Below are positions 1-64,000 of a stretch of DNA of 64,000 nucleotides, in pieces. The notes beneath the pieces were generated by a model. That model was not told where the DNA came from and ran no database searches. It saw only the letters and a program-made list of their open reading frames with translations. This DNA is from Azolla caroliniana (Eukaryota > Plantae > Polypodiophyta): NCBI GenBank assembly GCA_043228905.1, contig JBHGNT010000007.1, positions 17,794,001 through 17,858,000 of the forward strand, given 5' to 3'. The position numbers and the translations under genes are program-made. How positions within the stretch are numbered: position 1 is the first letter of the stretch; every line of letters begins with the position of its first letter.

Positions 1-235
1 CCATGTATTGCACTTCAACATCTCCAATTTCTTGTCCCCATAGATATTCCCTCGATGAAAGGGAGTTAGGAGAAATGATACAATGGAACCTATGCACGAA
101 ATAATGAGGAGACATGGAGTTAGATTGAGGATTGATCACATGCCATTCAAGAATCCCCTTGGGAAGTTCTATGTTTGAGTTCGAGTTGGAAAGAGAGCCA
201 TGGGTATGGGAGACATCCTCTTGGGGAGCTCAATG

Positions 236-249
236 TTTGTGTTTGTGTT

Positions 250-332
<83 letters not shown>
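236..332. repeat. Compound microsatellite (GT)n(GA)n
   Basis: Directly visible dinucleotide runs; the ORF 175..366 is an artefact of it. Confidence 0.95.
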
Positions 333-333
<1 letters not shown>

Positions 334-2029
334 CATTTTTACAAGTGGCTACTAATCTCTAATTAAGGATTATGGTAGATTTTGATACATAATTGACATT
401 CTAAATTGCCACTTGTAATAAAGGTCTTCAATGGGAAAGCATTGATTGGGGTTTGCCTTAGGGATTAGCTTTAAAATGACAGGGAATAGCAATAGGAAAT
501 TGTTTCATTTGCATTGTTCAAGTGGAAGATATTACTCATCCTTCCATACAATGCTTGATTGCTCGTTAGATCTGGATTGATATTTTTCAAATTTGGCAAG
601 TTTTTCAGGTTGTTATTTGATGCGAAGTCGGTGGGTATTTGCAGAATTCACACAAGTTGACCCAAAATTAGAGATGGTGATTGTTTTCCTATTTTTGAGA
701 TATTGGGGATTGTGTCATATTTGGGATATGTGGAATACTTTTGTATTTGATGGTAGTTATGGATGGAGTCAGAGAATATCTACTAAAGTTAAAGGGAGTA
801 TTGATGTGGCAATTTTCTTTATTAGAGCAAGTAAATTTTATGTTATTACAACATTTAGAAGAGAATTTAGTTCTAAAACACATTCTTTTGGTACTATTCT
901 CGTGAACTTTTTCATCAATCAAAGTTTGTGATGAGATTTTCGTAATCTCTTAAGGTAAGGTATTGAAGTAATAGAAAGTGAAGAAGCACACAAAAGGACA
1001 AAAGGCAAATTGATGATATCATCCAAGAGCCAAATCAATAGGTTTAGGCTCGCCGTTCTCCTGGTAATTACAAACATTTCTTAGTTATTGAATCACGATA
1101 TGATTGGTGACAATTGAGAGTGAAGGATCCCACAATGTGTGTGTGTGTGTGTAACAAACTATACTCATAACCCACGCATGTTCAACCTCAAAACAAGAAT
1201 TTAAACTCATGAGCCAATTTTAAGTATCATGAGTCAAACAAACACATTAGCCACACCTAGACAACGAGAAATGTTAAATGTGAAATCATGTTTGGGTTGA
1301 TGTGCTCAAATTTAAATCTTGGACAAATTAACAAGTTCACAAAAGGACATTTCCTATCATTAAGGTGTTGGCTAGACCATACAAAACACAACGGGTATGG
1401 TTGACATTGGGATGGGAGTTGAACTAGACCTAATCCAAGGCAAAGGCATAAACCAACTTACCTCAACAAGCATCACTATGACCCCTATATACAACACTCA
1501 AAACATAAATGCAAACCTCAGCTTGTTAGGACACAATAGACATGCCATCCCATTAGAGACAAAAACTGTAGAAAAAGGGATAGACCTCTTGTCTATAATG
1601 GGAAGAGTTAGAACTAGAAGCTATACTACTTGAAACAAAACTAAGAACATAACTTTGTAACATACAACGTCCTATGTAAGTTGGAGTCAAGTAAACGTGA
1701 GTTGACCAAAGTAATGGGACACCAAACACCTAGGAGGTTTGTTACTAGCGAAGATTCATAACTAGGTACAAGAACTTTGATACAACATGCTCCATTAAAG
1801 TTTACCCTTCTAGACATTGTCAATCCAATCCACTCCCCCCATACACATTCCTCTCACGTTCATAACATGCACTTCCGATTGCAACATTTGTCAATAAAAT
1901 TCTTGAATGCTAAGAGTCGCTACTCAATTCCACACTTACTATGTAAAAGTTATTCAATGTTAGTAGAGTCCCATATGTTATATTTGATCTATGAGCCTCG
2001 AGGAGTCCAATAATAAAATCGCGTTTCCA

Positions 2030-4870
2030 TACGAGCTTATGGCCAATGCGGCGCTGGTGGCTAGCAATGGGCCAGAGTTCGGTTTCGGTTTCGGTTCGGT
2101 TCAAGCCAGAGTTTAGGAGGCACATCAGCTTTTTGATCACCTTCCATGCCGCACTATTTGTGTCATGGACTGCACTCATAGCTGGGTATGCTTGACAATG
2201 GGTTTCATGCTGAAGCCCTAGAATGCTTCCGACGGATGGAGGAGGATCCGAGATTGATCTCCCCCAGTGCTGGTAACATATGGCTCTGGTTTAAAAGCTT
2301 TGTGCTCACATAGGCTCTCTTGAGGTTGGAGACAAAAATCCATGCCAAGGTAAGAAGAGATCAATGATTATTGAACCCTAATTTGGTGCTTGGCATAGCA
2401 TATAATTTGATATGTAAGCCAAATGTGGTGCTCTTGAAACTGCACATCATGTGTTTAATGAGCTTCCACATAGAAATGTTTTTTGCTGGAGCGCGCTTAT
2501 ATCTGGATATGCCAAGGAAGGGCTTGGTTATGAAGCTCTCGAATGCTTTAGACAGATGGTCGATGAGGGAGTATCTCCTAATTGTTGTTTGTTACATATG
2601 CGTGCATTCTGAAAGCTTGTGCTGCCATAGGGTCTCTTGAGATTGGGGAAGATGTACATGCCAAGGTGAGAGAGCAAGGATTACCAAAGGACAGCATTAT
2701 CCTTGGCACCACATTGATCGATATGTATGCCAAATGTGGTGCACTTCAAAGAGCATGTGAAGTATTCGATGAGCTTCTAAAACAAGATGTTGTGGCATGG
2801 AGCGTTCTTATATCTGGATATGTGGAGTATGGTTTTTGTGATAAAGCCATCAAATGCTTCAGACAGATGGAGGTGGAAGGAGTTCCTCCAGACACGGTGA
2901 CATGTCTGCATTTTAAAAACTTCTGCTGCGATAAGATCTCTTGAGATTGGGGAAGAAATACATGCCAAGATGAGGGAACAAGCATCGTAGTTGGAAATGC
3001 AGTAATTGATATGTATGCCAAATGTGGTGCACTTCAGAGAGCATGTGAAGTATTTGACGAGCTTCCACAGCGGGATGTTGTCTCATGAACTGCCCTTATA
3101 GCCGGATATGCTAACCATGGGCTTGGTTGTCAGGCTGTTAAAATTTTTAAACAGATGGAGGATGAGAGAATCTCACCAAATGCATGGACATATGTTTGCA
3201 TTTTAAATGCATGTGCGGCTATAGGTTCCCTTGATATTGGGGAAACAATCCATGACAAATTGAGACAGCAATGGTGATTGAAAGACAACATTGTTCTTGG
3301 AAATGCATTGATTGACATGTATACCAAATGTGGCGTGCTTCAAAAGGCACAAAAAGTATTTGATGAGCTTCCACAACGAGATATTGTGTCATGGAATGTG
3401 CTTATAGCTGGTTATGTTGAGCACGGGCTTGGTGACCAAGCTATTAAATGCTTCAGGCTGATGGATGATGAGGGAATCATCTCAGATGACATCACATATA
3501 CTTGCATTCTAGATGCTTGTGCTGCAATAATGTCTCTTGAGATAGGGGAAGAAATGTATGCCAAGGTGAGCAAGCAAGGATTATTAAAGGAAAATGTCGT
3601 GCTTGGAACGGCATTTATCAATATGTACGCAAAATGTTTGGCCCTTGAAAGAGCGTGCAAAGTGTTTGATGAGCTTCCAGAACGAGATACTGTAACATGG
3701 AGTGCACTTAATAGCTGGATATGTTGAGAATGGGCTTAGTGATCAAGCTATTGAATGCTTCAAAAGGATGGAGGATGAAGGGGTCTCCCCTGATGTGCTG
3801 GCATATGTTTCCACTTTAAAGGCTTGTGCTAGCATAGGATCTCTTGAGGTTGGGGAAGAACTTCACGCTAAGGTTAGTGAGCAAGGAATATTAAAGAAGA
3901 ATATTGTTGTTGCCACTGCATTAATTGATATGTATGCCAAATGTGGTGCACTGCAAAGAGCATGGAAAGTGTTTGATGGGCTTCCACAGAGAGATATTGT
4001 TTCATGGAATGTGCTTATAGCTGGATATGTGCAAGCAGGTCAAGTGGATATGGCTTTCAGTACATTCAGAAGAATGAGGATAGAGTGTATCCAACCAAAC
4101 CTTGTTACATTTCTCGCATTGCTGAATGCATGCTGTCATTCTGCTCTATTGAATCAAGGAGAACAGTTATTTCATGAAATGATTGTATTGTATAACCTCA
4201 AACCTATAATAGAACACTATACCTGCATGGTTGATCTATTTAGCCGTGCAGGAGAATTTGAAAAGGCAAAACATTATTTGGTTGATGATGTGTCAACGTC
4301 ATTGGCTTTTCTAGGTGCTTGTCACAAATTGGAAAATTTTGATCTTGGGAGATTAGCATTCAAGAAAATTGTGCAATTAGATGAGAAGTGTGCCGCCGCA
4401 TATGTCTGTATGGCAAATATATATGCTTCAGCTTCCATGCATATGGAGGCACACAATTATTCAAGCTTTGATAGTGAAAAATAGAAGCATGGAATGTACC
4501 AGCAAATGCGAGTGGGAGCATGCATTCATCTGTAGTAGTTAACGAAACCCATTCTCAAAGTATGATACCATTCAAAGCTCAAGGGACTTGGCAAATATGT
4601 TGGCGCTGGAAGGTTATTCCCCAACCTTTCTTTGATTTTAGAAGTGATTCCAGAGAATGGGAATGCAAAGATTTTGTGCGGGCATAGTCAAAAGCTGGCT
4701 GTCATATCTGGGCTGATCAACAAACCTAAAGGTGAGGCTTTGTGTGTTACCAAAACGAGTATATTTTTGAACACTACCATTTTTCCATATCAATAATGAC
4801 AAGATTCAAGTAGTGGATGCAAACAATGTTCATACTTTTAGGATGGAGGATGGAAGATGTGCAAGTAAGT
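2030..4870 (+). pseudogene. PLS-class PPR gene with E and degenerate DYW domains (organellar RNA-editing factor family), disrupted
   Basis: About 300-nt P-L-S triplets ([23 protein letters not shown]) recur near 2720, 3010, 3320, 3620 and 3930. E-motifs follow (IEHYTCMVDLFSRAG, FLGACHK, AAYVCMANIY), then a DYW-like ILCGHSQKLAVISGLINKPKGEALCVTK at 4671-4765 and KIQVVDANNVH near 4801. Multiple frameshifts and in-frame stops (e.g. TGA near 3086 and 3275). Confidence 0.9.
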
Positions 4871-6487
4871 AGTTTTGAAGCTGAACATACCAAAAAATTG
4901 TTATCGCCTGACAAACTAACAGGCAGCATCATCATTTCCTGATATCTGCAGCAACAAATGGAATGTACAAGCCTTGCTGAAGTTCTCTCACAAATGATGA
5001 ATATTGGTGTATATGTTTCCTATGAAGCTGATAGACGAGGTCCTATGGATGTATATGTGCATATATCATGTTATTTGCCCCTTGACTGCAGATGCAATTG
5101 TGTATGATGCTCATCAGGTAATGGTAGGGATCATTATTGAGGTGGTGGACCTGTAGAAAAGTTGATCTGCCTGAGGAAAGAAGAAAGTAGGGTGAGGGAA
5201 GTGATAAGATATCAGTAATAGGTGGATGGGAGAGATATATATTCCCCTCACTGGAAAGTTTGCATCAAGGAGGAGCAGAAAAGTTATCAGAAATTGAGTT
5301 GGTGAAGATGGCTGAATTGTTCTTCATTGAATATGCTTGCATCTTTGACAGAAGCTCTCTACTCAGTTTTTTTTAAAGGAAACATAACATCACATTGGTA
5401 GAAGCATCCTACTCTTCTTCGGATTATGTGTTTGAATAATGTTTTTGGTGGTATATACTCGTAAAATATATCGAGATTATGTATGCTTAGAATTGCCATT
5501 GTCCACATTATCTTTTTCTAAAATATAAGACTTTCAGTCTTTATTATAGCATTCAGAGGCAATTATTTTGAGGAGTTTTGAGACATGCCTTGATGATGTC
5601 AAGTTTTATGCTTGGGGTTTAGTGCTTTATTGAGTGATAATGTTTAGTGTTTTAGTGCCTCGAGTGCATTACTAATCTGCCACGACAAAAGATTGTATAT
5701 TTCCACTCACTTTTGCCAACCAGTCAAAAAACATCATCATATTTTCTATGATGTACTGAAAAATCTTCAAACTATTCTGCCTTTGTATGGCACCGAATGT
5801 ATTACTCAGAAATAAATAACACATGGAAAGTTCCAATAATTGATTTGAGATGCTCTCCAAATCTAGTACTATTTTGATGTATACTGAAAGTTACTACTCA
5901 ACATGTCAAACTCTCCAAGCACATCCAACAACAAAACAAACCAACATTGCATCTTCTAATCCGTGGGTATTAGTTTAAGCTATTTAATTACTTATCGATA
6001 ATGAACAATTAATTTAAAAAAACTTAGTAAACACTTAATTTAGCTATGTACCAAATCACTAATAAAAGAATCGTAATACCGTCACAAATAGAAAAAGAAT
6101 GGGAGTAGTCATAATTCAAAGGTGCAAATCAAGTAACCTGTTTGCTTTTGATACCAACTATTTGAGCACTTTTAGCCAATTTACTCAAAAGTTACTGACA
6201 TATATATATATATATATATATATAAATTTTCCATAACTAGCTAGATAAGGCAGATTTCCATATTGGGCTCAAACGAACATCACTTTTCATTAGATTTGGA
6301 TTACATGAAAATGGCGATCCATCACCATTCTCTTTATGTCCACTTTGCTTATTAATGAATGAATGTTGTGCTTTTATGTACAACTAGGTAGATGTTCGTA
6401 TAGAATGTATGTAAATGGTCATTACATTCCCGCACAATAAGTGAGCCCTGTTACTATCCTGCACCAAGAAGACTTGATCCTCAAATC

Positions 6488-9448
6488 CTAATGCTTTCTT
6501 TTAGCCCAAGGAGTGATGACTGTCTTCTGATCTTGATGTTGATGCCTCCACCATCGGAACCTAAATCTCGATGCATAGATATTTGTTTTCATCAAATCCA
6601 CAGACACATGTGTCTCAACCTTAGTTGATATGGAATCTGGAGAATTTGACGAGGACAACTGAACATCAGAAGAATCAAGTATCTGGAAATCAGCTTCGTG
6701 CGTATCATCATCACCAATAATATTTTTTGGTGTCACTGCTGGACATGGCTGTTCACCCTTCGGAATCACCATTGTTGATCCTAAGCATTGATCTTGTGTT
6801 GGTTGATGAATTAAAATATTCCCTGCATGCACTTCTGCACAGCACGAGATGTAAACCAAGAATTGGACCTGAAATAAATAAAAAGAGATTCTTCATAAAT
6901 ACACTTGATTAAAAATAAATCCAACAAAAATACAAGCTTTGCACAACTTACACTCTTCAAAGAATGAATTGTAAATTCCTACCACAATTTAAACATTTTA
7001 AAGTTGAAATTATGCTTACCACAGGATGAAATGTCACGGCATTTTCACGAATTACTTCAGTAAGCTTCAGCTGCATGGCACACAATGCTTTGTTGCATAG
7101 AGATTTTGATATCGCCACCAGTTTATTCCTCAAATGAACCTTCTTCTGGTCCAAAGATTTTGAATGCTTACAGAAGAAGGGCTCTATGTACGTTTCATAG
7201 ATATAGTCTGTACCCTGAGAACAATGATATTGTAACAGTTAATACTATGAAACATCTAACACTTTTTGTGCCCACAGTGACCAAATTTGAGATTATGCTT
7301 GCCTAAAAAACATCCCAACATAATCTGAAGTTGAAACCCAGGAAAACACCATCATATACCATAGCGTTATATATATTTGTATGCCTAAACATGTGACTTC
7401 CAACAACTATGACTAACAGAAACATGTATTACAGAACTGGCTTGGATCAGTTTGCTGTTTTTTTACTAGCATATAAAATCACTCGAACTCATCTATACAT
7501 CTCAGAGGGAAAAAATGATTTATTCCGACGCACCCTTGGAAAGCATTACAGTCTGACAAAATTTGTCAACATTTTCTTAAAGGGAAGAGAAGACTCAGAA
7601 ACAAGCAACGTTGAAATTTAAGGCACAAAACGGAATCTCTATCCTTGTGAGAAATATGATAATCGATTCTAAATTATATTCCTTGCTTCCAAAAGTAGTG
7701 AAGAATCCATTACGAGATATAAACTCTTTGATCATGGCAAAACATTTGTCTCATCCACAGTTTAGTGTAATGACTATATACATACTATGTTTGTGACTGA
7801 TCATACCTTTGTATTTGGGAGCCATAGATAAACTATCAGAGCTAGTTTAGTTCCACTATAGAATGGTACCCTGCAAAGGCAATATACAGAGATTAATGGA
7901 TGTCCATAACCACCTTGCTCCTATAGAATTCTGAAGAATAAATACCATGATATAAACGTGTCTGCTACTCTCTCGACTCCAGTGAAAATGGCCATGATCA
8001 TCCTACAAGTAAAAAACGACCATCATCATATATTTAGAGAGAGCAAGAGGGAAAGACTTGAAAACAGAATCAAATACGAAAAACAAATCAAAATAGCAGG
8101 CTTCCTGGAGATATACCACAAAAGCTACACACATAAAACATAGTCACACCTAATCATCAAAACTTAGGTCTCACCTAACATGCCTAGATGATCTAAGAAA
8201 ACAGAGATGCAATGAAACAAAGTAGGTGCTTAATACTCCATGAATTTTGAGATTCGAGGATAAATGATAGATCAAGAAGAAACAAATATTCCGTAATATA
8301 GACAGGACAACTCTTCTCCTTTACATGATACGAATCAAGAGATTTATTTCATACCAATATCGACACCATGTCCGCAGCTGCTCGAATTTTGGCTTGCTAG
8401 AGTTAAGCACCGAGAAGCACATGTAAGCTGGATACAGGTATCCAAAATATATACTGAGAAAAAACACAAATAATCAACATACGAAATAGTTTCTGAAGGC
8501 GCGCAAATTCTAGTCGAAGAACAAAGATCTAAATTCATAGTTCCCTAATGTTTGTTCATAACAACAATAAATTATATAATAAGAGGAAATGTAACTTGTA
8601 CATAGAATTCTCAATAACAAGAAAATTAGAGTAAAGTGGAGGGAACGTTAGAACAACTCATACAAAATCATGAGAACATGACTTCCATCACCTTAAAAAT
8701 CAGAATTCCTATTCATTCTTCATAAATTGGGAAATTTCTGCTCATTGTCTCACAGATTCATACGAAGAAGAAATGTTGGAGTGAGAACGGCTTGCACCAA
8801 ATGGAAAAACACATTTCCATATCGTTTCTTGAGTAGATTTAACTAAGGGAAGTTACTGTGTTCTGAAAGGGAATTCTAAGAAAAAAGTCCATTAGATTCA
8901 CTAAAGCTTATGAGTAAGAATGAGAGAGGGATTTTTATGGTTTGAAGATGAACGATTTGTTATCATTTCTTCATTGAACGAACGAAAATTGTGACAGATG
9001 AAAAGGAGATGAGTAAAAGGGGGGAAGAGAGAAAGAGAGAATTATATCAGTTCCAATTCACATTTCATGAAAAAACGGATTGATTTAAATGAAGCTGTGA
9101 TCAACATAGAATTATGATAAAGAAGTTCATCAGATTGGCTGAAACGAAGGAGAAGCGGATCAATTGAAACGAATCCCATCAGGTGAATAAGATGGACATA
9201 GAATTCTGAAGGAGAAGCCCCTCAGTTGAAACTCGAGTGATGTCAAATTATAACACAAAAGACTGTGAACAAGAAGTCCATCAGATTGGCTAAAACGAAG
9301 GAGAAGCGGATCAATTGAAACGAATCCCATCAGGTGAATAAGATGGACATAGAAATTCTGAACAAGAAGTCCATCAGGTGAAACTCATGTGATGTCAATG
9401 ACATAAAAGGCTCTGAACTTACATGAAAATTCTGAACAAGAAGTCCAT
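6488..9448 (-). CDS. HVA22: HVA22-like / REEP (TB2/DP1) family protein, ~273 aa, six coding exons: 9448-9423, 8453-8355, 8002-7946, 7870-7807, 7214-7020, 6868-6488
   Basis: All introns are GT..AG with consistent phases. The spliced translation MDFLFRIFIIYFGYLYPAYMCFSVLNSSKPKFEQLRTWCRYWMIMAIFTGVERVADTFISWVPFYSGTKLALIVYLWLPNTKGTDYIYETYIEPFFCKH matches the HVA22g/h/i/j-type TB2/DP1 domain. The acceptor of the last exon is less certain. Confidence 0.88.
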
Positions 9449-9450
9449 CA
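9118..9450. repeat. Imperfect ~90-150 bp tandem duplications spanning HVA22 exon 1 / intron 1
   Basis: The unit aagaagt(t/c)catcagattggct..gaatcccatcaggtgaataagatggacatagaa occurs at ~9119 and ~9271, with partial copies at ~9360 and ~9432. Confidence 0.85.
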
Positions 9451-9555
9451 GCTGAAACCGCAGGCAATATCTTTGCAGGAAAGAAACGGATGAAAGGAGA
9501 GACAATTGAATGAAGCACTAGAGAAATCCTGCAGAGAGAAACTGTAGACATATCA

Positions 9556-9972
9556 TTCATGATGATGATGATGATGATGATGATGAAGGCGACGATGATG
9601 ATGATTGAGCGTCGATGATGATGATGATGATGATGAAGGCGATGATGATATGATTTAAATGTCGATGATGATGATGATGATGAGAGAGATGATGAAGAAG
9701 TGGAAGAAGAAGGCGTATGATAATGGCGATGGCGATGGCGATGGCGATGGGGATGGTGATAAAGAAGGAAAAGAAGAGAAGAAGGCAGGCAGGCGCACAA
9801 ACCCTAATTTCCCCTAGTGCTTTTGGTCGCTGTTCAGAAACAAGAAGGCAGGCAGGCAGGCGCACAAACCCTAATTTCCTTGTGTGCTTTGCGTTGCGTT
9901 GGGGCGTTCAGCTCTTTGGAATACAAGAAGGAAGAAGAAGAAGATGAAGAAGAAGAAGAAGAAGAAGAAGAA
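9556..9972. repeat. (GAT)n, (ATGGCG)n and (GAA)n simple repeats in the presumed HVA22 5' leader
   Basis: Directly visible; these repeats generate the spurious poly-H/S/I/E ORFs here. Confidence 0.85.
9799..9874. promoter_or_regulatory. Two telo-boxes (AAACCCTAA) within a duplicated gaaggcaggcaggcgcacaaaccctaatttcc unit upstream of HVA22
   Basis: AAACCCTAA at 9799-9807 and 9866-9874; telo-boxes are established plant 5'-proximal elements. Confidence 0.55.
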
Positions 9973-11803
9973 ATGGAAGGAAATGAACAGGAATTTCCCT
10001 CTCTTTCTCTTACATATTGATATAATATGTATACGTAAGTTATTTTGAAAATACGAAGCTAATTAATTAAGGCTTAATCAATCGTCTCTTCCAAAAACGC
10101 AATTATGTATGTATGCATGCATACATGTATGTTTATGTACATATGTATGTGTGTGTGTGTGTGTGTGTGTATGTATATGTTTATGTACATATGTGTGTGT
10201 GTGTGTATGTCAAAAAAACAAACAATGGGGTCACCTTTGAATTTGTGGCCTTCTTAGAGAGAGAGAGAGAGAGAGAGAGTATGTACGTAATGTCTGTCTG
10301 TCTGTCTAAATCGTGGAGAGGGACGGTGTAGGTCGCACCGCTAATGGCGCATTCGATCTCAACGGTCCAAGATGAATAAAAAGCTGACAGCGTTTGTCAC
10401 CAGGAGCCCGACTTTGTGAAAAGGAGCTCGACTCTCTGACATCCTCTATGAAAAGGAGCCCGACTCTGTCAAAAGGAGCCCCGTTGTTAGACAACCTCTC
10501 TACGCAGGAGCCCCACTGTCTGACAACATCAGTAAGAAGGAGCCCGACTCTGTCAAAAGGAGCCCCGTTGTTTGACAACCGCTGTCATCAGGAGCCTGAT
10601 CGACTCAGGGAAGGAGCCTGACTTAAAAACAAACATCAAAAACTCCAAAAAATGGTAAGTGTACAACAAATATTTGCCATGAAAATGATCATAAAATTTC
10701 TCAAAAAATCAAATAACAAGTCTTACATAAAATATTAAAACGTCAAATGTTGACAACCCTAAAATGAAATATGAATATACACGTTACATATTAAGATTAT
10801 GGCTCATGTCGGGATGATTGCAAGATGCAACCACAATTTTTACATGTAACATTCGAGTCCCTTGAAGTCAAGGTCAAGTCATCACAACGCAAACACCAAA
10901 CCTTCTCATGGTCACCTATTGGCAATCGCCTCCTAGCCCGACTTGCACCTCTTTGTAGTTTTCCGGAGTGGGATTTGGAAGTGTTTGGGGAACTGCCAAT
11001 AAGTTCTTGCAAGATGTCTATTGTTGCACTTCTTTTGGCACCGATTTGTTGGTTGCGACTTGTTGATCTGCCATCTTCTTCATTGGTTGATTTTGGTGCA
11101 CCAATGCGATACACCTTCTCAGCCACATCTTCCAATGTTTGTATACCTTCGACAATAGTTGCACGGTCGAAGGTTCCTAACCCTTGCTCGAGACATTGAA
11201 GTGCTTTCACGACCGTTTGTATTTTGGACTTGAATGATTCAAGCTCGGATGTTGTGGGGTTTGTCTCCTCGACTCGTTCTACCTCTGCCTCCACTTCTAT
11301 TTATGTATTATGGTCCATTCGCATTTGGGTCGCGTGATCTATAAAAGGCAACGAGCCACTATGCCTCTCAATAATCATTCGGATACTGAGTAAATGCTTA
11401 CATTTACTCACAATGTCCTGGCAATCACAATATGAACATTGGAGTGAGACATTATACCATAGAGCGGGAGTCGTCATGCTCATGATTCTAAACCAATATC
11501 GAGCCTCGTCGACAATTTCCATTGTGGAAGTATCGTCGACATACCTTTCCAATATTCTCTCCGCTTCTTTAAGTCGAGACCTTTGATCCCTACAATTTGC
11601 ACGGGGTGCAAACCGACCACTCTCACATATTTCTTGTCATTGCTTGTACCAATCTATTACCGTTCCTCCTATGCAAGTGCCAGTTTCATTGTCCCCGATT
11701 AAGACATGCAGAAGGTCGGTAATTGATCGGTTTATTCTTCCTTTCAAGGCAGTATACTTGATAAACGGCCAATGTCTTTCCACAATATTGGTAGTGTCAA
11801 CGT

Positions 11804-14800
11804 TGTCGTGAAGATTTTCGTCCATAGGCGGAAACTAGGGTGGAATAGGCAAATCGGTGGTGTGCACCATGTGCACATGTATACTAGGAAATGGTGTATA
11901 GAAATAAGAGGGGGAATTTTATCCCACATTGTAAGGTCCCTCCCTCCTTGGGCTATAAAAGGAAGGGAGGGGTCACTTATGAAGGGGTTGCCTATTTTGA
12001 GGAAGAGAGGCATACCACTTAGGTCGAAGGTTTCCTATTTGGTTTTAGGGTTTCGGTTAGGGTTTTCTTCTTGGGTTTTCCTTTAGGGTTTTCTGATAGT
12101 CGTTTGGTGCGGCCATGGCGGCCACCATTGTAAAGCGTTTATGTTTCCGTAAGCTAACTTGTTGAGCATCTTGCCCCGTCTATTCTATGTTATTGTCTTA
12201 TTCTTTCTCACCTCCTCTTGAGCTAAGCTTCCATTTTGTGTCTTATTCTTTCTCCTCTACTCCCTAGTCCAAGACCCCCGTGGTCCTGCCCCTTCTACAC
12301 ACATGCGCGTAACAACGCGACATCTTTGGTGAACCCGACGTGAAGGGCGGCAAGGGAGCATGGAGATGGAAGAAGACTTCGACTTCAAGGAGATGATGGC
12401 AAAGATCGTGATGGAAGCCGGACGGAAGATGGTGAAGCGAGATGCGGCTCAACAAGTCGTCGAAAGGGTGGTCGATTGAGTCGGCTGGTTCAATGGGAAT
12501 GAGGTCCTAAAAATTTTGGGAGCCTACAAGGCCGATATGGCGAAAGGGGGCGTAGACGAGGCAATGCGGCTAGAGTATTTTCCTCGAGTGGCGGTCGTAT
12601 CGATGACCAAGGAGGTCAAGGAGCTACGAGAAGCTCATGAGTCGTGGGTGTCCTTTGAGGGAGCCCTATTGGAGGCGTACGGGTACACCGAACCGGAAGG
12701 AAGAGGTCGACATGAGTTCGATCGGTGGGTGTGCCGGCAACATGATGCGAGGCGGTTGGCCACAACACGGCCCGCGAGCGACGGAGAAGAGAGAACGGCG
12801 AGTGAGTACGCACTACCGCCGGAAGAGAGCTCAACGCAAAACGGTTTGGAGGAGCTCGACCTAGAGGTGCTAATACGGGAGGCATGCGAGCTTGTGAAGG
12901 CGAAAATCGGAACCGAAGAAGGGCTTATTATGGAGTCGGGCCGGAGGCGATCGAAGGATGCGGAGGAAGAAGCCTCCCTAAGCGTAGAAGACAGGGCCTA
13001 TACGGAAGTCGGAAGAGCGTACGACGGCGACATAGGAGAGGGTGCGGAGCAAGCGACCCTCTTGCCTTGCGGTGAAGGGACGGCCATGGAGGCTGGTAAC
13101 TACAGATTCGGGACATGGCGGCCAGAAACATCGAGTGGGGAGGAGACAAGCGGCGGTGCCACGACCTTACACACATCGGTCCTAGAGGCTCCGGCGGTTG
13201 GCCCGAGTGCTGGCGTGAGACCTAGAGCGACGGGCGGTGGCGGCGGCAAGGCGGGAAACCGAGACGTTGACATGGAAGAGACGGCGACAAGCGTAATCGA
13301 GGCTTGCGCGATCAGAGGTGGGGTGGCCGCAGACAACTATGTCCGGACGGAGGCGGCTACGGACACAACAAGCGGTGGTGCCGGGTCCTTACCCACACTG
13401 GTCATAGAGGCTCCGGCGGTCGGCCCGAGTGTCAGCGTGTCCTAGAGCGACGGGTGGTGGCGACGGCAAGGCGGGCGACTGAGACGAGGACAAGGACGAG
13501 GAGGTAGCAAGCATAACCGAGGCTTGCGTAACCGGGGACGAGATAGCCACGGACCACGGCGTCCGAACGAAGGTGGCTACAAACATGACATCGTCGAGTG
13601 ATGGTACCGAGACTTTTCCCGCACCTATTCTAGAGACTTCGACGGTCGGCCCCGAGAGCCCACGTGAGACCGGAGAGACGGAAGGTGGCGACGGCAAAGC
13701 GGACGATCGAAACGACGACGACGAAGGTCATAGCGGACGGAGGAGAGACTCCTCGACACCAGGGCCGGAGACTAACGGCGGTTGCATTCGAATGCCAACA
13801 TAAGACCGGAGAGAAGGGCAGTGGTTGTGAGGAGGCGTGGCTCGGAGCGAACACGTACGAAGATGAGGATGCGAGGCCCGGAACAGGCATGTACAAGAGG
13901 ACCGACAGAGAGGCCGAGAGCGGAAAAGAGGAGAGAGTCGGGAACCGACCCGACCGAAAGATGAACCGGTCGATAATCCGACACGATCGGAAGACGACGT
14001 GGAAGAAGATTGGAGCGGGGTCCGGTCAACCGGGCCCGAACCGAAGAAGAGCCGGCAAGGCCGGATTTGTTTGGACAAACATGTACCGGCCGGTTACGAT
14101 TACGGAAGGGAGCCGACCAAACCGGAACTCGATCGGCCGAGACCGATCCGGGCGAAGGCTAAGTTGGCATGATTGGAGGTCGAGGTGAATGGGCCACAAC
14201 ACCCGGTGGGAGCCGGTGAGCGCGAGAAGGAAGCTAACCGGGCACGGTGATTACGGCTTGGCGGAAGACCGAGAGCAAGAGGAACCCTCCACACCTATTC
14301 TTGAGACTTCGGCGGTTGCGGATCAACATAAGACCGAAGAGACAGCGGGTGGCGGCGAGGAGTCAGAGACCGGAACGGACGAGGCTACTGGAACGGGTAC
14401 CCGGTGCGTGAAGACGGACGAGCACAGCCCAGACGGCAAGCCGGAGTCGGAAGGGGCTACGGCAACAAAAGACGAAGAGATCGACGCAGAGGTCGGGTCT
14501 ACAGCGGATGAGGCGCGTAATACGAAGTATGCACTACGACGTAAAACGGAGCATGCAGTACGGCCGGCAAAGGGCCAAGAAGTAAGCATGCACCCGGAAG
14601 AGCGGCAATGAGTGACCGACAACGACGGACCGGTCGAGCCTTTGAGAGGCAAGCATGCGGCGAGAGACGAAGCCGTAAGGTGCCGGGATTGGCGGATGGG
14701 TGGCGAGAGCGAAGGATGGTGCGCGGAGAACAACGGGGTACACACTGGGAAGAGAAAACGCGGCGGCTTCCCAGAGGGCATGCAAGGCCAAGCGGGCCAA

Positions 14801-16536
14801 GAGAGCGCAAGTCGAGGCGAGGCGGTAACGAGAGCCTCGAGGGACACTGACACGGAAGTCAGGATGACGGTACGCTCTACGGCGAGAGAGTACGACGGGC
14901 AAAGGAGAGGCAAGGAACGCGGAATGGGGTCGCCTAAGGGCCAAAGAATGAGCGCATATTCAGGGGACAACATTGGTGCACGAGAAGAGCCTATGGAAGG
15001 CAAGCGCGGAGTAGGAAGAGTCGACACGCCGAGGTGTTCGGCATGTAGAGACGATAAAACCAAAGGAGGAACATACGTGCCATGAAAAGGGCGGAATCCA
15101 GAGTGCGATCGGAGAGATCGGGAGCACACCCGGAGGACATACGAGCCTTTGCGAGGAATGCACGCAGCGAGAGATAGAGCGGTGAGGTGCCGGTATCGGC
15201 GAATGATCGGCGAGCATGGAAGGCTATGTCTTGAGAACTGGAGGAGGTTTGTGGAGAGCAACGGGCTACGCGCTGGGAAGAGGAAGCGCAACGTCCCGGA
15301 AGGCATGCGAGGCCAAGCGGGCCAAGAGGACGAGAGTCGGGATGAAGCGGTAACGGGAGTCGCGAAGGACACAAGCATGGTGGTCAGGATGACGGTATGC
15401 TCTACGACGAGAGAGCATGGCGAGCAAAGGAGAAGCGAGGAGCGCGTAATGAGGTTGCCGAGGGACCGAAGAACGAGCGCATGTTCAGGAGACAACAAGG
15501 GCACACGGAAAGAGCCTACGGAAGGTGAGTGCGGAATGGAGGGAATCGGCACGAGGTGTTCGAGACGAAGAGAGGATCGAGCCGGAGATAGAACACAAGC
15601 GGTACGCGAGGGGTGGAATCCGACGAGCAAACGGGGTGACCGAGGGCCTAATCGGAGGACCTACGTGGCGGACAAAGAAAGAGTGACCGGATCGGCAATG
15701 GCGTTCGGGAGGACCGACCGGGGAGGAAGGCGCGTGCGGTGGATATGGCGGTTCGGATGGAGTCTATGTTTCGGGGACACACGGTGGACGTGGTGGATCG
15801 GTTGGAGCCGTCGACTCGAGGACGTGCGATGGATACGGTGGAACAGGATGCTACGACGGTTCATGTGGAAGGGACGGGCATGCTCGAAATGGAAAACGAA
15901 CCCGAGCAAGGCCAACGAGGACACGACGGACCTCTGTTTTATCACCATGGCCGAAAAATCTCACCTCTTCTCCTTTCTTGGCACATACCGGTGGATGTGC
16001 GGTTTCGTGGGGGCGGATGTCGTGAAGATTTTCGTCCATAGGCGGAAACTAGGGTGGAATAGGCAAATCGGTGGTGTGCACCATGTGCACATGTATACTA
16101 GGAAATGGTGTATAGAAATAAGAGGGGGAATTTTATCCCACATTGTAAGGTCCCTCCCTCCTTGGGCTATAAAAGGAAGGGAGGGGTCACTTATGAAGGG
16201 GTTGCCTATTTTGAGGAAGAGAGGCATACCACTTAGGTCGAAGGTTTCCTATTTGGTTTTAGGGTTTCGGTTAGGGTTTTCTTCTTGGGTTTTCCTTTAG
16301 GGTTTTCTGATAGTCGTTTGGTGCGGCCATGGCGGCCACCATTGTAAAGCGTTTATGTTTCCGTAAGCTAACTTGTTGAGCATCTTGCCCCGTCTATTCT
16401 ATGTTATTGTCTTATTCTTTCTCACCTCCTCTTGAGCTAAGCTTCCATTTTGTGTCTTATTCTTTCTCCTCTACTCCCTAGTCCAAGACCCCCGTGGTCC
16501 TGCCCCTTCCACACGCACGTGCGTAACAACGCGACA
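11804..16536 (+). mobile_element. Non-autonomous Ty3/gypsy LTR element (Ylt1-like group); LTRs 11804-12322 and 16018-16536; gag remnant only, no pol
   Basis: 519-bp near-identical LTRs (TGTCGTGAAG..GCGACA). PBS TGGTGAACCCGACGTGAA at 12327-12344; PPT-like GTGGGGGCGGA before the 3' LTR. A gag-like stretch at ~12470-12730 (LEYFPRVAVVSMTKEVKELREAHESWVSFEGALLEAYG) is homologous to the gag at 40027-42153. The rest is GC-rich tandem repeats. Confidence 0.9.
12327..12344 (+). promoter_or_regulatory. Primer-binding site complementary to the 3' 18 nt of cytosolic tRNA-Trp
   Basis: Reverse complement TTCACGTCGGGTTCACCA matches the plant tRNA-Trp(CCA) 3' end as recalled; the identical PBS is at 42176-42193 (-). 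Confidence 0.8.
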
Positions 16537-19332
16537 TCTTTGGTGAACCCTAGTTGAACATTCTACCAAACTTGGGCTAGAGTTTCCTCCACACACATGT
16601 TAAACCACACCATCCTCCTTCTATATATTGCCAAACACTGGGTTTGTCTGCATGTTCTACCTTTAACTCCTCACATATCACATTGAATGCGGATTCAATA
16701 ATGCATTGCATCAATTGGCATATTCGTTGATAAATATGGCTTCTCTGAGTTGCACTTACTTTTGGCAACAAGTTGTCTACCCATGACTTTTTGGCGTGAA
16801 ACTGACACAACAAAAGTTGACAATGTCTTTGCAATCATTGCCCATTTACAACAATCCAAGATTGACGGTCTGTTGCAACCACATTAGTTATGGCATTATA
16901 TGATGTCCAACATTTATCAATCACTATTGCATTTGGCCTCACCGTGGGCATCCTTGCGAATATGACTCTCAAACAAGTTTCTAATGCAACTTGCTCATGT
17001 TTTGACCCCTTATTAGAACTACAAAGCATGTACCATAATGGGATCCCAATTTCCATGGCGTTAGGGGTAACTGTTGCATATAATGGTTGCCCGAATTGGT
17101 TTGTTTTAAATGTCGAGTCAATTGCCCAAGAGTTGTTTAGGGTCAACCACTCACACATTTCCAACATCCGTTGATCTTAAAGTATCAAGATAAATGGTTG
17201 TTTGGCGGGAGATCCTTGTTCACCAGCCAGGAAGGGTTGAACATGAGCCACTTTCCCAAGATCTCAAAGTGCACAGGCATCTTGCATCATCAAAGCCCAA
17301 TCAACTTTAGTCATGGCACTCCCGAATTTAAACCTATTTGCCATGTTATGGGCCTCCTTTGGTATCATAAAGAATTGATAGCTAACAAGCTCTAATGAAC
17401 TAGCCTTGGACTTATGATATGCTTCCTTACGCATGCTCATTCGTGCCACATGCCTTGCACACCCAACATCAAATAGGTCATCTTCGCAACAACTTATGAC
17501 ATTGGGGTGTACTGGCAAATGGTACACATCCAACCCACTACATGGTACATGACCATTATGAGGTCCATATATTGAAATGGTAAGTGTCTCATTGTCAACA
17601 CCGTCATTCATTCTAACGTCCACATGGAATGTGCACCAACATCGGGGTGTGCACCTGCGTCGTCGAGTGGAATTAGATGCAAGTCGAGATGTCCCAGCAC
17701 GATGGCAACTATACCTAGTCACGCGCATACCCTTCTTGACTCCTTTCCTTAAACGTGTGTGGTACTTGGTTTGCAAATCTGTGAATGCATCATCTAATTG
17801 GTGGGTTTCTACCTTGATCACTTCTATGGGTAGGGTCTTGTTATATTTGTCCATGCTTGATCCCAAACCTTCTATCGGTCTGACCTTCAATACCATTTGG
17901 AAACCACAACTTGTAATGAGTGCTTTTACGCACTCCGATGGGATGCCATAATCACGTACATCAGTCGCATAAACTAGCTTAAACTCTTTAAGAGTCTTTG
18001 AAAACGTGTGGTGGGATGTGTCACCATATGACGCTCATACTACTTCCCTCCATTTCTTGATGTATAATACTTGAAGATTAGGTGATACTTTAAGGTAAAT
18101 TGCACTCTCATTCCCGAGTATGAGACGACTCTTCATGCGCTTCCATGCATGAAGTGAAAGAGGTGCTCCCCTCGCGACATCACGTAATGCTTCCAATGTT
18201 ACCTTAACTTGTCCCAATAAATCTTTAACCATCAAATTATGCATACCTCTTGAAAATGCAAAATACCTAGGGGAACAATACATGAAGGGATCGACCGCCT
18301 CATCCTCGTGATCGGAATTTGATGACTGAAAAGGAATCTCCAATTCATCCTTAGATACAAATGATGCATTGGACGACCATGACGTTGTCGCGGAAATCCA
18401 CGCGTGCTTGTCGGATAGGATGGGACCACAGGGGTCTTGGACTAGGGATTAAGAGGAGGGAGAGAAGCTTGGGAGTTCAATCGAGAAGGAAGAGAAAGGT
18501 TAAGATTCAAGAGATTAAGATTCAAGAGAATAAGATCTAAACAAGACAAGATACATTATGGAAAGCACCACACCAATTACAGCCGTGGCCGTGTAGGTCG
18601 AATGTAAACCCTCTAGATGAAACCCTAAGCGGATAGGGGAAAAGAAGAAGAAGAAGAAGATGATGAAGATGAAGAAGAAGAAGATGAAGATGAAGACGAA
18701 GAAGAAGAAGATGAAGATGAAGAGGAAGAAGATGAAGATGAAGAAGAAGAAGAAGAAGAAGAAGAAGAAGAATGAAACCCCTAAAACAAGATCCTAAAAC
18801 CCAAAATTCTGAAACCCTAATGGCAACCCAAAGAAACCCCAAAAGTGGAAGCCCCTCCTCACTCAAAATAGGTAACCCCTTCACAAGAGACCCCTCACTC
18901 CCTTTTATATAGTAGTAAGGGGTGAGGCACATTACAAAAGGAGAGGTTAAATCCCCTTCTTTCAATGGGGAATATTTTTCCTTGATCTTAAATCAGTGGG
19001 CCTTTAACTCTCTCCCCTCTCACATTCACACTCAATGCCCACTGTCATAACTAGACTCGAACCCATAACCTTTTGTTACACGGGTCGAGACTTTACCATT
19101 AGGTTATAAATTGTAATTTGAAGGATATTATTTTCATTTAGGTTTTATTGGGAAATTGATGTATATTCCAGATTTCTCTGGAACATTCTAGAAACTTCAG
19201 GAGTATTCCTGAAGACACTATAAAAGGAGGCGCAAGGCATTAGTTCGAACCAAATCGGTTCAACGCCAGTCTTAAGCCTTCTAACTACTGTTGTATATCT
19301 TCCTTCATATAATACATATACCTTTCGCATCA

Positions 19333-19390
<58 letters not shown>

Positions 19391-19626
19391 ACCCATTCCT
19401 TCTCTCAAAGTTCGACACCTCTCATAGTACTAATCCTTCTCTGTCTTAGTACTATTCCCCGACAATAGTACTAATCCTTCTTTTAGTACTAATTCCTTCT
19501 CTGCCTTAATAGAGTTCCTGACAGTTTGAACCGATTTTCCTCGGTGCCTGTCTGGTCTTTTCTCTCCCTCTTCCTTCTGTCTCCCTCCTTTCCTATTAGT
19601 CTCTTATTTTCCTTTTCCTTCATCCC

Positions 19627-20796
19627 ATGGCCACCGTTAGCGCTGAAGAGTATCAATCCGTTTTCTCGGAATTTCAATGCTTGAAAGAGAAGTTTCATGC
19701 TTTGGAACAAGAAAATCAACGCTTGTTGGGGGATCTTCAGCAAATTTCCTTAGAAAAGCAGCAAACGCAACAACAGCATGGGGAACTTGCGTTACGCGTG
19801 CAACAACTCGAAGCAACCATCGTAGCAATGCAACAACAAGGGCACGGAGCACAAGGGATTCATAAAGAACCCAAGATTGGCCTTCCCACGAAGTTTGATG
19901 GAACGCGATCGCAGTTTAGAGGGTTTCTTAACCAGGTACGGTTAGTTATTCAAATGCATCCGTCCCGATATCCCACCGATGCATCACGAGTGGGTTTAGT
20001 AGGCACGTTGTTAAATGGCTCAGCATTAGCATGGTTCGCTCCGCTACTAGAAAAGGAATCTCCAGTACTAAATAATTTTGAAGAATTCATAAATGAGTTT
20101 AAAGCATGTTTTGGAGATACTGACAGCATAAGGACTGCAATCAACAAAATCCGGCGATTACGCCAAGGTGACCGTCCAGCCTCCGCATATGCTGCAGATT
20201 TCCGCCTACTCGCCGCCGATATCCCCTGGGATGATCAAGCATTGATGGAGCAGTTCCGCTATGGTCTACGCAACGATGTCAAGGATTTACTCTTGACTTT
20301 CCCTGAAGAGCCAAAATCATTAACAGAAGCAATCAGTCGAGCGGTCAGATGTGACAACCGCCTCTTCGAGCGACGTTCGGAACGACAATTTCAGATGCCG
20401 AGGGCAAGATCCGAGCCTACCTATGCCTCAGTGGTAGCAAAACCTTTTCAAAGGGAGTCACATAATGCGCCTCCAGTAAGTACTCCAACTCCAATGGAAA
20501 TTGACACTACACGTCGTCGTGGGCCGCTATCGGAGGAGGAAAAGCAATGACGCCGAACAAACCGATTATGCCTTTATTGCGGTGGACCAGGGCATATCGC
20601 GATAAACTGTCCCCATAGACCAAGAAGGCAGGTAAACCAAGTCGTTGTTAGTTCTGACTATACTAAACCCGAGTCTATTTCAGTAGGAATCTCTGATAGT
20701 CCTCATAGTCATAATAGTCCTAATAGTACTAATAGTCCGAATCTCGCAAACAAATTTGATGTCCTTAGCCAATTAGAAGAAGAGTTAAACGACTAA
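19627..20796 (+). CDS. gag: Chromovirus Gag (coiled coil, capsid, CCHC knuckle) with one internal TGA at 20548-20550
   Basis: EPKIGLPTKFDGTRSQFRGF capsid motif and PTPMEID; after the TGA the frame continues RRTNRLCLYCGGPGHIAINCP to TAA at 20794-20796. Confidence 0.88.
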
Positions 20797-23700
20797 GTCC
20801 AGCCAAAATAGGAGCCGTTTGGTTGGACAGCCCTAGATCTGTGCAGCCCATTAGTGGTTCCATTCCCTCTAAGCAAGTTAGTGATGTGTTCGTAGCCCAA
20901 GTAGCAGTTAGTACTAAAAGTACCCCTCCAGTACATACCTTAGCCCTTCTAGATTCCGGAGCTAATTCTTGCTTCATGGATAGGAATTTTGCCCGAGCTC
21001 ATCAGATATCTCTCAGAAAGCTCCCATGTCCAGCCTCAGTAGTAGTCATTGATGGTCGTCCCATTGCTTCTGGTAATATCATAGAAGAGTCGGAACCCGT
21101 TAATATTGTCCTAGATAACTTAACATGTGTAGTATCATTTAATATTATTAGTATTCCAGAACATCCCATAGTTTTAGGATTACCATGGTTCGAGTTACAT
21201 AACCCAGACATAGATTGGAGGACAAGGGAAATCCGGTTGCGACAAACCCAAGGATCTACCCAGAAGGTTGCAACCATTTCGCTACGTCAGTTGCGTGAGG
21301 AAGGGCGCAAGGAGGAAATGTTTCTCTTCGCAATATCAGTACAACCCTCCAGTACCACCAAAGAGGAGTCCACCGTTCAACTTCCCGAGAAGTATCGTCA
21401 GTATGCTGATGTGTTCGATAAAGTACAAGCCAACACACTTCCTCATCATCGGCCGTACGATTGCGCCATCGACTTACAACCGGGAAAAGAGCCGCCATGG
21501 GGGCCGATCTACAATTTGTCACCAACCGAGCTAGAAGTCCTTCGAGCCTATATAGAGGAGAATTTGGAGAACGGTTTCATTCGGCATTCGAAATCTCCAG
21601 CCGGCGCACCCATTTTCTTCGTCAAGAAAAAAGATGGCTCGCTTCGACTCGTTGTAGATTACCGTGGCTTGAATAAGGTCACAGTAAGAAATAGGTATGC
21701 TCTTCCCCTTATCTCAAGTCTTTTAGAACGGATCAACGGTGCCAGGTTCTTCACGAAGATCGACTTACGAGGAGCCTATAACCTCGTACGGATCCGACCA
21801 GGAGATGAATGGAAGACCGCGTTTCGCACCAGATATGGGCACTTCGAGTATACGGTCATGCCGTTCGGACTCACTAATGCGCCGGCAGTCTTCCAGCACA
21901 TGGCGAATGATATATTTCGAGATCTCTTGGATGATTTTTTGATCATCTACTTGGATGATCTACTGGTTTATTCAAAGACCCAAGAAGAACATGATTCTCA
22001 TGTACTATTAGTACTAAAACGACTTCGAGAACATGGTCTGTATGCAAAGTTAGAGAAATGTAGTTTCGGGTGCAACCAAGTGGAGTTTCTCGGCTATGTC
22101 ATCTCCTCAGAAGGCATATCTATGGACCCAGCCAAGGTCAAAACGGTGATAGAATGGCACACTCCGCGTTCGGTGCGGGATGTGCAATGCTTCCTAGGCT
22201 TTGCAAATTTTTACCGGAAGTTCATACAAAATTACTCAAAAATTGTGCTGCCTCTCACACAGCTCACCAGGAAGGGACAATCATTCCTTTGGTCTAAAGA
22301 GACGGACATGGCTTTCGAGAGTCTTAAGAAGGCGTTTACATCAGCTCCAATTTTAGGTCATGTGGATCCGGAAAAACCATTCATTATCGAAGCTGACGCA
22401 TCGGATTTCGCATTGGGGAGCATTCTGTCACAACAGGGTAACGACGAGAAGCTACATCCTGTGGCTTTCCACTCCCGTAAGTTTGACGCCGCCGAAATCA
22501 ACTACGAAATTCATGATAAAGAGCTATTAGCAATAGTTGATTCTTTTATGCAATGGAGGCATTTCCTGGAGGGATCTCCTCATCAGGTCACTGTATTCAG
22601 TGACCACAAGAACCTTGCCTACTTTCAAGATGCTCGTGTACTGAATCGACGTCAAGCTCGGTGGGCCCACTTCCTCACACGCTTCGACTTCAAAATTACA
22701 TATCGTCCGGGGAAGCACCAAGGGAAGGCAGATGCATTATCACGGCGTTCGTATCTAACACCACGTCCCGGTGAGCCAGCTTTCGATAACCAGAAGCAAG
22801 TAATCTTGGGTCTAGCACGACTGCAAGCAGCACAGGTCTTTGACATGCCCGTGGATTCCGACATTACCAATACTATACGTGAGGACTTGAAGACTGACGC
22901 TTTCGCCCAAGCTATACTAGCACAAATTGACCCCTCTCGAGCGTCATGTTCACAATCACAATCACCAGGTACGGATTATCGGCAATTCAAATACTGTGAT
23001 GGATTACTCTTCTTTAAAGAACTTTTGTATGTTCCTAATGGTTCTTGCCGCCTTCGAGTAGTACAAAACTGCCATGACACATATACAGCAGGACATTTTG
23101 GTAGTACTAAAACATTAGATTTAGTACAACGATCATTCTGGTGGCCCCGTATGCGACAATTTGTCGAAGATTTTGTTCGGACTTGCGATACATGCTGCAG
23201 AGCGAAAATGCCAAGACATCATCCATATGGTTTATTAGAACCATTACCAATTCCAAGCAAGCCATGGCAATCCATTGCTCTTGACTTCATTACAGATCTT
23301 CCAGTCTCTAAGGGATTCAGTGCGATTCTCACAGTGGTGGATCGATATACAAAGATGGCTCATTTCTTACCATGTACTAAAGAAATATCTAGTGAAGACA
23401 CCGCCGCAATTGTCATGCGGGAAGTATGTCGGCATCATGGACTCCCTGATAATATCATCAGCGATCGTGGACCTCAGTTTGTGTCAAAATTCTGGAAGCA
23501 CCTTTTTAAAATGCTGAAGGTCACTTGTCACCTCTCCTCCGGCTACCACCCACAAACCGACGGTCAAGCTGAACGAACAAATCAAACACTGGAGCAGTAT
23601 CTGCGGTGCTTTCTCAACTATCATCAGAATGACTGGGCAGATATTCTTCAGTTCGCCGAATTTGCCTATAATAACGCTATCCACGCATCGACTAAAGTCA

Positions 23701-24380
23701 CGCCATTCTACGCTTATACAGGATATCATCCCCGGTGGTGTGTCCTTGAAACCCCAGAAGTGTCCACAAATCCTTGCGCGGAGGATCGTTTGGAGCGGTT
23801 ACGCAAGATACAAGCGGATTTATCTACTCAACTCCAGCAAGCTCAACAATCACACAAGGACTACGCAGATCGTCATCGACTTCCATCCAGTTTTAACATT
23901 GGAGATCGGGTGTGGCTGCTACGACGACACATCAAGACTACTCGCCCATGTGAGAAGTTGGATTATCGGCGATTAGGTCCTTTCCGTATTATCGGGAAGA
24001 TTAATGATGTCGCTTTTCGTCTCGAGCTACCTCCGCAACTTCGGATACATCCGGTGTTTCATAGTTCTCTCCTCGAACCCTATCACGAGAGCACTATCCC
24101 AGGACGTACTATACAACCACCACCTCCTATCGAGCTCGAAGATGGACCTGAGTATGAGGTCGCTGCCATCCTCGATTCCAAGATTGTTCGCAACAAGCTC
24201 TACTATCTAGTCGATTGGCTAGGATATAGTCCCAGCGAGCGTACTTGGGAACCGATCGAGAATGTGACCAATGCTCGTGCTCTTCTAGAAGACTTCCATC
24301 AACGATATCCCGAGAAACCGGGTCCTCAATCCAAAACGACTCGTGGAACTCGTCGTTTTAAAGGGGGGATAGTGTCATAA
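20784..24380 (+). CDS. pol: Chromovirus Pol (PR-RT-RNaseH-IN-chromodomain), in the -1 frame relative to gag
   Basis: Uninterrupted ORF with LLDSGANSCF, YLDDLL, EADASDF, HHCC plus DDE integrase, GPF and EYEVAAILDS..YLVDWLGY..TWEP chromodomain. Confidence 0.95.
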   Translation, partial: VKRLSPAKIGAVWLDSPRSVQPISGSIPSKQVSDVFVAQVAVSTKSTPPVHTLALLDSGANSCFMDRNFARAHQISLRKLPCPASVVVIDGRPIASGNIIEESEPVNIVLDNLTCVVSFNIISIPEHPIVLGLPWFELHNPDIDWRTREIRLRQTQGSTQKVATISLRQLREEGRKEEMFLFAISVQPSSTTKEESTVQLPEKYRQYADVFDKVQANTLPHHRPYDCAIDLQPGKEPPWGPIYNLSPTELEVLRAYIEENLENGFIRHSKSPAGAPIFFVKKKDGSLRLVVDYRGLNKVTVRNRYALPLISSLLERINGARFFTKIDLRGAYNLVRIRPGDEWKTAFRTRYGHFEYTVMPFGLTNAPAVFQHMANDIFRDLLDDFLIIYLDDLLVYSKTQEEHDSHVLLVLKRLREHGLYAKLEKCSFGCNQVEFLGYVISSEGISMDPAKVKTVIEWHTPRSVRDVQCFLGFANFYRKFIQNYSKIVLPLTQLTRKGQSFLWSKETDMAFESLKKAFTSAPILGHVDPEKPFIIEADASDFALGSILSQQGNDEKLHPVAFHSRKFDAAEINYEIHDKELLAIVDSFMQWRHFLEGSPHQVTVFSDHKNLAYFQDARVLNRRQARWAHFLTRFDFKITYRPGKHQGKADALSRRSYLTPRPGEPAFDNQKQVILGLARLQAAQVFDMPVDSDITNTIREDLKTDAFAQAILAQIDPSRASCSQSQSPGTDYRQFKYCDGLLFFKELLYVPNGSCRLRVVQNCHDTYTAGHFGSTKTLDLVQRSFWWPRMRQFVEDFVRTCDTCCRAKMPRHHPYGLLEPLPIPSKPWQSIALDFITDLPVSKGFSAILTVVDRYTKMAHFLPCTKEISSEDTAAIVMREVCRHHGLPDNIISDRGPQFVSKFWKHLFKMLKVTCHLSSGYHPQTDGQAERTNQTLEQYLRCFLNYHQNDWADILQFAEFAYNNAIHASTKVTPFYAYTGYHPRWCVLETPEVSTNPCAEDRLERLRKIQADLSTQLQQAQQSHKDYADRHRLPSSFNIGDRVWLLRRHIKTTRPCEKLDYRRLGPFRIIGKINDVAFRLELPPQLRIHPVFHSSLLEPYHESTIPGRTIQPPPPIELEDGPEYEVAAILDSKIVRNKLYYLVDWLGYSPSERTWEPIENVTNARALLEDFHQRYPEKPGPQSKTTRGTRRFKGGIVS

Positions 24381-24662
24381 CTAGACTCGAACCCATAACC
24401 TTTTGTTACACGGGTCGAGACTTTACCATTAGGTTATAAATTGTAATTTGAAGGATATTATTTTCATTTAGGTTTTATTGGGAAATTGATGTATATTCCA
24501 GATTTCTCTGGAACATTCTAGAAACTTCAGGAGTATTCCTGAAGACACTATAAAAGGAGGCGCAAGGCATTAGTTCGAACCAAATCGGTTCAACGCCAGT
24601 CTTAAGCCTTCTAACTACTGTTGTATATCTTCCTTCATATAATACATATACCTTTCGCATCA

Positions 24663-24720
<58 letters not shown>

Positions 24721-25559
24721 ACCCATTCCTTCTCTCAAAGTTCGACACCTCTCATAGTACTAATCCTTCTCTGTCTTAGTACTATTCCCCGACAATAGTA
24801 CTAATCCTTCTTTTAGTACTAATTCCTTCTCTGCCTTAATAGAGTTCCTGACACCCACTACTCCCTATGTCACCCATTCTTCATGTACTTTCCTGTAGTC
24901 TACAAAGTGCACATTACCATTATGCCTCTACGAACCTCGTGGTGCACCTTTAGCACCTTAGATTATTACCCTTCCCCTTACATTTTGTTATCTTATTCTC
25001 ATTATACAAATTTACAAGTGCATCTGCAATGTTGCACATCCCCATTTTATTTGTCTCACCCGAGTTTCTCACCATAGCCGGAAATCTTCACGACAACGTA
25101 TCCTCCAATTCATCTTCCAACATGGCGAAGACACCATGATGCATTGTGCTCTCCATAACAAATACAATATGATCGAGAATGCCAGTGATTGAGGTGAATT
25201 AAGTGAATGTGAGAGATATGCGAATGAATGAAGTGAATGAATTCAAATGAATTCAAATAATTCAAATAATTCAACTCTTCTTCAATGATTTAGTTCGAGA
25301 ATGTTTAGGGCTATTAGTGCACGATCGAGAATGAGGGTGAATGAAATGAGTGCGAGTGATTAATAGACTGTTAAGGAAGGGAATGAGTTCAGTCCTTTAG
25401 TGATTGAGTCTACCTCTTAGTGCATGCTATTGAATTTGGTGAATCAATTTGTTGTAGTTGTTAGTATGATCATTGAAACGCCATCATTACACGTAGTTGG
25501 GCAATTGACTATTAATGAGTTGGGCTCCTCGTTAATCAGTCGGGCTTCCTACACCAAAA

Positions 25560-25885
25560 TTTTTGTACATTGCTTTGTCTACCTTCTCCATTATTGACTA
25601 GTATTGCATTATTGTACATTGCTTTGTCGACAATCTCTATTATTGACTAGTATTGCATTTACTAGTTTTGCATTATTGTACATTGCTTTTGATACCTTCT
25701 CCATTATTGACTAGCATTGCATTATTGTACATTGCTTTTGAATAAGATTCACATTGAGTCATACACTAACTAGAATGAGATTCAAATTGAGTCATATACA
25801 AACAGAATGAGATTCAAATAATAAGACTCACAACCAGAATGTACATCAAATTGAGTCATATACAACCAAAATGAGATTCAACTAT
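25560..25885. repeat. Two short tandem-repeat arrays (~50 bp and ~30 bp units) inside the MULE
   Basis: ttgtacattgcttt..attattgactagtattgcatt x~4; gaatgagattcaaattgagtcatatacaa x~4. Confidence 0.8.
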
Positions 25886-25977
25886 TGATTTGATATTACA
25901 AAAAAGTTGGGAATTTGCATGAGTAGTACATCGAGATCATATGTTTGATGTTACAAAGTACAACATGCTAGTGATTA

Positions 25978-27537
25978 AAATAACCCTATGCCCAGAGTCC
26001 TTTGTGTCCATTTTGCCATGATTTTCCGAAGGAGCTCCACGTCTTCAAATCCAAACCATTGCTCCTTACCCTACACCACAATATGCCATCAACCTAAGCC
26101 CTTACAAAAACAAATGCGCAAATTCAATTCTCATAAATACTTACAAATTGATCGGTCTCAAATCCTTGAATGAACTCCTCGACCAACATTTGAATGGTTT
26201 ACATCATGTAATACCCACAATCATTCCCATTAGGTTGGGTTGGGATATGCAATACCTGGAACCGCTCGTTGTTGATGATCCAATGGTCATGTGTGGCGCT
26301 AGAGATATATCAGACAACCAAATCACCCAATGTCTTCATGCCGGTAGTTGGATGATTATTTAGTGGATCGCAAAAAACAATTGGATTTGGATTTTAGGCC
26401 TCCTTGGCTGTCAGGTTGTCGATTCTGACAGTTGGTCTTGACCACCATTGATCTCGACATGTGCCTCATCTTCTGGCATGGGAATTCCATGATTCTTACA
26501 CTAAAATTCATACATAAGATTCACACATAATCATTCACACACTAGATTTAGACTCACATAAGATGCACACATAATCATAAACCATACTTACATAAGCTTC
26601 AGACGTAGCCGCAATCTTCAACTTCAATTTTGCCATCCTATGCTCCTTTCCCCCGTCATACCTAGCCATCTATTGGCTGACGAATTGGGCAATGAAATAG
26701 GCCTCCTTGGATGTTCGAAGTGTGTCCGGAGTGGCTTTGAAGATCTTAATCTCTCTTGTCCTCAACTTCCTCATGTGTGATTGGCGTGATCTATTGTACT
26801 TTAGCTTCGTATCCAAAAAACGCTTTATTGATCGTTTTCTTTCGTAGTGGCTGAAGAATGACGTGGTTGTACTCCTCATGGAGGTCGATTGATCTTCTTC
26901 TTCTATCTTTAGCCACCGAGGCAGTATTACTGTCATAACTAAACTCGAACCCATAACCTTTTGTTACACGGGTCGAGACTTTACCATTAGGTTATAAATT
27001 GTAATTTGAAGGATATTATTTTCATTTAGGTTTTATTGGGAAATTGATGTATATTCCAGATTTCTCTGGAACATTCTAGAAACTTCAGGAGTATTCCTGA
27101 AGACACTATAAAAGGAGGCGCAAGGCATTAGTTCGAACCAAATCGGTTCAACGCCAGTCTTAAGCCTTCTAACTACTGTTGTATATCTTCCTTCATATAA
27201 TACATATACCTTTCGCATCATCATTCTCTCTCTCTCTCTCTCACTCACCCATTCCTTCTCTCAAAGTTCGACACCTCTCATAGTACTAATCCTTCTCTGT
27301 CTTAGTACTATTCCCCGACAATAGTACTAATCCTTCTTTTAGTACTAATTCCTTCTCTGCCTTAATAGAGTTCCTGACAATTACACGGATGCCATGTGCC
27401 TTTTGTAAGTGAGCTTCCATGTCAGCTTTTTTGCGAAACCATCGTACCTCTTTTCTACATGAATCTCCAACGATACATGTGCGACATTTGATACTTGTCG
27501 AGTCTCTTCCCGCCTTGAAGAGGGACATAGGGTCCAC
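25978..27537 (-). pseudogene. MULE accessory gene: C2H2-like zinc finger followed by a Ulp1/C48-like protease C-terminal half; intron-containing and disrupted
   Basis: KCRTC..F.KKADMEAHLQKAHG at 27537-27385 continues in frame after the solo LTR is removed. Downstream are IVFCDPLNN and LHIPTQPNGNDCGYYMM (~26250-26200), then WFGFEDVELLRKIM after a GTAAGT intron. In-frame stops are present. Confidence 0.6.
26931..27379 (+). mobile_element. Solo LTR of the same chromovirus family as 19043-24853
   Basis: 449 bp, near-identical to the 481-bp LTR apart from a shorter (CT)n and one substitution; TSD ATTAC at 26926-26930 and 27380-27384. Confidence 0.95.
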
Positions 27538-28004
27538 TACAACAATGGTGTGACATTTGCATTAGAAAAACCCAATATATACTTACTTCAATAATGATTA
27601 TAAGAATGTACATCAACTCACCATTTAGTTTTATATCTTCAACACCTGGCCCCACGTCATGTATGGGGTTCGTATCCATGTTTGAGTCTTTAGATGTTTT
27701 CTAGCATCCATATCGTTGGATTTGGGGCACCTAGCACCCTTTCTTACAAAAACCCTAAACCATCATTCAAGTTAGCACACAAAGATCACTATTTATACAC
27801 AATATATAGTTGAGAAATGATTCAGGCCATACCTCCCTTCATAGGGTATTGTTTCACCCCAATCCGCATCAAAGTCTATGAAGGTCTTGGACTGACTAGC
27901 CATGTGTACTATACAGATGCCATCTTCAAAAACCACCAATGGATCTACGATCATATTTGGACATCTAAAAATAACTTAGAATTACTACTAATTGTATCAA
28001 TCTT

Positions 28005-31000
28005 TTTTTCTTCTTTTTTTTAACAAAAGATACACCCTGGTATTATAAAATCAGAAGAAATACAAAAGTTGATGGTTGTTTCAGTGAGAAGAAGAACCCC
28101 ACCAAAACAAAGCTAATGCTAACCATAAATTCATCCATCCATTCATGAAGAGAAAGGGACCTAAAAACATTTTTTATTCATGGATATTTGCAGTCTCCAT
28201 GCCGTTGAGAGATGGCTGAAATAATACTTTGGACATCGGAATCGTTGTACACCTGTAGTTATCTCTCCATTCCACAATATATAACATTTCAGCTTGACAA
28301 CTTTCCGAGCAGTTTTTGTGGTTTGAAAGGAGCACCACATTTAACATACATGTTGATCAAAACAATTGCTACATATGAGCTTTTCCCAACAACCCTCACA
28401 AAGACTAGAACCCTCAAAAAGATCCTTCCACCAAGCACAATATATGCATCATAGCCGATTTGTTGAGCATCGTCAGCAATAGCAGCAACTTTCCAGAGCC
28501 ATTCCTCATAGTCGATTTGATGTGTATATGCAAGAACAACACATATTTGTACACCATATCTCCAAGATTTTTATCGTCTAGTCCTCCCAAACTGCAATTG
28601 AGCATTCAATGTAACCTATAGCACCCAAAATCTATAGCAACAGAATGTCCATAAACAAAGTTAGTAGACATTGTTTCCCAAAATGACGGGAACAGTATAC
28701 ATCCAAATTATGTGATCTCCATCTTCCCTAAAAATGAACATAGAGGTCCATATCCTTTTAAAATGCATTTGCTTCCTGAAAATGGCATCAACATTTCTTG
28801 TGAAACTTTCATACTGACCACGTAATGTATGAACAAATAATAACCAGAATTCAGTGATTATAACAACAGCATCCTGAGTGACATTATCAAATATTGATGC
28901 GCATCGCGCTTTCCAAATTACCCACATCAGAATAGATGAAATTTTCTTCCATACAATATCATCCCTAAATTGCAAACTGTCACTTATAAAAGGTTGAACG
29001 ATTTGTATATGAGGAGGAACTATGTGAAAAGCTTCCACTATATCCTCCTTTTCATATAACTAGAGATGACCCTCTAGAATGCCCCACCTAACCACACCCC
29101 AAGTGACCACACAATTAGCAGGTATCAATATCAACCTTAATACTCTTTGCCATATTTGCATACTTTTAGGACAAGACCACAATACATGCTTAATTGATTC
29201 TACCATACATCCACAACCAAAACCACATGACTTACTATCTAATTGTCGCAACTAAGCCCGAACTGGTCGTGCATAATGGATCAATAACCAACGAAAAAGG
29301 ACAATCTTCCTAGGAATCTGCATACTCCATAACCATTTCCAATATTTAGATGCATCCATTAAAGAGGCTCCATTCACCAACCACACTTTCATAGCAGATG
29401 GCGGATGGAATTTCCTACTTAAGAGCAACTTTCATCCCAACTTCATAGAATATTGGAAAAATTGAAAAAATTTAGTATGAGACGAAGGATTTGTATGTTT
29501 CCAAAGATAATCTGATGAATCCCAATGCAAGTCCAACAATGACTTTTAAAAAAAAACCCATAGTTGGCAAAATAACATACTATCAGAAGGAGAAGGATCT
29601 AAAATCCATTTTTTACCGTTTGCCAAATTGACGATTCCACATCAGTCTGCCATAATCTTCCTTCCTCAGACACATCAAAATAGTAATAATCTCCTTGAGA
29701 TGTTGTTCCTTTTACTCCTATAATAACACCAACCAGAGTAAAATATCCAAACCAAACATGCTCAAAAGAAGGTGACCAATTAGAGAGAAAATTCCCTAAA
29801 GATGATTGAATTTCATCAAACATAACTCTAAAACCTCTACACATGGTAGCATCTAGCTATGAATTATTCAGATGAAGAACATAATTTTCCCAAGAGGCAA
29901 TCGTGGCAGCTATAGCATTATCCAACATAGCCCACTATAATCACGGTCTACTGCCAAGCAATACACTCCCTTTTATCAGAAAAAATAAAATTCTAAATCA
30001 AAGGTTCCCACAATAGTTCTTCATTCGAAGAGGGGCATCTACGAATCAAAAAAACCTTAACAGCTTCCCATGCTTTACAAATGCCAACCATAAAACCATC
30101 TATCAGACCATGTATCAGTCTCATCTTAAAATTTGACAAGAATGCCCATCTTAGAGATGGTTTCCAAAACCCCCCGGTAGACGGTTTAACATCAAACAAT
30201 CGATTTAAAAACAATTCTAACCATATACCTTGAGCAGGCGACATAGCCCTAACAACAAAGTTTGCCAAAAGAGCCTTACATTGGCTGTCTAGGTCTACCA
30301 ACCCTAAACCACCATTTGAAAATTGCGTCGTAAGTGTCGACCAAGCTACCTTTGCACGAGCATCATTATTACTTCGTCCTATCCAAATAAAGTTTTGAAC
30401 CATTCGTTGAATGTGTAACAAACAGGATCTAGAGAACAAACATGTAGATGCTATATACCACATCGATGAAAGTAGAACTTGATTAGCTATCATTACTCTG
30501 CCTGCTAAAGACAACTCTGTAGTGTCCCAAATCAACACTTTTTTCCTAAGTGATAACATTAGAGGAGCTAACAATCGCTCATTATTCATATTTATACCAA
30601 CTTGACATCCTAAGTAACGAACTGAAACTCCTTGAATCCAACAAAAAAACTCAGATGGTCTCCATGATGGCAATGGCCGCTTCGAAACCCAAAAACCCAC
30701 TGATTTACACCAATTAACTTTTGCACCAGAGGCAACAAAAAATGTTTCCAATGCAGCTTGTGCTTTATACAAATTACCTTCTTCAGTGCGCAAGTATAGT
30801 GTTGTATCATCTGCAAACTCCACATCTAGAATCATCTTGTTAGAGATCAGTGCGACCAACCCTTGAATCCCAGCACTTGTTGAATTTAAAATTGCTAAAA
30901 ATACCTCCGTAACAATAAGAAATAAAAAAGGGGCTAATGGACACCCTTGGCGAACAGATCGTGACATTTGAAAGCTTCGTCGTCTACCTCCTGCTACTAA

Positions 31001-31458
31001 GATAGAACTATAAGCTAATCTATATAAAGCTGACACTGCAATAATCCAAGCTTCTGGAAACCCTAATCTTCTCATCGCCTCTTCTAAAAAGTCCCAATTC
31101 ACTCTATCATAGGCCTTTTCAAAATCTAACAATAAAATTACTAAGTCCTCTTTCTTTGCCATAGCTGACGCGGACAACTCCCAAAACAAAAAAATATTAT
31201 CAAATATAGTCCTATCTTGCATGAAACCTATCTGAGAAGTATGAATAATATCAGGCAATAAAGGTTGCAAACGCAGTGCCAATACCTTAGCATAAATTTT
31301 GTATACTGTATTGAGTAATGTGATTGGTCGCCATGCCCTAATGTCCTCTGAGGCTCCATTCCCTTTAGGGATAAGAAAAATCAGCCCCTCCTTCCATTCC
31401 TCTTGCATAACTCTTGAATAAAAAATGATCTCAAAAGCACTAGTTAAATCATCAGCTA
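28005..31458 (-). mobile_element. 5'-truncated L1-type LINE (RT, zf-RVT, A-rich tail)
   Basis: ORF 29993..31408 has WRPITLLN, LDFEKAYDRV, RQGCPLAP and FADD; CGFGCGCMVESIKHVLWSC at 29060-29251; T-rich tail at ~28005-28021. 16-bp TSD taattgtatca(a/t)tctt at 27989-28004 and 31459-31474 (one mismatch). Confidence 0.92.
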
Positions 31459-33753
31459 TAATTGTATCATTCTTACTTTATAAGACATCCCAAACTAACT
31501 TGAATGGTTTTTATAAATCAATTGATGCAAAAGATTGACCCCTTCATTTGTAAGGATAATAGTCACATCACTTTCATTGCTTCCAATCGTTAAGCTTTTC
31601 AAACATTAAGAATGCAACCAAATGTAGAGACAAGAATAATTTATAAAGGGGCTTCAGGACCATGATTATGCTATGCCCGTAGAGAAGCTCATTGTGGTTG
31701 CTTTAGTGGACAACGTAAACACTTAACCTATCATACTTCAAATTATGCAAGACAACAATTACATGACTATGCCATGCTCATAGAGAATCTCATCATCATA
31801 TTTTACGAACAATCTAAACGCTTCAGATTATGTGAGAGAACAATTTCATCATGATCCTATCCTTCAACGTATTATGATATTGAGGAGTTTATGGACCATT
31901 AAATGGACTCTATGTTTTGTTTAGGTTTTTCCTTATTACCTAAGTTTGTCAAGAGTATGTCACCAACTTGAGAAGGAAGTATTGCAACATGGCCAAAACT
32001 GGAGAAGACTAATTTTGTCTGGGTTGATTGAATACAAAATGGAGTAGGATACACCATAAGAACATTATTGTTATCTCATGGAGGTCTTTAAGTAACATAG
32101 CTGCTGTCACATTAGCATGCATAGTCTTCTAATTAGTTCCTCATTCATCAAAAAACCGAGTACATAGCAACGTTGTGAATTGGCTTAACGGCTAGAAAGA
32201 CTCGTTTAGGATAGATATCATATAAAAAAATTTCTCCAACAATTCCAAGAGAAAAATACACGAGCATGTCATCTTCAGTAAATAGGATGAGATTTCTGAG
32301 CTTTCACAAATTGAACACACAAATCTTAATCAATTCATAAATAGACAAGAAATATGATACATACCTCTAGACAACAGGTGCTCACGGACAGCAGGATAGT
32401 AGGTGGTGCGCCTCAGTGAAGAACCCTAAACCCTAAACCTCTGGCTTCTTGTTTGTAAACATGCAAAAATGACAAGTATGGGTTTTTATACTCAATCACA
32501 AACTAATGAGTCGGGCTCCCTTTCACAGAGTCAGGCTCCTTCTTTAATCAGACGGGCTCCCCAAAAATTGGACTTTTGATGGTGCAATTTTTCTTCATCC
32601 ACATTGGACGGTGCAGATCGCACGCGCCCTCATCTAGCGACCTGCACCGTCCCGCTCCATGATTCCCGCACTTGCCCTCATAAATATTTGGTGGTAGTTA
32701 GACACCACGATGGATGTGTATGTTTATGTACATATGTATGTGTGTGTGTGTGTTTATGTATGTATGTACGTACGTAATGTCTGTCTCGTCGGTATCTGTG
32801 TGTGTTTACGTATGTATGTTTGTATGTATGTATGTATGAACAAGAAATTTAGTGTTAGAAAATAGAACATATTATCATCTAGCAAAATCGTAACCATTTC
32901 GTAATAAACGAGAGTTGGCCATGACTTGGATTGGTTAAGAAGGGAGTTAGAGCTTATCTACGAAAGGTGAAGGGAACACGATGGTGTACCAATTTCGTTT
33001 CTCATAACAAGTCTAAATTCTTTCCTCTACAAAGTATTCATCTTGCCTATTGGCAATCGAGTATGTCCCATATACCCATGTAGTGGTGGCCCCACTTAAT
33101 TGTATCACTAATGAAGTGTTTTTCACTCACATTCATCGCATTTATTGATGTAATTCCTCGAGGCACAGAATGTGATTTATAGGATGAGATTTACCCCAAT
33201 GGTGAGGATTGAACTTCGTTTCTCTCAAAATTATGACTTTAATGCTATGGTGTATGGTTAACTTCCATTTCTCCAACTCGTTGCCCCCCCCTTCCCCTAG
33301 ATCTACTCTTGAGAGATTGTTGTGTGACAAGCGCATAAGATCCAGTCGATTGTGCATGAATTTTATCATCAACTTGATGGATCAATTTCATTGTATAGGC
33401 CTTTCCAATCGTAACTGGTTGCTCAAAAGGATCGTCGTTCGTCCGTCAAACAATCGACTCTTTCCGGGATGTTTACTAGGTTCAAACAACCAAGGATTAT
33501 GTGTCTCTGTACTCGCCCTGCAAAGTTCCGAAAAGATAGCTTTTCTAGAAGCCTCCTGCTCATATCTCTCATCAAAAGGGACTATTAGATAATGAGTTTT
33601 GAGGAACTCTTGAAGAGAACCCTCAGTATATACATAGTACTTTTAGTCCCGAGTTACAAAATTCTCGTCGATTGTGAGAAACTAAGATCAATACAAGTCA
33701 CTTCGATTGACTTAACCAATTAGAAATCAAGTGATTGATTCCAGGCAATCTTG

Positions 33754-34922
33754 CGACCCAGGCTTTTGCGGCTTTTCAGATATCATCTTGGACCTCCCAC
33801 TCGACTACCTTTGTCTGGTTGTGGGTGGTAACTTGTTGGACCTCTGCGGTGATCGTATTGACCGTTGGTCCCTTCTGTCATGTGTATATAAAACCCAATA
33901 AGCTTTTTTATAGTGATTTGAACCCATGACCTCCTCATCGAAGGAGGCACATAACCCCAACCATTAGGATACATCATATTGTATATATTAAATTATAAAT
34001 TCTATTATATCAATAGGAAATATATATTAATAATATTATTATTGAAATATCACCACCTTGCATAGGCTAATGCATGATGCCAAGTGGCGATCATGTGTGC
34101 CTATGAGGTGGCAAGCATGCATGTATCCAAACCATGCTATATAAACATGTATTTGAGTATTGATGAACCATTCTGGTTCAACGCTAGTCTTCAACATATT
34201 CTCCTCCTCTCTCTCTCTCTCTCTCTCTTTTGAAGCAATTTTGCTATAGAGTCACAAGTAAAAATTGTAGAAGAATTGTGTGATGAGTATGTGTAGTAGA
34301 CCCATGGGGAATGTGTGTAGACTACGGCACAGTCCGTGAGGGCCTGCCATATCGGGTCCTCGTTCGTCACAGCTTTATCCATTAGTGATGACGATGCTTC
34401 GACTATTCCTTCCTGGTGCATTCGTTCGATATTTGTTTCATTGGCTTTTTCGACCCAAGCTTTTGCGGCTTTTCGGATATCATCTCGAACCTCCCACTTG
34501 ACTACCTTTGTCTAGTTGTGGGTGGTAACTTGTTGGACCTCCGCCGTGATCGTATTGACCGTTGGTTCCTTTTGTCATGTGTATATAAAACCCAATAAGC
34601 TTTCCTATGGTGATTCGAACCCATGACATCCTCAAAGGAGGCACATAACCCCAACCATTAGGATCCATCATATTTTATATATTAAATTATAAATTCTATT
34701 ATATCAATAGGAGATATATATTAATAATAATATTATTGAAATGTCACCACCTTGCATAGGCTAATGCATGATGCCAAATGGCATGCTTGCATGAATGCCA
34801 AGTGGTGATCATGCGTGCCTATGAGGTGGCAAGCATGCATGTATCCAAACCATGCTATATAAACATGTATTTGAGTATTGATGAACCATTCTGGTTCAAC
34901 GCCAGTCTTCAGCATATTCTCT

Positions 34923-34966
<44 letters not shown>
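33754..34966 (+). repeat. ~700-bp-period duplication carrying two decayed LTR copies (from ~33876 and ~34573) of a chromovirus related to the 19043 element
   Basis: 33754-34228 repeats at 34451-34966. Both copies share TGTCAT, gaacccatgac, ccattagg and gaacca..ggttcaacgc.agtctt..(CT)n with the 481-bp LTR. Confidence 0.72.
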
Positions 34967-34972
<6 letters not shown>

Positions 34973-35354
34973 TCACACTCGATCTCACAAGTTAGGTATT
35001 GAAGTTGCATCATGGTATCAAAATGTAAAGAATTTGAAGACATGTAAAGTATGCAATGAAGGCATGGTAGAGGATGAATGTCACTTTCTCTTCACATGCT
35101 CGACATATAGTGCAATTCGTTCAAGATATGTTGACATACTAAGAGGGAGTGATAACTTAAGATCCATACTTAAGACACCACCTAGAAGGTTGAGCTCATA
35201 TGTGTATGCTTTATTAACACATAGACACTTTGTGCTTCAACATATGAATACCCCTTCTTAGGAAGGAGACATATATCAAGAACACATGTATACTTTGGTC
35301 CCATAGGTCAAAATTGGCCTCTTTATGGATGATAAAAATTCTAATTCTAATTCT

Positions 35355-35360
<6 letters not shown>
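34967..35360 (+). mobile_element. 3' fragment of an RTE/RTEX-like non-LTR retrotransposon with an (AATTCT)n tail, lodged in a (CT)n tract
   Basis: HTRSHKLGIEVASW..CKVCNEGMVEDECHFLFTCSTYSAIR is a C-terminal CCHC domain; it is followed by a stop, a short UTR and (AATTCT)x4 at 35337-35360, with (CT)n on both sides. Confidence 0.75.
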
Positions 35361-35408
<48 letters not shown>

Positions 35409-35453
35409 TTCCTTCCTTCTCCTTGAGAATCTTGCCAAACGTTATCCTCACCA

Positions 35454-35710
35454 TGGAGTCAGTATGCAAGCAAGAGTATGTTCGAGTTGTCTCTGAACTA
35501 GAGCATCTCTCGTCTTTGGAGCAAATAAGTTTGTGGCATTAGAACAAGAGAATCAATGATTGCTTGGAAATTTGCAGTTACAAGTAAGCATAGAAAAGGT
35601 ACAACAGTATGATGAGTTATCAACACGTGTATTGCAACTCGAAACAACATTGTGGTCTCTTCATCAACAAGCTTCAATGCAACAAACCTCTCCCAAAGAA
35701 CTGAAGATTT
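35454..35710 (+). pseudogene. Decayed chromovirus gag N-terminus
   Basis: MESVCKQEYVRVVSEL..NKFVALEQENQ*LLGNLQ..ELSTRVLQLETT aligns with MATVSAEEYQSVFSEF..KFHALEQENQRLLGDLQ..ELALRVQQLEAT at 19627. Confidence 0.75.
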
Positions 35711-36538
35711 GTTTGCATGGGGATATATAGTCTACTTTTTGTTCTTCTTTCTTAATAAAATCGTTGTCGGGGTTGCTACGCCCCTGCGTGCAGAAAGGAG
35801 GAGGGACCACGGGGGTCTTGGACCGAAGAGCAAGAGAGAGAGAGGAGAAGGAGAGGGAGACCCGATTACACAGAACCGAAGTTTGCACAGGGACACGGCC
35901 CAACAAACAGAGATCACAAATAAACGCCGACGCAGATGGACGCAACCACGAAAGATATGTACTTATGAATGCAAGAAAATAACAGGCTAAAGTGTTACAA
36001 CCCACGGCGGGGCACGAAATAGATACTAACGAAAACGAACAGGGCGGCGAACAGATGCCGACCCCTGTATGTCGCGACGCACGGAAAGGGGAAAACAGGT
36101 CGGAGGTGCTGCAGGACGCACTCGGGGCGTTCCACGGAACAGCGCAAGCCTCCTCGAAACCTGCACAGGTACGCGATGGAGCAGAAGACAGAGAAAGCAG
36201 GAGTGAGAGAGGAGCTTCGAAATCGGTTCGGCAGCACTTCGTCCTCTCCGCGCGAGATCCCCCATCTCTATTCTTCCTCTTCCTTTTATATCCCGTCAAG
36301 AGGCCGTTTGGCATTAACTGCATACCAACCGAATCTACCCACCTAGGATCCTCGTATGTACCTACTTCGTCCTTAGGTACTTCTTGGCGCGCGTGTGCGT
36401 GTAGAGCCGTTTCCCCCCCACGCCTTGTTCCTCCGATTCCCCTTGTGGGCGGTTTTCTTCACGACATCCGCCCCCACCTAACCGCGCATCCACCGGCATG
36501 CGCCAAATTAAGTTGGCACGGAGAAAACCGGCCCGCCT

Positions 36539-39500
36539 TTACTCTTCGCCTGCCGGCCCTTCCTCGGCCTCGGATCGGTCGTCGCTGCTGTCCAGGAGAA
36601 TCGGGTCGGGTTCGTCGTCGTGCCGCTTCTTGAAAGCTTTGATCCTCTTCCCGGCCACGGGTATCGCTATTCTCGTACCGTCGAGTTCCGCCAGATGATA
36701 CGTCCCGTTGTCGTTGGCGCTCTGTACCGTGTACGGCCCGAACCATCTCCGTGCGAACTTCCGCGTCGCTCGGTGCTGGTTGTCGAGGCTGCTGTCGTAG
36801 ACGAGCACCCAGTCACCTTGTTCGATCTTCTTCGGTCGGAGTCGGTGCGTTCGGTCGAACCTGGCCTTGTTCTTTATCCTCGCCACTCGGAGCCTTTCTG
36901 CAGCCGTCTCCACGTCCTCCGGTCTCCGTTCGAGTTGTCGTATACGCGCTGCCAACAAGTCCTCCCGGCTCATCTCGTCCCTCCAGTCGACCGTTGCCCA
37001 TGAGGAGATTGTTCGTTCCATCGGCATGATCGGCTTCTGGCCGAACATGAGCTCTGTCGGCATGTACCCGGTTACCGAACTGTGCGTAGTCCGGTCGGCC
37101 CACAAAGCATAAGGTAGAAGTCGCGGCCAGTTACCGATTTGGCCCCCGCATGCCCGAACCAGCGCTTTAACGATCGGTCCGTGTCCGCGCTCCACCTTTC
37201 CATTCGCCTCCGGGTTGTACGCAGTGGTGAGCGAGAGTTTGACTCCCAGCCGATCAAACAGCTCCGCGGCTTCCTCGGTGTCCAACTCCCCTCGGTCAGC
37301 CACGATCTTCCCGACGCACCCGTACCGGCATATCACGTCTTCGATCAGGAACCGACACACGGCCGCGGTCGTCTTATTCTGAAGGGCTCGGCCTTCCACC
37401 TGGTTCATCAGGTCTTCCCGCGCTAGGACCAGATACCGCATCTGTCCTACCCCCATCGGCATCGTCACTAGATCTACCATCCATTTGAAGTGGATAGTCG
37501 GAGGGTACGTAGGGCGAAGCCCGTCCCGGTGTCGGACTATCGAGTGCATCTGACAACTCTCGCAAGTTGACATGAACCGATGCACGTCCCGGTACAATCC
37601 CGGCCACCAGTACTTCCCCTTCAGCTTCTCAAATGTCGCCCACGTTCCACGGTGTCCAGCCCAAGGGCTGTCGTGGTAGGCCGCCAGTAGCTCCTCCTGT
37701 TCTTCCTTCATCGCCACCACCCGGAGCGGGACGCCGTTCCTCTTCTTCGGGTGCTTCCACAAATGCCCATCTCGGAGAAAGAATCGATATGCTTTCTTCC
37801 GGATCCGGTTGGCCTCGTCCTTCGTCCACGACGCATCGGGCGTCATTGTCTTCAAAAACCCGCCGATCTGCAGCCACTCCCCGTCGTACTTGCTCGCGTC
37901 GAACTCGTTAAGCGCCGGAGTGCTCATCCCGTCGGTCGTCATGTATGCCGCCTCGAAGAAATCCACGCCGACTTCTTCGTCTTCCGAAACCATGCCGCCC
38001 TCGTCGTCGAACCTCGCTCTTGAAAGCATGTCGGCCATGGCGTTGTCTTTCCCGGAAATGTGTCGTATTTCCGGGTCCAGGGACTTGATGTACGCTATCC
38101 ACCTGAGCATCGCCAGGTCCGGAGTCGCGCATCCGGAAACCATACCGAGAATCGGCAGGCAATCCGTCTCGATGATCACTTCTGTCCCTATCAGGTAGTC
38201 TTTGTCGGCCTTAACCGCCGAAACAATACCCCAGAGTTCGCGTTTAACCTGGGCGTATCCTCGCTGCCGTTCACTGAGGACTTTCGCGCCGAATCGGATC
38301 GGAAACCGATTGCCGTCCTCGTCTTCCTGGTTCACGACCCATCCGATCCCGGTCGGACTGGTATCCACCGTTATGAATACCGGGGTACCCTTCCCGTATA
38401 CCGCCTTCCGAAGTGCCGGTGCCGCTGCAAGAGCCTCTTTCAGCTTCCGGACCGATTCCGCGTGCTCGTCTAGCCATTCGAACCTTCGCCCCTTTTTCAG
38501 CAACCCGTACAGAGGCTCCGCGACGTGTGCGTAATGCGGGATCCATATGTGGTAGAACGCGCATGCCCCCAGGAATCTCCGTACTTCCGTGACCGAGCTG
38601 CAGTCGGGCTTCATCGCGGAGATGGCTTCTATCTTTGCCGGAGACGGTTTCCGGCCATATGGTCCGCACAGGTGTCCGACCACCATGATTTCTGACTGCC
38701 CGAAGGCCGACTTCTCCCCGGAGAAGGTGAGTCTCGCATCCTCTAGCCTTTGCAGCACCTTCTCGCAGTCGTCGATGTGCGTCGCCACGAATCGCCGGCA
38801 TCCGTCCGGCCCGATCGTCTCGTCCCTTTCTTCCACCGGGCATCCCTTGATCGGGATGTCGTCCAGAAACGGCATGGTGATGTCCGGGATACAGTCCCTT
38901 AGAACCTTGTTCATCGCATTCACCATGTGGGCCACCGAGTTGGTCCCTCCTTGCGGCAGTGTACACATCCGAACTAGGCCGAGGGGAGTTCGCATCGTCG
39001 TAATGTCTTTGCTCTCCACGGCTAGCTGGAACTGGTCGTACCCTGAGTATAGATCCCCGACCGAGTAAATTGACCTCCCGGCGAAGGCCTCCGCGAACTC
39101 GTCTATGGTCGGTCCGATCCCTGCGTTCCGAATGGTCACTCGATTGACCGGCTGCAGGTCCTGGATGAAGCGCAACGAACCGTTTTTCTTCGGTACGGTA
39201 AACCATCGATTCGAATATGGGGCGCTCGACGGCTCGAGAATTCCCATATCAACTTTCTGCCTCAGCAGCTCCATCAACTTCGGGATGTGAGCTCTCGGAA
39301 CCGGGATTGGCTTGAGATTCCATGGTACATGCGGTACCGTGAATATCACCATCGGCTCCACGATCGTCGGGTCAACGCACCCGATTTCCTCCGGCGAGAA
39401 TGCGAAGGCTTTCCCGTGCCTTCCGAGCATTCTCCGAAACCGGTCTTCCTCCGCCGGCAGTAGGAACCCGCCCCCACCGATTTTGAGCTCTCGGAGCGTC

Positions 39501-40036
39501 TCGTCGGCGAAGGTGTGTCCTATGCAGGCCGGATCTCGTAGACTAGGGTCCGATGCAACCCCTTTGATTCTCGACGCGCTGTCCTCCGGTAAGGGTGCCG
39601 CGACCGGCCTTACCTTCCGGTCCACAGTCTTGTACTTGGTGCTTACGTGGGCCATCCGAACTGACTCGAGCCCTCGACCGAAGTCCGCGATGACTCCGTA
39701 CATCTTCTCGGAACACACCGGTATCGTCCGGTCTTCGTTAAGGCCTTCTTCAACTACCTTTCCCAGCATTCCCAAGGTGTCGTCGAATGAGACCACCTCC
39801 ACGGCTCCGTTGATTTCCTCGTCAGGGCCGAGAACTCCGCACGCTCGAAGTCTCCCCTCCGCCTTTGTCTTCTCTCGGCCGCCGATGCCGACTATCGTAC
39901 ACGCTCCGCTGTCGGAGAACAAAAATTCCCTACCTATGGTACAAGGTTTCTTCGGTTTTATCGTACAGGTGTGGGGTTTTCCCGGGGTGTCCGGACTGTC
40001 GCGGCCCCACGCCTTGGCAGCCCTCTCTAAAAATCC
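36539..40036 (-). CDS. pol: RT-RNaseH-integrase (ORF2) of the Ylt1-like element, in the -1 frame relative to ORF1
   Basis: Open from GGATTTT (40036) to TAA (36539): YKTVDRKVRPV, DLYSGYDQ, LPQGGTNS, FLDDIPIKG, VDTSPTGIG, HHCC, DDE and GPY; no chromodomain. Confidence 0.93.
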   Translation of the reverse strand, partial: GFLERAAKAWGRDSPDTPGKPHTCTIKPKKPCTIGREFLFSDSGACTIVGIGGREKTKAEGRLRACGVLGPDEEINGAVEVVSFDDTLGMLGKVVEEGLNEDRTIPVCSEKMYGVIADFGRGLESVRMAHVSTKYKTVDRKVRPVAAPLPEDSASRIKGVASDPSLRDPACIGHTFADETLRELKIGGGGFLLPAEEDRFRRMLGRHGKAFAFSPEEIGCVDPTIVEPMVIFTVPHVPWNLKPIPVPRAHIPKLMELLRQKVDMGILEPSSAPYSNRWFTVPKKNGSLRFIQDLQPVNRVTIRNAGIGPTIDEFAEAFAGRSIYSVGDLYSGYDQFQLAVESKDITTMRTPLGLVRMCTLPQGGTNSVAHMVNAMNKVLRDCIPDITMPFLDDIPIKGCPVEERDETIGPDGCRRFVATHIDDCEKVLQRLEDARLTFSGEKSAFGQSEIMVVGHLCGPYGRKPSPAKIEAISAMKPDCSSVTEVRRFLGACAFYHIWIPHYAHVAEPLYGLLKKGRRFEWLDEHAESVRKLKEALAAAPALRKAVYGKGTPVFITVDTSPTGIGWVVNQEDEDGNRFPIRFGAKVLSERQRGYAQVKRELWGIVSAVKADKDYLIGTEVIIETDCLPILGMVSGCATPDLAMLRWIAYIKSLDPEIRHISGKDNAMADMLSRARFDDEGGMVSEDEEVGVDFFEAAYMTTDGMSTPALNEFDASKYDGEWLQIGGFLKTMTPDASWTKDEANRIRKKAYRFFLRDGHLWKHPKKRNGVPLRVVAMKEEQEELLAAYHDSPWAGHRGTWATFEKLKGKYWWPGLYRDVHRFMSTCESCQMHSIVRHRDGLRPTYPPTIHFKWMVDLVTMPMGVGQMRYLVLAREDLMNQVEGRALQNKTTAAVCRFLIEDVICRYGCVGKIVADRGELDTEEAAELFDRLGVKLSLTTAYNPEANGKVERGHGPIVKALVRACGGQIGNWPRLLPYALWADRTTHSSVTGYMPTELMFGQKPIMPMERTISSWATVDWRDEMSREDLLAARIRQLERRPEDVETAAERLRVARIKNKARFDRTHRLRPKKIEQGDWVLVYDSSLDNQHRATRKFARRWFGPYTVQSANDNGTYHLAELDGTRIAIPVAGKRIKAFKKRHDDEPDPILLDSSDDRSEAEEGPAGEE

Positions 40037-42153
40037 TCTCGGTTGTCGGAACCGAGGGAGTCGCGGTTACGCTCGTGGTTCGGCCTAACCGTCAAAAACT
40101 GGACCGAATGGCGCCCGTCCTGGCTCTTGACCCGCGCATAGGCCGAACCGTTGTCCAGCACCTTGGTCTCCATTCGCGCCGCCGTGATGTACGGCTCTCC
40201 CAGTATGACCGGATGCGAAGACGTCTCCTGCACGAAGAAGTGCTGGTCAATCTCGACGTCGCCGATCTTGACTCGCACATTCGGACAGGCCCCGTGCAGT
40301 TCCTCGGTGGCGCGCGTTGCTGCCCTTATTTTCCACCCGTGCTTGGTGTTGATCGGCCATTTGCCCTTCTTATAGAAGTCCATGGACATCAAATTGATCT
40401 CCGATCCGTGGTCCACCAAAGCTATCACCGGTTCCTGGACATCGCCGATCTTCACCGGGGTTTCCGTGGTCGCTCGGGCCCAGTGTGGTCTCGAATAGTG
40501 GCTTTCCGCCCACTCGTCTCCCAGCGCCATGTCGTCTAGGTGCGTCGCCCGCACTTCCACCGGTCTTTCCGGTTCTGTCTCCGTCGACAGCCTCTTCCGT
40601 TTCACCAAGTCCACGATGGAGTCGTGGAACTCCTTCTTGGCGATTCCCAGCACCTCTCGTAACGACAGCTCCACCTTGCTGTCGAGGATCCGTTCCTCCA
40701 GGACCTTTCGTAAGTCCGTGGTCCTTTCTATCTCCGTCCCCAGACGGTACCCGCCCTTCTGGGGTTTATCTTGCGTACCGGCCCCGCCGGCTTCGTCCCG
40801 TCGTGGCCCGGACCGGGTCTCATATCGTTGTGAGGGCCCGGTCGTCCCGGGTCTCCCCACCCGCTTCTCTTCTACCAGAGCCTCGTAGTTCTGGCAAGCA
40901 GCTTCCACGAAGCCCGTCCTTCCCTCGACCGGGTCGCTCCACCCGGTCATCTCCCGTACCCGTTTCTCCGCACGGTCCGATTCCTCCCTCTTCATCCTCG
41001 TATCGGCAAGGCCTTCCAGCACCGTTGGCCAGAATCCGGCTTTGCTTTCCCTCCGGGCCTCGCCGCCCCCGACTCGAATGCCGGCCGACGCCGAGTAGTG
41101 GACGGTTTCCGCGTGTCGGGCCGCCGCCTCTTCCATCACCCTTTTCATACCGCCTTTTCCGTCGTTTCGGCTCAGGGCCCTTCGGGTGTCGCTGGCATGC
41201 ACCCGTCCTTCCCACAGGTACACCACCCTGTTCCTCAGCGCCTCCGCGAAGTCGCCGCAGTCCTTCCGAATGTGGCCGACTTCATCGCACCACATGCACC
41301 TGTTTCCTGCCGCCGGCCGTCGGTCACGAGCCGGTTCGCCTCCTTCCCTTCGGGCCTGCGCGATTTGGAGGTCCTTTATCGCCTTCGTCAATTCCTCCAG
41401 CGCCGCTCCTCCGGTTGAGCCTCTGACTACGCCGGTCGAAACCGAGCCGGTTTCCAACCATTCCCGGGTCTCTTCCCTGCGCACCTGTGGCGCTGGTTCG
41501 AGCTTCCATGCTGCGACCGAGCCCGACCCGGTCGCCCCGTTATCCGCCCATTCTCGCCGTTTGTCGAAACGGCCACAGACCTTCTTGACAGCCGCCCAGT
41601 CGGTAGTGAGCCCGTCTTCGGTTTCCAGCAAGAGGCCCACGTGCTCCCGATCCCGCTCGTCGACCGACCTGACAAACAGCAAGACCCGGCTCGTGTCCAG
41701 GATGGTTCGGTCGAGCGCCGAAAGGCGCGCAAAGTTTCCCTCGAACTCCCGGAGGAGCGCCGACGCGTTTCTTCCCTTCCCCGGGGACTCCACCCATTCC
41801 ATGAACCTTCGCTTCGAAAGCCGGAGCGCGTCGTCCAGCCCGTATTTCTCCAGGAGCCGACCTTCGAACTCCTCCCAGGTACGGCTCTCCGTCCGCACCT
41901 CGAGCACCTCCGCATGGATGCTCGGCATCGCTACTCGGGGAAATCCGGCAAGACGCCTTTCTTCCGGAATGTCCCGCATCAGCATCTCTGCACCGTAGGA
42001 CGCCAAATACTTCGTGGCATCCTTCCCATCGAACCGGCCAATCGTGCCGACGACCGCCTCAATAGCTCTGTCGAGGGCACCGGTGCTCTCGCGCGCGTTT
42101 ACAATCCGATCCACGGCCGAAGCCATGGCCTCTGCGAGATCCGACCCCCTCAT
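40027..42153 (-). CDS. gag: Gag-protease polyprotein (ORF1) of the Ylt1-like element
   Basis: First ATG after the PBS at 42153; RFDGKDATKYL, zinc knuckle CMWCDEVGHIRKDC, protease ALVDHGSEINLMS..VILGEPY; ends GAT TTT TAG. Confidence 0.88.
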   Translation of the reverse strand: MRGSDLAEAMASAVDRIVNARESTGALDRAIEAVVGTIGRFDGKDATKYLASYGAEMLMRDIPEERRLAGFPRVAMPSIHAEVLEVRTESRTWEEFEGRLLEKYGLDDALRLSKRRFMEWVESPGKGRNASALLREFEGNFARLSALDRTILDTSRVLLFVRSVDERDREHVGLLLETEDGLTTDWAAVKKVCGRFDKRREWADNGATGSGSVAAWKLEPAPQVRREETREWLETGSVSTGVVRGSTGGAALEELTKAIKDLQIAQARREGGEPARDRRPAAGNRCMWCDEVGHIRKDCGDFAEALRNRVVYLWEGRVHASDTRRALSRNDGKGGMKRVMEEAAARHAETVHYSASAGIRVGGGEARRESKAGFWPTVLEGLADTRMKREESDRAEKRVREMTGWSDPVEGRTGFVEAACQNYEALVEEKRVGRPGTTGPSQRYETRSGPRRDEAGGAGTQDKPQKGGYRLGTEIERTTDLRKVLEERILDSKVELSLREVLGIAKKEFHDSIVDLVKRKRLSTETEPERPVEVRATHLDDMALGDEWAESHYSRPHWARATTETPVKIGDVQEPVIALVDHGSEINLMSMDFYKKGKWPINTKHGWKIRAATRATEELHGACPNVRVKIGDVEIDQHFFVQETSSHPVILGEPYITAARMETKVLDNGSAYARVKSQDGRHSVQFLTVRPNHERNRDSLGSDNREDF

Positions 42154-43620
42154 TTCCTGCTCTTCTGCCGCCTCCTTCACGTCGGGTTCACCAAAGATGT
42201 CGGGGTTGCTACGCCCCTGCGTGCAGAAAGGAGGAGGGACCACGGGGGTCTTGGACCGAAGAGCAAGAGAGAGAGAGGAGAAGGAGAGGGAGACCCGATT
42301 ACACAGAACCGAAGTTTGCACAGGGACACGGCCCAACAAACAGAGATCACAAATAAACGCCGACGCAGATGGACGCAACCACGAAAGATATGTACTTATG
42401 AATGCAAGAAAATAACAGGCTAAAGTGTTACAACCCACGGCGGGGCACGAAATAGATACTAACGAAAACGAACAGGGCGGCGAACAGATGCCGACCCCTG
42501 TATGTCGCGACGCACGGAAAGGGGAAAACAGGTCGGAGGTGCTGCAGGACGCACTCGGGGCGTTCCACGGAACAGCGCAAGCCTCCTCGAAACCTGCACA
42601 GGTACGCGATGGAGCAGAAGACAGAGAAAGCAGGAGTGAGAGAGGAGCTTCGAAATCGGTTCGGCAGCACTTCGTCCTCTCCGCGCGAGATCCCCCATCT
42701 CTATTCTTCCTCTTCCTTTTATATCCCGTCAAGAGGCCGTTTGGCATTAACTGCATACCAACCGAATCTACCCACCTAGGATCCTCGTATGTACCTACTT
42801 CGTCCTTAGGTACTTCTTGGCGCGCGTGTGCGTGTAGAGCCGTTTCCCCCCCACGCCTTGTTCCTCCGATTCCCCTTGTGGGCGGTTTTCTTCACGACAT
42901 CGTGTCTTCTTCTTTTTTTCCAGGAAAATATCCTTTCATTAGTTATGAACAATTATTACAATAAAGTTGAGCTACCATCAAGCTACCACTGATATGTTGC
43001 ATTCTTCCTTAGGTCCCATCCCTCAAGGATAAATAGTATGAACACTCCACCAGTCCTTAACCAAGTTATGTGATTGGTGTTGGGAACAACCATACTGGTG
43101 GTGCTAAGCACCATTTGGGTCTTGAATTTTGTAATGTGAGAAAAGGGGCATTCTTCCAATAGGCAATAAATTCAAGGCATTGCAACACTACAACATCTAT
43201 CTCACCTTTAATATCCTCATGCCGCCCTTTCAAGGTATGCACAATCTCTATCTAGACATTCCGTACATTTTCCACTGGTTGAACAGTAGTATTACCAAAC
43301 ACCTTAGAACACCTAACAATCCAAATAAACCACATTGTGGTGGTGCATAGTAGCTCCCATACTTCTTGCATTGCCTTTAACATGTAAGGAGATTCAATAT
43401 GACTTCGTTGCACCACCAATATCATTCCTCTTTGAATTCTAATAATCGTGTCATTTGGACATGCCTCATATAGCCACATCATTTGTGTCACTGTAGCCCA
43501 GACTACCATACCCCACAAAAACTGCAATCCCTAGACATAAAGGCTAGAACTCGAAACACTCGTCTCCAAACTTGTTGTGCAACATGACATTCCCACAAGC
43601 AATGTTTCAATGTCTGCATC

Positions 43621-45237
43621 TGTTGAGCGGCAAGCTCAATTGGAGCCGGATCGGCTGGATCAAGGTTGTTAGGTACATTAGGTACGGTACGGATACCATA
43701 CGTATTTAACGTATTAATACCCGTATAGTACCTCCCAATTTAAAAATACGTTAAATACGTTTTCTTAATATGTTAAATACTTATAAAATACGTAAAATAC
43801 GTATTTTACGTATAGTACGTTAAATACTTCTAGAATTTGAAAATTATTTACCTTTCTAAAAGAAATCTATAATATTGTAAAAAACATCTATGTTTACACA
43901 ATTTTGTGATATACAATATAGTTCTACATCCTAAAATGCATATAAGACATTTGAACATTTTACATCCTAAAATACTTGTAGTAATATGGATGTCGACATT
44001 CCCTTATTCTATAAATCAGTGTAAGTGTGTATCAAATTGTAATTATTTACAATTATGCCTTCATAGATTGAGGAATCGTTTACGATTATCACGCTCATGA
44101 TAGGTTTCTCTTTTCTTCGTCTTCTTCATCTTCTATCTTTTGCGATTATCACACTCAAGACAGGTTTATGTCTTCTTTTCTCCCTTCTTCTTCTTCTTCT
44201 TCTTCACCTTCTTCATCGTCATCTCTTCTACTCTTCTTTCTTCCTTCCTTTGGCTTCTTTTTCACTAAAATCTTTTTTTTCTTTTGCTTTTTGTTAGGGT
44301 TTTACTTACATTTTCTTTATAAGTACGTATTATACCTGTTTTTTTATAAAAACATTAAATACCATATTGGACAAACGTATATGATATTTGACTGAACAAC
44401 ATTGAGGTATAGTACGTACTATACAAATGATGAGGTACTATACGTATTTAAACGTTAAATACGGGTATGTAAACAACCATGGGCTGGATAAGCCTGAGCC
44501 GGTGAGCACCCGGTGAGCAAAAGAGCCGGTGAGTTGGGGAGCCGGTTAGCCGGATCCATCAATAACCGGAAGCCTAGTAGCAGCTAGACTACTAGGGAGT
44601 TATTACTCTCGTAGTTAGTGTCAGACGCTCGAGTGAGCATTGAAGTACACCATACTTTTGTCAGTCTGTATGGACTTGTATAAAAGTGTTCGCTAAACAC
44701 ATACGATGTACAGAGCATTGAGATAATTTTTGGAATAGAGATTCTTGCTCTCTCTGTCTCTCCCGTGTACTGTTAAGCTCTCCATTAAACCTGTTCTCTG
44801 TTTTTTGTTTCTTATTGCTTCCACACGCTATTTGTTTTTACATGGTATCAGAGCTTGTTGAGCGGCAAGCTCAATTGGAGTCGGATCGGCTGGATAAGCC
44901 TGAGCCGGTGAGCCGGTGAGCCGGTGAGTTGGGGAGCCGGTTAGCTGGATCCATCAGTAACCGGAAGCCTAGTAGCAGTTAGACTACTAGGGAGTTATTA
45001 CTCTCGTAGTTAGTGTCAGACGCTCGAGTGAGCATTGAAGTACACCGTACTTCTGTCAGTCCGTATGGACTTGTATAAAAGTGTTCACTGAACACATACG
45101 ATGTACAAAGCGTTGAGATAATTTTTGGACTAGAGATTCTTGCTCTCTCTGTCTCTCCCGCGTACTATTAAGCTCTCCATTAAACTTGTTCTCTGTTTTT
45201 TGTTTCTTATTGCTTCCGCACGCTATTTGTTTTTATA
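43621..45237 (+). mobile_element. Ty1/copia LTR-PBS-LTR minimal structure (LTRs 43621-44842 and 44856-45237), same family as 57396-63253
   Basis: TGTTGAGCGGCAAGC LTR starts at 43621 and 44856 with only TGGTATCAGAGCT between the LTRs; flanks GCATC / CCATC (4/5 TSD). Confidence 0.88.
43661..44481. mobile_element. Non-autonomous hAT-type element (821 bp) inserted in a copia LTR
   Basis: TIRs CAAGGTTGTT / AACAACCATG; perfect 8-bp TSD GGCTGGAT at 43653-43660 and 44482-44489; TACG subterminal repeats. Confidence 0.9.
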
Positions 45238-46499
45238 CCATCTAACAATGACAATAGATGCATGCGTTCGGTCGAGCTGATTGTTGTAGCCACTGGCCAA
45301 CTGGTAATGCTCTATGTATTACTAGCCATTGGAAGACATTTATTTTCATATCTTGCTTCCTTTTCCATAATTTTCTCCAAAACTTTGCTAGGAATTCAGA
45401 TGTGATCCCTTGATGGGTTCAAAATTAACTAGCTCGTGGTGTAGTCCTACGTTGAGCTGCCAAAATGTGTCGTCCAATCATAACTGAGTACTGAAAAAAA
45501 CCACACCTTTTTTCCGCACGATCAAATGGATCTTTCCACCAAAATTCTCTCGGATCCATTTGCAACCTTATCAAAGGTTTCTTTTAAAAAGTTCTCAGTT
45601 TCCAATGCTCCTTGATTGCATCAACTTGTGGGTTGATGATCCACTTAGATCCGTCATAAGCAAGGATCATTATTTTAGAGAATGTAGCATATTGCAAGAT
45701 CTCTGGTTGTATCGTTGCTCTACATATACTACCATCTTCCTCCACATCATAGTCTTGACATCGTCCGCAAGACAAATGTCCCCTTACCCCCACTAGCACT
45801 TGAAGCCTCACAAATGCCCCTTCCCACTTGGGAGGATTAAAGGACCATATCGTAGAGGCTGAGTGCCCCAAAACCGACTGCACCTGGTCCCCCATAATCC
45901 GCCCCCCTCTCAAGGACATCCCTGGAGGACAGACCGAGTAATGTTAAACCGAGGTCCTACTCCACCTGCCAACAACACCTGACTATAAGCGTTTCTATAA
46001 AGACAAGAAACACCCTTAATACATGCCGTGTTGAAGCCCAAGTGATGCATAGTACCTTCCAAAAAATCACAGTCAACCCTATCATACGCTTTCTCAAAAT
46101 CTAAAAGCAACACAACTAGGTTTTGTTTGTTTTTAACCGCTATCGCAGTGGCCTCCCAAAATGTAAAAACATTATCCATAATACTCCTTTCCCTCATAAA
46201 ACCATTTTGCGATACATGAATTATCTTTGGTAGTATGTCTTGTAATCGAGAACTAAGCAACTTAACAAATATTTTATAACTAGTCCCGGGGGTTTCACTG
46301 TCAAAACTTGTATGATAGCAAGTGAGTTCATCAAAAGGGGTTTAAATTAGTCACTGAGATACAGAATGTATATATATATAAGGGTATTAATAAATATTTT
46401 GAAAATATATTTACATAAGGGTATTATCAATTATGCTTGAAATTTTTTTTTATATAAGCCCATGAAATATTAGATATGTCAATGAGATAGTAAAGAATA

Positions 46500-49065
46500 C
46501 ATTATGCATACATATTTACCTACATTCAAAGATTACATCCATGAATATATATGTACATACATTACACCCATTTATACATGCATATTGACTAAACATAGAT
46601 ATATGTACAAATATATATTACCATATGTAAATATGTACATACACATATATACATACATTACATACTACATACATATTAGAATTAGCCATATATATTGACA
46701 TACATATATACATAATGCATACATAAAAATGACATATTACATATATACATACACATTCTTCCAAACATATTTTATATATTATATATTACACACATATATT
46801 GTTATACACAATTTATACAAATGCATATATACATTCCAACACAAAAAAATAAATTACATATTATATACATACACATACACAGACATAAATTAATACATGA
46901 GATTACTTATTACATGTACATACAAACACGTTACACATATATGCACATAAATAAATTAGATATTGCATATCATATAATCCATATTTATTACACAATATAC
47001 AAATTTACAGACATAATTTACATATATAAATTTACATATATATAATTTACATATATATAGATACATATGTATAGATATATTACATATATACATACATACA
47101 CACACATTAGATATATGTATACTTACACATACATCGGATATATACATGCATATTATGTACATATTAGAAACATACATCCATATATGAGCCATGTACATAC
47201 AAAACATGAAAAATATCCCAAAAATATACATACATAAATACATTATATATATACACATCCATACATTCGTACACGTACATACATATCACCATATACACAC
47301 ACATATAGATACACATACATTAGATATATACATATGTATTATGCACATATTAGAAAGACATCCATGCACATTGAATCATGAATATTGACATATACATATA
47401 TGCATACACATACATACATATCACCATATATATACGTACATATGCCTACAATGTTATAAGTTTTACAAACATACATCCATACACATATATACATACATTA
47501 CATACACATACATATGTTACATATGTATATTACATAGACATACATATCATCACAAACTACAATGTACATATATACATACATATTACGAACAAACATCCAC
47601 ACACACACACGTATGCATGCATGTATGCATACACATACAAACATACATACATTACATATTACACATACACACATATGTACATTCATACATGTACTTACAT
47701 ATATTCATACACACTACAATAGTACGTATATGCATACACATACATACATAAATATGCATACATACATATACACACACACGTGCACACAAACATACATTAC
47801 ATATGCATATACATATGTACATTCGTACATGGACATAAACATACATACATTAGATATACATATATACATGCATGCATGCATACATTAGATATATACATAC
47901 ATATTACAAACAAACATCCATACACACATGTATGCATATAGGCATACACATACAAACATACATACATTACATATTACATATATACACATATGTACATACA
48001 TATATTCATTCACATGTGCACATGTATAAAATACCTAAAACATCCTATTACATTCTATCATCCATTTACCTAGAAAACATCTCCAGGAATCCATTTCAAT
48101 TGGAGATGTATCTTTACAATTGTCCCTTACTTCACATCTGTATGTATTGTGTTGTATATATGTGCACGTGGATGATCGAATGTAATATTTCTATACATAT
48201 GCACATGTATAGTACACACACATATAACATGTAGATACGTACACACACATAATACGTACGCACATGCCATACATACAAATTTACAATACATACACATGCA
48301 CATATATAGAACATACACACACACACATAACACATAGATACATTATACATACTCACATGCCATACATACAATATATACAACACATGCAATTCAATACATA
48401 CATACATATACACATGCCATACATACAATATATACAACACATGCAATTCAATACATACATACATATACACATGCCATACATACAATGCATATATACAATA
48501 ATGCATTTAATACAATACAATACAATGCAATACAATATGTACATACATGCATACACACATCCATATGTAGACACAACACATACATATATATGCATGCAAT
48601 ACAATACATGTGCATATATATAGAACACATACGCACATGATATACATACAGTGCATACTTAAGCACATGTATAGAATATAAACACACACACACACATAAC
48701 ACATACATACAACCACGCAATACAAAACATACATATATATGCACATATATAGGACATACACACAAGCACATAACACATACCCTACATATTCACATGCCAT
48801 ACAATATGTACATACATACACACATGCCATACATACTGATACAATATATACAATACAATATGTACATGCATACATACATACAACACATACATATATATAC
48901 ACATGCACATATATACAACATACACACATGCCATAAATATAATACATACATATGCAATTGTATAGAGCATACACATACACACACACAAAGAACATACATA
49001 CATATCCATATGCATAAACACACACACACTTGTATAGAACATACATACATAGTACATACACAAGC
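46500..49065. repeat. Degenerate (TACA/CATA/TA)n low-complexity tract
   Basis: Directly visible; source of many spurious Y/I/H/T/C/V ORFs. Similar tracts lie at 51320-51480 and 52080-52260. Confidence 0.9.
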
Positions 49066-49180
49066 TATAACGCTCTTTTTAAAATGCTAATTGTTTTAAA
49101 AAATGGGGGAAGAAAGGGGGGGAGATTACATATGCGTTGTGTTTTAGCAAAAAAAAGTGGGGGGGGGGGGGGGAAAGAAG

Positions 49181-49230
<50 letters not shown>

Positions 49231-49264
49231 TCCTTCCCATTTCTCTCCCCACGAAAAGGAAGCT

Positions 49265-49703
49265 ATGGCTGAAGGAGGAGAAGATGTTCTTGCTGAGGTT
49301 GCTGCAGCCACATAATCAACACCTGTAGTCGGAGAGCCAATGGATATCCTAACTGGGCTACAACTTGTGCTTAAGAAGGCTCTAACACATGACAGTATTG
49401 CAAGAGGGCTACATGAGGCAACAAATGCTATTGAAAAACATGCAGCTGAGCTTTGTGTATTGGCTGAAGATTGCAACCAGCCTGATTACATGAAACTTGT
49501 ACAAGCACTTTTGTTCAGAGCATAATGTTAACTTGATCTCTGTTCCTAGTGCCCGGAAGCTCGGTGAATGGGCTGGGCTTTGCAAGATTGATTCAGCGGG
49601 GAATGCCAGGAAGGTTGTTGGTTGCTCATGTGTAGTTGTGAAGGATTATGGCGAGGAGACAGAGGGTCTCAATGTGGTCTAGGAGTATTTGAAAAGTCAG
49701 TGA
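49265..49703 (+). pseudogene. RPS12: Processed pseudogene of cytosolic 40S ribosomal protein S12 (eS12)
   Basis: Intronless [79 protein letters not shown]; two premature stops and a +1 frameshift near 49510; UTR-like flanks. Confidence 0.93.
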
Positions 49704-52700
49704 TTTTGAGGCTGAATGGCTTTCATCGGTGGTTTAGGGTTTCCTACGTCATGCCCATGCTCTTGGTACGCATCAAAATCCGCGGGTCCCTTCGGTAGTT
49801 CCTGTTTTTCGGGTTTTTGTTTGGAGAGAACTGGACTATAGTGATGAGTTAGAGGAGGATGATGATGATGCAATGGATTCTTTTCTTCCTTTTATGAAAT
49901 ACTAGATTCCTTCTGCTTAGTTTGGTTCACTTTAATGCATATACTTAAAACTAAAAGGTTATATTTTTATGGATCTTTTGATTCCTTTTGAAACTTAACA
50001 TTAACACTCTTGTTGTTGTTTCACAATGAGATAATCTAATGTCAACCATTCATCATCAAGAGAGAGAGAGAGAGAGAGAGAGAGAAGGCTACATGAGGTG
50101 ATCGACCTCTTCAAAGTGGCCTTCGACTAGCAAACAAGGATGTGCAAGATGAGCTACAATAAGGCGGGAGTTTGTTTTCATCAGGATCTAGAACACTTTC
50201 TGAGGGTTCTTGGTTAAGTACCACATATATAATTATAAGTTTTTAACCCTGTTCGTATGTGTATTTGCATATGTATGGTTGTGTTTGTATGCATATATGA
50301 ATGCATGCACACATGCATTTGCAATATTCCCTCTCTTAATTTGTGTATTTGCTATTGTCATTTCACAAGCAAGAAGAGCTCTTTTGGTCTTGCATAGCCT
50401 CATGCGGCTTCAAGAAGTGATTGACAACAGAGGGCAGATATTCCAATGACAATCGAACAAGAGTTTGTTGTGATCTTTTGTTTGCAACTATCGTTCTGAT
50501 CTTCTTATTTTATTCGTACAACATATTAACCTTTGGTTTCATATTGTTACTATATAGGTGCTCAACTTACTGAATGAGGGTGCTCGACAAAGAAGAGGTA
50601 AAAAATGTGTTTTCATGTGTGTAGGTTTGCAAATGTCAGACTAGGTGTTCTTGAATTGAAAGCTTTGCGGATTCTACAGCTTACTTACTCTATTTCTGTT
50701 GTAGAGAGATTAATGGCTATGGCTATGGAAGAGAAGATGTTTTATAGGTTAAAAGTATGATGTGTGAGTGGTTGTATTGTAGCAACTTAGGGCTCATGTT
50801 TCTTAGAGAAAAACTCAGTGTGTTGTTTCTAACATTGCAGTAACTTTATGTAGTAAGTTCTTGCTCAAGTTAAATGTTGTGAATTATTCTTGGATATCAT
50901 ATGATATTCTTGTTATGATATATGCTCTTTTAGATATATCGTTTTGCACTTCCATGAAGCTACAATATAAGCATTGTTATATAGACATGTTATAGAAGAT
51001 GGAATGGAATGAAGATCGCCTTTAATGCTTAGTGCTTAGATGGTGATCCTTCTTTGGAATGAAGATGGTGTGAAGACACATGCTCCACACTAACATACAA
51101 ACAATTTTTTTAAAACAGAAATAAGAAAATATATTAAAAAAGTAGAAGCAAAAATTAATGTGTTGCAATTCAACTCATATATAAATAAACATGAAGTACA
51201 ATACAATACATATGTACGTAGATTGACCCATGCGTAATATACGTGGTATTCGACATCTGTAATATTTGCGATATTCAAGAATATAAAATGGCCTCAAGAA
51301 TATTATAAAACCATTCGTTTACATATACATGTACACACATACATATATGATATATATATATATCCATACATACATATATGATATATACATATCCATACAT
51401 ACATATATGATATATACATATACACACATACATATATGTGTATACACACAAATATCACTCATATATGTATATACACACATACATTAATAATTAATTAACT
51501 CACTAATATAATAATTAATTAATTCACTTAAACATTAATTGATTCACTATACATTAATTAATTTACTAATACATATCTTAATTCATCAAAAAATTAATTA
51601 ATTAATTGAAAAACATTAGTTAATTAGGGCTTAAACATTAGTTAATTAATTAATTAGGGCTTTTACTAAACTTAGCTAAACTTAGGGTTTCAATGAAAGC
51701 TTGAGTTTGTAGTAGAGAACAAGATGTAGGATTAGAATAGAGCATGAGAGGGAGTCAAGGACGCAAGTTGAAAAGAAAAAAATATTGTCAAAATTAGGAT
51801 TATGATAGAAATTAGGGTTTTTGGCCAAAACCCTAATTTCTTGGCCAAGAATAAGATGCAGAGGGAAGCGAGGGCAACATGCATAGGGAGTAGGGTGAGG
51901 CTTCCTCGCTCGTTGCTCGCTATTCGTTCACTCGCTCATAGGGAAAAAATAGTTTTTTATTTTTTATTTTTTTATAAAATATTCAAAAAAAAGAAGAAAA
52001 CGAATACATTTACATGCATTCGTATTCCTATTCGTATGAATTCGTGGAGCAGGCCCCACAAATGCAAATATGTCAATCTATGCATATATACATACATATA
52101 TTCACATGAAATACAATACATATATGTGAACATACATCCACATGCACATATGAACATACATGCACATACACACATCACACATATATACACACAACCCATA
52201 CATAAAATATATACAACGTAAGCAATACAATACAATACATATATACATACATACATACACATTTAAAATATACGTGTGTTTTCTATGTAAGGGCATTTAA
52301 AATGAGTTGTTATAAAAATATATATTAACACTAAGGGATATTTTTATTAACCCTTTTTTTATAAAAGGGTATCTAAAATAGTACAAAACATATGTATAAG
52401 GGGTTTATAAAAGATGTCGTGAACGCACGTGATACGACCTCTTTAAATATAATGAAGCCCCCGGGTAACTAGTATTCAAGTGGGTGATTGGTCTCCACTT
52501 ACGAATATCTTCTGAAACCCCTTATGTTTTAGGTATAAGATAAATAAGCCCCTCAGATAACGACATGGGCATCTCTCCACTTTCAAACATATGTTGGTAA
52601 GCATCCTTTAAGTCTTTGTTCAGTATCCCCCAATATTTCTTAAAGAATTTAGGTGTAAGTCCATTCACTCGAAGACAACTATTGTCCGATAAAGAGTGTC

Positions 52701-55700
52701 GCGCTTGTTCCAATTCCAATTCTGTAATAGGTGACGTCAATGAATCTTGTGTTGCTTGAGTAACCTTGGGTTGAATTTCCGCCCATACCTTCCTTCCATT
52801 TTGTCTGATATCCTCAGAAATAAGCTCTTCTAACAAAAGGGTAGCATAGAATTTCGTGGCAATTTCCTTCACAACATTCGGGTCCATTTCAAGTTCGCCA
52901 TTTTCATTCCACAGGCAACAAGTTACATCAAAGACTCTCTTGGGACCTTTAATATTAAAAAATTGGCTAGTACATCTATCCCCAATTTGTGTCCATCTTG
53001 AAGCAGAATTGTGATACCGAAATTGACTACGACATTCTTCCATATGTTCAACTTGTTTTCGAGCTTCTTCAAGATGCGAAGCTACCCATGCACACTCTGA
53101 CCGACCTTGTTGCAATCTTTGCAAAGATATCAACCTTGGCCTCATCCTTCTTTCCTTCTTCTAATATTCCATATATTTAGATCTTGATTTTAACGCAAAA
53201 TATTGTGATATCTCCTTCAAAGCACAAGCCACTTTGATTGTAATGGGAACATCCATATTATCTTTGTTCCGCCAAGTATCTGTCACTTGATTATACCATC
53301 TATCGTCTAACAATACTTTTTCGGGTATCCTAAATCATATGGACTCCCTTTTTGATTGACCAAAGGTTCTCAATATAATAGGAGCACGATCAAAGAAAGT
53401 TGTTCATAGCATAATAGTGATATTTCCCCCATTTAAGACAAAGGCCTCCCCCACATAAAATGTATCCAATCTTGAAAGATTGGTTCCAGCAATTCTCCTA
53501 TCAAAACGTGAGAAACTTAAGGAATCCTAAGATCTATAAACATTCAGCATATGCCATGCATCCAAAATACTCAATTTCAAACACATTTGTTCCCAGACTG
53601 CTAGTTCCTCCCCATGAATTGTTGCCACACTCCCTCCTTTCCTATCCTCCGGGTCCTCAAGCATATTAAAATCCCCTGCAACACACCAATGAGACACATT
53701 CGGTAATGCATTTGTAATTTCACACCAAAAGTGTTTCCTAGCCGATGCATGATTTGACGTGTAAATATTCAAGTAACCCCAAGTTGTATGCAAATCTTGT
53801 AATACAATATATTGTGCTCTTCTTGGCACAATGATCTCTTTGCATATAATACTTGATTTCCAATGATGTGCTATTGCCATACACACCCCGCCTTGTGTAC
53901 CACTAGTGCCAATAGTCGGGGACCAAAACATCTCCCAACTACCATGTAATATAGTGCCAAAGTTCCTTATTCTTTGCTCGTTCAAATGATGTTCTTGAAA
54001 AATCATAATATCCAAGGACCCATTCGTAAGACACTTTTGCAATGCTTGCCTTACCCTACCTCTATATCTTCGGTACAAGGGGTCTCCCAAGCCCTGAACA
54101 TTCCACTTGAGGAGCCTCATTAACAATTGTTAGAGGCCCAACCAGACCCGAGCCTACGAGTCTTAGAGGATGGTTCCATGGAGATTACCCCCCCCCATCT
54201 CCCATAATCACCATTTGGCCATTAAGTATGTCACAACCTTGTTTAATGAATTGCCAATGATGATGGGCCCAAGCCTTGGCTTGGCTTTCTGGCACCTCAT
54301 CTTCATGAATATAAACATATCCAAAATCAAACAATATATCCGAAGATACATCCAATACAACATGCTTGCGGTTCATTGCATCCAAATATGGAACCATTGA
54401 ACAACTTGCATTCTCTAACCCCCTCAATATTGTTTCCCCCAATTGAGGGTTTTACACGTATTTGGCAAAATACAAAACCTCTCCTCTCATGGCCAACATA
54501 ACATTCGGTTGATTCCATATGTCATTTCTCTCATAACCACATAATGGAAAGGAATAACCGACAAATGGGCTTTCCACTTGTTTTTGTCTAAATAAAACAT
54601 GAACCCTTATTGCATTGGGTTCATGAACATCTTTAACACCCAAATGTTTTGTGAAATCATGCCCAAAGGGAGCTGCATTATCAAGTATTGAAAAACCACC
54701 ATTTCCGGTATCCTCCTTCAACATCCCACATGTTCTTATCGTGACCGCATTATCCAATTTTTGTGAACGTAACATTCTTTTCGAACGAAATGATCTAGAC
54801 TTGACACATCCATCATTTGGTTGGATGGTACTAGCATTTTTCTCCCTTATCTCAGTAGTGGGTGTTGGTTGTTCTTGTATATCAGTTTCTATGTCCAATG
54901 CATTGTACGCATTAGGGGTGAGGCATGTCTCTTGCATAGGCACCGTATGTGTCTTGCATCCATGCTTAGCCTTTACATTTATCCATTGATTATCTCCCAT
55001 TTCCCCTTGTGCCCGTACACCCATACAATCTGAGGCTAGTTTCTCTTGGCATTTATCTACCTCATGCCCCTCTTGTTTACAATATTTCGCCCAATTTAGC
55101 ATTTCTCCTTGGGCAATTCTTGGCTAAATGTCCCATTTGCCAACAATAGAAACATTGTCCAGGGAGTTCGGAAAACTCCACCTTTTGTTCTATAAAATCT
55201 CCTTCTTCATTTGGTAGCATTACCTTTGTAGGTAAGTTTTCGAGTGATCCTACCATGATTTGGGCTGACGGAAATTCTGACATTTTAGTTATTCGCACAA
55301 CCATATTTTCTTGGACTCTCATCACGGCTCTGATCCTCGAAGCTATTGCTCCAAGCATCGGTAAATACTCCTTGCATAATCCCGGGAAGACAATCGTTAA
55401 CGGAAATATCCGATCTCCTTTTCGTATTGCCTCCATAGGATTAAAACCTTGTTTCCAAAGCATCACAAATGCACGGGCACCTCTTACATCAAGAGGACTA
55501 CGTTCCAACATTATGCCCACTGATTCAATTGTATCGAATTCCACATGATACAATCCTACCAATTAATCCACGCATAGAGGCTTGTAATAAATCTTTGCAC
55601 TCACCTCTATTCGGCCAAGCTCCCACCACTCTACAGATCACGGAGAGTTGAGTTAGTCGTTGAACCTCTTATTTGAATTCAGCCTTTTCTTCTGTAGAGA

Positions 55701-56174
55701 ATATGATCAGTAGAGGCAGCTCCTCAGATTCTATTGGCGGGAATGCTTCTTTAGAGTTCCCCTGTTGTGTCGTTGAGGCGGCTCTCTGCTGCGCTCTCTC
55801 TCTTCCCTGTTCCTCCATCGTTCGTTTCCGTGTGTCATTTTTATATACAATCTTCTTTTTAAAAAAATAGTTTAATAGTATCGTTTAGGGTTCTTCATTC
55901 TGATATACAAATTTACTCAAGTGAACCGTGTACAAGTTAAAATAGTTTGCATAATTCTAAGAAAAAGCAATAGCATGAAATCAGGAATCTTGAACCAACA
56001 CTTCAAATTACACAGTAGATAAGTTACTCAAAACAAGCAATTTTATTCCTCATTGATTAATCTGTCATCAAATTACATATTTATAATGCACCATTGGTAA
56101 TGTCTACAAATCGCCTATAAACAACCAAGCTCTTGTTGGTAAGGGGAACTTCTCTACATATATTATCTGCATTA

Positions 56175-56519
56175 TTACCAAGCTCGGTATGGAGTCCACA
56201 ACCATGTAGTTAGTTGGCAACTCAATGTTTTCACCAAGTAGTTATTAGGCATTTCCTCGGGTAGAATGAGACAGCATCTGCGAAGGTTGAAGTAATGCCG
56301 GAAATGTTCTGTATCCAGTATCAATGTATTGTCGGCATTATATTCGGGCCAAGTATCCCAAAAATTAAAAAGTCTTTTGAATCTTGCAACATCCTTCTGC
56401 TCACATTTTTCTCGTGTCCACTGGCCCTTGAAATGTTGTCGCCACTTCGGGAAGAATCTTTCTACACACTTCCACACATTTGTGCGTGGTTTTTCACTCC
56501 AAATAAACAAATCAAAGCG
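56175..56519 (-). pseudogene. Fragment resembling the C-terminal part of an FCP1/NIF-like HAD phosphatase domain
   Basis: FDLFIWSEKPRTNV..W.REKC..FKRL..W..PEYNADNTLILD..FN resembles the NIF pattern (IWS..NV; K.L; NTLLID); the N-terminal DxD motif is absent. Confidence 0.5.
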
Positions 56520-57395
56520 GATTATGTGCATCCCCAAAATTTGTTTCGCCGGACCCATATCTTTCATTGCGAATGACCGGCTCAAGGCCTTCTTCAACAT
56601 CCTGATCTTGATATGGCCTCATCCGATGATCAACATGTTGCCCACATACAGGAGGAGTATTAGGAAGTCTCCTTCGTCAAACTTCTTCACGAACACGTAG
56701 TGGTCGACCTGTTCTTGTGGTATCCTTGGTCGGTCATGAAGGAGTCAAACTTCTAGTACCATTGCCTAGGGGTGTGCTTTAGTCCATACAGGCCCTTCTT
56801 TAACCATCACACTAGGTTCTCCTTCCCTTTCTTGACGAATCCCTCTGACTGCTGCATATAGATCTCCTCCTTGAGGTACCCATGAAGGAACACCGTCTTA
56901 ACATTGAGTTGTTTGACCTCGAGGTTCATGCTCGCCGCTATGCTCAACACCGTCCGGATGGATGTCATCTTGAGTACCAGGCCAAAGATCTCGTTGAAAT
57001 CCTCTCCTTTCTTCTGTTGGAACCCCTTCACCATGATCTGGGCTTTGTACCTCGGTGTATTTCTGGCATCTCCTGGTTTCAGCTTGTACACCCACTTGTT
57101 TCGAAGCACTCTCTTTCCTTTTGGCAGCTCCGTCAATTCATATGTATAGTTCTCATGCATGCAATCCATCTCATCCTACATGGCATTCAACCACTTGTGG
57201 CTGTGGATGTCTTTCTTTGCTTCTTTGAAGCTTTATGGCTCCCCCTCGTAGGTCAACAATACACGTTCTGCATACGGAAATCTCCGTGGGGCTCTTCTCT
57301 CTCTAAGAGGGTATCTCCGTCCTTGGTTCTCAACCACTGGTTCCTTTGTCTGTTCTTCATCCGAATCCGATTCGGGTTCTTGTCTGGTTCCGGTG

Positions 57396-57716
57396 TGTTG
57401 AGCGGCAAGCTCAATTGGAGCCGGATTGGATGGATAAGCTTGAGCCAGTGAGCAAGACGGATCGGTGAGCCGGTGAGCACCCGGTGAGCAAAGAGCCAGT
57501 GAGCTGGGGAGCCGGTCAACCGGATCCATCAGTAACCGGAAGCCTAGTAGCAGCTAGACTACTAGGGAGTTATTACTCTCGTAGTTAGTGTCAGGCGCTC
57601 GAGTGAGCATTGAAGTACACCGTACTTCTGTCAGTCCGTATGGACTTGTATAAAAGTGTTCGCTGAACACATACTATGTACAGAGCGTTGATATAATTTT
57701 TGAATAGAGATTCTTG

Positions 57717-57771
<55 letters not shown>

Positions 57772-60700
57772 GCGTATTGTTAAGCTCTCCATTAAATTTG
57801 TTCCGTGTTCTGTGTTCTATGTTTTCTGTTTTTATTGCTTCCGCACGCTATTTGTTTTCACATGGTATCAGAGCGCGAGGGTTGAGAACCTCTGCAACCG
57901 ACATAGCTTGAAAGGAAAACTTTCGTAAAGAACAGGAAAAGAAAAATGGATAGAGGAATGGCTAGCTTGCTCCCGGTGGAGAAGCTCGACAGAACCAACT
58001 ACCCATCTTGGTCTTACAAGATGCACCAGTACCTGTTTGGGCATGGGTATTGGAGCTATGTCGATGGAGCTAACGACACAACACCTGATGCGGCACACAA
58101 GGACTTCTCGGTGTGGGTACAATCGGCAAGCAGAGTGATGTACTGCTTTCCGTCCAGTGTCGGAGACCAGCTGCTAAGCCACATCTGAGATGCCGGGATG
58201 CCGAAAGAGGCTTGGGGAAACCTGAAGAAGGTGTTCGCCGCAACCACCACAACTCGGAAGGTGCAACTCCGACAGGAGTTGAGCAATGTCCGACAGAAGG
58301 ACATGTCGGTGGTTGATTACACGGCCCGAATCAAACAGATCTGTGACTCGCTTGCCTCTATCAACGTCACGATAGAGGAAGACGAGATGGTACAGGTCTG
58401 TCTTGGGGGCTTGGTGTCTAAGTTCCGAGCTTTCCGGACAGCAGTATGTAAGAGGGAGAATACGTCGTCATTTTTCGACTTACAGTCGATGCTCCTTGTA
58501 GAGGAGAACCATGCCGGTGCGTCAACAAGTGCACCCACCGATAGCCGGATGTTGTACACGGAGACGGATCGGCCCCGTGGGCGTGGTGGATGAGGTGGGT
58601 CGGCATGCAATGGAGGCGGCTAGCAAGGGCAAGACCGACGGCACAGAGACCGTGCCGACAACAGTTCTGGGACTTCCAAAAGCAGGGGGAGTCAAGGCGG
58701 CGCCGGAAGCGGGCAAGAAAAATCCGCCACGAAATGCTGGTACTATGGTAAAAAGGGCCACAGAGAAAGCGAGTGCTGGAAGAAGCACGCCGATTCAAAC
58801 AGATCTGGATCCGGCAAAATAGGTCGGGAGAACCGGCAAAGCTCGCACTATGCACAAGGATCAAGAGGATCCGGAACCGGGAAGACCGGTAAGGGGCCGG
58901 CCTTGATGATGAAGCATGAGGCAAACTCGATGAAGAAGACCACTTCCAAATCGGAGGAAGTGTGGTACGTTGATTCTGGTGCGTCAAATCACATGACGAG
59001 CCATAAAGAGTGGTTCTCCTTCTTGGAGAAACCGGAACAACCGGGAGTTGTCGAAACCGGAGATGACACTCATCACCCAATCGTGCATGTCGGAGAAGTT
59101 CCCTTGAGCCACGTCAGACAGAGGGGGAAGCTGATGAACGTATTACACGTTCCAACTATCACGAAGAACCTGGTATCAGTCGAACAGATCGTCGACCAGG
59201 GAATGTAGGTGCGGTTTACGCACTTCGGGTGCTTCATCGAGGAGGAGGGCCAGATTATCGCGCAAGGGCGCAAAGATGGGAGGATGTTCATCCTCGACAC
59301 CAATGACGTCGGCACCGCCTTGTTTGCCAAAGGATAGAAGGTCGAATCGGACATCGACCTATGGCACAAGCGTATCGGCCACGTCAATTACCGGCAGCCT
59401 CAAGACTTGCAAACAAAACAAGTTGTTTTCAGTTTGCCGAAGTTTAGTGGCGGGAAAGCCCAAGTATGTGAAGCCTGCCAACTCGGGAAGCAACACCGGC
59501 TTCCATTCCCCACCGAACAAAACCGTAGTCGTAACAAGCTCGACCTTATTCATTCGGATGTATGGGGACCGACACAGAACGTGAGTCTTGGTGGGAGTCG
59601 ATACTTCGTCTCCTTCATCGACGACTATAGCCGATACACATGGATCTACCTCATTGAGCGGAAGAGCGAAGTCTTTGACTATTTCCAGAACCTCCAGAGC
59701 ATGGTGGAATGGGAGTCGGAGAGGAAGATCAAGTGCCTGAGGTTAGATGGTAGAAAAGCATATTTTTCCGGCCAATTCAACAGTTATCTGAACCGATCGC
59801 TTGTCGACGCGGCAAGGGCAATACTGGAAGAGAAGAGCATGCCCCATTTCTACTGGGCGGAGGCGGTCCGGACGGCCATCTACATCCAAAACCGGATCGG
59901 TGATAAGGTGCCCGCGCATGAGCTGTATTTCGGGCGCAAGCCAAATTTGAGACACCTTCGAATTTTTGGCAGCATAGCATATGTGCACGTGCCGGATGAG
60001 AAGCGGAGGAAGCTGGATGAAAATATCAGAGAAGTGCATCCTCGTCGGCTACTCACATGAGCAAAAGGGGTATAAGTGTTATAACCCCCAAACAAAGTAG
60101 GTCCGAGTTAGCTGCGATGTTGAGTTTGATGAGACGGCATCATGGTATGCGTTACTAGCTCTGACTTTTGACCCTGACCCGATACCAGAAGATGAGGCTA
60201 GTGAGCCTGAACCGGTCTAGTTAGAAGATGATGAATCCAGGACTCAAGAAGAGAGTTCGGAATCGTTTCGGTTGAGTGGGCCGAACGAGAGACTGGGTCA
60301 ATCCGACCAGTCAGAAGAAGAACCGGCGAGTAGTGAAGACTCTGTTGTGCTCTCCCGCGTAAGGAACCAAGGAGACGGTTCACGCGCAAAGAGAAGGGGA
60401 AGAAGAAGATGTTGGATTATGGAACCGGTATTGATGAGTCGGATCGGAGCGGATCCGACTCCGGAAAGGAAAATGACGGTTCTTCGGCACTGAAGACCGA
60501 ACCGGCCAAGAAGGCCCTCAGACCGGATAACGGTGGCTTACGCCGGTCAACCCGCCAAAAGGAACCTGTTAAGCGGTATGGGTACAATGAGTACATGGCG
60601 CATCACTATGCGTACATGACCAAGGTGGCAGAAGTGCGTTAGCCGGAGAGCTACGTAGAAGCGGCAAAGGACGCACATTGGCGTGCCGCTATGGAAGAAG

Positions 60701-63253
60701 AGATGCGGGCACTTGATGCCAACGATACATGGGACCTGGTTGACCCTCCCCGTCATAGTAAACCGATCGGATGCAAGTGGGTGTACAAGGTAAAGTACAA
60801 CGTCGACGGTTCAGTTAACCGGTACAAGGCCCGGTTAGTGGCGAAGGGATATGCACAGACCCACAGAATGGACTATGATGAGACCTTCGCTCCAGTAGCG
60901 AAGATGACAATGGTTCGTGTAGTGCTGGCGGTTGCAGCGGCAAGGGGGTGGCATCTTCACCAGATGGATGTGAAGAATTCATTTCTTCAAGGAGATCTTG
61001 AAGAAGAGGTCTTTATGATACAACCCCCCGGTTTCTAGACGGAGATGAACAAGTCGGTAGTATGCCGGCTGAAGAAGTCACTTTATGGCCTGAAGCAAGC
61101 CCCCCGAGCTTGGAATGCGAAGATCACGCATCGGTTGCGTAAGATGGGGTTTGCGGCCTCCAAGTCCGACTCTTCGTTTTTCATCCGGCAAGGTCCGGAC
61201 AATCTGGTTTGCATATTGTTGTACGTTGATGATCTGATCATCACCGGACCCGGACTCGATGAAATCAGCCGAGTCAAGTCCTAGTTGGCGGATGCATTTG
61301 AAATGAAGGACCTGGGGGACCTTCATTATTTTCTTGGGATCGAGGTGATCCGAACCCCCGACGGCATATTGCTCTCACAAAGTCACTATGTGTTGAATAT
61401 GTTGTACAAGTTCGGCATGACCGAATGCCGACCTATCTCTACTCCCTTGGACCGGAACCAGAAGCTCTGTCCCGACTCCAGACCAGCCTGTGATGAGAAA
61501 CAGTTCTGACAAATTGTCGGAAGCCTTATATATTTGACCATCACCTGACCCGACATCAGCTATCCGGTCGGTGTGATTAGCCAATTCATGCAGAAGCTGA
61601 CCGTAGAGCATCTTCAATGTGTGCACAGAATACTACGGTATGTGAGCAGCACGAAGGACCGAGGACTGTTATTCTGGCACAGTATAACCGAAGAGCTGGT
61701 CGGTTACATAGATGCCGACTGGGCCGGCGATGCATCAGATCGCCGATCAACCTCCGGTTATATGTCTTCCCTGGGTAGCGTGGCTATTGCGTGGAGTAGC
61801 AAAAAGCAGCCAACAGTTGCTCTGTCAAGCACTAAGGCTGAGTATTGGGGTGCTACCATTGCCACCTGTGAAGCCATTTGGCTTCGGCGACTGCTGCAAG
61901 ACCTACGGATCGGGGTACGAACCCCGATTCTGATCTACTGCGACAACATAAGCAACATGTACATCGCGAAGAACCTCGTATTCCATGCTCACACAAACCA
62001 CATCGAAGTGCACTATCACTTCGTGCGTGAGCATGTCCTAAGCGGTGAGGTCGAACTTCGGTATGTTCACACGGATCGGCAAGTTGCCGACATCTTCACC
62101 AAACCACTCGGATCGGACAAGTTGCAGCACTTCACCGAAATCCTTGGTATTCAGCATCTCGACGTGCCACACTTGAGGGGGAGAACGGGCAAAGACATCG
62201 GAACGGGCAAAGGAAAAGAGACTGCAGCTTGCGCCGGTGAGGGAAGAACCGACGAAGGGAGAGTCAAGAAGAAGAAAGGAGCTGAGTCGACAAAGGAAGT
62301 CGACACATCCGAACAAGTCGGAACAAGCGGCAACGGCGGTAGAGTCAAGAAGGACAGAGCCGACCGGAAGAAGAAGGCTAAGACCCGGACATGGTCCGAT
62401 GTGAAGGGCCTAGAACGAGAACAGGAATTGGGAGCAACCGATTCGGACAAGAGCTGGAACTAATCGGAGACAGTCAATTCAGCTCAACAAACAAATTCGG
62501 AAGAACTAGATAAATTCAAGGCCAAGAGGACGAGAAGGCAGCGAAAGTCGACGCCAACACGAAGGAATCAGTGAACCGGCACGCGCCGAAGTCACAGCAG
62601 CGAGGGAGCTGAATTGGGCCTGTTGAGCAAACAAGTTGACCGAGAAGGTCGAGGTGTGCAGAACAAGAGGGGTCGTGGCAAACAAAACCGGATTGAACGA
62701 GGAGTGCGAGCAAGGCAGAGTGACGCCAGAAGGAGCCGGGCAGAAGGACCGGTTGCCACAGACGTTGACACTACGACCAGACCTCAAGTTGAGCTTGAGG
62801 GGGAGTGTTGAGCGGCAAGCTCAATTGGAGCCGGATCGGCTGGATAAGCCTGAGTCGGTGAGCGAGGCGGATCGATGAGCCGGTGAGTGAGGCGGATCGA
62901 TGAGCCGGTGAGCACTCGGTGAGCAAAGAGCTGGTGAGCTGGGGAGCCGGTGAGCTGGATCCATCAGTAATCGGAAGCCTAGTAGCAGCTAGACTACTAG
63001 GGAATTATTACTCTCGTAGTTAGTGTCAGGCGTTTGAGTGAGGATTGAAGTACACCGTACTTCTGTTAGTCTGTATGGACTTGTATAAAAGTGTTCGCTG
63101 AACACATACTATGTACAGAGCATTGATATAAGTTTTTATCTCTCTCTCTCTCTATCTCTCCCGCGTACTATTAAGCTCTCCATTAAATCTGTTCTCTATT
63201 CTCTGTTCTCTGTTTTTTGTTTTTATTGCTTCCGCACGCTATTTGTTTTCACA
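57396..63253 (+). mobile_element. Full-length but mutated Ty1/copia element; LTRs 57396-57862 and 62806-63253
   Basis: TG..CA LTRs; TSD CGGTG at 57391-57395 and 63254-63258; tRNA-iMet PBS TGGTATCAGAGC at 57863-57874; PPT GAGGGGGAG at 62797-62805. Confidence 0.95.
57946..62463 (+). pseudogene. Copia gag-pol (Gag, PR, IN, RT, RNaseH) with many stops
   Basis: [69 protein letters not shown]. Confidence 0.92.
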
Positions 63254-64000
63254 CGGTGTCTAATTCTTCTTCGGTCGGTTCAGTTCATTATCTGAATTCG
63301 GTTGGCTCATCGAGTGTCATCTACCTTCTACACGGATGGTTCCTTGTGTTTTCCAATTGATCTTGTCAGTCGATCCAGTGTCCGCGATCTTCTTCTCCGA
63401 CTCCTAGTCGGCAATGGTCTTGTCTTCCATGAAGACTATGTCTGGACTCCAGAAGACCTTGTTGAGCAAGTCCCATACTCGGTAGCCGAACTCATCATCA
63501 CCGTATCCAAGGAATATGCATGGTCGGGATTTCGGGTCCAATTTCTCTCTCTTATCGTTTGTGATATGCATATGATCAAGACATTTGAACACCTTCAGAT
63601 GTCGATAAGACATGTCTTTACAAATCCATACTCTCTGCAATGTGTCTCCATCCAAGGGCGCTAAGGGTGATATGTTTATCACATAGGTCACTGTCATCAA
63701 CGCCTCAACCTGAAACGTCTTGGACAACTTGGCATGTGCCAGCATAGTCCGGACTTTCTCCATCACGATACGGTTCATTCTCCCAGCTAGTTGTTCAGCT
63801 TCGGTGTCTTCGGCATGGCAAATTTGAGCCGGATTCCTTTCAACCAACAATATTCCTCGAACTGCCTTTGGTACTCTCCACTGTTTTCGGTTCCAACTAC
63901 CTTCAGTTTTCGGCTAGTTTCTCTTTCAACTCTGGCATGGAACTCCTTGAAGACAATCAACACATGATCCTTAGTCTCTAGTGGCGAGACCCACAACTTC

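What the first reader, a model, noticed from the sequence alone, without database searches (positions are those of the whole stretch)
11800..42903. Fungal Ylt1-like Ty3 group with 4-bp TSDs: three of three insertions at CpG-centred WCGT sites
Seen: three distinct but related LTRs (519, ~890 and 702 bp) sit at ACGT (11800-11803, left flank only), ACGT (TSD 18382/25096) and TCGT (TSD 35761/42900) in a CpG-poor genome; two of them hit the same MULE transposase gene. The two copies with internal regions share a tRNA-Trp PBS. RT motifs YKTVDRKVRPV and FLDDIPIKG..CRRFV resemble fungal Ylt1-type elements. Established: plant LTR elements usually make 5-bp TSDs, whereas Yarrowia Ylt1 makes 4-bp TSDs. 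Inference: the integrase prefers CpG, possibly reading methylation state, which would give chromodomain-free targeting to other TEs. The sample is only three sites.
Basis: partly seen in the sequence, partly recalled or inferred. Interest (0 to 1): 0.75.

Follow-up and report, generated by a model that had tools for sequence, protein, structure and literature searches.

The report
Plant retrotransposons that insert at CpG
A large family of plant jumping genes inserts almost only at the DNA letters CG, likely because its integrase reads that pair directly; the same preference is already published for a moss lineage (Phygy), and whether methylation matters is untested.

Summary
Genome-wide, 3068 of 3583 5' LTR junctions have NCGN (background 2.8%), TG 200, TA 18. 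Duplications are 4 bp: 35 of 38 resolved ends match within one base, none at 5 bp. The exceptions are mostly CpG decay. The motif is VCGB, not WCGT. The PBS matches host tRNA-Trp. RT-RH groups with Yarrowia Ylt1, other fungi, Chara, Riccia and Adiantum, away from aRH-bearing Tat-like elements. It is not a new phenomenon: REXdb reports 4-bp NCGN TSDs and a tRNA-Trp PBS for the moss clade Phygy. These elements are Phygy-like; no labelled Phygy sequence was available for a tree. There is no chromodomain or MBD. CpG is scarce in old DNA and dense in young transposons, so sequence reading alone would steer insertions into other TEs; methylation reading is unsupported but not excluded. New here: range beyond moss, near-absolute specificity, and the Ylt1 link. 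An earlier scan note on this genome also named Phygy.

The parts
11800..11803 (.). E1 target site ACGT (left copy only)
   Evidence: empty MULE paralogs carry one ACGT here (9 of 11 intact, 2 decayed)
11804..12322 (+). E1 5' LTR, 519 bp
12327..12344 (+). E1 tRNA-Trp PBS after a 4-nt spacer
12345..16017 (+). E1 non-autonomous interior: gag remnant near 12444-12731, no pol, PPT before the 3' LTR
   Evidence: blastx to E3 gag 38.5%, E 1.5e-14, no pol hit; no Pfam hit in the 321-aa frame
16018..16536 (+). E1 3' LTR; 4 differences from the 5' LTR, all within the last 30 bp
16537..16550 (+). 14-nt PBS remnant in place of a right TSD; 9 host bases missing
10309..25500 (-). Host MULE copy in three pieces (about 10309-11803, 16551-18385, 25096-25500); transposase domain at 16838-17176
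18382..18385 (.). E2 TSD ACGT, left
18386..25095 (-). E2 solo LTR, 894 bp in two pieces (18386-19042, 24859-25095)
19043..24853 (+). Nested Tcn1-like chromovirus, identical 481-bp LTRs, 5-bp TSD CCCAC; internal control, not part of the group
   Evidence: (PF00385); the label Tcn1-like is my inference
25096..25099 (.). E2 TSD ACGT, right
35761..35764 (.). E3 TSD TCGT, left
35765..36466 (-). E3 3' LTR, 702 bp; PPT adjoins at about 36467-36490
36539..40066 (-). E3 pol: RT, RNase H, HHCC zinc finger, DDE integrase, SH3-like tail; no aRH, chromodomain or MBD
40027..42153 (-). E3 gag-protease ORF (708 aa, DUF4100), overlapping pol in another frame
   Evidence: the protease label is my reading of the sequence
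42176..42193 (-). E3 tRNA-Trp PBS
42198..42899 (-). E3 5' LTR, identical to the 3' LTR
42900..42903 (.). E3 TSD TCGT, right

Best explanation
These are chromodomain-less, tRNA-Trp-site Ty3/gypsy retrotransposons, likely of the moss Phygy lineage and kin to fungal Ylt1, that duplicate 4 bp centred on CpG, likely because the integrase itself reads the CG bases in the bent target. Shown: TSD length, CG centre, V..B ends, PBS match, tree placement with Ylt1. Inferred: direct base read-out by integrase. Also inferred: because methylated CpG decays in old plant DNA and stays dense in young transposons, a sequence preference alone steers most insertions into other retroelements, with no chromodomain or methyl reader.
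For: NCGN in 3068 of 3583 junctions versus 2.8% background. TA is only 18 of 3583 although TA is 7.0% of the background, so generic YR bendability does not explain it. 37 of 38 resolved elements have CG on at least one side; 3 of 4 resolved TG-left and 5 of 6 resolved TA-left cases have CG on the right, i.e. decay after insertion. The CG is host sequence (empty MULE paralogs). Chromovirus control 2 of 100. Flank CpG density (median 30 per 500 bp) is close to that of random VCGB sites (26) and far above random positions (9). The family is 4.7% of background bases but holds 14% of VCGB sites. The integrase has no Chromo or MBD hit and folds like PFV and Ty3 integrases. Precedents: a central YR step and integrase base contacts in 4-bp retroviral targets (PMC4422553, abstract); ZAM integrase binds CGCGCg directly in Drosophila (PMC2527525, abstract), an animal that has lost DNA methylation (PMC6673714, opening text). 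Phygy: 4 bp, NCGN, tRNA-Trp 81% (PMC6317226 supplement).
Against: No biochemical test of the integrase. Flanks are somewhat more CpG-rich than the sequence-only null (53% versus 42% with 30 or more CpG per 500 bp; own family 24 of 86 versus 14%), though the null rests on only 20 background stretches and selection against genic insertions would give the same shift. No labelled Phygy sequence was placed in the tree. E3 (7135 bp) is shorter than the Phygy range 7656-9968 bp. No Athila reference was in the tree. Only 38 of 86 junctions had both ends resolved, and one of the 38 is a mis-pairing across a nested copy.
Confidence: 0.65

Rival explanations
1. The integrase prefers methylated CpG, so it reads the epigenome and aims at silenced transposons without a separate reader domain.
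For: Both window targets in the MULE lie in a family whose CpG positions differ 30% versus 5.4% at other positions, and the target CpG itself is decayed in 2 of 11 and 3 of 10 paralogs. 54 of 86 flanks are recognisable retroelement DNA. Mild excess over the CpG-density null. A retrotransposon that targets methyl-CpG exists (CopiaMBD, PMC6673714), but through a captured MBD.
Against: No MBD or chromodomain. Most CpGs in a TE-rich plant genome are expected to be methylated (established knowledge), so methylated targets are expected either way. ZAM shows CG read-out without methylation. No methylome was available.
Confidence: 0.2
2. A host factor or nucleosome feature tethers the intasome to CpG-dense chromatin, with the integrase supplying only the local CG choice.
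For: Excess of insertions in own-family and CpG-dense DNA over the null.
Against: Tethering cannot by itself fix CG at one exact register; the excess is small and the null noisy.
Confidence: 0.1
3. The pattern is only generic flexible-YR selection by a 4-bp-stagger integrase, or the CG belongs to the element's own ends.
For: Central YR enrichment is general for 4-bp TSD retroviruses; V..B ends are general for plant TSDs (PMC6911290 passages).
Against: TA 18 of 3583 and only 1 of 38 TG/TG pairs, although TA, TG and CA are each 7% of the background. 3' LTRs are preceded by the PPT, not NCGN. Empty sites carry the CG.
Confidence: 0.03

Closest known systems
Phygy clade of non-chromovirus Ty3/gypsy (REXdb; Neumann et al. 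2019, PMC6317226: passages, section 9, supplementary files 5 and 6 read)
   Same: 4-bp TSD with NCGN, tRNA-Trp PBS, no chromodomain, no aRH, no extra ORF, coding sequence fills the interior.
   Different: Described as specific to Physcomitrella patens; here in another land plant, probably a fern (inference). E3 is 7135 bp against 7656-9968 bp. The paper does not mention Ylt1 or methylation for this clade in the passages read. Tree membership was not testable.
Ylt1 of Yarrowia lipolytica and the fungal Ylt1-like clade (Novikova et al. 2010, PMC2864245, passages)
   Same: One 100*-supported RT-RH clade of 48 rows; 35% RT-RH identity; shared integrase C-terminal K..PRW.GP-type stretch; no chromodomain. 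The Ylt1-like Tca3 has a 4-bp TSD (PMC4139406 table).
   Different: Ylt1 is one 2621-aa ORF (its identification as Ylt1 rests on the Yarrowia label plus my recall of length and accession); E3 has gag and pol in different frames. The fungal target motif is unknown to me (searches gave none).
ZAM of Drosophila (PMC2527525, abstract)
   Same: Ty3/gypsy-type element whose integrase binds a CG-rich target (CGCGCg) directly.
   Different: Different lineage, longer CG repeat consensus, host without DNA methylation.
CopiaMBD of arthropods (PMC6673714, abstract and opening text)
   Same: Retrotransposon that accumulates in CpG-dense regions.
   Different: Copia with a captured MBD and regional targeting; the elements here have no MBD and place CG at one exact register.
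TatI and Selgy (PMC6317226 supplement)
   Same: 4-bp TSD; TatI also uses tRNA-Trp.
   Different: TatI has aRH, which E3 lacks; Selgy uses tRNA-Ala; neither is listed with NCGN.

Membership tests
Phygy (REXdb) | Groups with P. patens Phygy elements in RT/RH/INT trees | not testable with these tools
   The REXdb FASTA and element table are too large to read here; no Physcomitrium-labelled protein among the rows listed or among the 30 looked up
Phygy (REXdb) | 4-bp TSD | tested here: met
   13 of 14 pairs exact; 35 of 38 within one mismatch, 0 at 5 or 6 bp
Phygy (REXdb) | NCGN target motif | tested here: met
   3068 of 3583
Phygy (REXdb) | tRNA-Trp PBS | tested here: met
   38 of 86 junctions had the PBS core within 1.5 kb
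Phygy (REXdb) | No chromodomain, no aRH, no extra ORF | tested here: met
   Pfam scan, ORF map, integrase model
Phygy (REXdb) | Typical size 7656-9968 bp (descriptive; the paper calls size insignificant for classification) | tested here: inconclusive
   E3 is 7135 bp; paired copies 3.7-8.5 kb including non-autonomous ones
Ylt1-like lineage | RT-based clade with Yarrowia Ylt1, apart from chromoviruses and animal Ty3 clades | tested here: met
   IQ-TREE quick, SH-aLRT 100, branch 1.31, 48 of 64 rows; FastTree on 173 rows gives the same grouping
Ylt1-like lineage | Same target motif in fungal members | tested here: inconclusive
   80 metagenome loci gave no element with both outer ends; primary papers not held
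Tat (OTA superclade) | aRH domain and RT grouping with Tat | tested here: not met
   No RVT_3 hit in E3 pol; four aRH-bearing elements of the same genome fall outside, at 23-26% identity
Athila | RT grouping with Athila; 5-bp TSD; tRNA-Asp/Asn PBS | tested here: not met
   TSD and PBS differ from the table; no Athila reference sequence was in the tree
Methyl-CpG-reading retrotransposons (CopiaMBD type) | Encoded MBD or shown preference for 5mCpG | tested here: inconclusive
   No MBD; methyl preference of the integrase itself not testable without a methylome or an assay

The most novel reading that the evidence does not exclude
An old Ylt1/Phygy lineage shared by fungi, charophytes, liverworts, mosses and ferns has an integrase that recognises methylated CpG with its own DNA-binding surface, giving epigenome-guided insertion into silenced transposons with no reader domain.
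Probability: 0.2. Interest if true: 0.75.

Novelty: new member of a known kind. Interest (0 to 1): 0.4.

Why it matters
The NCGN preference was a one-line remark on 186 moss elements. Here it is near absolute across about 3,600 junctions in another plant lineage, so it can be studied quantitatively. It offers a simple route to self-limiting insertion: CpG marks young transposons in a methylated genome. Linking this plant lineage to fungal Ylt1 poses a testable question about deep origin or cross-kingdom transfer. If the integrase proved methyl-sensitive it would be a reader-free epigenetic targeting mechanism, and a CpG-specific integrase could be of use as a tool.

Tried and rejected
Fungal target sites: a metagenome scan with a 26-row alignment of the unnamed, fungus-like subclade gave 80 loci, but only 4 had long-range terminal repeats and all were cut at contig ends, so no TSD could be read. 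Viral contigs gave no relative. The Ylt1 primary paper and Neuveglise 2002 are not held; PMC5014426 (passages, supplement search) and PMC13728883 (passages) give no Ylt1 target sequence. Labelled Phygy proteins: none in three homolog searches and three cluster look-ups. Empty allele of E3 in other samples: four contig sets laid, no joint skipping the element among those shown (137 joints not shown), which is uninformative. No methylome was sought: the one run search had no library filter and no library was on record. Atlas search gave generic RT/RNase H clusters only. Rfam tRNA search did not identify the primer; a pattern search did. One region (L035) was fetched on the wrong side of its junction and served only because it held a solo LTR. 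Rejected: WCGT as the consensus; generic YR flexibility; CG as part of the element end; Tat membership. Literature searches. Only PMC6317226 held both Phygy and NCGN, and none of the 20 papers listed held both Phygy and Ylt1; subscription papers and Repbase/GyDB entries are not covered.
Full report
Window and elements. The window is G000:C7:17794001-17858000 in a 523-Mb land-plant assembly; a fern is likely from the nearest named relatives, but this is inference. E1 (11804-16536, +) is non-autonomous, with two 519-bp LTRs and a gag remnant. E2 (18386-25095, -) is an 894-bp solo LTR interrupted by a chromovirus with a 5-bp TSD. E3 (35765-42899, -) has identical 702-bp LTRs and open gag and pol frames. 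E1 and E2 sit in one MULE copy (PF10551). Eleven paralogous MULE copies show the empty sites: one ACGT at each (9 of 11 and 7 of 10 intact, the rest ACAT or ATGT). E2 is a clean 4-bp duplication. E1's right end is a 14-nt piece of PBS with 9 host bases lost, and its four LTR differences cluster in the last 30 bp, which suggests a collapsed tandem copy (inference).

Genome-wide test. A pattern common to the three LTR starts, excluding PPT-preceded 3' LTRs by requiring non-G at position -7 (this also drops host sites with G there), found 3583 junctions; the reversed control found 0. CG sits at -3/-2 in 3068 (85.6%), TG in 200 and TA in 18; CA was not counted genome-wide (7 of 86 in the sample). 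Background from 20 evenly spaced 10-kb stretches of C1 is 2.8% NCGN and 7% each for CA, TG and TA. Of the NCGN sites 2861 (93%) are VCGB against 45.7% expected, so WCGT is not the consensus; G is also rare at -5 and C at +5. The nested chromovirus family has 237 junctions, and 2 of the 100 listed show CG in that register (counted by eye).

TSD length and exceptions. Among the 30 loci fetched of 42 matches to the E3 LTR, 14 pairs could be formed: 13 exact 4-bp NCGN duplications and one ATGT/ACGT; two unpaired ends were also NCGN. Of 86 junctions on C1, 38 had both ends resolved: 22 exact and 35 within one mismatch at 4 bp, none at 5 or 6 bp; 37 carry CG on at least one side and one is TG on both (an earlier pass resolved 34 with 21 exact and 31 within one mismatch). 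One of the 38 is a mis-pairing across a nested copy. For 20 TG-left and 17 of the 18 TA-left junctions, 4 and 6 were resolved, with CG on the right in 3 and 5. The original specificity is therefore close to absolute, and generic pyrimidine-purine flexibility does not explain it.

Lineage. Pol has RT, RNase H, zinc finger and integrase core, with no aRH, chromodomain or MBD. The PBS is complementary to host tRNA-Trp(CCA) genes. Named close homologs are from Riccia (up to about 69% in RT-RH) and Adiantum; most hits are unnamed. A search of 1.84 billion representatives also returned a 33-41% tier including a 2621-aa Yarrowia polyprotein, Phenoliferia, Smittium and Chara. In a 64-row IQ-TREE of RT-RH, E3 lies in a 22-row plant-containing clade (SH-aLRT 100) inside a 48-row clade with Ylt1 (100, branch 1.31); four aRH-bearing Tat-like elements of the same genome, animal Ty3 elements and the window chromovirus lie outside. 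The order of branches inside the clade is largely open, so neither a donor nor horizontal transfer is shown. No Athila or labelled Phygy row was available.

What is known. Neumann et al. 2019 (PMC6317226; passages, section 9, two supplementary files) state that Phygy elements have an insertion preference for NCGN, and list 186 elements, 4-bp TSD 100% (NCGN), tRNA-Trp 81%, no extra domain. Jedlicka et al. 2019 (PMC6911290, passages) note GC-rich centres of 4-bp TSDs, V..B ends of 5-bp TSDs and Phygy nesting into Tcn1. All diagnostic traits I could test match, so I call these elements Phygy-like, probably the same lineage, without filing them formally. The two supplementary files too large to read (element table, FASTA) bear directly on membership and may already show a Phygy-fungal link. 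My searches found no paper joining Phygy to Ylt1 or to methylation.

Mechanism. The modelled integrase (pLDDT 86.8) matches PFV and Ty3 integrases best. For 4-bp-TSD retroviruses a central YR step and integrase base contacts such as PFV Ala188 set the local preference (PMC4422553, abstract). The residue aligned to Ala188 is Glu183, present in 42 of 42 close rows but not in Ylt1 (Ser); K359, F360 and R363 in the C-terminal loop are conserved in the close rows, and K359 and R363 in most distant ones. These are candidates only. ZAM integrase binds CGCGCg directly in a host without DNA methylation, so CG read-out need not involve methylation. Insertion flanks have a median of 30 CpG per 500 bp, against 26 for random VCGB sites and 9 for random positions. 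24 of 86 flanks are own-family DNA, 3 chromovirus, and 27 of the other 59 have a retroelement protein hit; the family is 4.7% of background bases but 14% of VCGB sites. Sequence reading plus CpG decay in old DNA thus gives most of the TE targeting. The residual excess (53% versus 42% CpG-dense; 28% versus 14% own family) could be selection, noise from 20 background stretches, or a real methyl or chromatin effect. Targets do lie in methylation-prone DNA (MULE CpG positions differ 30% versus 5.4%), but that is expected under either model.

Verdict. A real and strong feature; a new member of a known kind. The motif and PBS are published for Phygy. The additions are the range, the scale, the refined VCGB motif with decay explaining the exceptions, and the Ylt1 kinship. 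Methylation reading remains an open 20% possibility. Interest 0.4.

Noticed in passing
window 40027-40066 (-): The E3 gag stop is directly preceded by a GGATTTT heptamer where pol overlaps in the -1 frame, a likely ribosomal frameshift site (motif class recalled, sequence); Ylt1 is a single ORF.
   Followed up: no
window 16510-16550: The E1 3' LTR differs from the 5' LTR only near its end and is followed by a PBS remnant, as if a tandem second copy had been deleted.
   Followed up: partly
window 26931-27380: Solo LTR of the same chromovirus family with a 5-bp ATTAC duplication, 2 kb from the full copy.
   Followed up: partly
window 12323-12326 and 42194-42197; C1 copies: A 3-4 nt spacer (TCTT, TATT, TCT) separates LTR and PBS in 35 of 38 PBS-bearing copies, longer than the usual 0-2 nt (recalled).
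   Followed up: no
G000 C8:17796786-17823370 and C16:4989496-5105657: Large clusters of matches to the tRNA-Trp 3' end, spaced about 1.2 kb apart on C8; only four copies elsewhere were checked by ARAGORN.
   Followed up: no
L143-L154: A young aRH-bearing Ty3 family with many open frames of 1734-1768 aa.
   Followed up: partly
window 2380-4480: PPR gene with an E-motif hit.
   Followed up: no
window 29993-31477 (-): LINE-type reverse transcriptase frame.
   Followed up: no
window 44479-45233, 57396-57874, 62806-63260: Four related 350-460 bp repeats, the last two flanking fragmented ORFs, probably an older LTR element; the same repeat occurs beside MULE copies L133 and L136.
   Followed up: no
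P0160, P0136 (Chara braunii): Chara carries members of the Ylt1-like clade on a branch apart from the land-plant group.
   Followed up: partly

What the first reader, a model, noticed from the sequence alone, without database searches (positions are those of the whole stretch)
19219..19537. tRNA-independent self-priming signal (Tf1-type) in a plant LTR retrotransposon
Seen: no TGG-type PBS follows the 5' LTR. Instead TTGAACCGATTT (19526-19537) is the exact reverse complement of AAATCGGTTCAA (19252-19263), which lies 33 nt downstream of TATAAAA (19219), at the expected transcription start. Established: S. pombe Tf1 and related chromoviruses prime minus-strand synthesis with the first ~11 nt of their own mRNA, released by RNase H. 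Inference: this element self-primes, which fits a fungal-like Tcn1/Tf1 lineage rather than the Met-tRNA-primed seed-plant chromoviruses.
Basis: partly seen in the sequence, partly recalled or inferred. Interest (0 to 1): 0.7.

Follow-up and report, generated by a model that had tools for sequence, protein, structure and literature searches.

The report
Self-priming jumping gene leaves copying scars
A young plant jumping gene has no tRNA landing site and very likely starts copying itself with the first 12 bases of its own RNA, a route already predicted for its moss relatives, and scars in its genomic copies likely mark both ends of that primer.

Summary
Observation confirmed. The window holds a young 5.8-kb chromodomain Ty3/gypsy element (identical 481-bp LTRs). 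Two bases after the 5' LTR, a 12-mer exactly complements an LTR 12-mer 33 nt after TATAAAA. The pair covaries between subfamilies: 42 of 52 elements pair 12/12, in three sequence types. Best match among 37 host tRNAs is 9 nt. Added here: (1) the PBS is nearly invariant in 94 copies while the next 2-7 bases form 31 variants, as expected if reverse transcriptase runs off the primer's 5' end; (2) in 59 rearranged copies the R-U5 copy begins at RNA nt 11-21 in 18 and at nt 1-10 in none, fitting a cut after nt 12; (3) Tf1's flanking 'pretzel' helices are not conserved; (4) 42 of 53 LTRs carry an outward-facing tRNA-type A/B-box pair of unknown activity. The host is likely a fern, where a PCR survey found no Tcn1. 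No RNA data were available, so the start site is inferred.

The parts
19038..19042 (+). left target-site duplication (CCCAC); right copy at 24854-24858
19043..19523 (+). 5' LTR, 481 bp, TG...CA, identical to the 3' LTR
19053..19063 (-). B-box-like motif of a tRNA-type (Pol III) promoter, facing out of the LTR; activity untested
19096..19106 (-). A-box-like motif, 37 nt from the B box, as in host tRNA genes (36-38)
19219..19225 (+). TATA box, 33 nt before the self-primer
19243..19251 (+). end of U3, predicted to fold back on the 12-mer when both lie in one strand ('anti-primer' hairpin)
19252..19263 (+). predicted self-primer = first 12 nt of the RNA; predicted cut between 19263 and 19264
19524..19525 (+). 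2-nt spacer GT between LTR and PBS (GT in 49 of 53 elements)
19526..19537 (+). primer-binding site, exact complement of 19252-19263
19538..19542 (+). hypervariable bases directly behind the PBS (31 variants of 2-7 nt in 94 copies, hand count)
19627..20550 (+). gag (capsid domain); the frame stops at 20548-20550, ahead of the zinc knuckle, in this copy
20784..20828 (+). predicted -1 frameshift signal between gag and pol: heptamer, 6-nt spacer, 11-bp stem
20769..24380 (+). pol open frame: protease, RT, RNase H, integrase, SH3, chromodomain
24360..24369 (+). polypurine tract
24373..24853 (+). 3' LTR
26931..27379 (+). solo LTR of the same family with its own 5-bp target duplication (ATTAC)

Best explanation
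This is a recently inserted chromodomain Ty3/gypsy retrotransposon whose primer-binding site complements a 12-mer of its own LTR, and it very likely starts reverse transcription with that 12-mer as fission-yeast Tf1 does. Shown: the element's anatomy, the complementarity, its covariation between subfamilies, the constant TATA spacing, the variable bases behind the PBS, and the rearranged copies. Inferred: Pol II starts at 19252; nt 1-12 pair with the PBS; the element's RNase H cuts after nt 12; the 12-mer primes the minus strand and stays attached; the plus strand copies it and runs off its 5' end, adding a few untemplated or upstream-templated bases that get fixed behind the PBS. Because the PBS would be recopied from the primer each cycle, it follows changes in the LTR. 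Also inferred and weaker: a hairpin with the end of U3 hides the 12-mer wherever U3 precedes it.
For: Covariation: at the TATA-defined position 42 of 52 elements pair 12/12 (18, 15 and 9 elements in three sequence types), 3 have one G-U pair, 2 pair over 11 nt in a fourth type, 5 have 1-2 mismatches; 1 of 53 could not be placed. The types follow RT clades in the main. Three metagenome relatives (51-66% RT identity) keep the same layout with other sequences. tRNA: best match 9 nt, 8 nt for type C. 5'-end scar: 3 changes in the spacer and PBS of 94 copies found by flanking anchors, against 31 variants directly behind (hand count); among 32 near-identical copies, 323 of 353 pairs with at most 2 differences in 450 nt of gag differ there. 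In 30 ordinary copies with GG behind the PBS, 23 match the upstream U3 for 3-5 nt, as starts a few bases upstream would give. 3'-end scar: in 59 independent rearranged copies the R-U5 copy begins at nt 11-21 in 18, at nt 1-10 in 0, beyond nt 21 in 33, and inside U3 in 8; about 3 would fall in an 11-nt bin if uniform. Tf1 is reported to keep a PBS copy at the cDNA 3' end and to add untemplated bases (PMC11042837 passages) and to be cut between bases 11 and 12 (PMC7175516 passage).
Against: No RNA 5' end was measured. The tRNA set was partial (37 distinct genes from 30 loci), and a tRNA-Asn T-loop matches 9 nt starting right at the LTR end. The flanking 'pretzel' helices needed by Tf1 are not conserved: only the window's leader beat shuffles (8 of 200) among 12 elements tested, one of them mis-anchored. 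The base behind the PBS is an invariant C in 22 of 22 type-C elements, so that scar is not universal. The nt 11-21 bin was chosen after seeing the first 39 junctions; the second 20 alone gave 3 against 0 (p = 0.14), and endpoints carry 1-3 nt of uncertainty. The tRNA-primed control family had only 3 copies. One close metagenome relative (L284) has two differences between 12-mer and PBS. The four primer types differ at only a few positions and come from one genome.
Confidence: 0.93

Rival explanations
1. A tRNA fragment ending in the T-loop primes at this site, and the LTR match is secondary.
For: tRNA-Asn(GTT) genes match 9 nt, 19524-19532, starting at the LTR end; the PBS resembles the complement of a T-loop; the tRNA set searched was incomplete.
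Against: The match is shorter than the 12-nt self match and fails for type C (8 nt, 4 nt off) and for the metagenome types; a host primer would pull the PBS back to the tRNA, yet it follows each element's own LTR; the pile-up at nt 11-21 is not predicted.
Confidence: 0.03
2. The 12-mer primes, but from another source: the copy in the 3' LTR of the RNA or a longer transcript, with the real start elsewhere (for example at nt 13).
For: Molecules in which a whole U3 is fused to the 12-mer and then to the reverse complement of U5-R exist (47 of 1,698 A/B junctions, 26 of 211 type-C junctions); an RNA starting at nt 13 would also give the pile-up at nt 11-21.
Against: The fused molecules are a minority, and in most the U3 runs to the exact LTR start, as PPT-primed DNA does; variation starts exactly behind PBS position 12, which marks a primer 5' end at nt 1; TATA spacing of 32-33 nt fits nt 1; in types A and B the hairpin would hide the 12-mer behind U3.
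Confidence: 0.03
3. A transcript from the tRNA-like A/B-box unit in U3 serves as primer through its B-box bases.
For: By inspection the window's B-box can pair with 19524-19532 using three G-U pairs (sequences).
Against: The pairing is weaker than the 12-bp self duplex and breaks in type C; it would need a cut inside the B box; metagenome relatives self-match without the boxes (L261).
Confidence: 0.01

Closest known systems
Plant Tcn1 chromoviruses (REXdb; Neumann et al. 2019, PMC6317226: passages and one supplementary table row; Novikova et al. 2010, PMC2864245: passages)
   Same: 5-bp target duplication, size in range (5,811 bp against 5,466-9,444), chromodomain with aromatic residues at the cage positions, gag and pol in different frames, no tRNA PBS, self-complementary PBS (predicted for 83% of 1,500 Tcn1 elements).
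   Different: Reported from mosses and club-mosses; a PCR survey of 26 ferns and horsetails found none, whereas this host is likely a fern. Those papers, in the passages read, give a BLAST prediction only: no covariation, primer-end scars or A/B boxes.
Tf1/Tf2 of Schizosaccharomyces pombe and the Tf1/sushi group (PMC7175516, PMC11042837, bioRxiv 10.1101/2022.12.06.519325: passages)
   Same: The 5' end of the RNA complements the PBS; a cut behind the primer; a PBS copy and extra bases at the cDNA 3' end would explain the scars seen here.
   Different: 12-nt primer, not 11; the two flanking 'pretzel' helices are not conserved; two reading frames; a U3 hairpin over the primer in some subfamilies.
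TRIMp3 elements Helenus, Ajax, Cassandra (Kojima 2024, PMC10886601: parts 1-4 of 6 read)
   Same: tRNA-type A and B boxes inside an LTR, kept as motifs while the cloverleaf is lost.
   Different: Helenus is non-autonomous, under 1.3 kb, and is thought to be transcribed from the boxes. Here the element is autonomous, has a TATA promoter, and the boxes face outward at the very 5' end of U3. The paper notes that other Repbase LTRs hold tRNA-like pieces but analysed TRIMs only.

Membership tests
Ty3/gypsy chromovirus | PR-RT-RH-IN order with a C-terminal chromodomain | tested here: met
Tcn1 clade | RT/RH phylogeny with named Tcn1 elements | tested here: inconclusive
   RT-RH groups with Rhizopus and metagenome relatives (FastTree support 0.91), apart from seed-plant and algal proteins (0.995), but no named Tcn1 sequence was available
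Tcn1 clade | chromodomain with aromatic cage | tested here: met
   Y, W and Y at the cage positions by inspection of the translation; cage positions recalled from HP1, not aligned
Tcn1 clade | 5-bp target duplication and 5.5-9.4 kb size | tested here: met
   40 of 53 perfect 5-bp duplications, 48 of 53 with at least 4 matches; 50 of 53 sizes inside the range
Tcn1 clade | at least 10 nt of LTR complementary to the region 0-5 nt after the 5' LTR (Neumann criterion) | tested here: met
   12 nt at offset 2
Tf1-type self-priming | [quoted passage not shown] | tested here: inconclusive
   indirect only: TATA spacing and variation behind the PBS; no RNA reads
Tf1-type self-priming | RNase H cut directly behind the primer | tested here: inconclusive
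   indirect only: 18 of 59 endpoints at nt 11-21, none at nt 1-10; the enzyme is not shown
Tf1-type self-priming | primer and PBS covary between families | tested here: met
Tf1-type self-priming | three-helix 'pretzel' around the primer-PBS helix | tested here: not met
   no flanking helix beat shuffles across 12 elements, except the window's leader at 8 of 200
tRNA-primed plant chromoviruses | PBS starting TGG, complementary to a mature tRNA 3' end | tested here: not met
TRIMp3 / Helenus | short non-autonomous element | tested here: not met
   5.8 kb with gag and pol
TRIMp3 / Helenus | A and B boxes at tRNA spacing in the LTR | tested here: met
   42 of 53 LTRs, spacing 37-38; 3 of 3,990 control windows; 2 of 12,000 shuffles
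TRIMp3 / Helenus | Pol III transcription from the boxes | not testable with these tools
   no raw RNA reads served

The most novel reading that the evidence does not exclude
This lineage has rebuilt the Tf1 self-priming LTR. It drops the pretzel, masks the primer with a U3 hairpin wherever U3 precedes it, and keeps an outward-facing tRNA-type promoter at the LTR tip as a working TFIIIC/Pol III site that shields its TATA promoter in heterochromatin or makes an antisense RNA over the polypurine tract. It would be an autonomous LTR retrotransposon with both a Pol II and a Pol III promoter, and its genomic copies would record both primer ends at base resolution.
Probability: 0.3. Interest if true: 0.72.

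Novelty: new variant of a known kind. Interest (0 to 1): 0.48.

Why it matters
Self-priming has been tested at the bench in fission yeast and predicted by complementarity for plant elements. Here genome copies alone give two further, indirect signs: a mutation hot spot where the primer's 5' end would be copied, and an edge at nt 13 in rearranged copies. The same two tests could be run on any proposed self-priming lineage without RNA. A likely fern host would extend the Tcn1-like group beyond mosses and club-mosses, which bears on the horizontal-transfer debate. If the A/B boxes are active, they add a regulatory layer that I did not find described for autonomous LTR elements.

Tried and rejected
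RNA evidence: no RNA holder listed; contigs of four runs laid on 19043-19330 and 19390-19700 cannot show starts or ends. ARAGORN on the window and Rfam on 18900-19700 found no tRNA or convincing family; the T-stem around the B box is degenerate in 6 of 6 subfamily representatives, so the unit is not a tRNA. Pretzel helices: not conserved. tRNA-primed control for the hot spot: 3 copies only, uninformative. A/B boxes in metagenome relatives: none in 7 paired LTRs or 11 PPT-anchored LTR starts, none in L261; one relative (L259, 69% RT identity) shows a similar pair at spacing 38 by eye. Cap-templated C: 16 of 23 copies with GGT behind the PBS continue with C, too weak to claim. No named moss, club-moss or Cryptococcus Tcn1 protein came up. 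Two primary Tf1 papers (Atwood-Moore 2005, 2006) are not held and are known to me only through PMC11042837. Of 101 elements examined, 62 gave an LTR pair with TG/CA ends and 55 were kept (53 self-matching, 2 tRNA-primed); the rest had no LTR pair or mis-called ends. The careful tree did not finish; quick trees were used.

Full report
1. Observation. They belong to an element at 19043-24853 with identical 481-bp LTRs, a CCCAC target duplication, gag, and a pol frame with protease, RT, RNase H, integrase, SH3 and chromodomain. The gag frame of this copy stops before the zinc knuckle; frames of 351-389 codons were read in the 3 of 6 other copies where the start motif was found. A match of 12 nt arose in 2 of 20,000 shuffles.

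2. Host and lineage. The window lies in a 523-Mb assembly. Of 120 listed relatives of a neighbouring PPR gene, about 69 are named from the ferns Adiantum and Ceratopteris, 16 from Cryptomeria (including the top three by score), 10 from Diphasiastrum, 1 from Typha, and 24 carry no organism (hand count; 33-48% identity). A fern is likely, not shown. The RT-RH is 61% identical to the representative of a cluster with Rhizopus-named members and 42-49% to seed-plant and algal proteins. In a FastTree tree it groups with the fungal-type proteins, apart from seed-plant, algal and this genome's Met-tRNA-primed elements. No named Tcn1 protein was available.

3. Covariation. I fetched 100 of 150 capsid hits in the genome. 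With the window's element, 62 of 101 gave an LTR pair and 55 were kept. In 52 of the 53 non-tRNA elements the TATA-defined 12-mer could be compared with the PBS: 42 pair fully, in three types (18, 15, 9); 3 have one G-U pair; 2 pair over 11 nt in a fourth type; 5 have 1-2 mismatches. TATA spacing is 32-33 nt where it could be measured. The types follow RT clades (78-100% identity) in the main, with two exceptions in one clade that pair through G-U. Three of 80 metagenome relatives show the same layout with other sequences; most contigs lack a full LTR. One close relative, L284, has two differences.

4. tRNA rival. A mature tRNA needs TGG, which is absent. Against 37 distinct tRNA genes from 30 loci, the best match is 9 nt (tRNA-Asn T-loop, from the LTR end), 8 nt for type C. 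The set is partial: it lacked the initiator tRNA that the control elements use.

5. Scar at the primer's 5' end. A search anchored on both flanks found 94 copies. Spacer and PBS carry 3 changes in all, while the 2-7 bases behind them form 31 variants (hand count). Among 32 near-identical stored copies (partly selected by the PBS pattern), 323 of 353 pairs with at most 2 differences in 450 nt of gag differ at this spot. Tf1 cDNA is reported to keep a PBS copy at its 3' end and to gain untemplated bases (PMC11042837, passages), which would produce this. Of 1,698 type-A/B junctions, 78 continue with GG. Among the 56 of these not already fetched, 30 are not fused; 23 of the 30 match the complement of upstream U3 for 3-5 nt, mostly 3, as starts at the purines at -3/-4 would give. 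A brief fold-back explains this equally well. Against: type C has an invariant C behind the PBS in 22 of 22, followed by a (CT)n run, and the tRNA-primed control was too small.

6. Scar at the primer's 3' end. In some loci the PBS runs straight on into the reverse complement of U3, mostly to the exact LTR start. Read on the other strand they are U3, the 12-mer, then a minus-strand copy of U5-R that jumps to another place. Of 74 such loci I dropped 1 ordinary element, 4 duplicates and 10 unmapped. In the remaining 59 the R-U5 copy begins at RNA nt 11-21 in 18, nt 1-10 in 0, beyond 21 in 33, inside U3 in 8; about 3 are expected per 11-nt bin. A template whose first 12 nt have been removed predicts this edge. 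The bin was chosen after seeing the first 39 (15 against 0, p = 6e-5); the second 20 gave 3 against 0 (p = 0.14). How these molecules form is inferred: a PBS-ended strand pairing with R nt 1-12 of the plus-strand strong-stop DNA.

7. RNA structure. The primer-PBS helix is predicted at -12.5 to -14.5 kcal/mol and competes with a local leader hairpin in the window's copy (pair probability 0.55-0.96 by fragment). Tf1's two flanking helices (bioRxiv 10.1101/2022.12.06.519325, passages) are not conserved. The end of U3 folds on the 12-mer in types A and B (-6.6 to -12.2 for the local fragment) and, with other letters, in two metagenome relatives (-17.6, -19.1), but hardly in types C and D (-0.1 to -1.6). 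Fused junctions are 47 of 1,698 in A/B and 26 of 211 in C. That fits masking, but it is a two-lineage comparison and only a lead.

8. tRNA-type boxes. On the minus strand of the first 140 nt of the LTR, 42 of 53 elements have an A-box-like and a B-box-like motif 37-38 nt apart, as in the 5 host tRNAs that my expression caught (36-38); controls gave 3 of 3,990 windows, 2 of 12,000 shuffles and 0 of 2 tRNA-primed elements. The expression was written after seeing the motif. The boxes persist between subfamilies whose LTRs give no BLAST alignment in that region, while the T-stem has decayed; ARAGORN and Rfam see nothing. Most metagenome relatives lack them. Function is untested.

9. What is known. 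Neumann et al. 2019 (PMC6317226; passages and one supplementary row) predict self-priming for 83% of 1,500 Tcn1 elements from mosses and club-mosses. Novikova et al. 2010 (PMC2864245; passages) found no priming signal in SM-Tcn1 and no Tcn1 in 26 ferns and horsetails by PCR. Kojima 2024 (PMC10886601; parts 1-4 of 6) describes tRNA-like LTRs in non-autonomous elements. PMC8282616 (passages) added nothing on ferns. I found no paper on the two scars, on fern Tcn1 elements, or on A/B boxes in autonomous chromovirus LTRs in ten searches (listings read, only the papers named here opened). Subscription journals, the primary Tf1 papers and bioRxiv supplements were not visible, and fern genome papers may list Tcn1 in supplements. 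This scan has 303 earlier notes with the words self-priming, retrotransposon and Tf1 in at least 39 genomes, none matching this LTR by sequence.

10. Verdict. The feature is real and self-priming is very likely (0.93). It works like Tf1. It is not filed as a full Tf1-type member because the pretzel test failed, and Tcn1 membership is likely but unconfirmed by phylogeny. The core claim is already in print as a prediction; the scars, the likely fern host and the LTR boxes make it a new variant. Interest 0.48.

Noticed in passing
window 19053-19106 (minus strand), repeated at 24383-24436: tRNA-type A/B-box pair facing out of the LTR, kept in 42 of 53 related elements; no cloverleaf.
   Followed up: partly
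window 20784-20828: Slippery heptamer, 6-nt spacer and 11-bp hairpin at the gag-pol overlap; the heptamer was found in 17 of 46 elements in the window scanned, probably a -1 frameshift signal.
   Followed up: partly
L213, L220, L223, L224 and 70 further loci in G000: Rearranged copies with U3 fused through the 12-mer to an inverted U5-R; some are nested in other copies or duplicated (L213, L225, L226).
   Followed up: yes
window 19424-19491: Two strong hairpins built from repeated TAGTACTA palindromes in U5 (pair probability above 0.9); role unknown.
   Followed up: no
window 35765-42901 (minus strand): A second Ty3/gypsy element without chromodomain; its 704-bp identical repeats seem to include a TGG-type PBS inside the repeat, which suggests a tandem or permuted arrangement.
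   Followed up: no
window 11804-16558: A related element with 541-bp repeats (98.7% identical) and the same unusual sequence before the 3' repeat; no Pfam hit in its two long frames.
   Followed up: no
window 2382-4484: PLS-type PPR repeats whose named relatives are mostly from ferns.
   Followed up: partly
window 29993-31477 (minus strand): 494-codon frame with an RT domain, probably a LINE fragment.
   Followed up: no
L127 and other type-C elements: The PBS is followed directly by a (CT)n run starting with an invariant C, and the primer contains an 8-nt palindrome.
   Followed up: partly
L181-L194, L198-L200: Host tRNA genes lie in single-type clusters (Lys-TTT, Ile-TAT, Arg-TCT) with several degenerate copies.
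   Followed up: no
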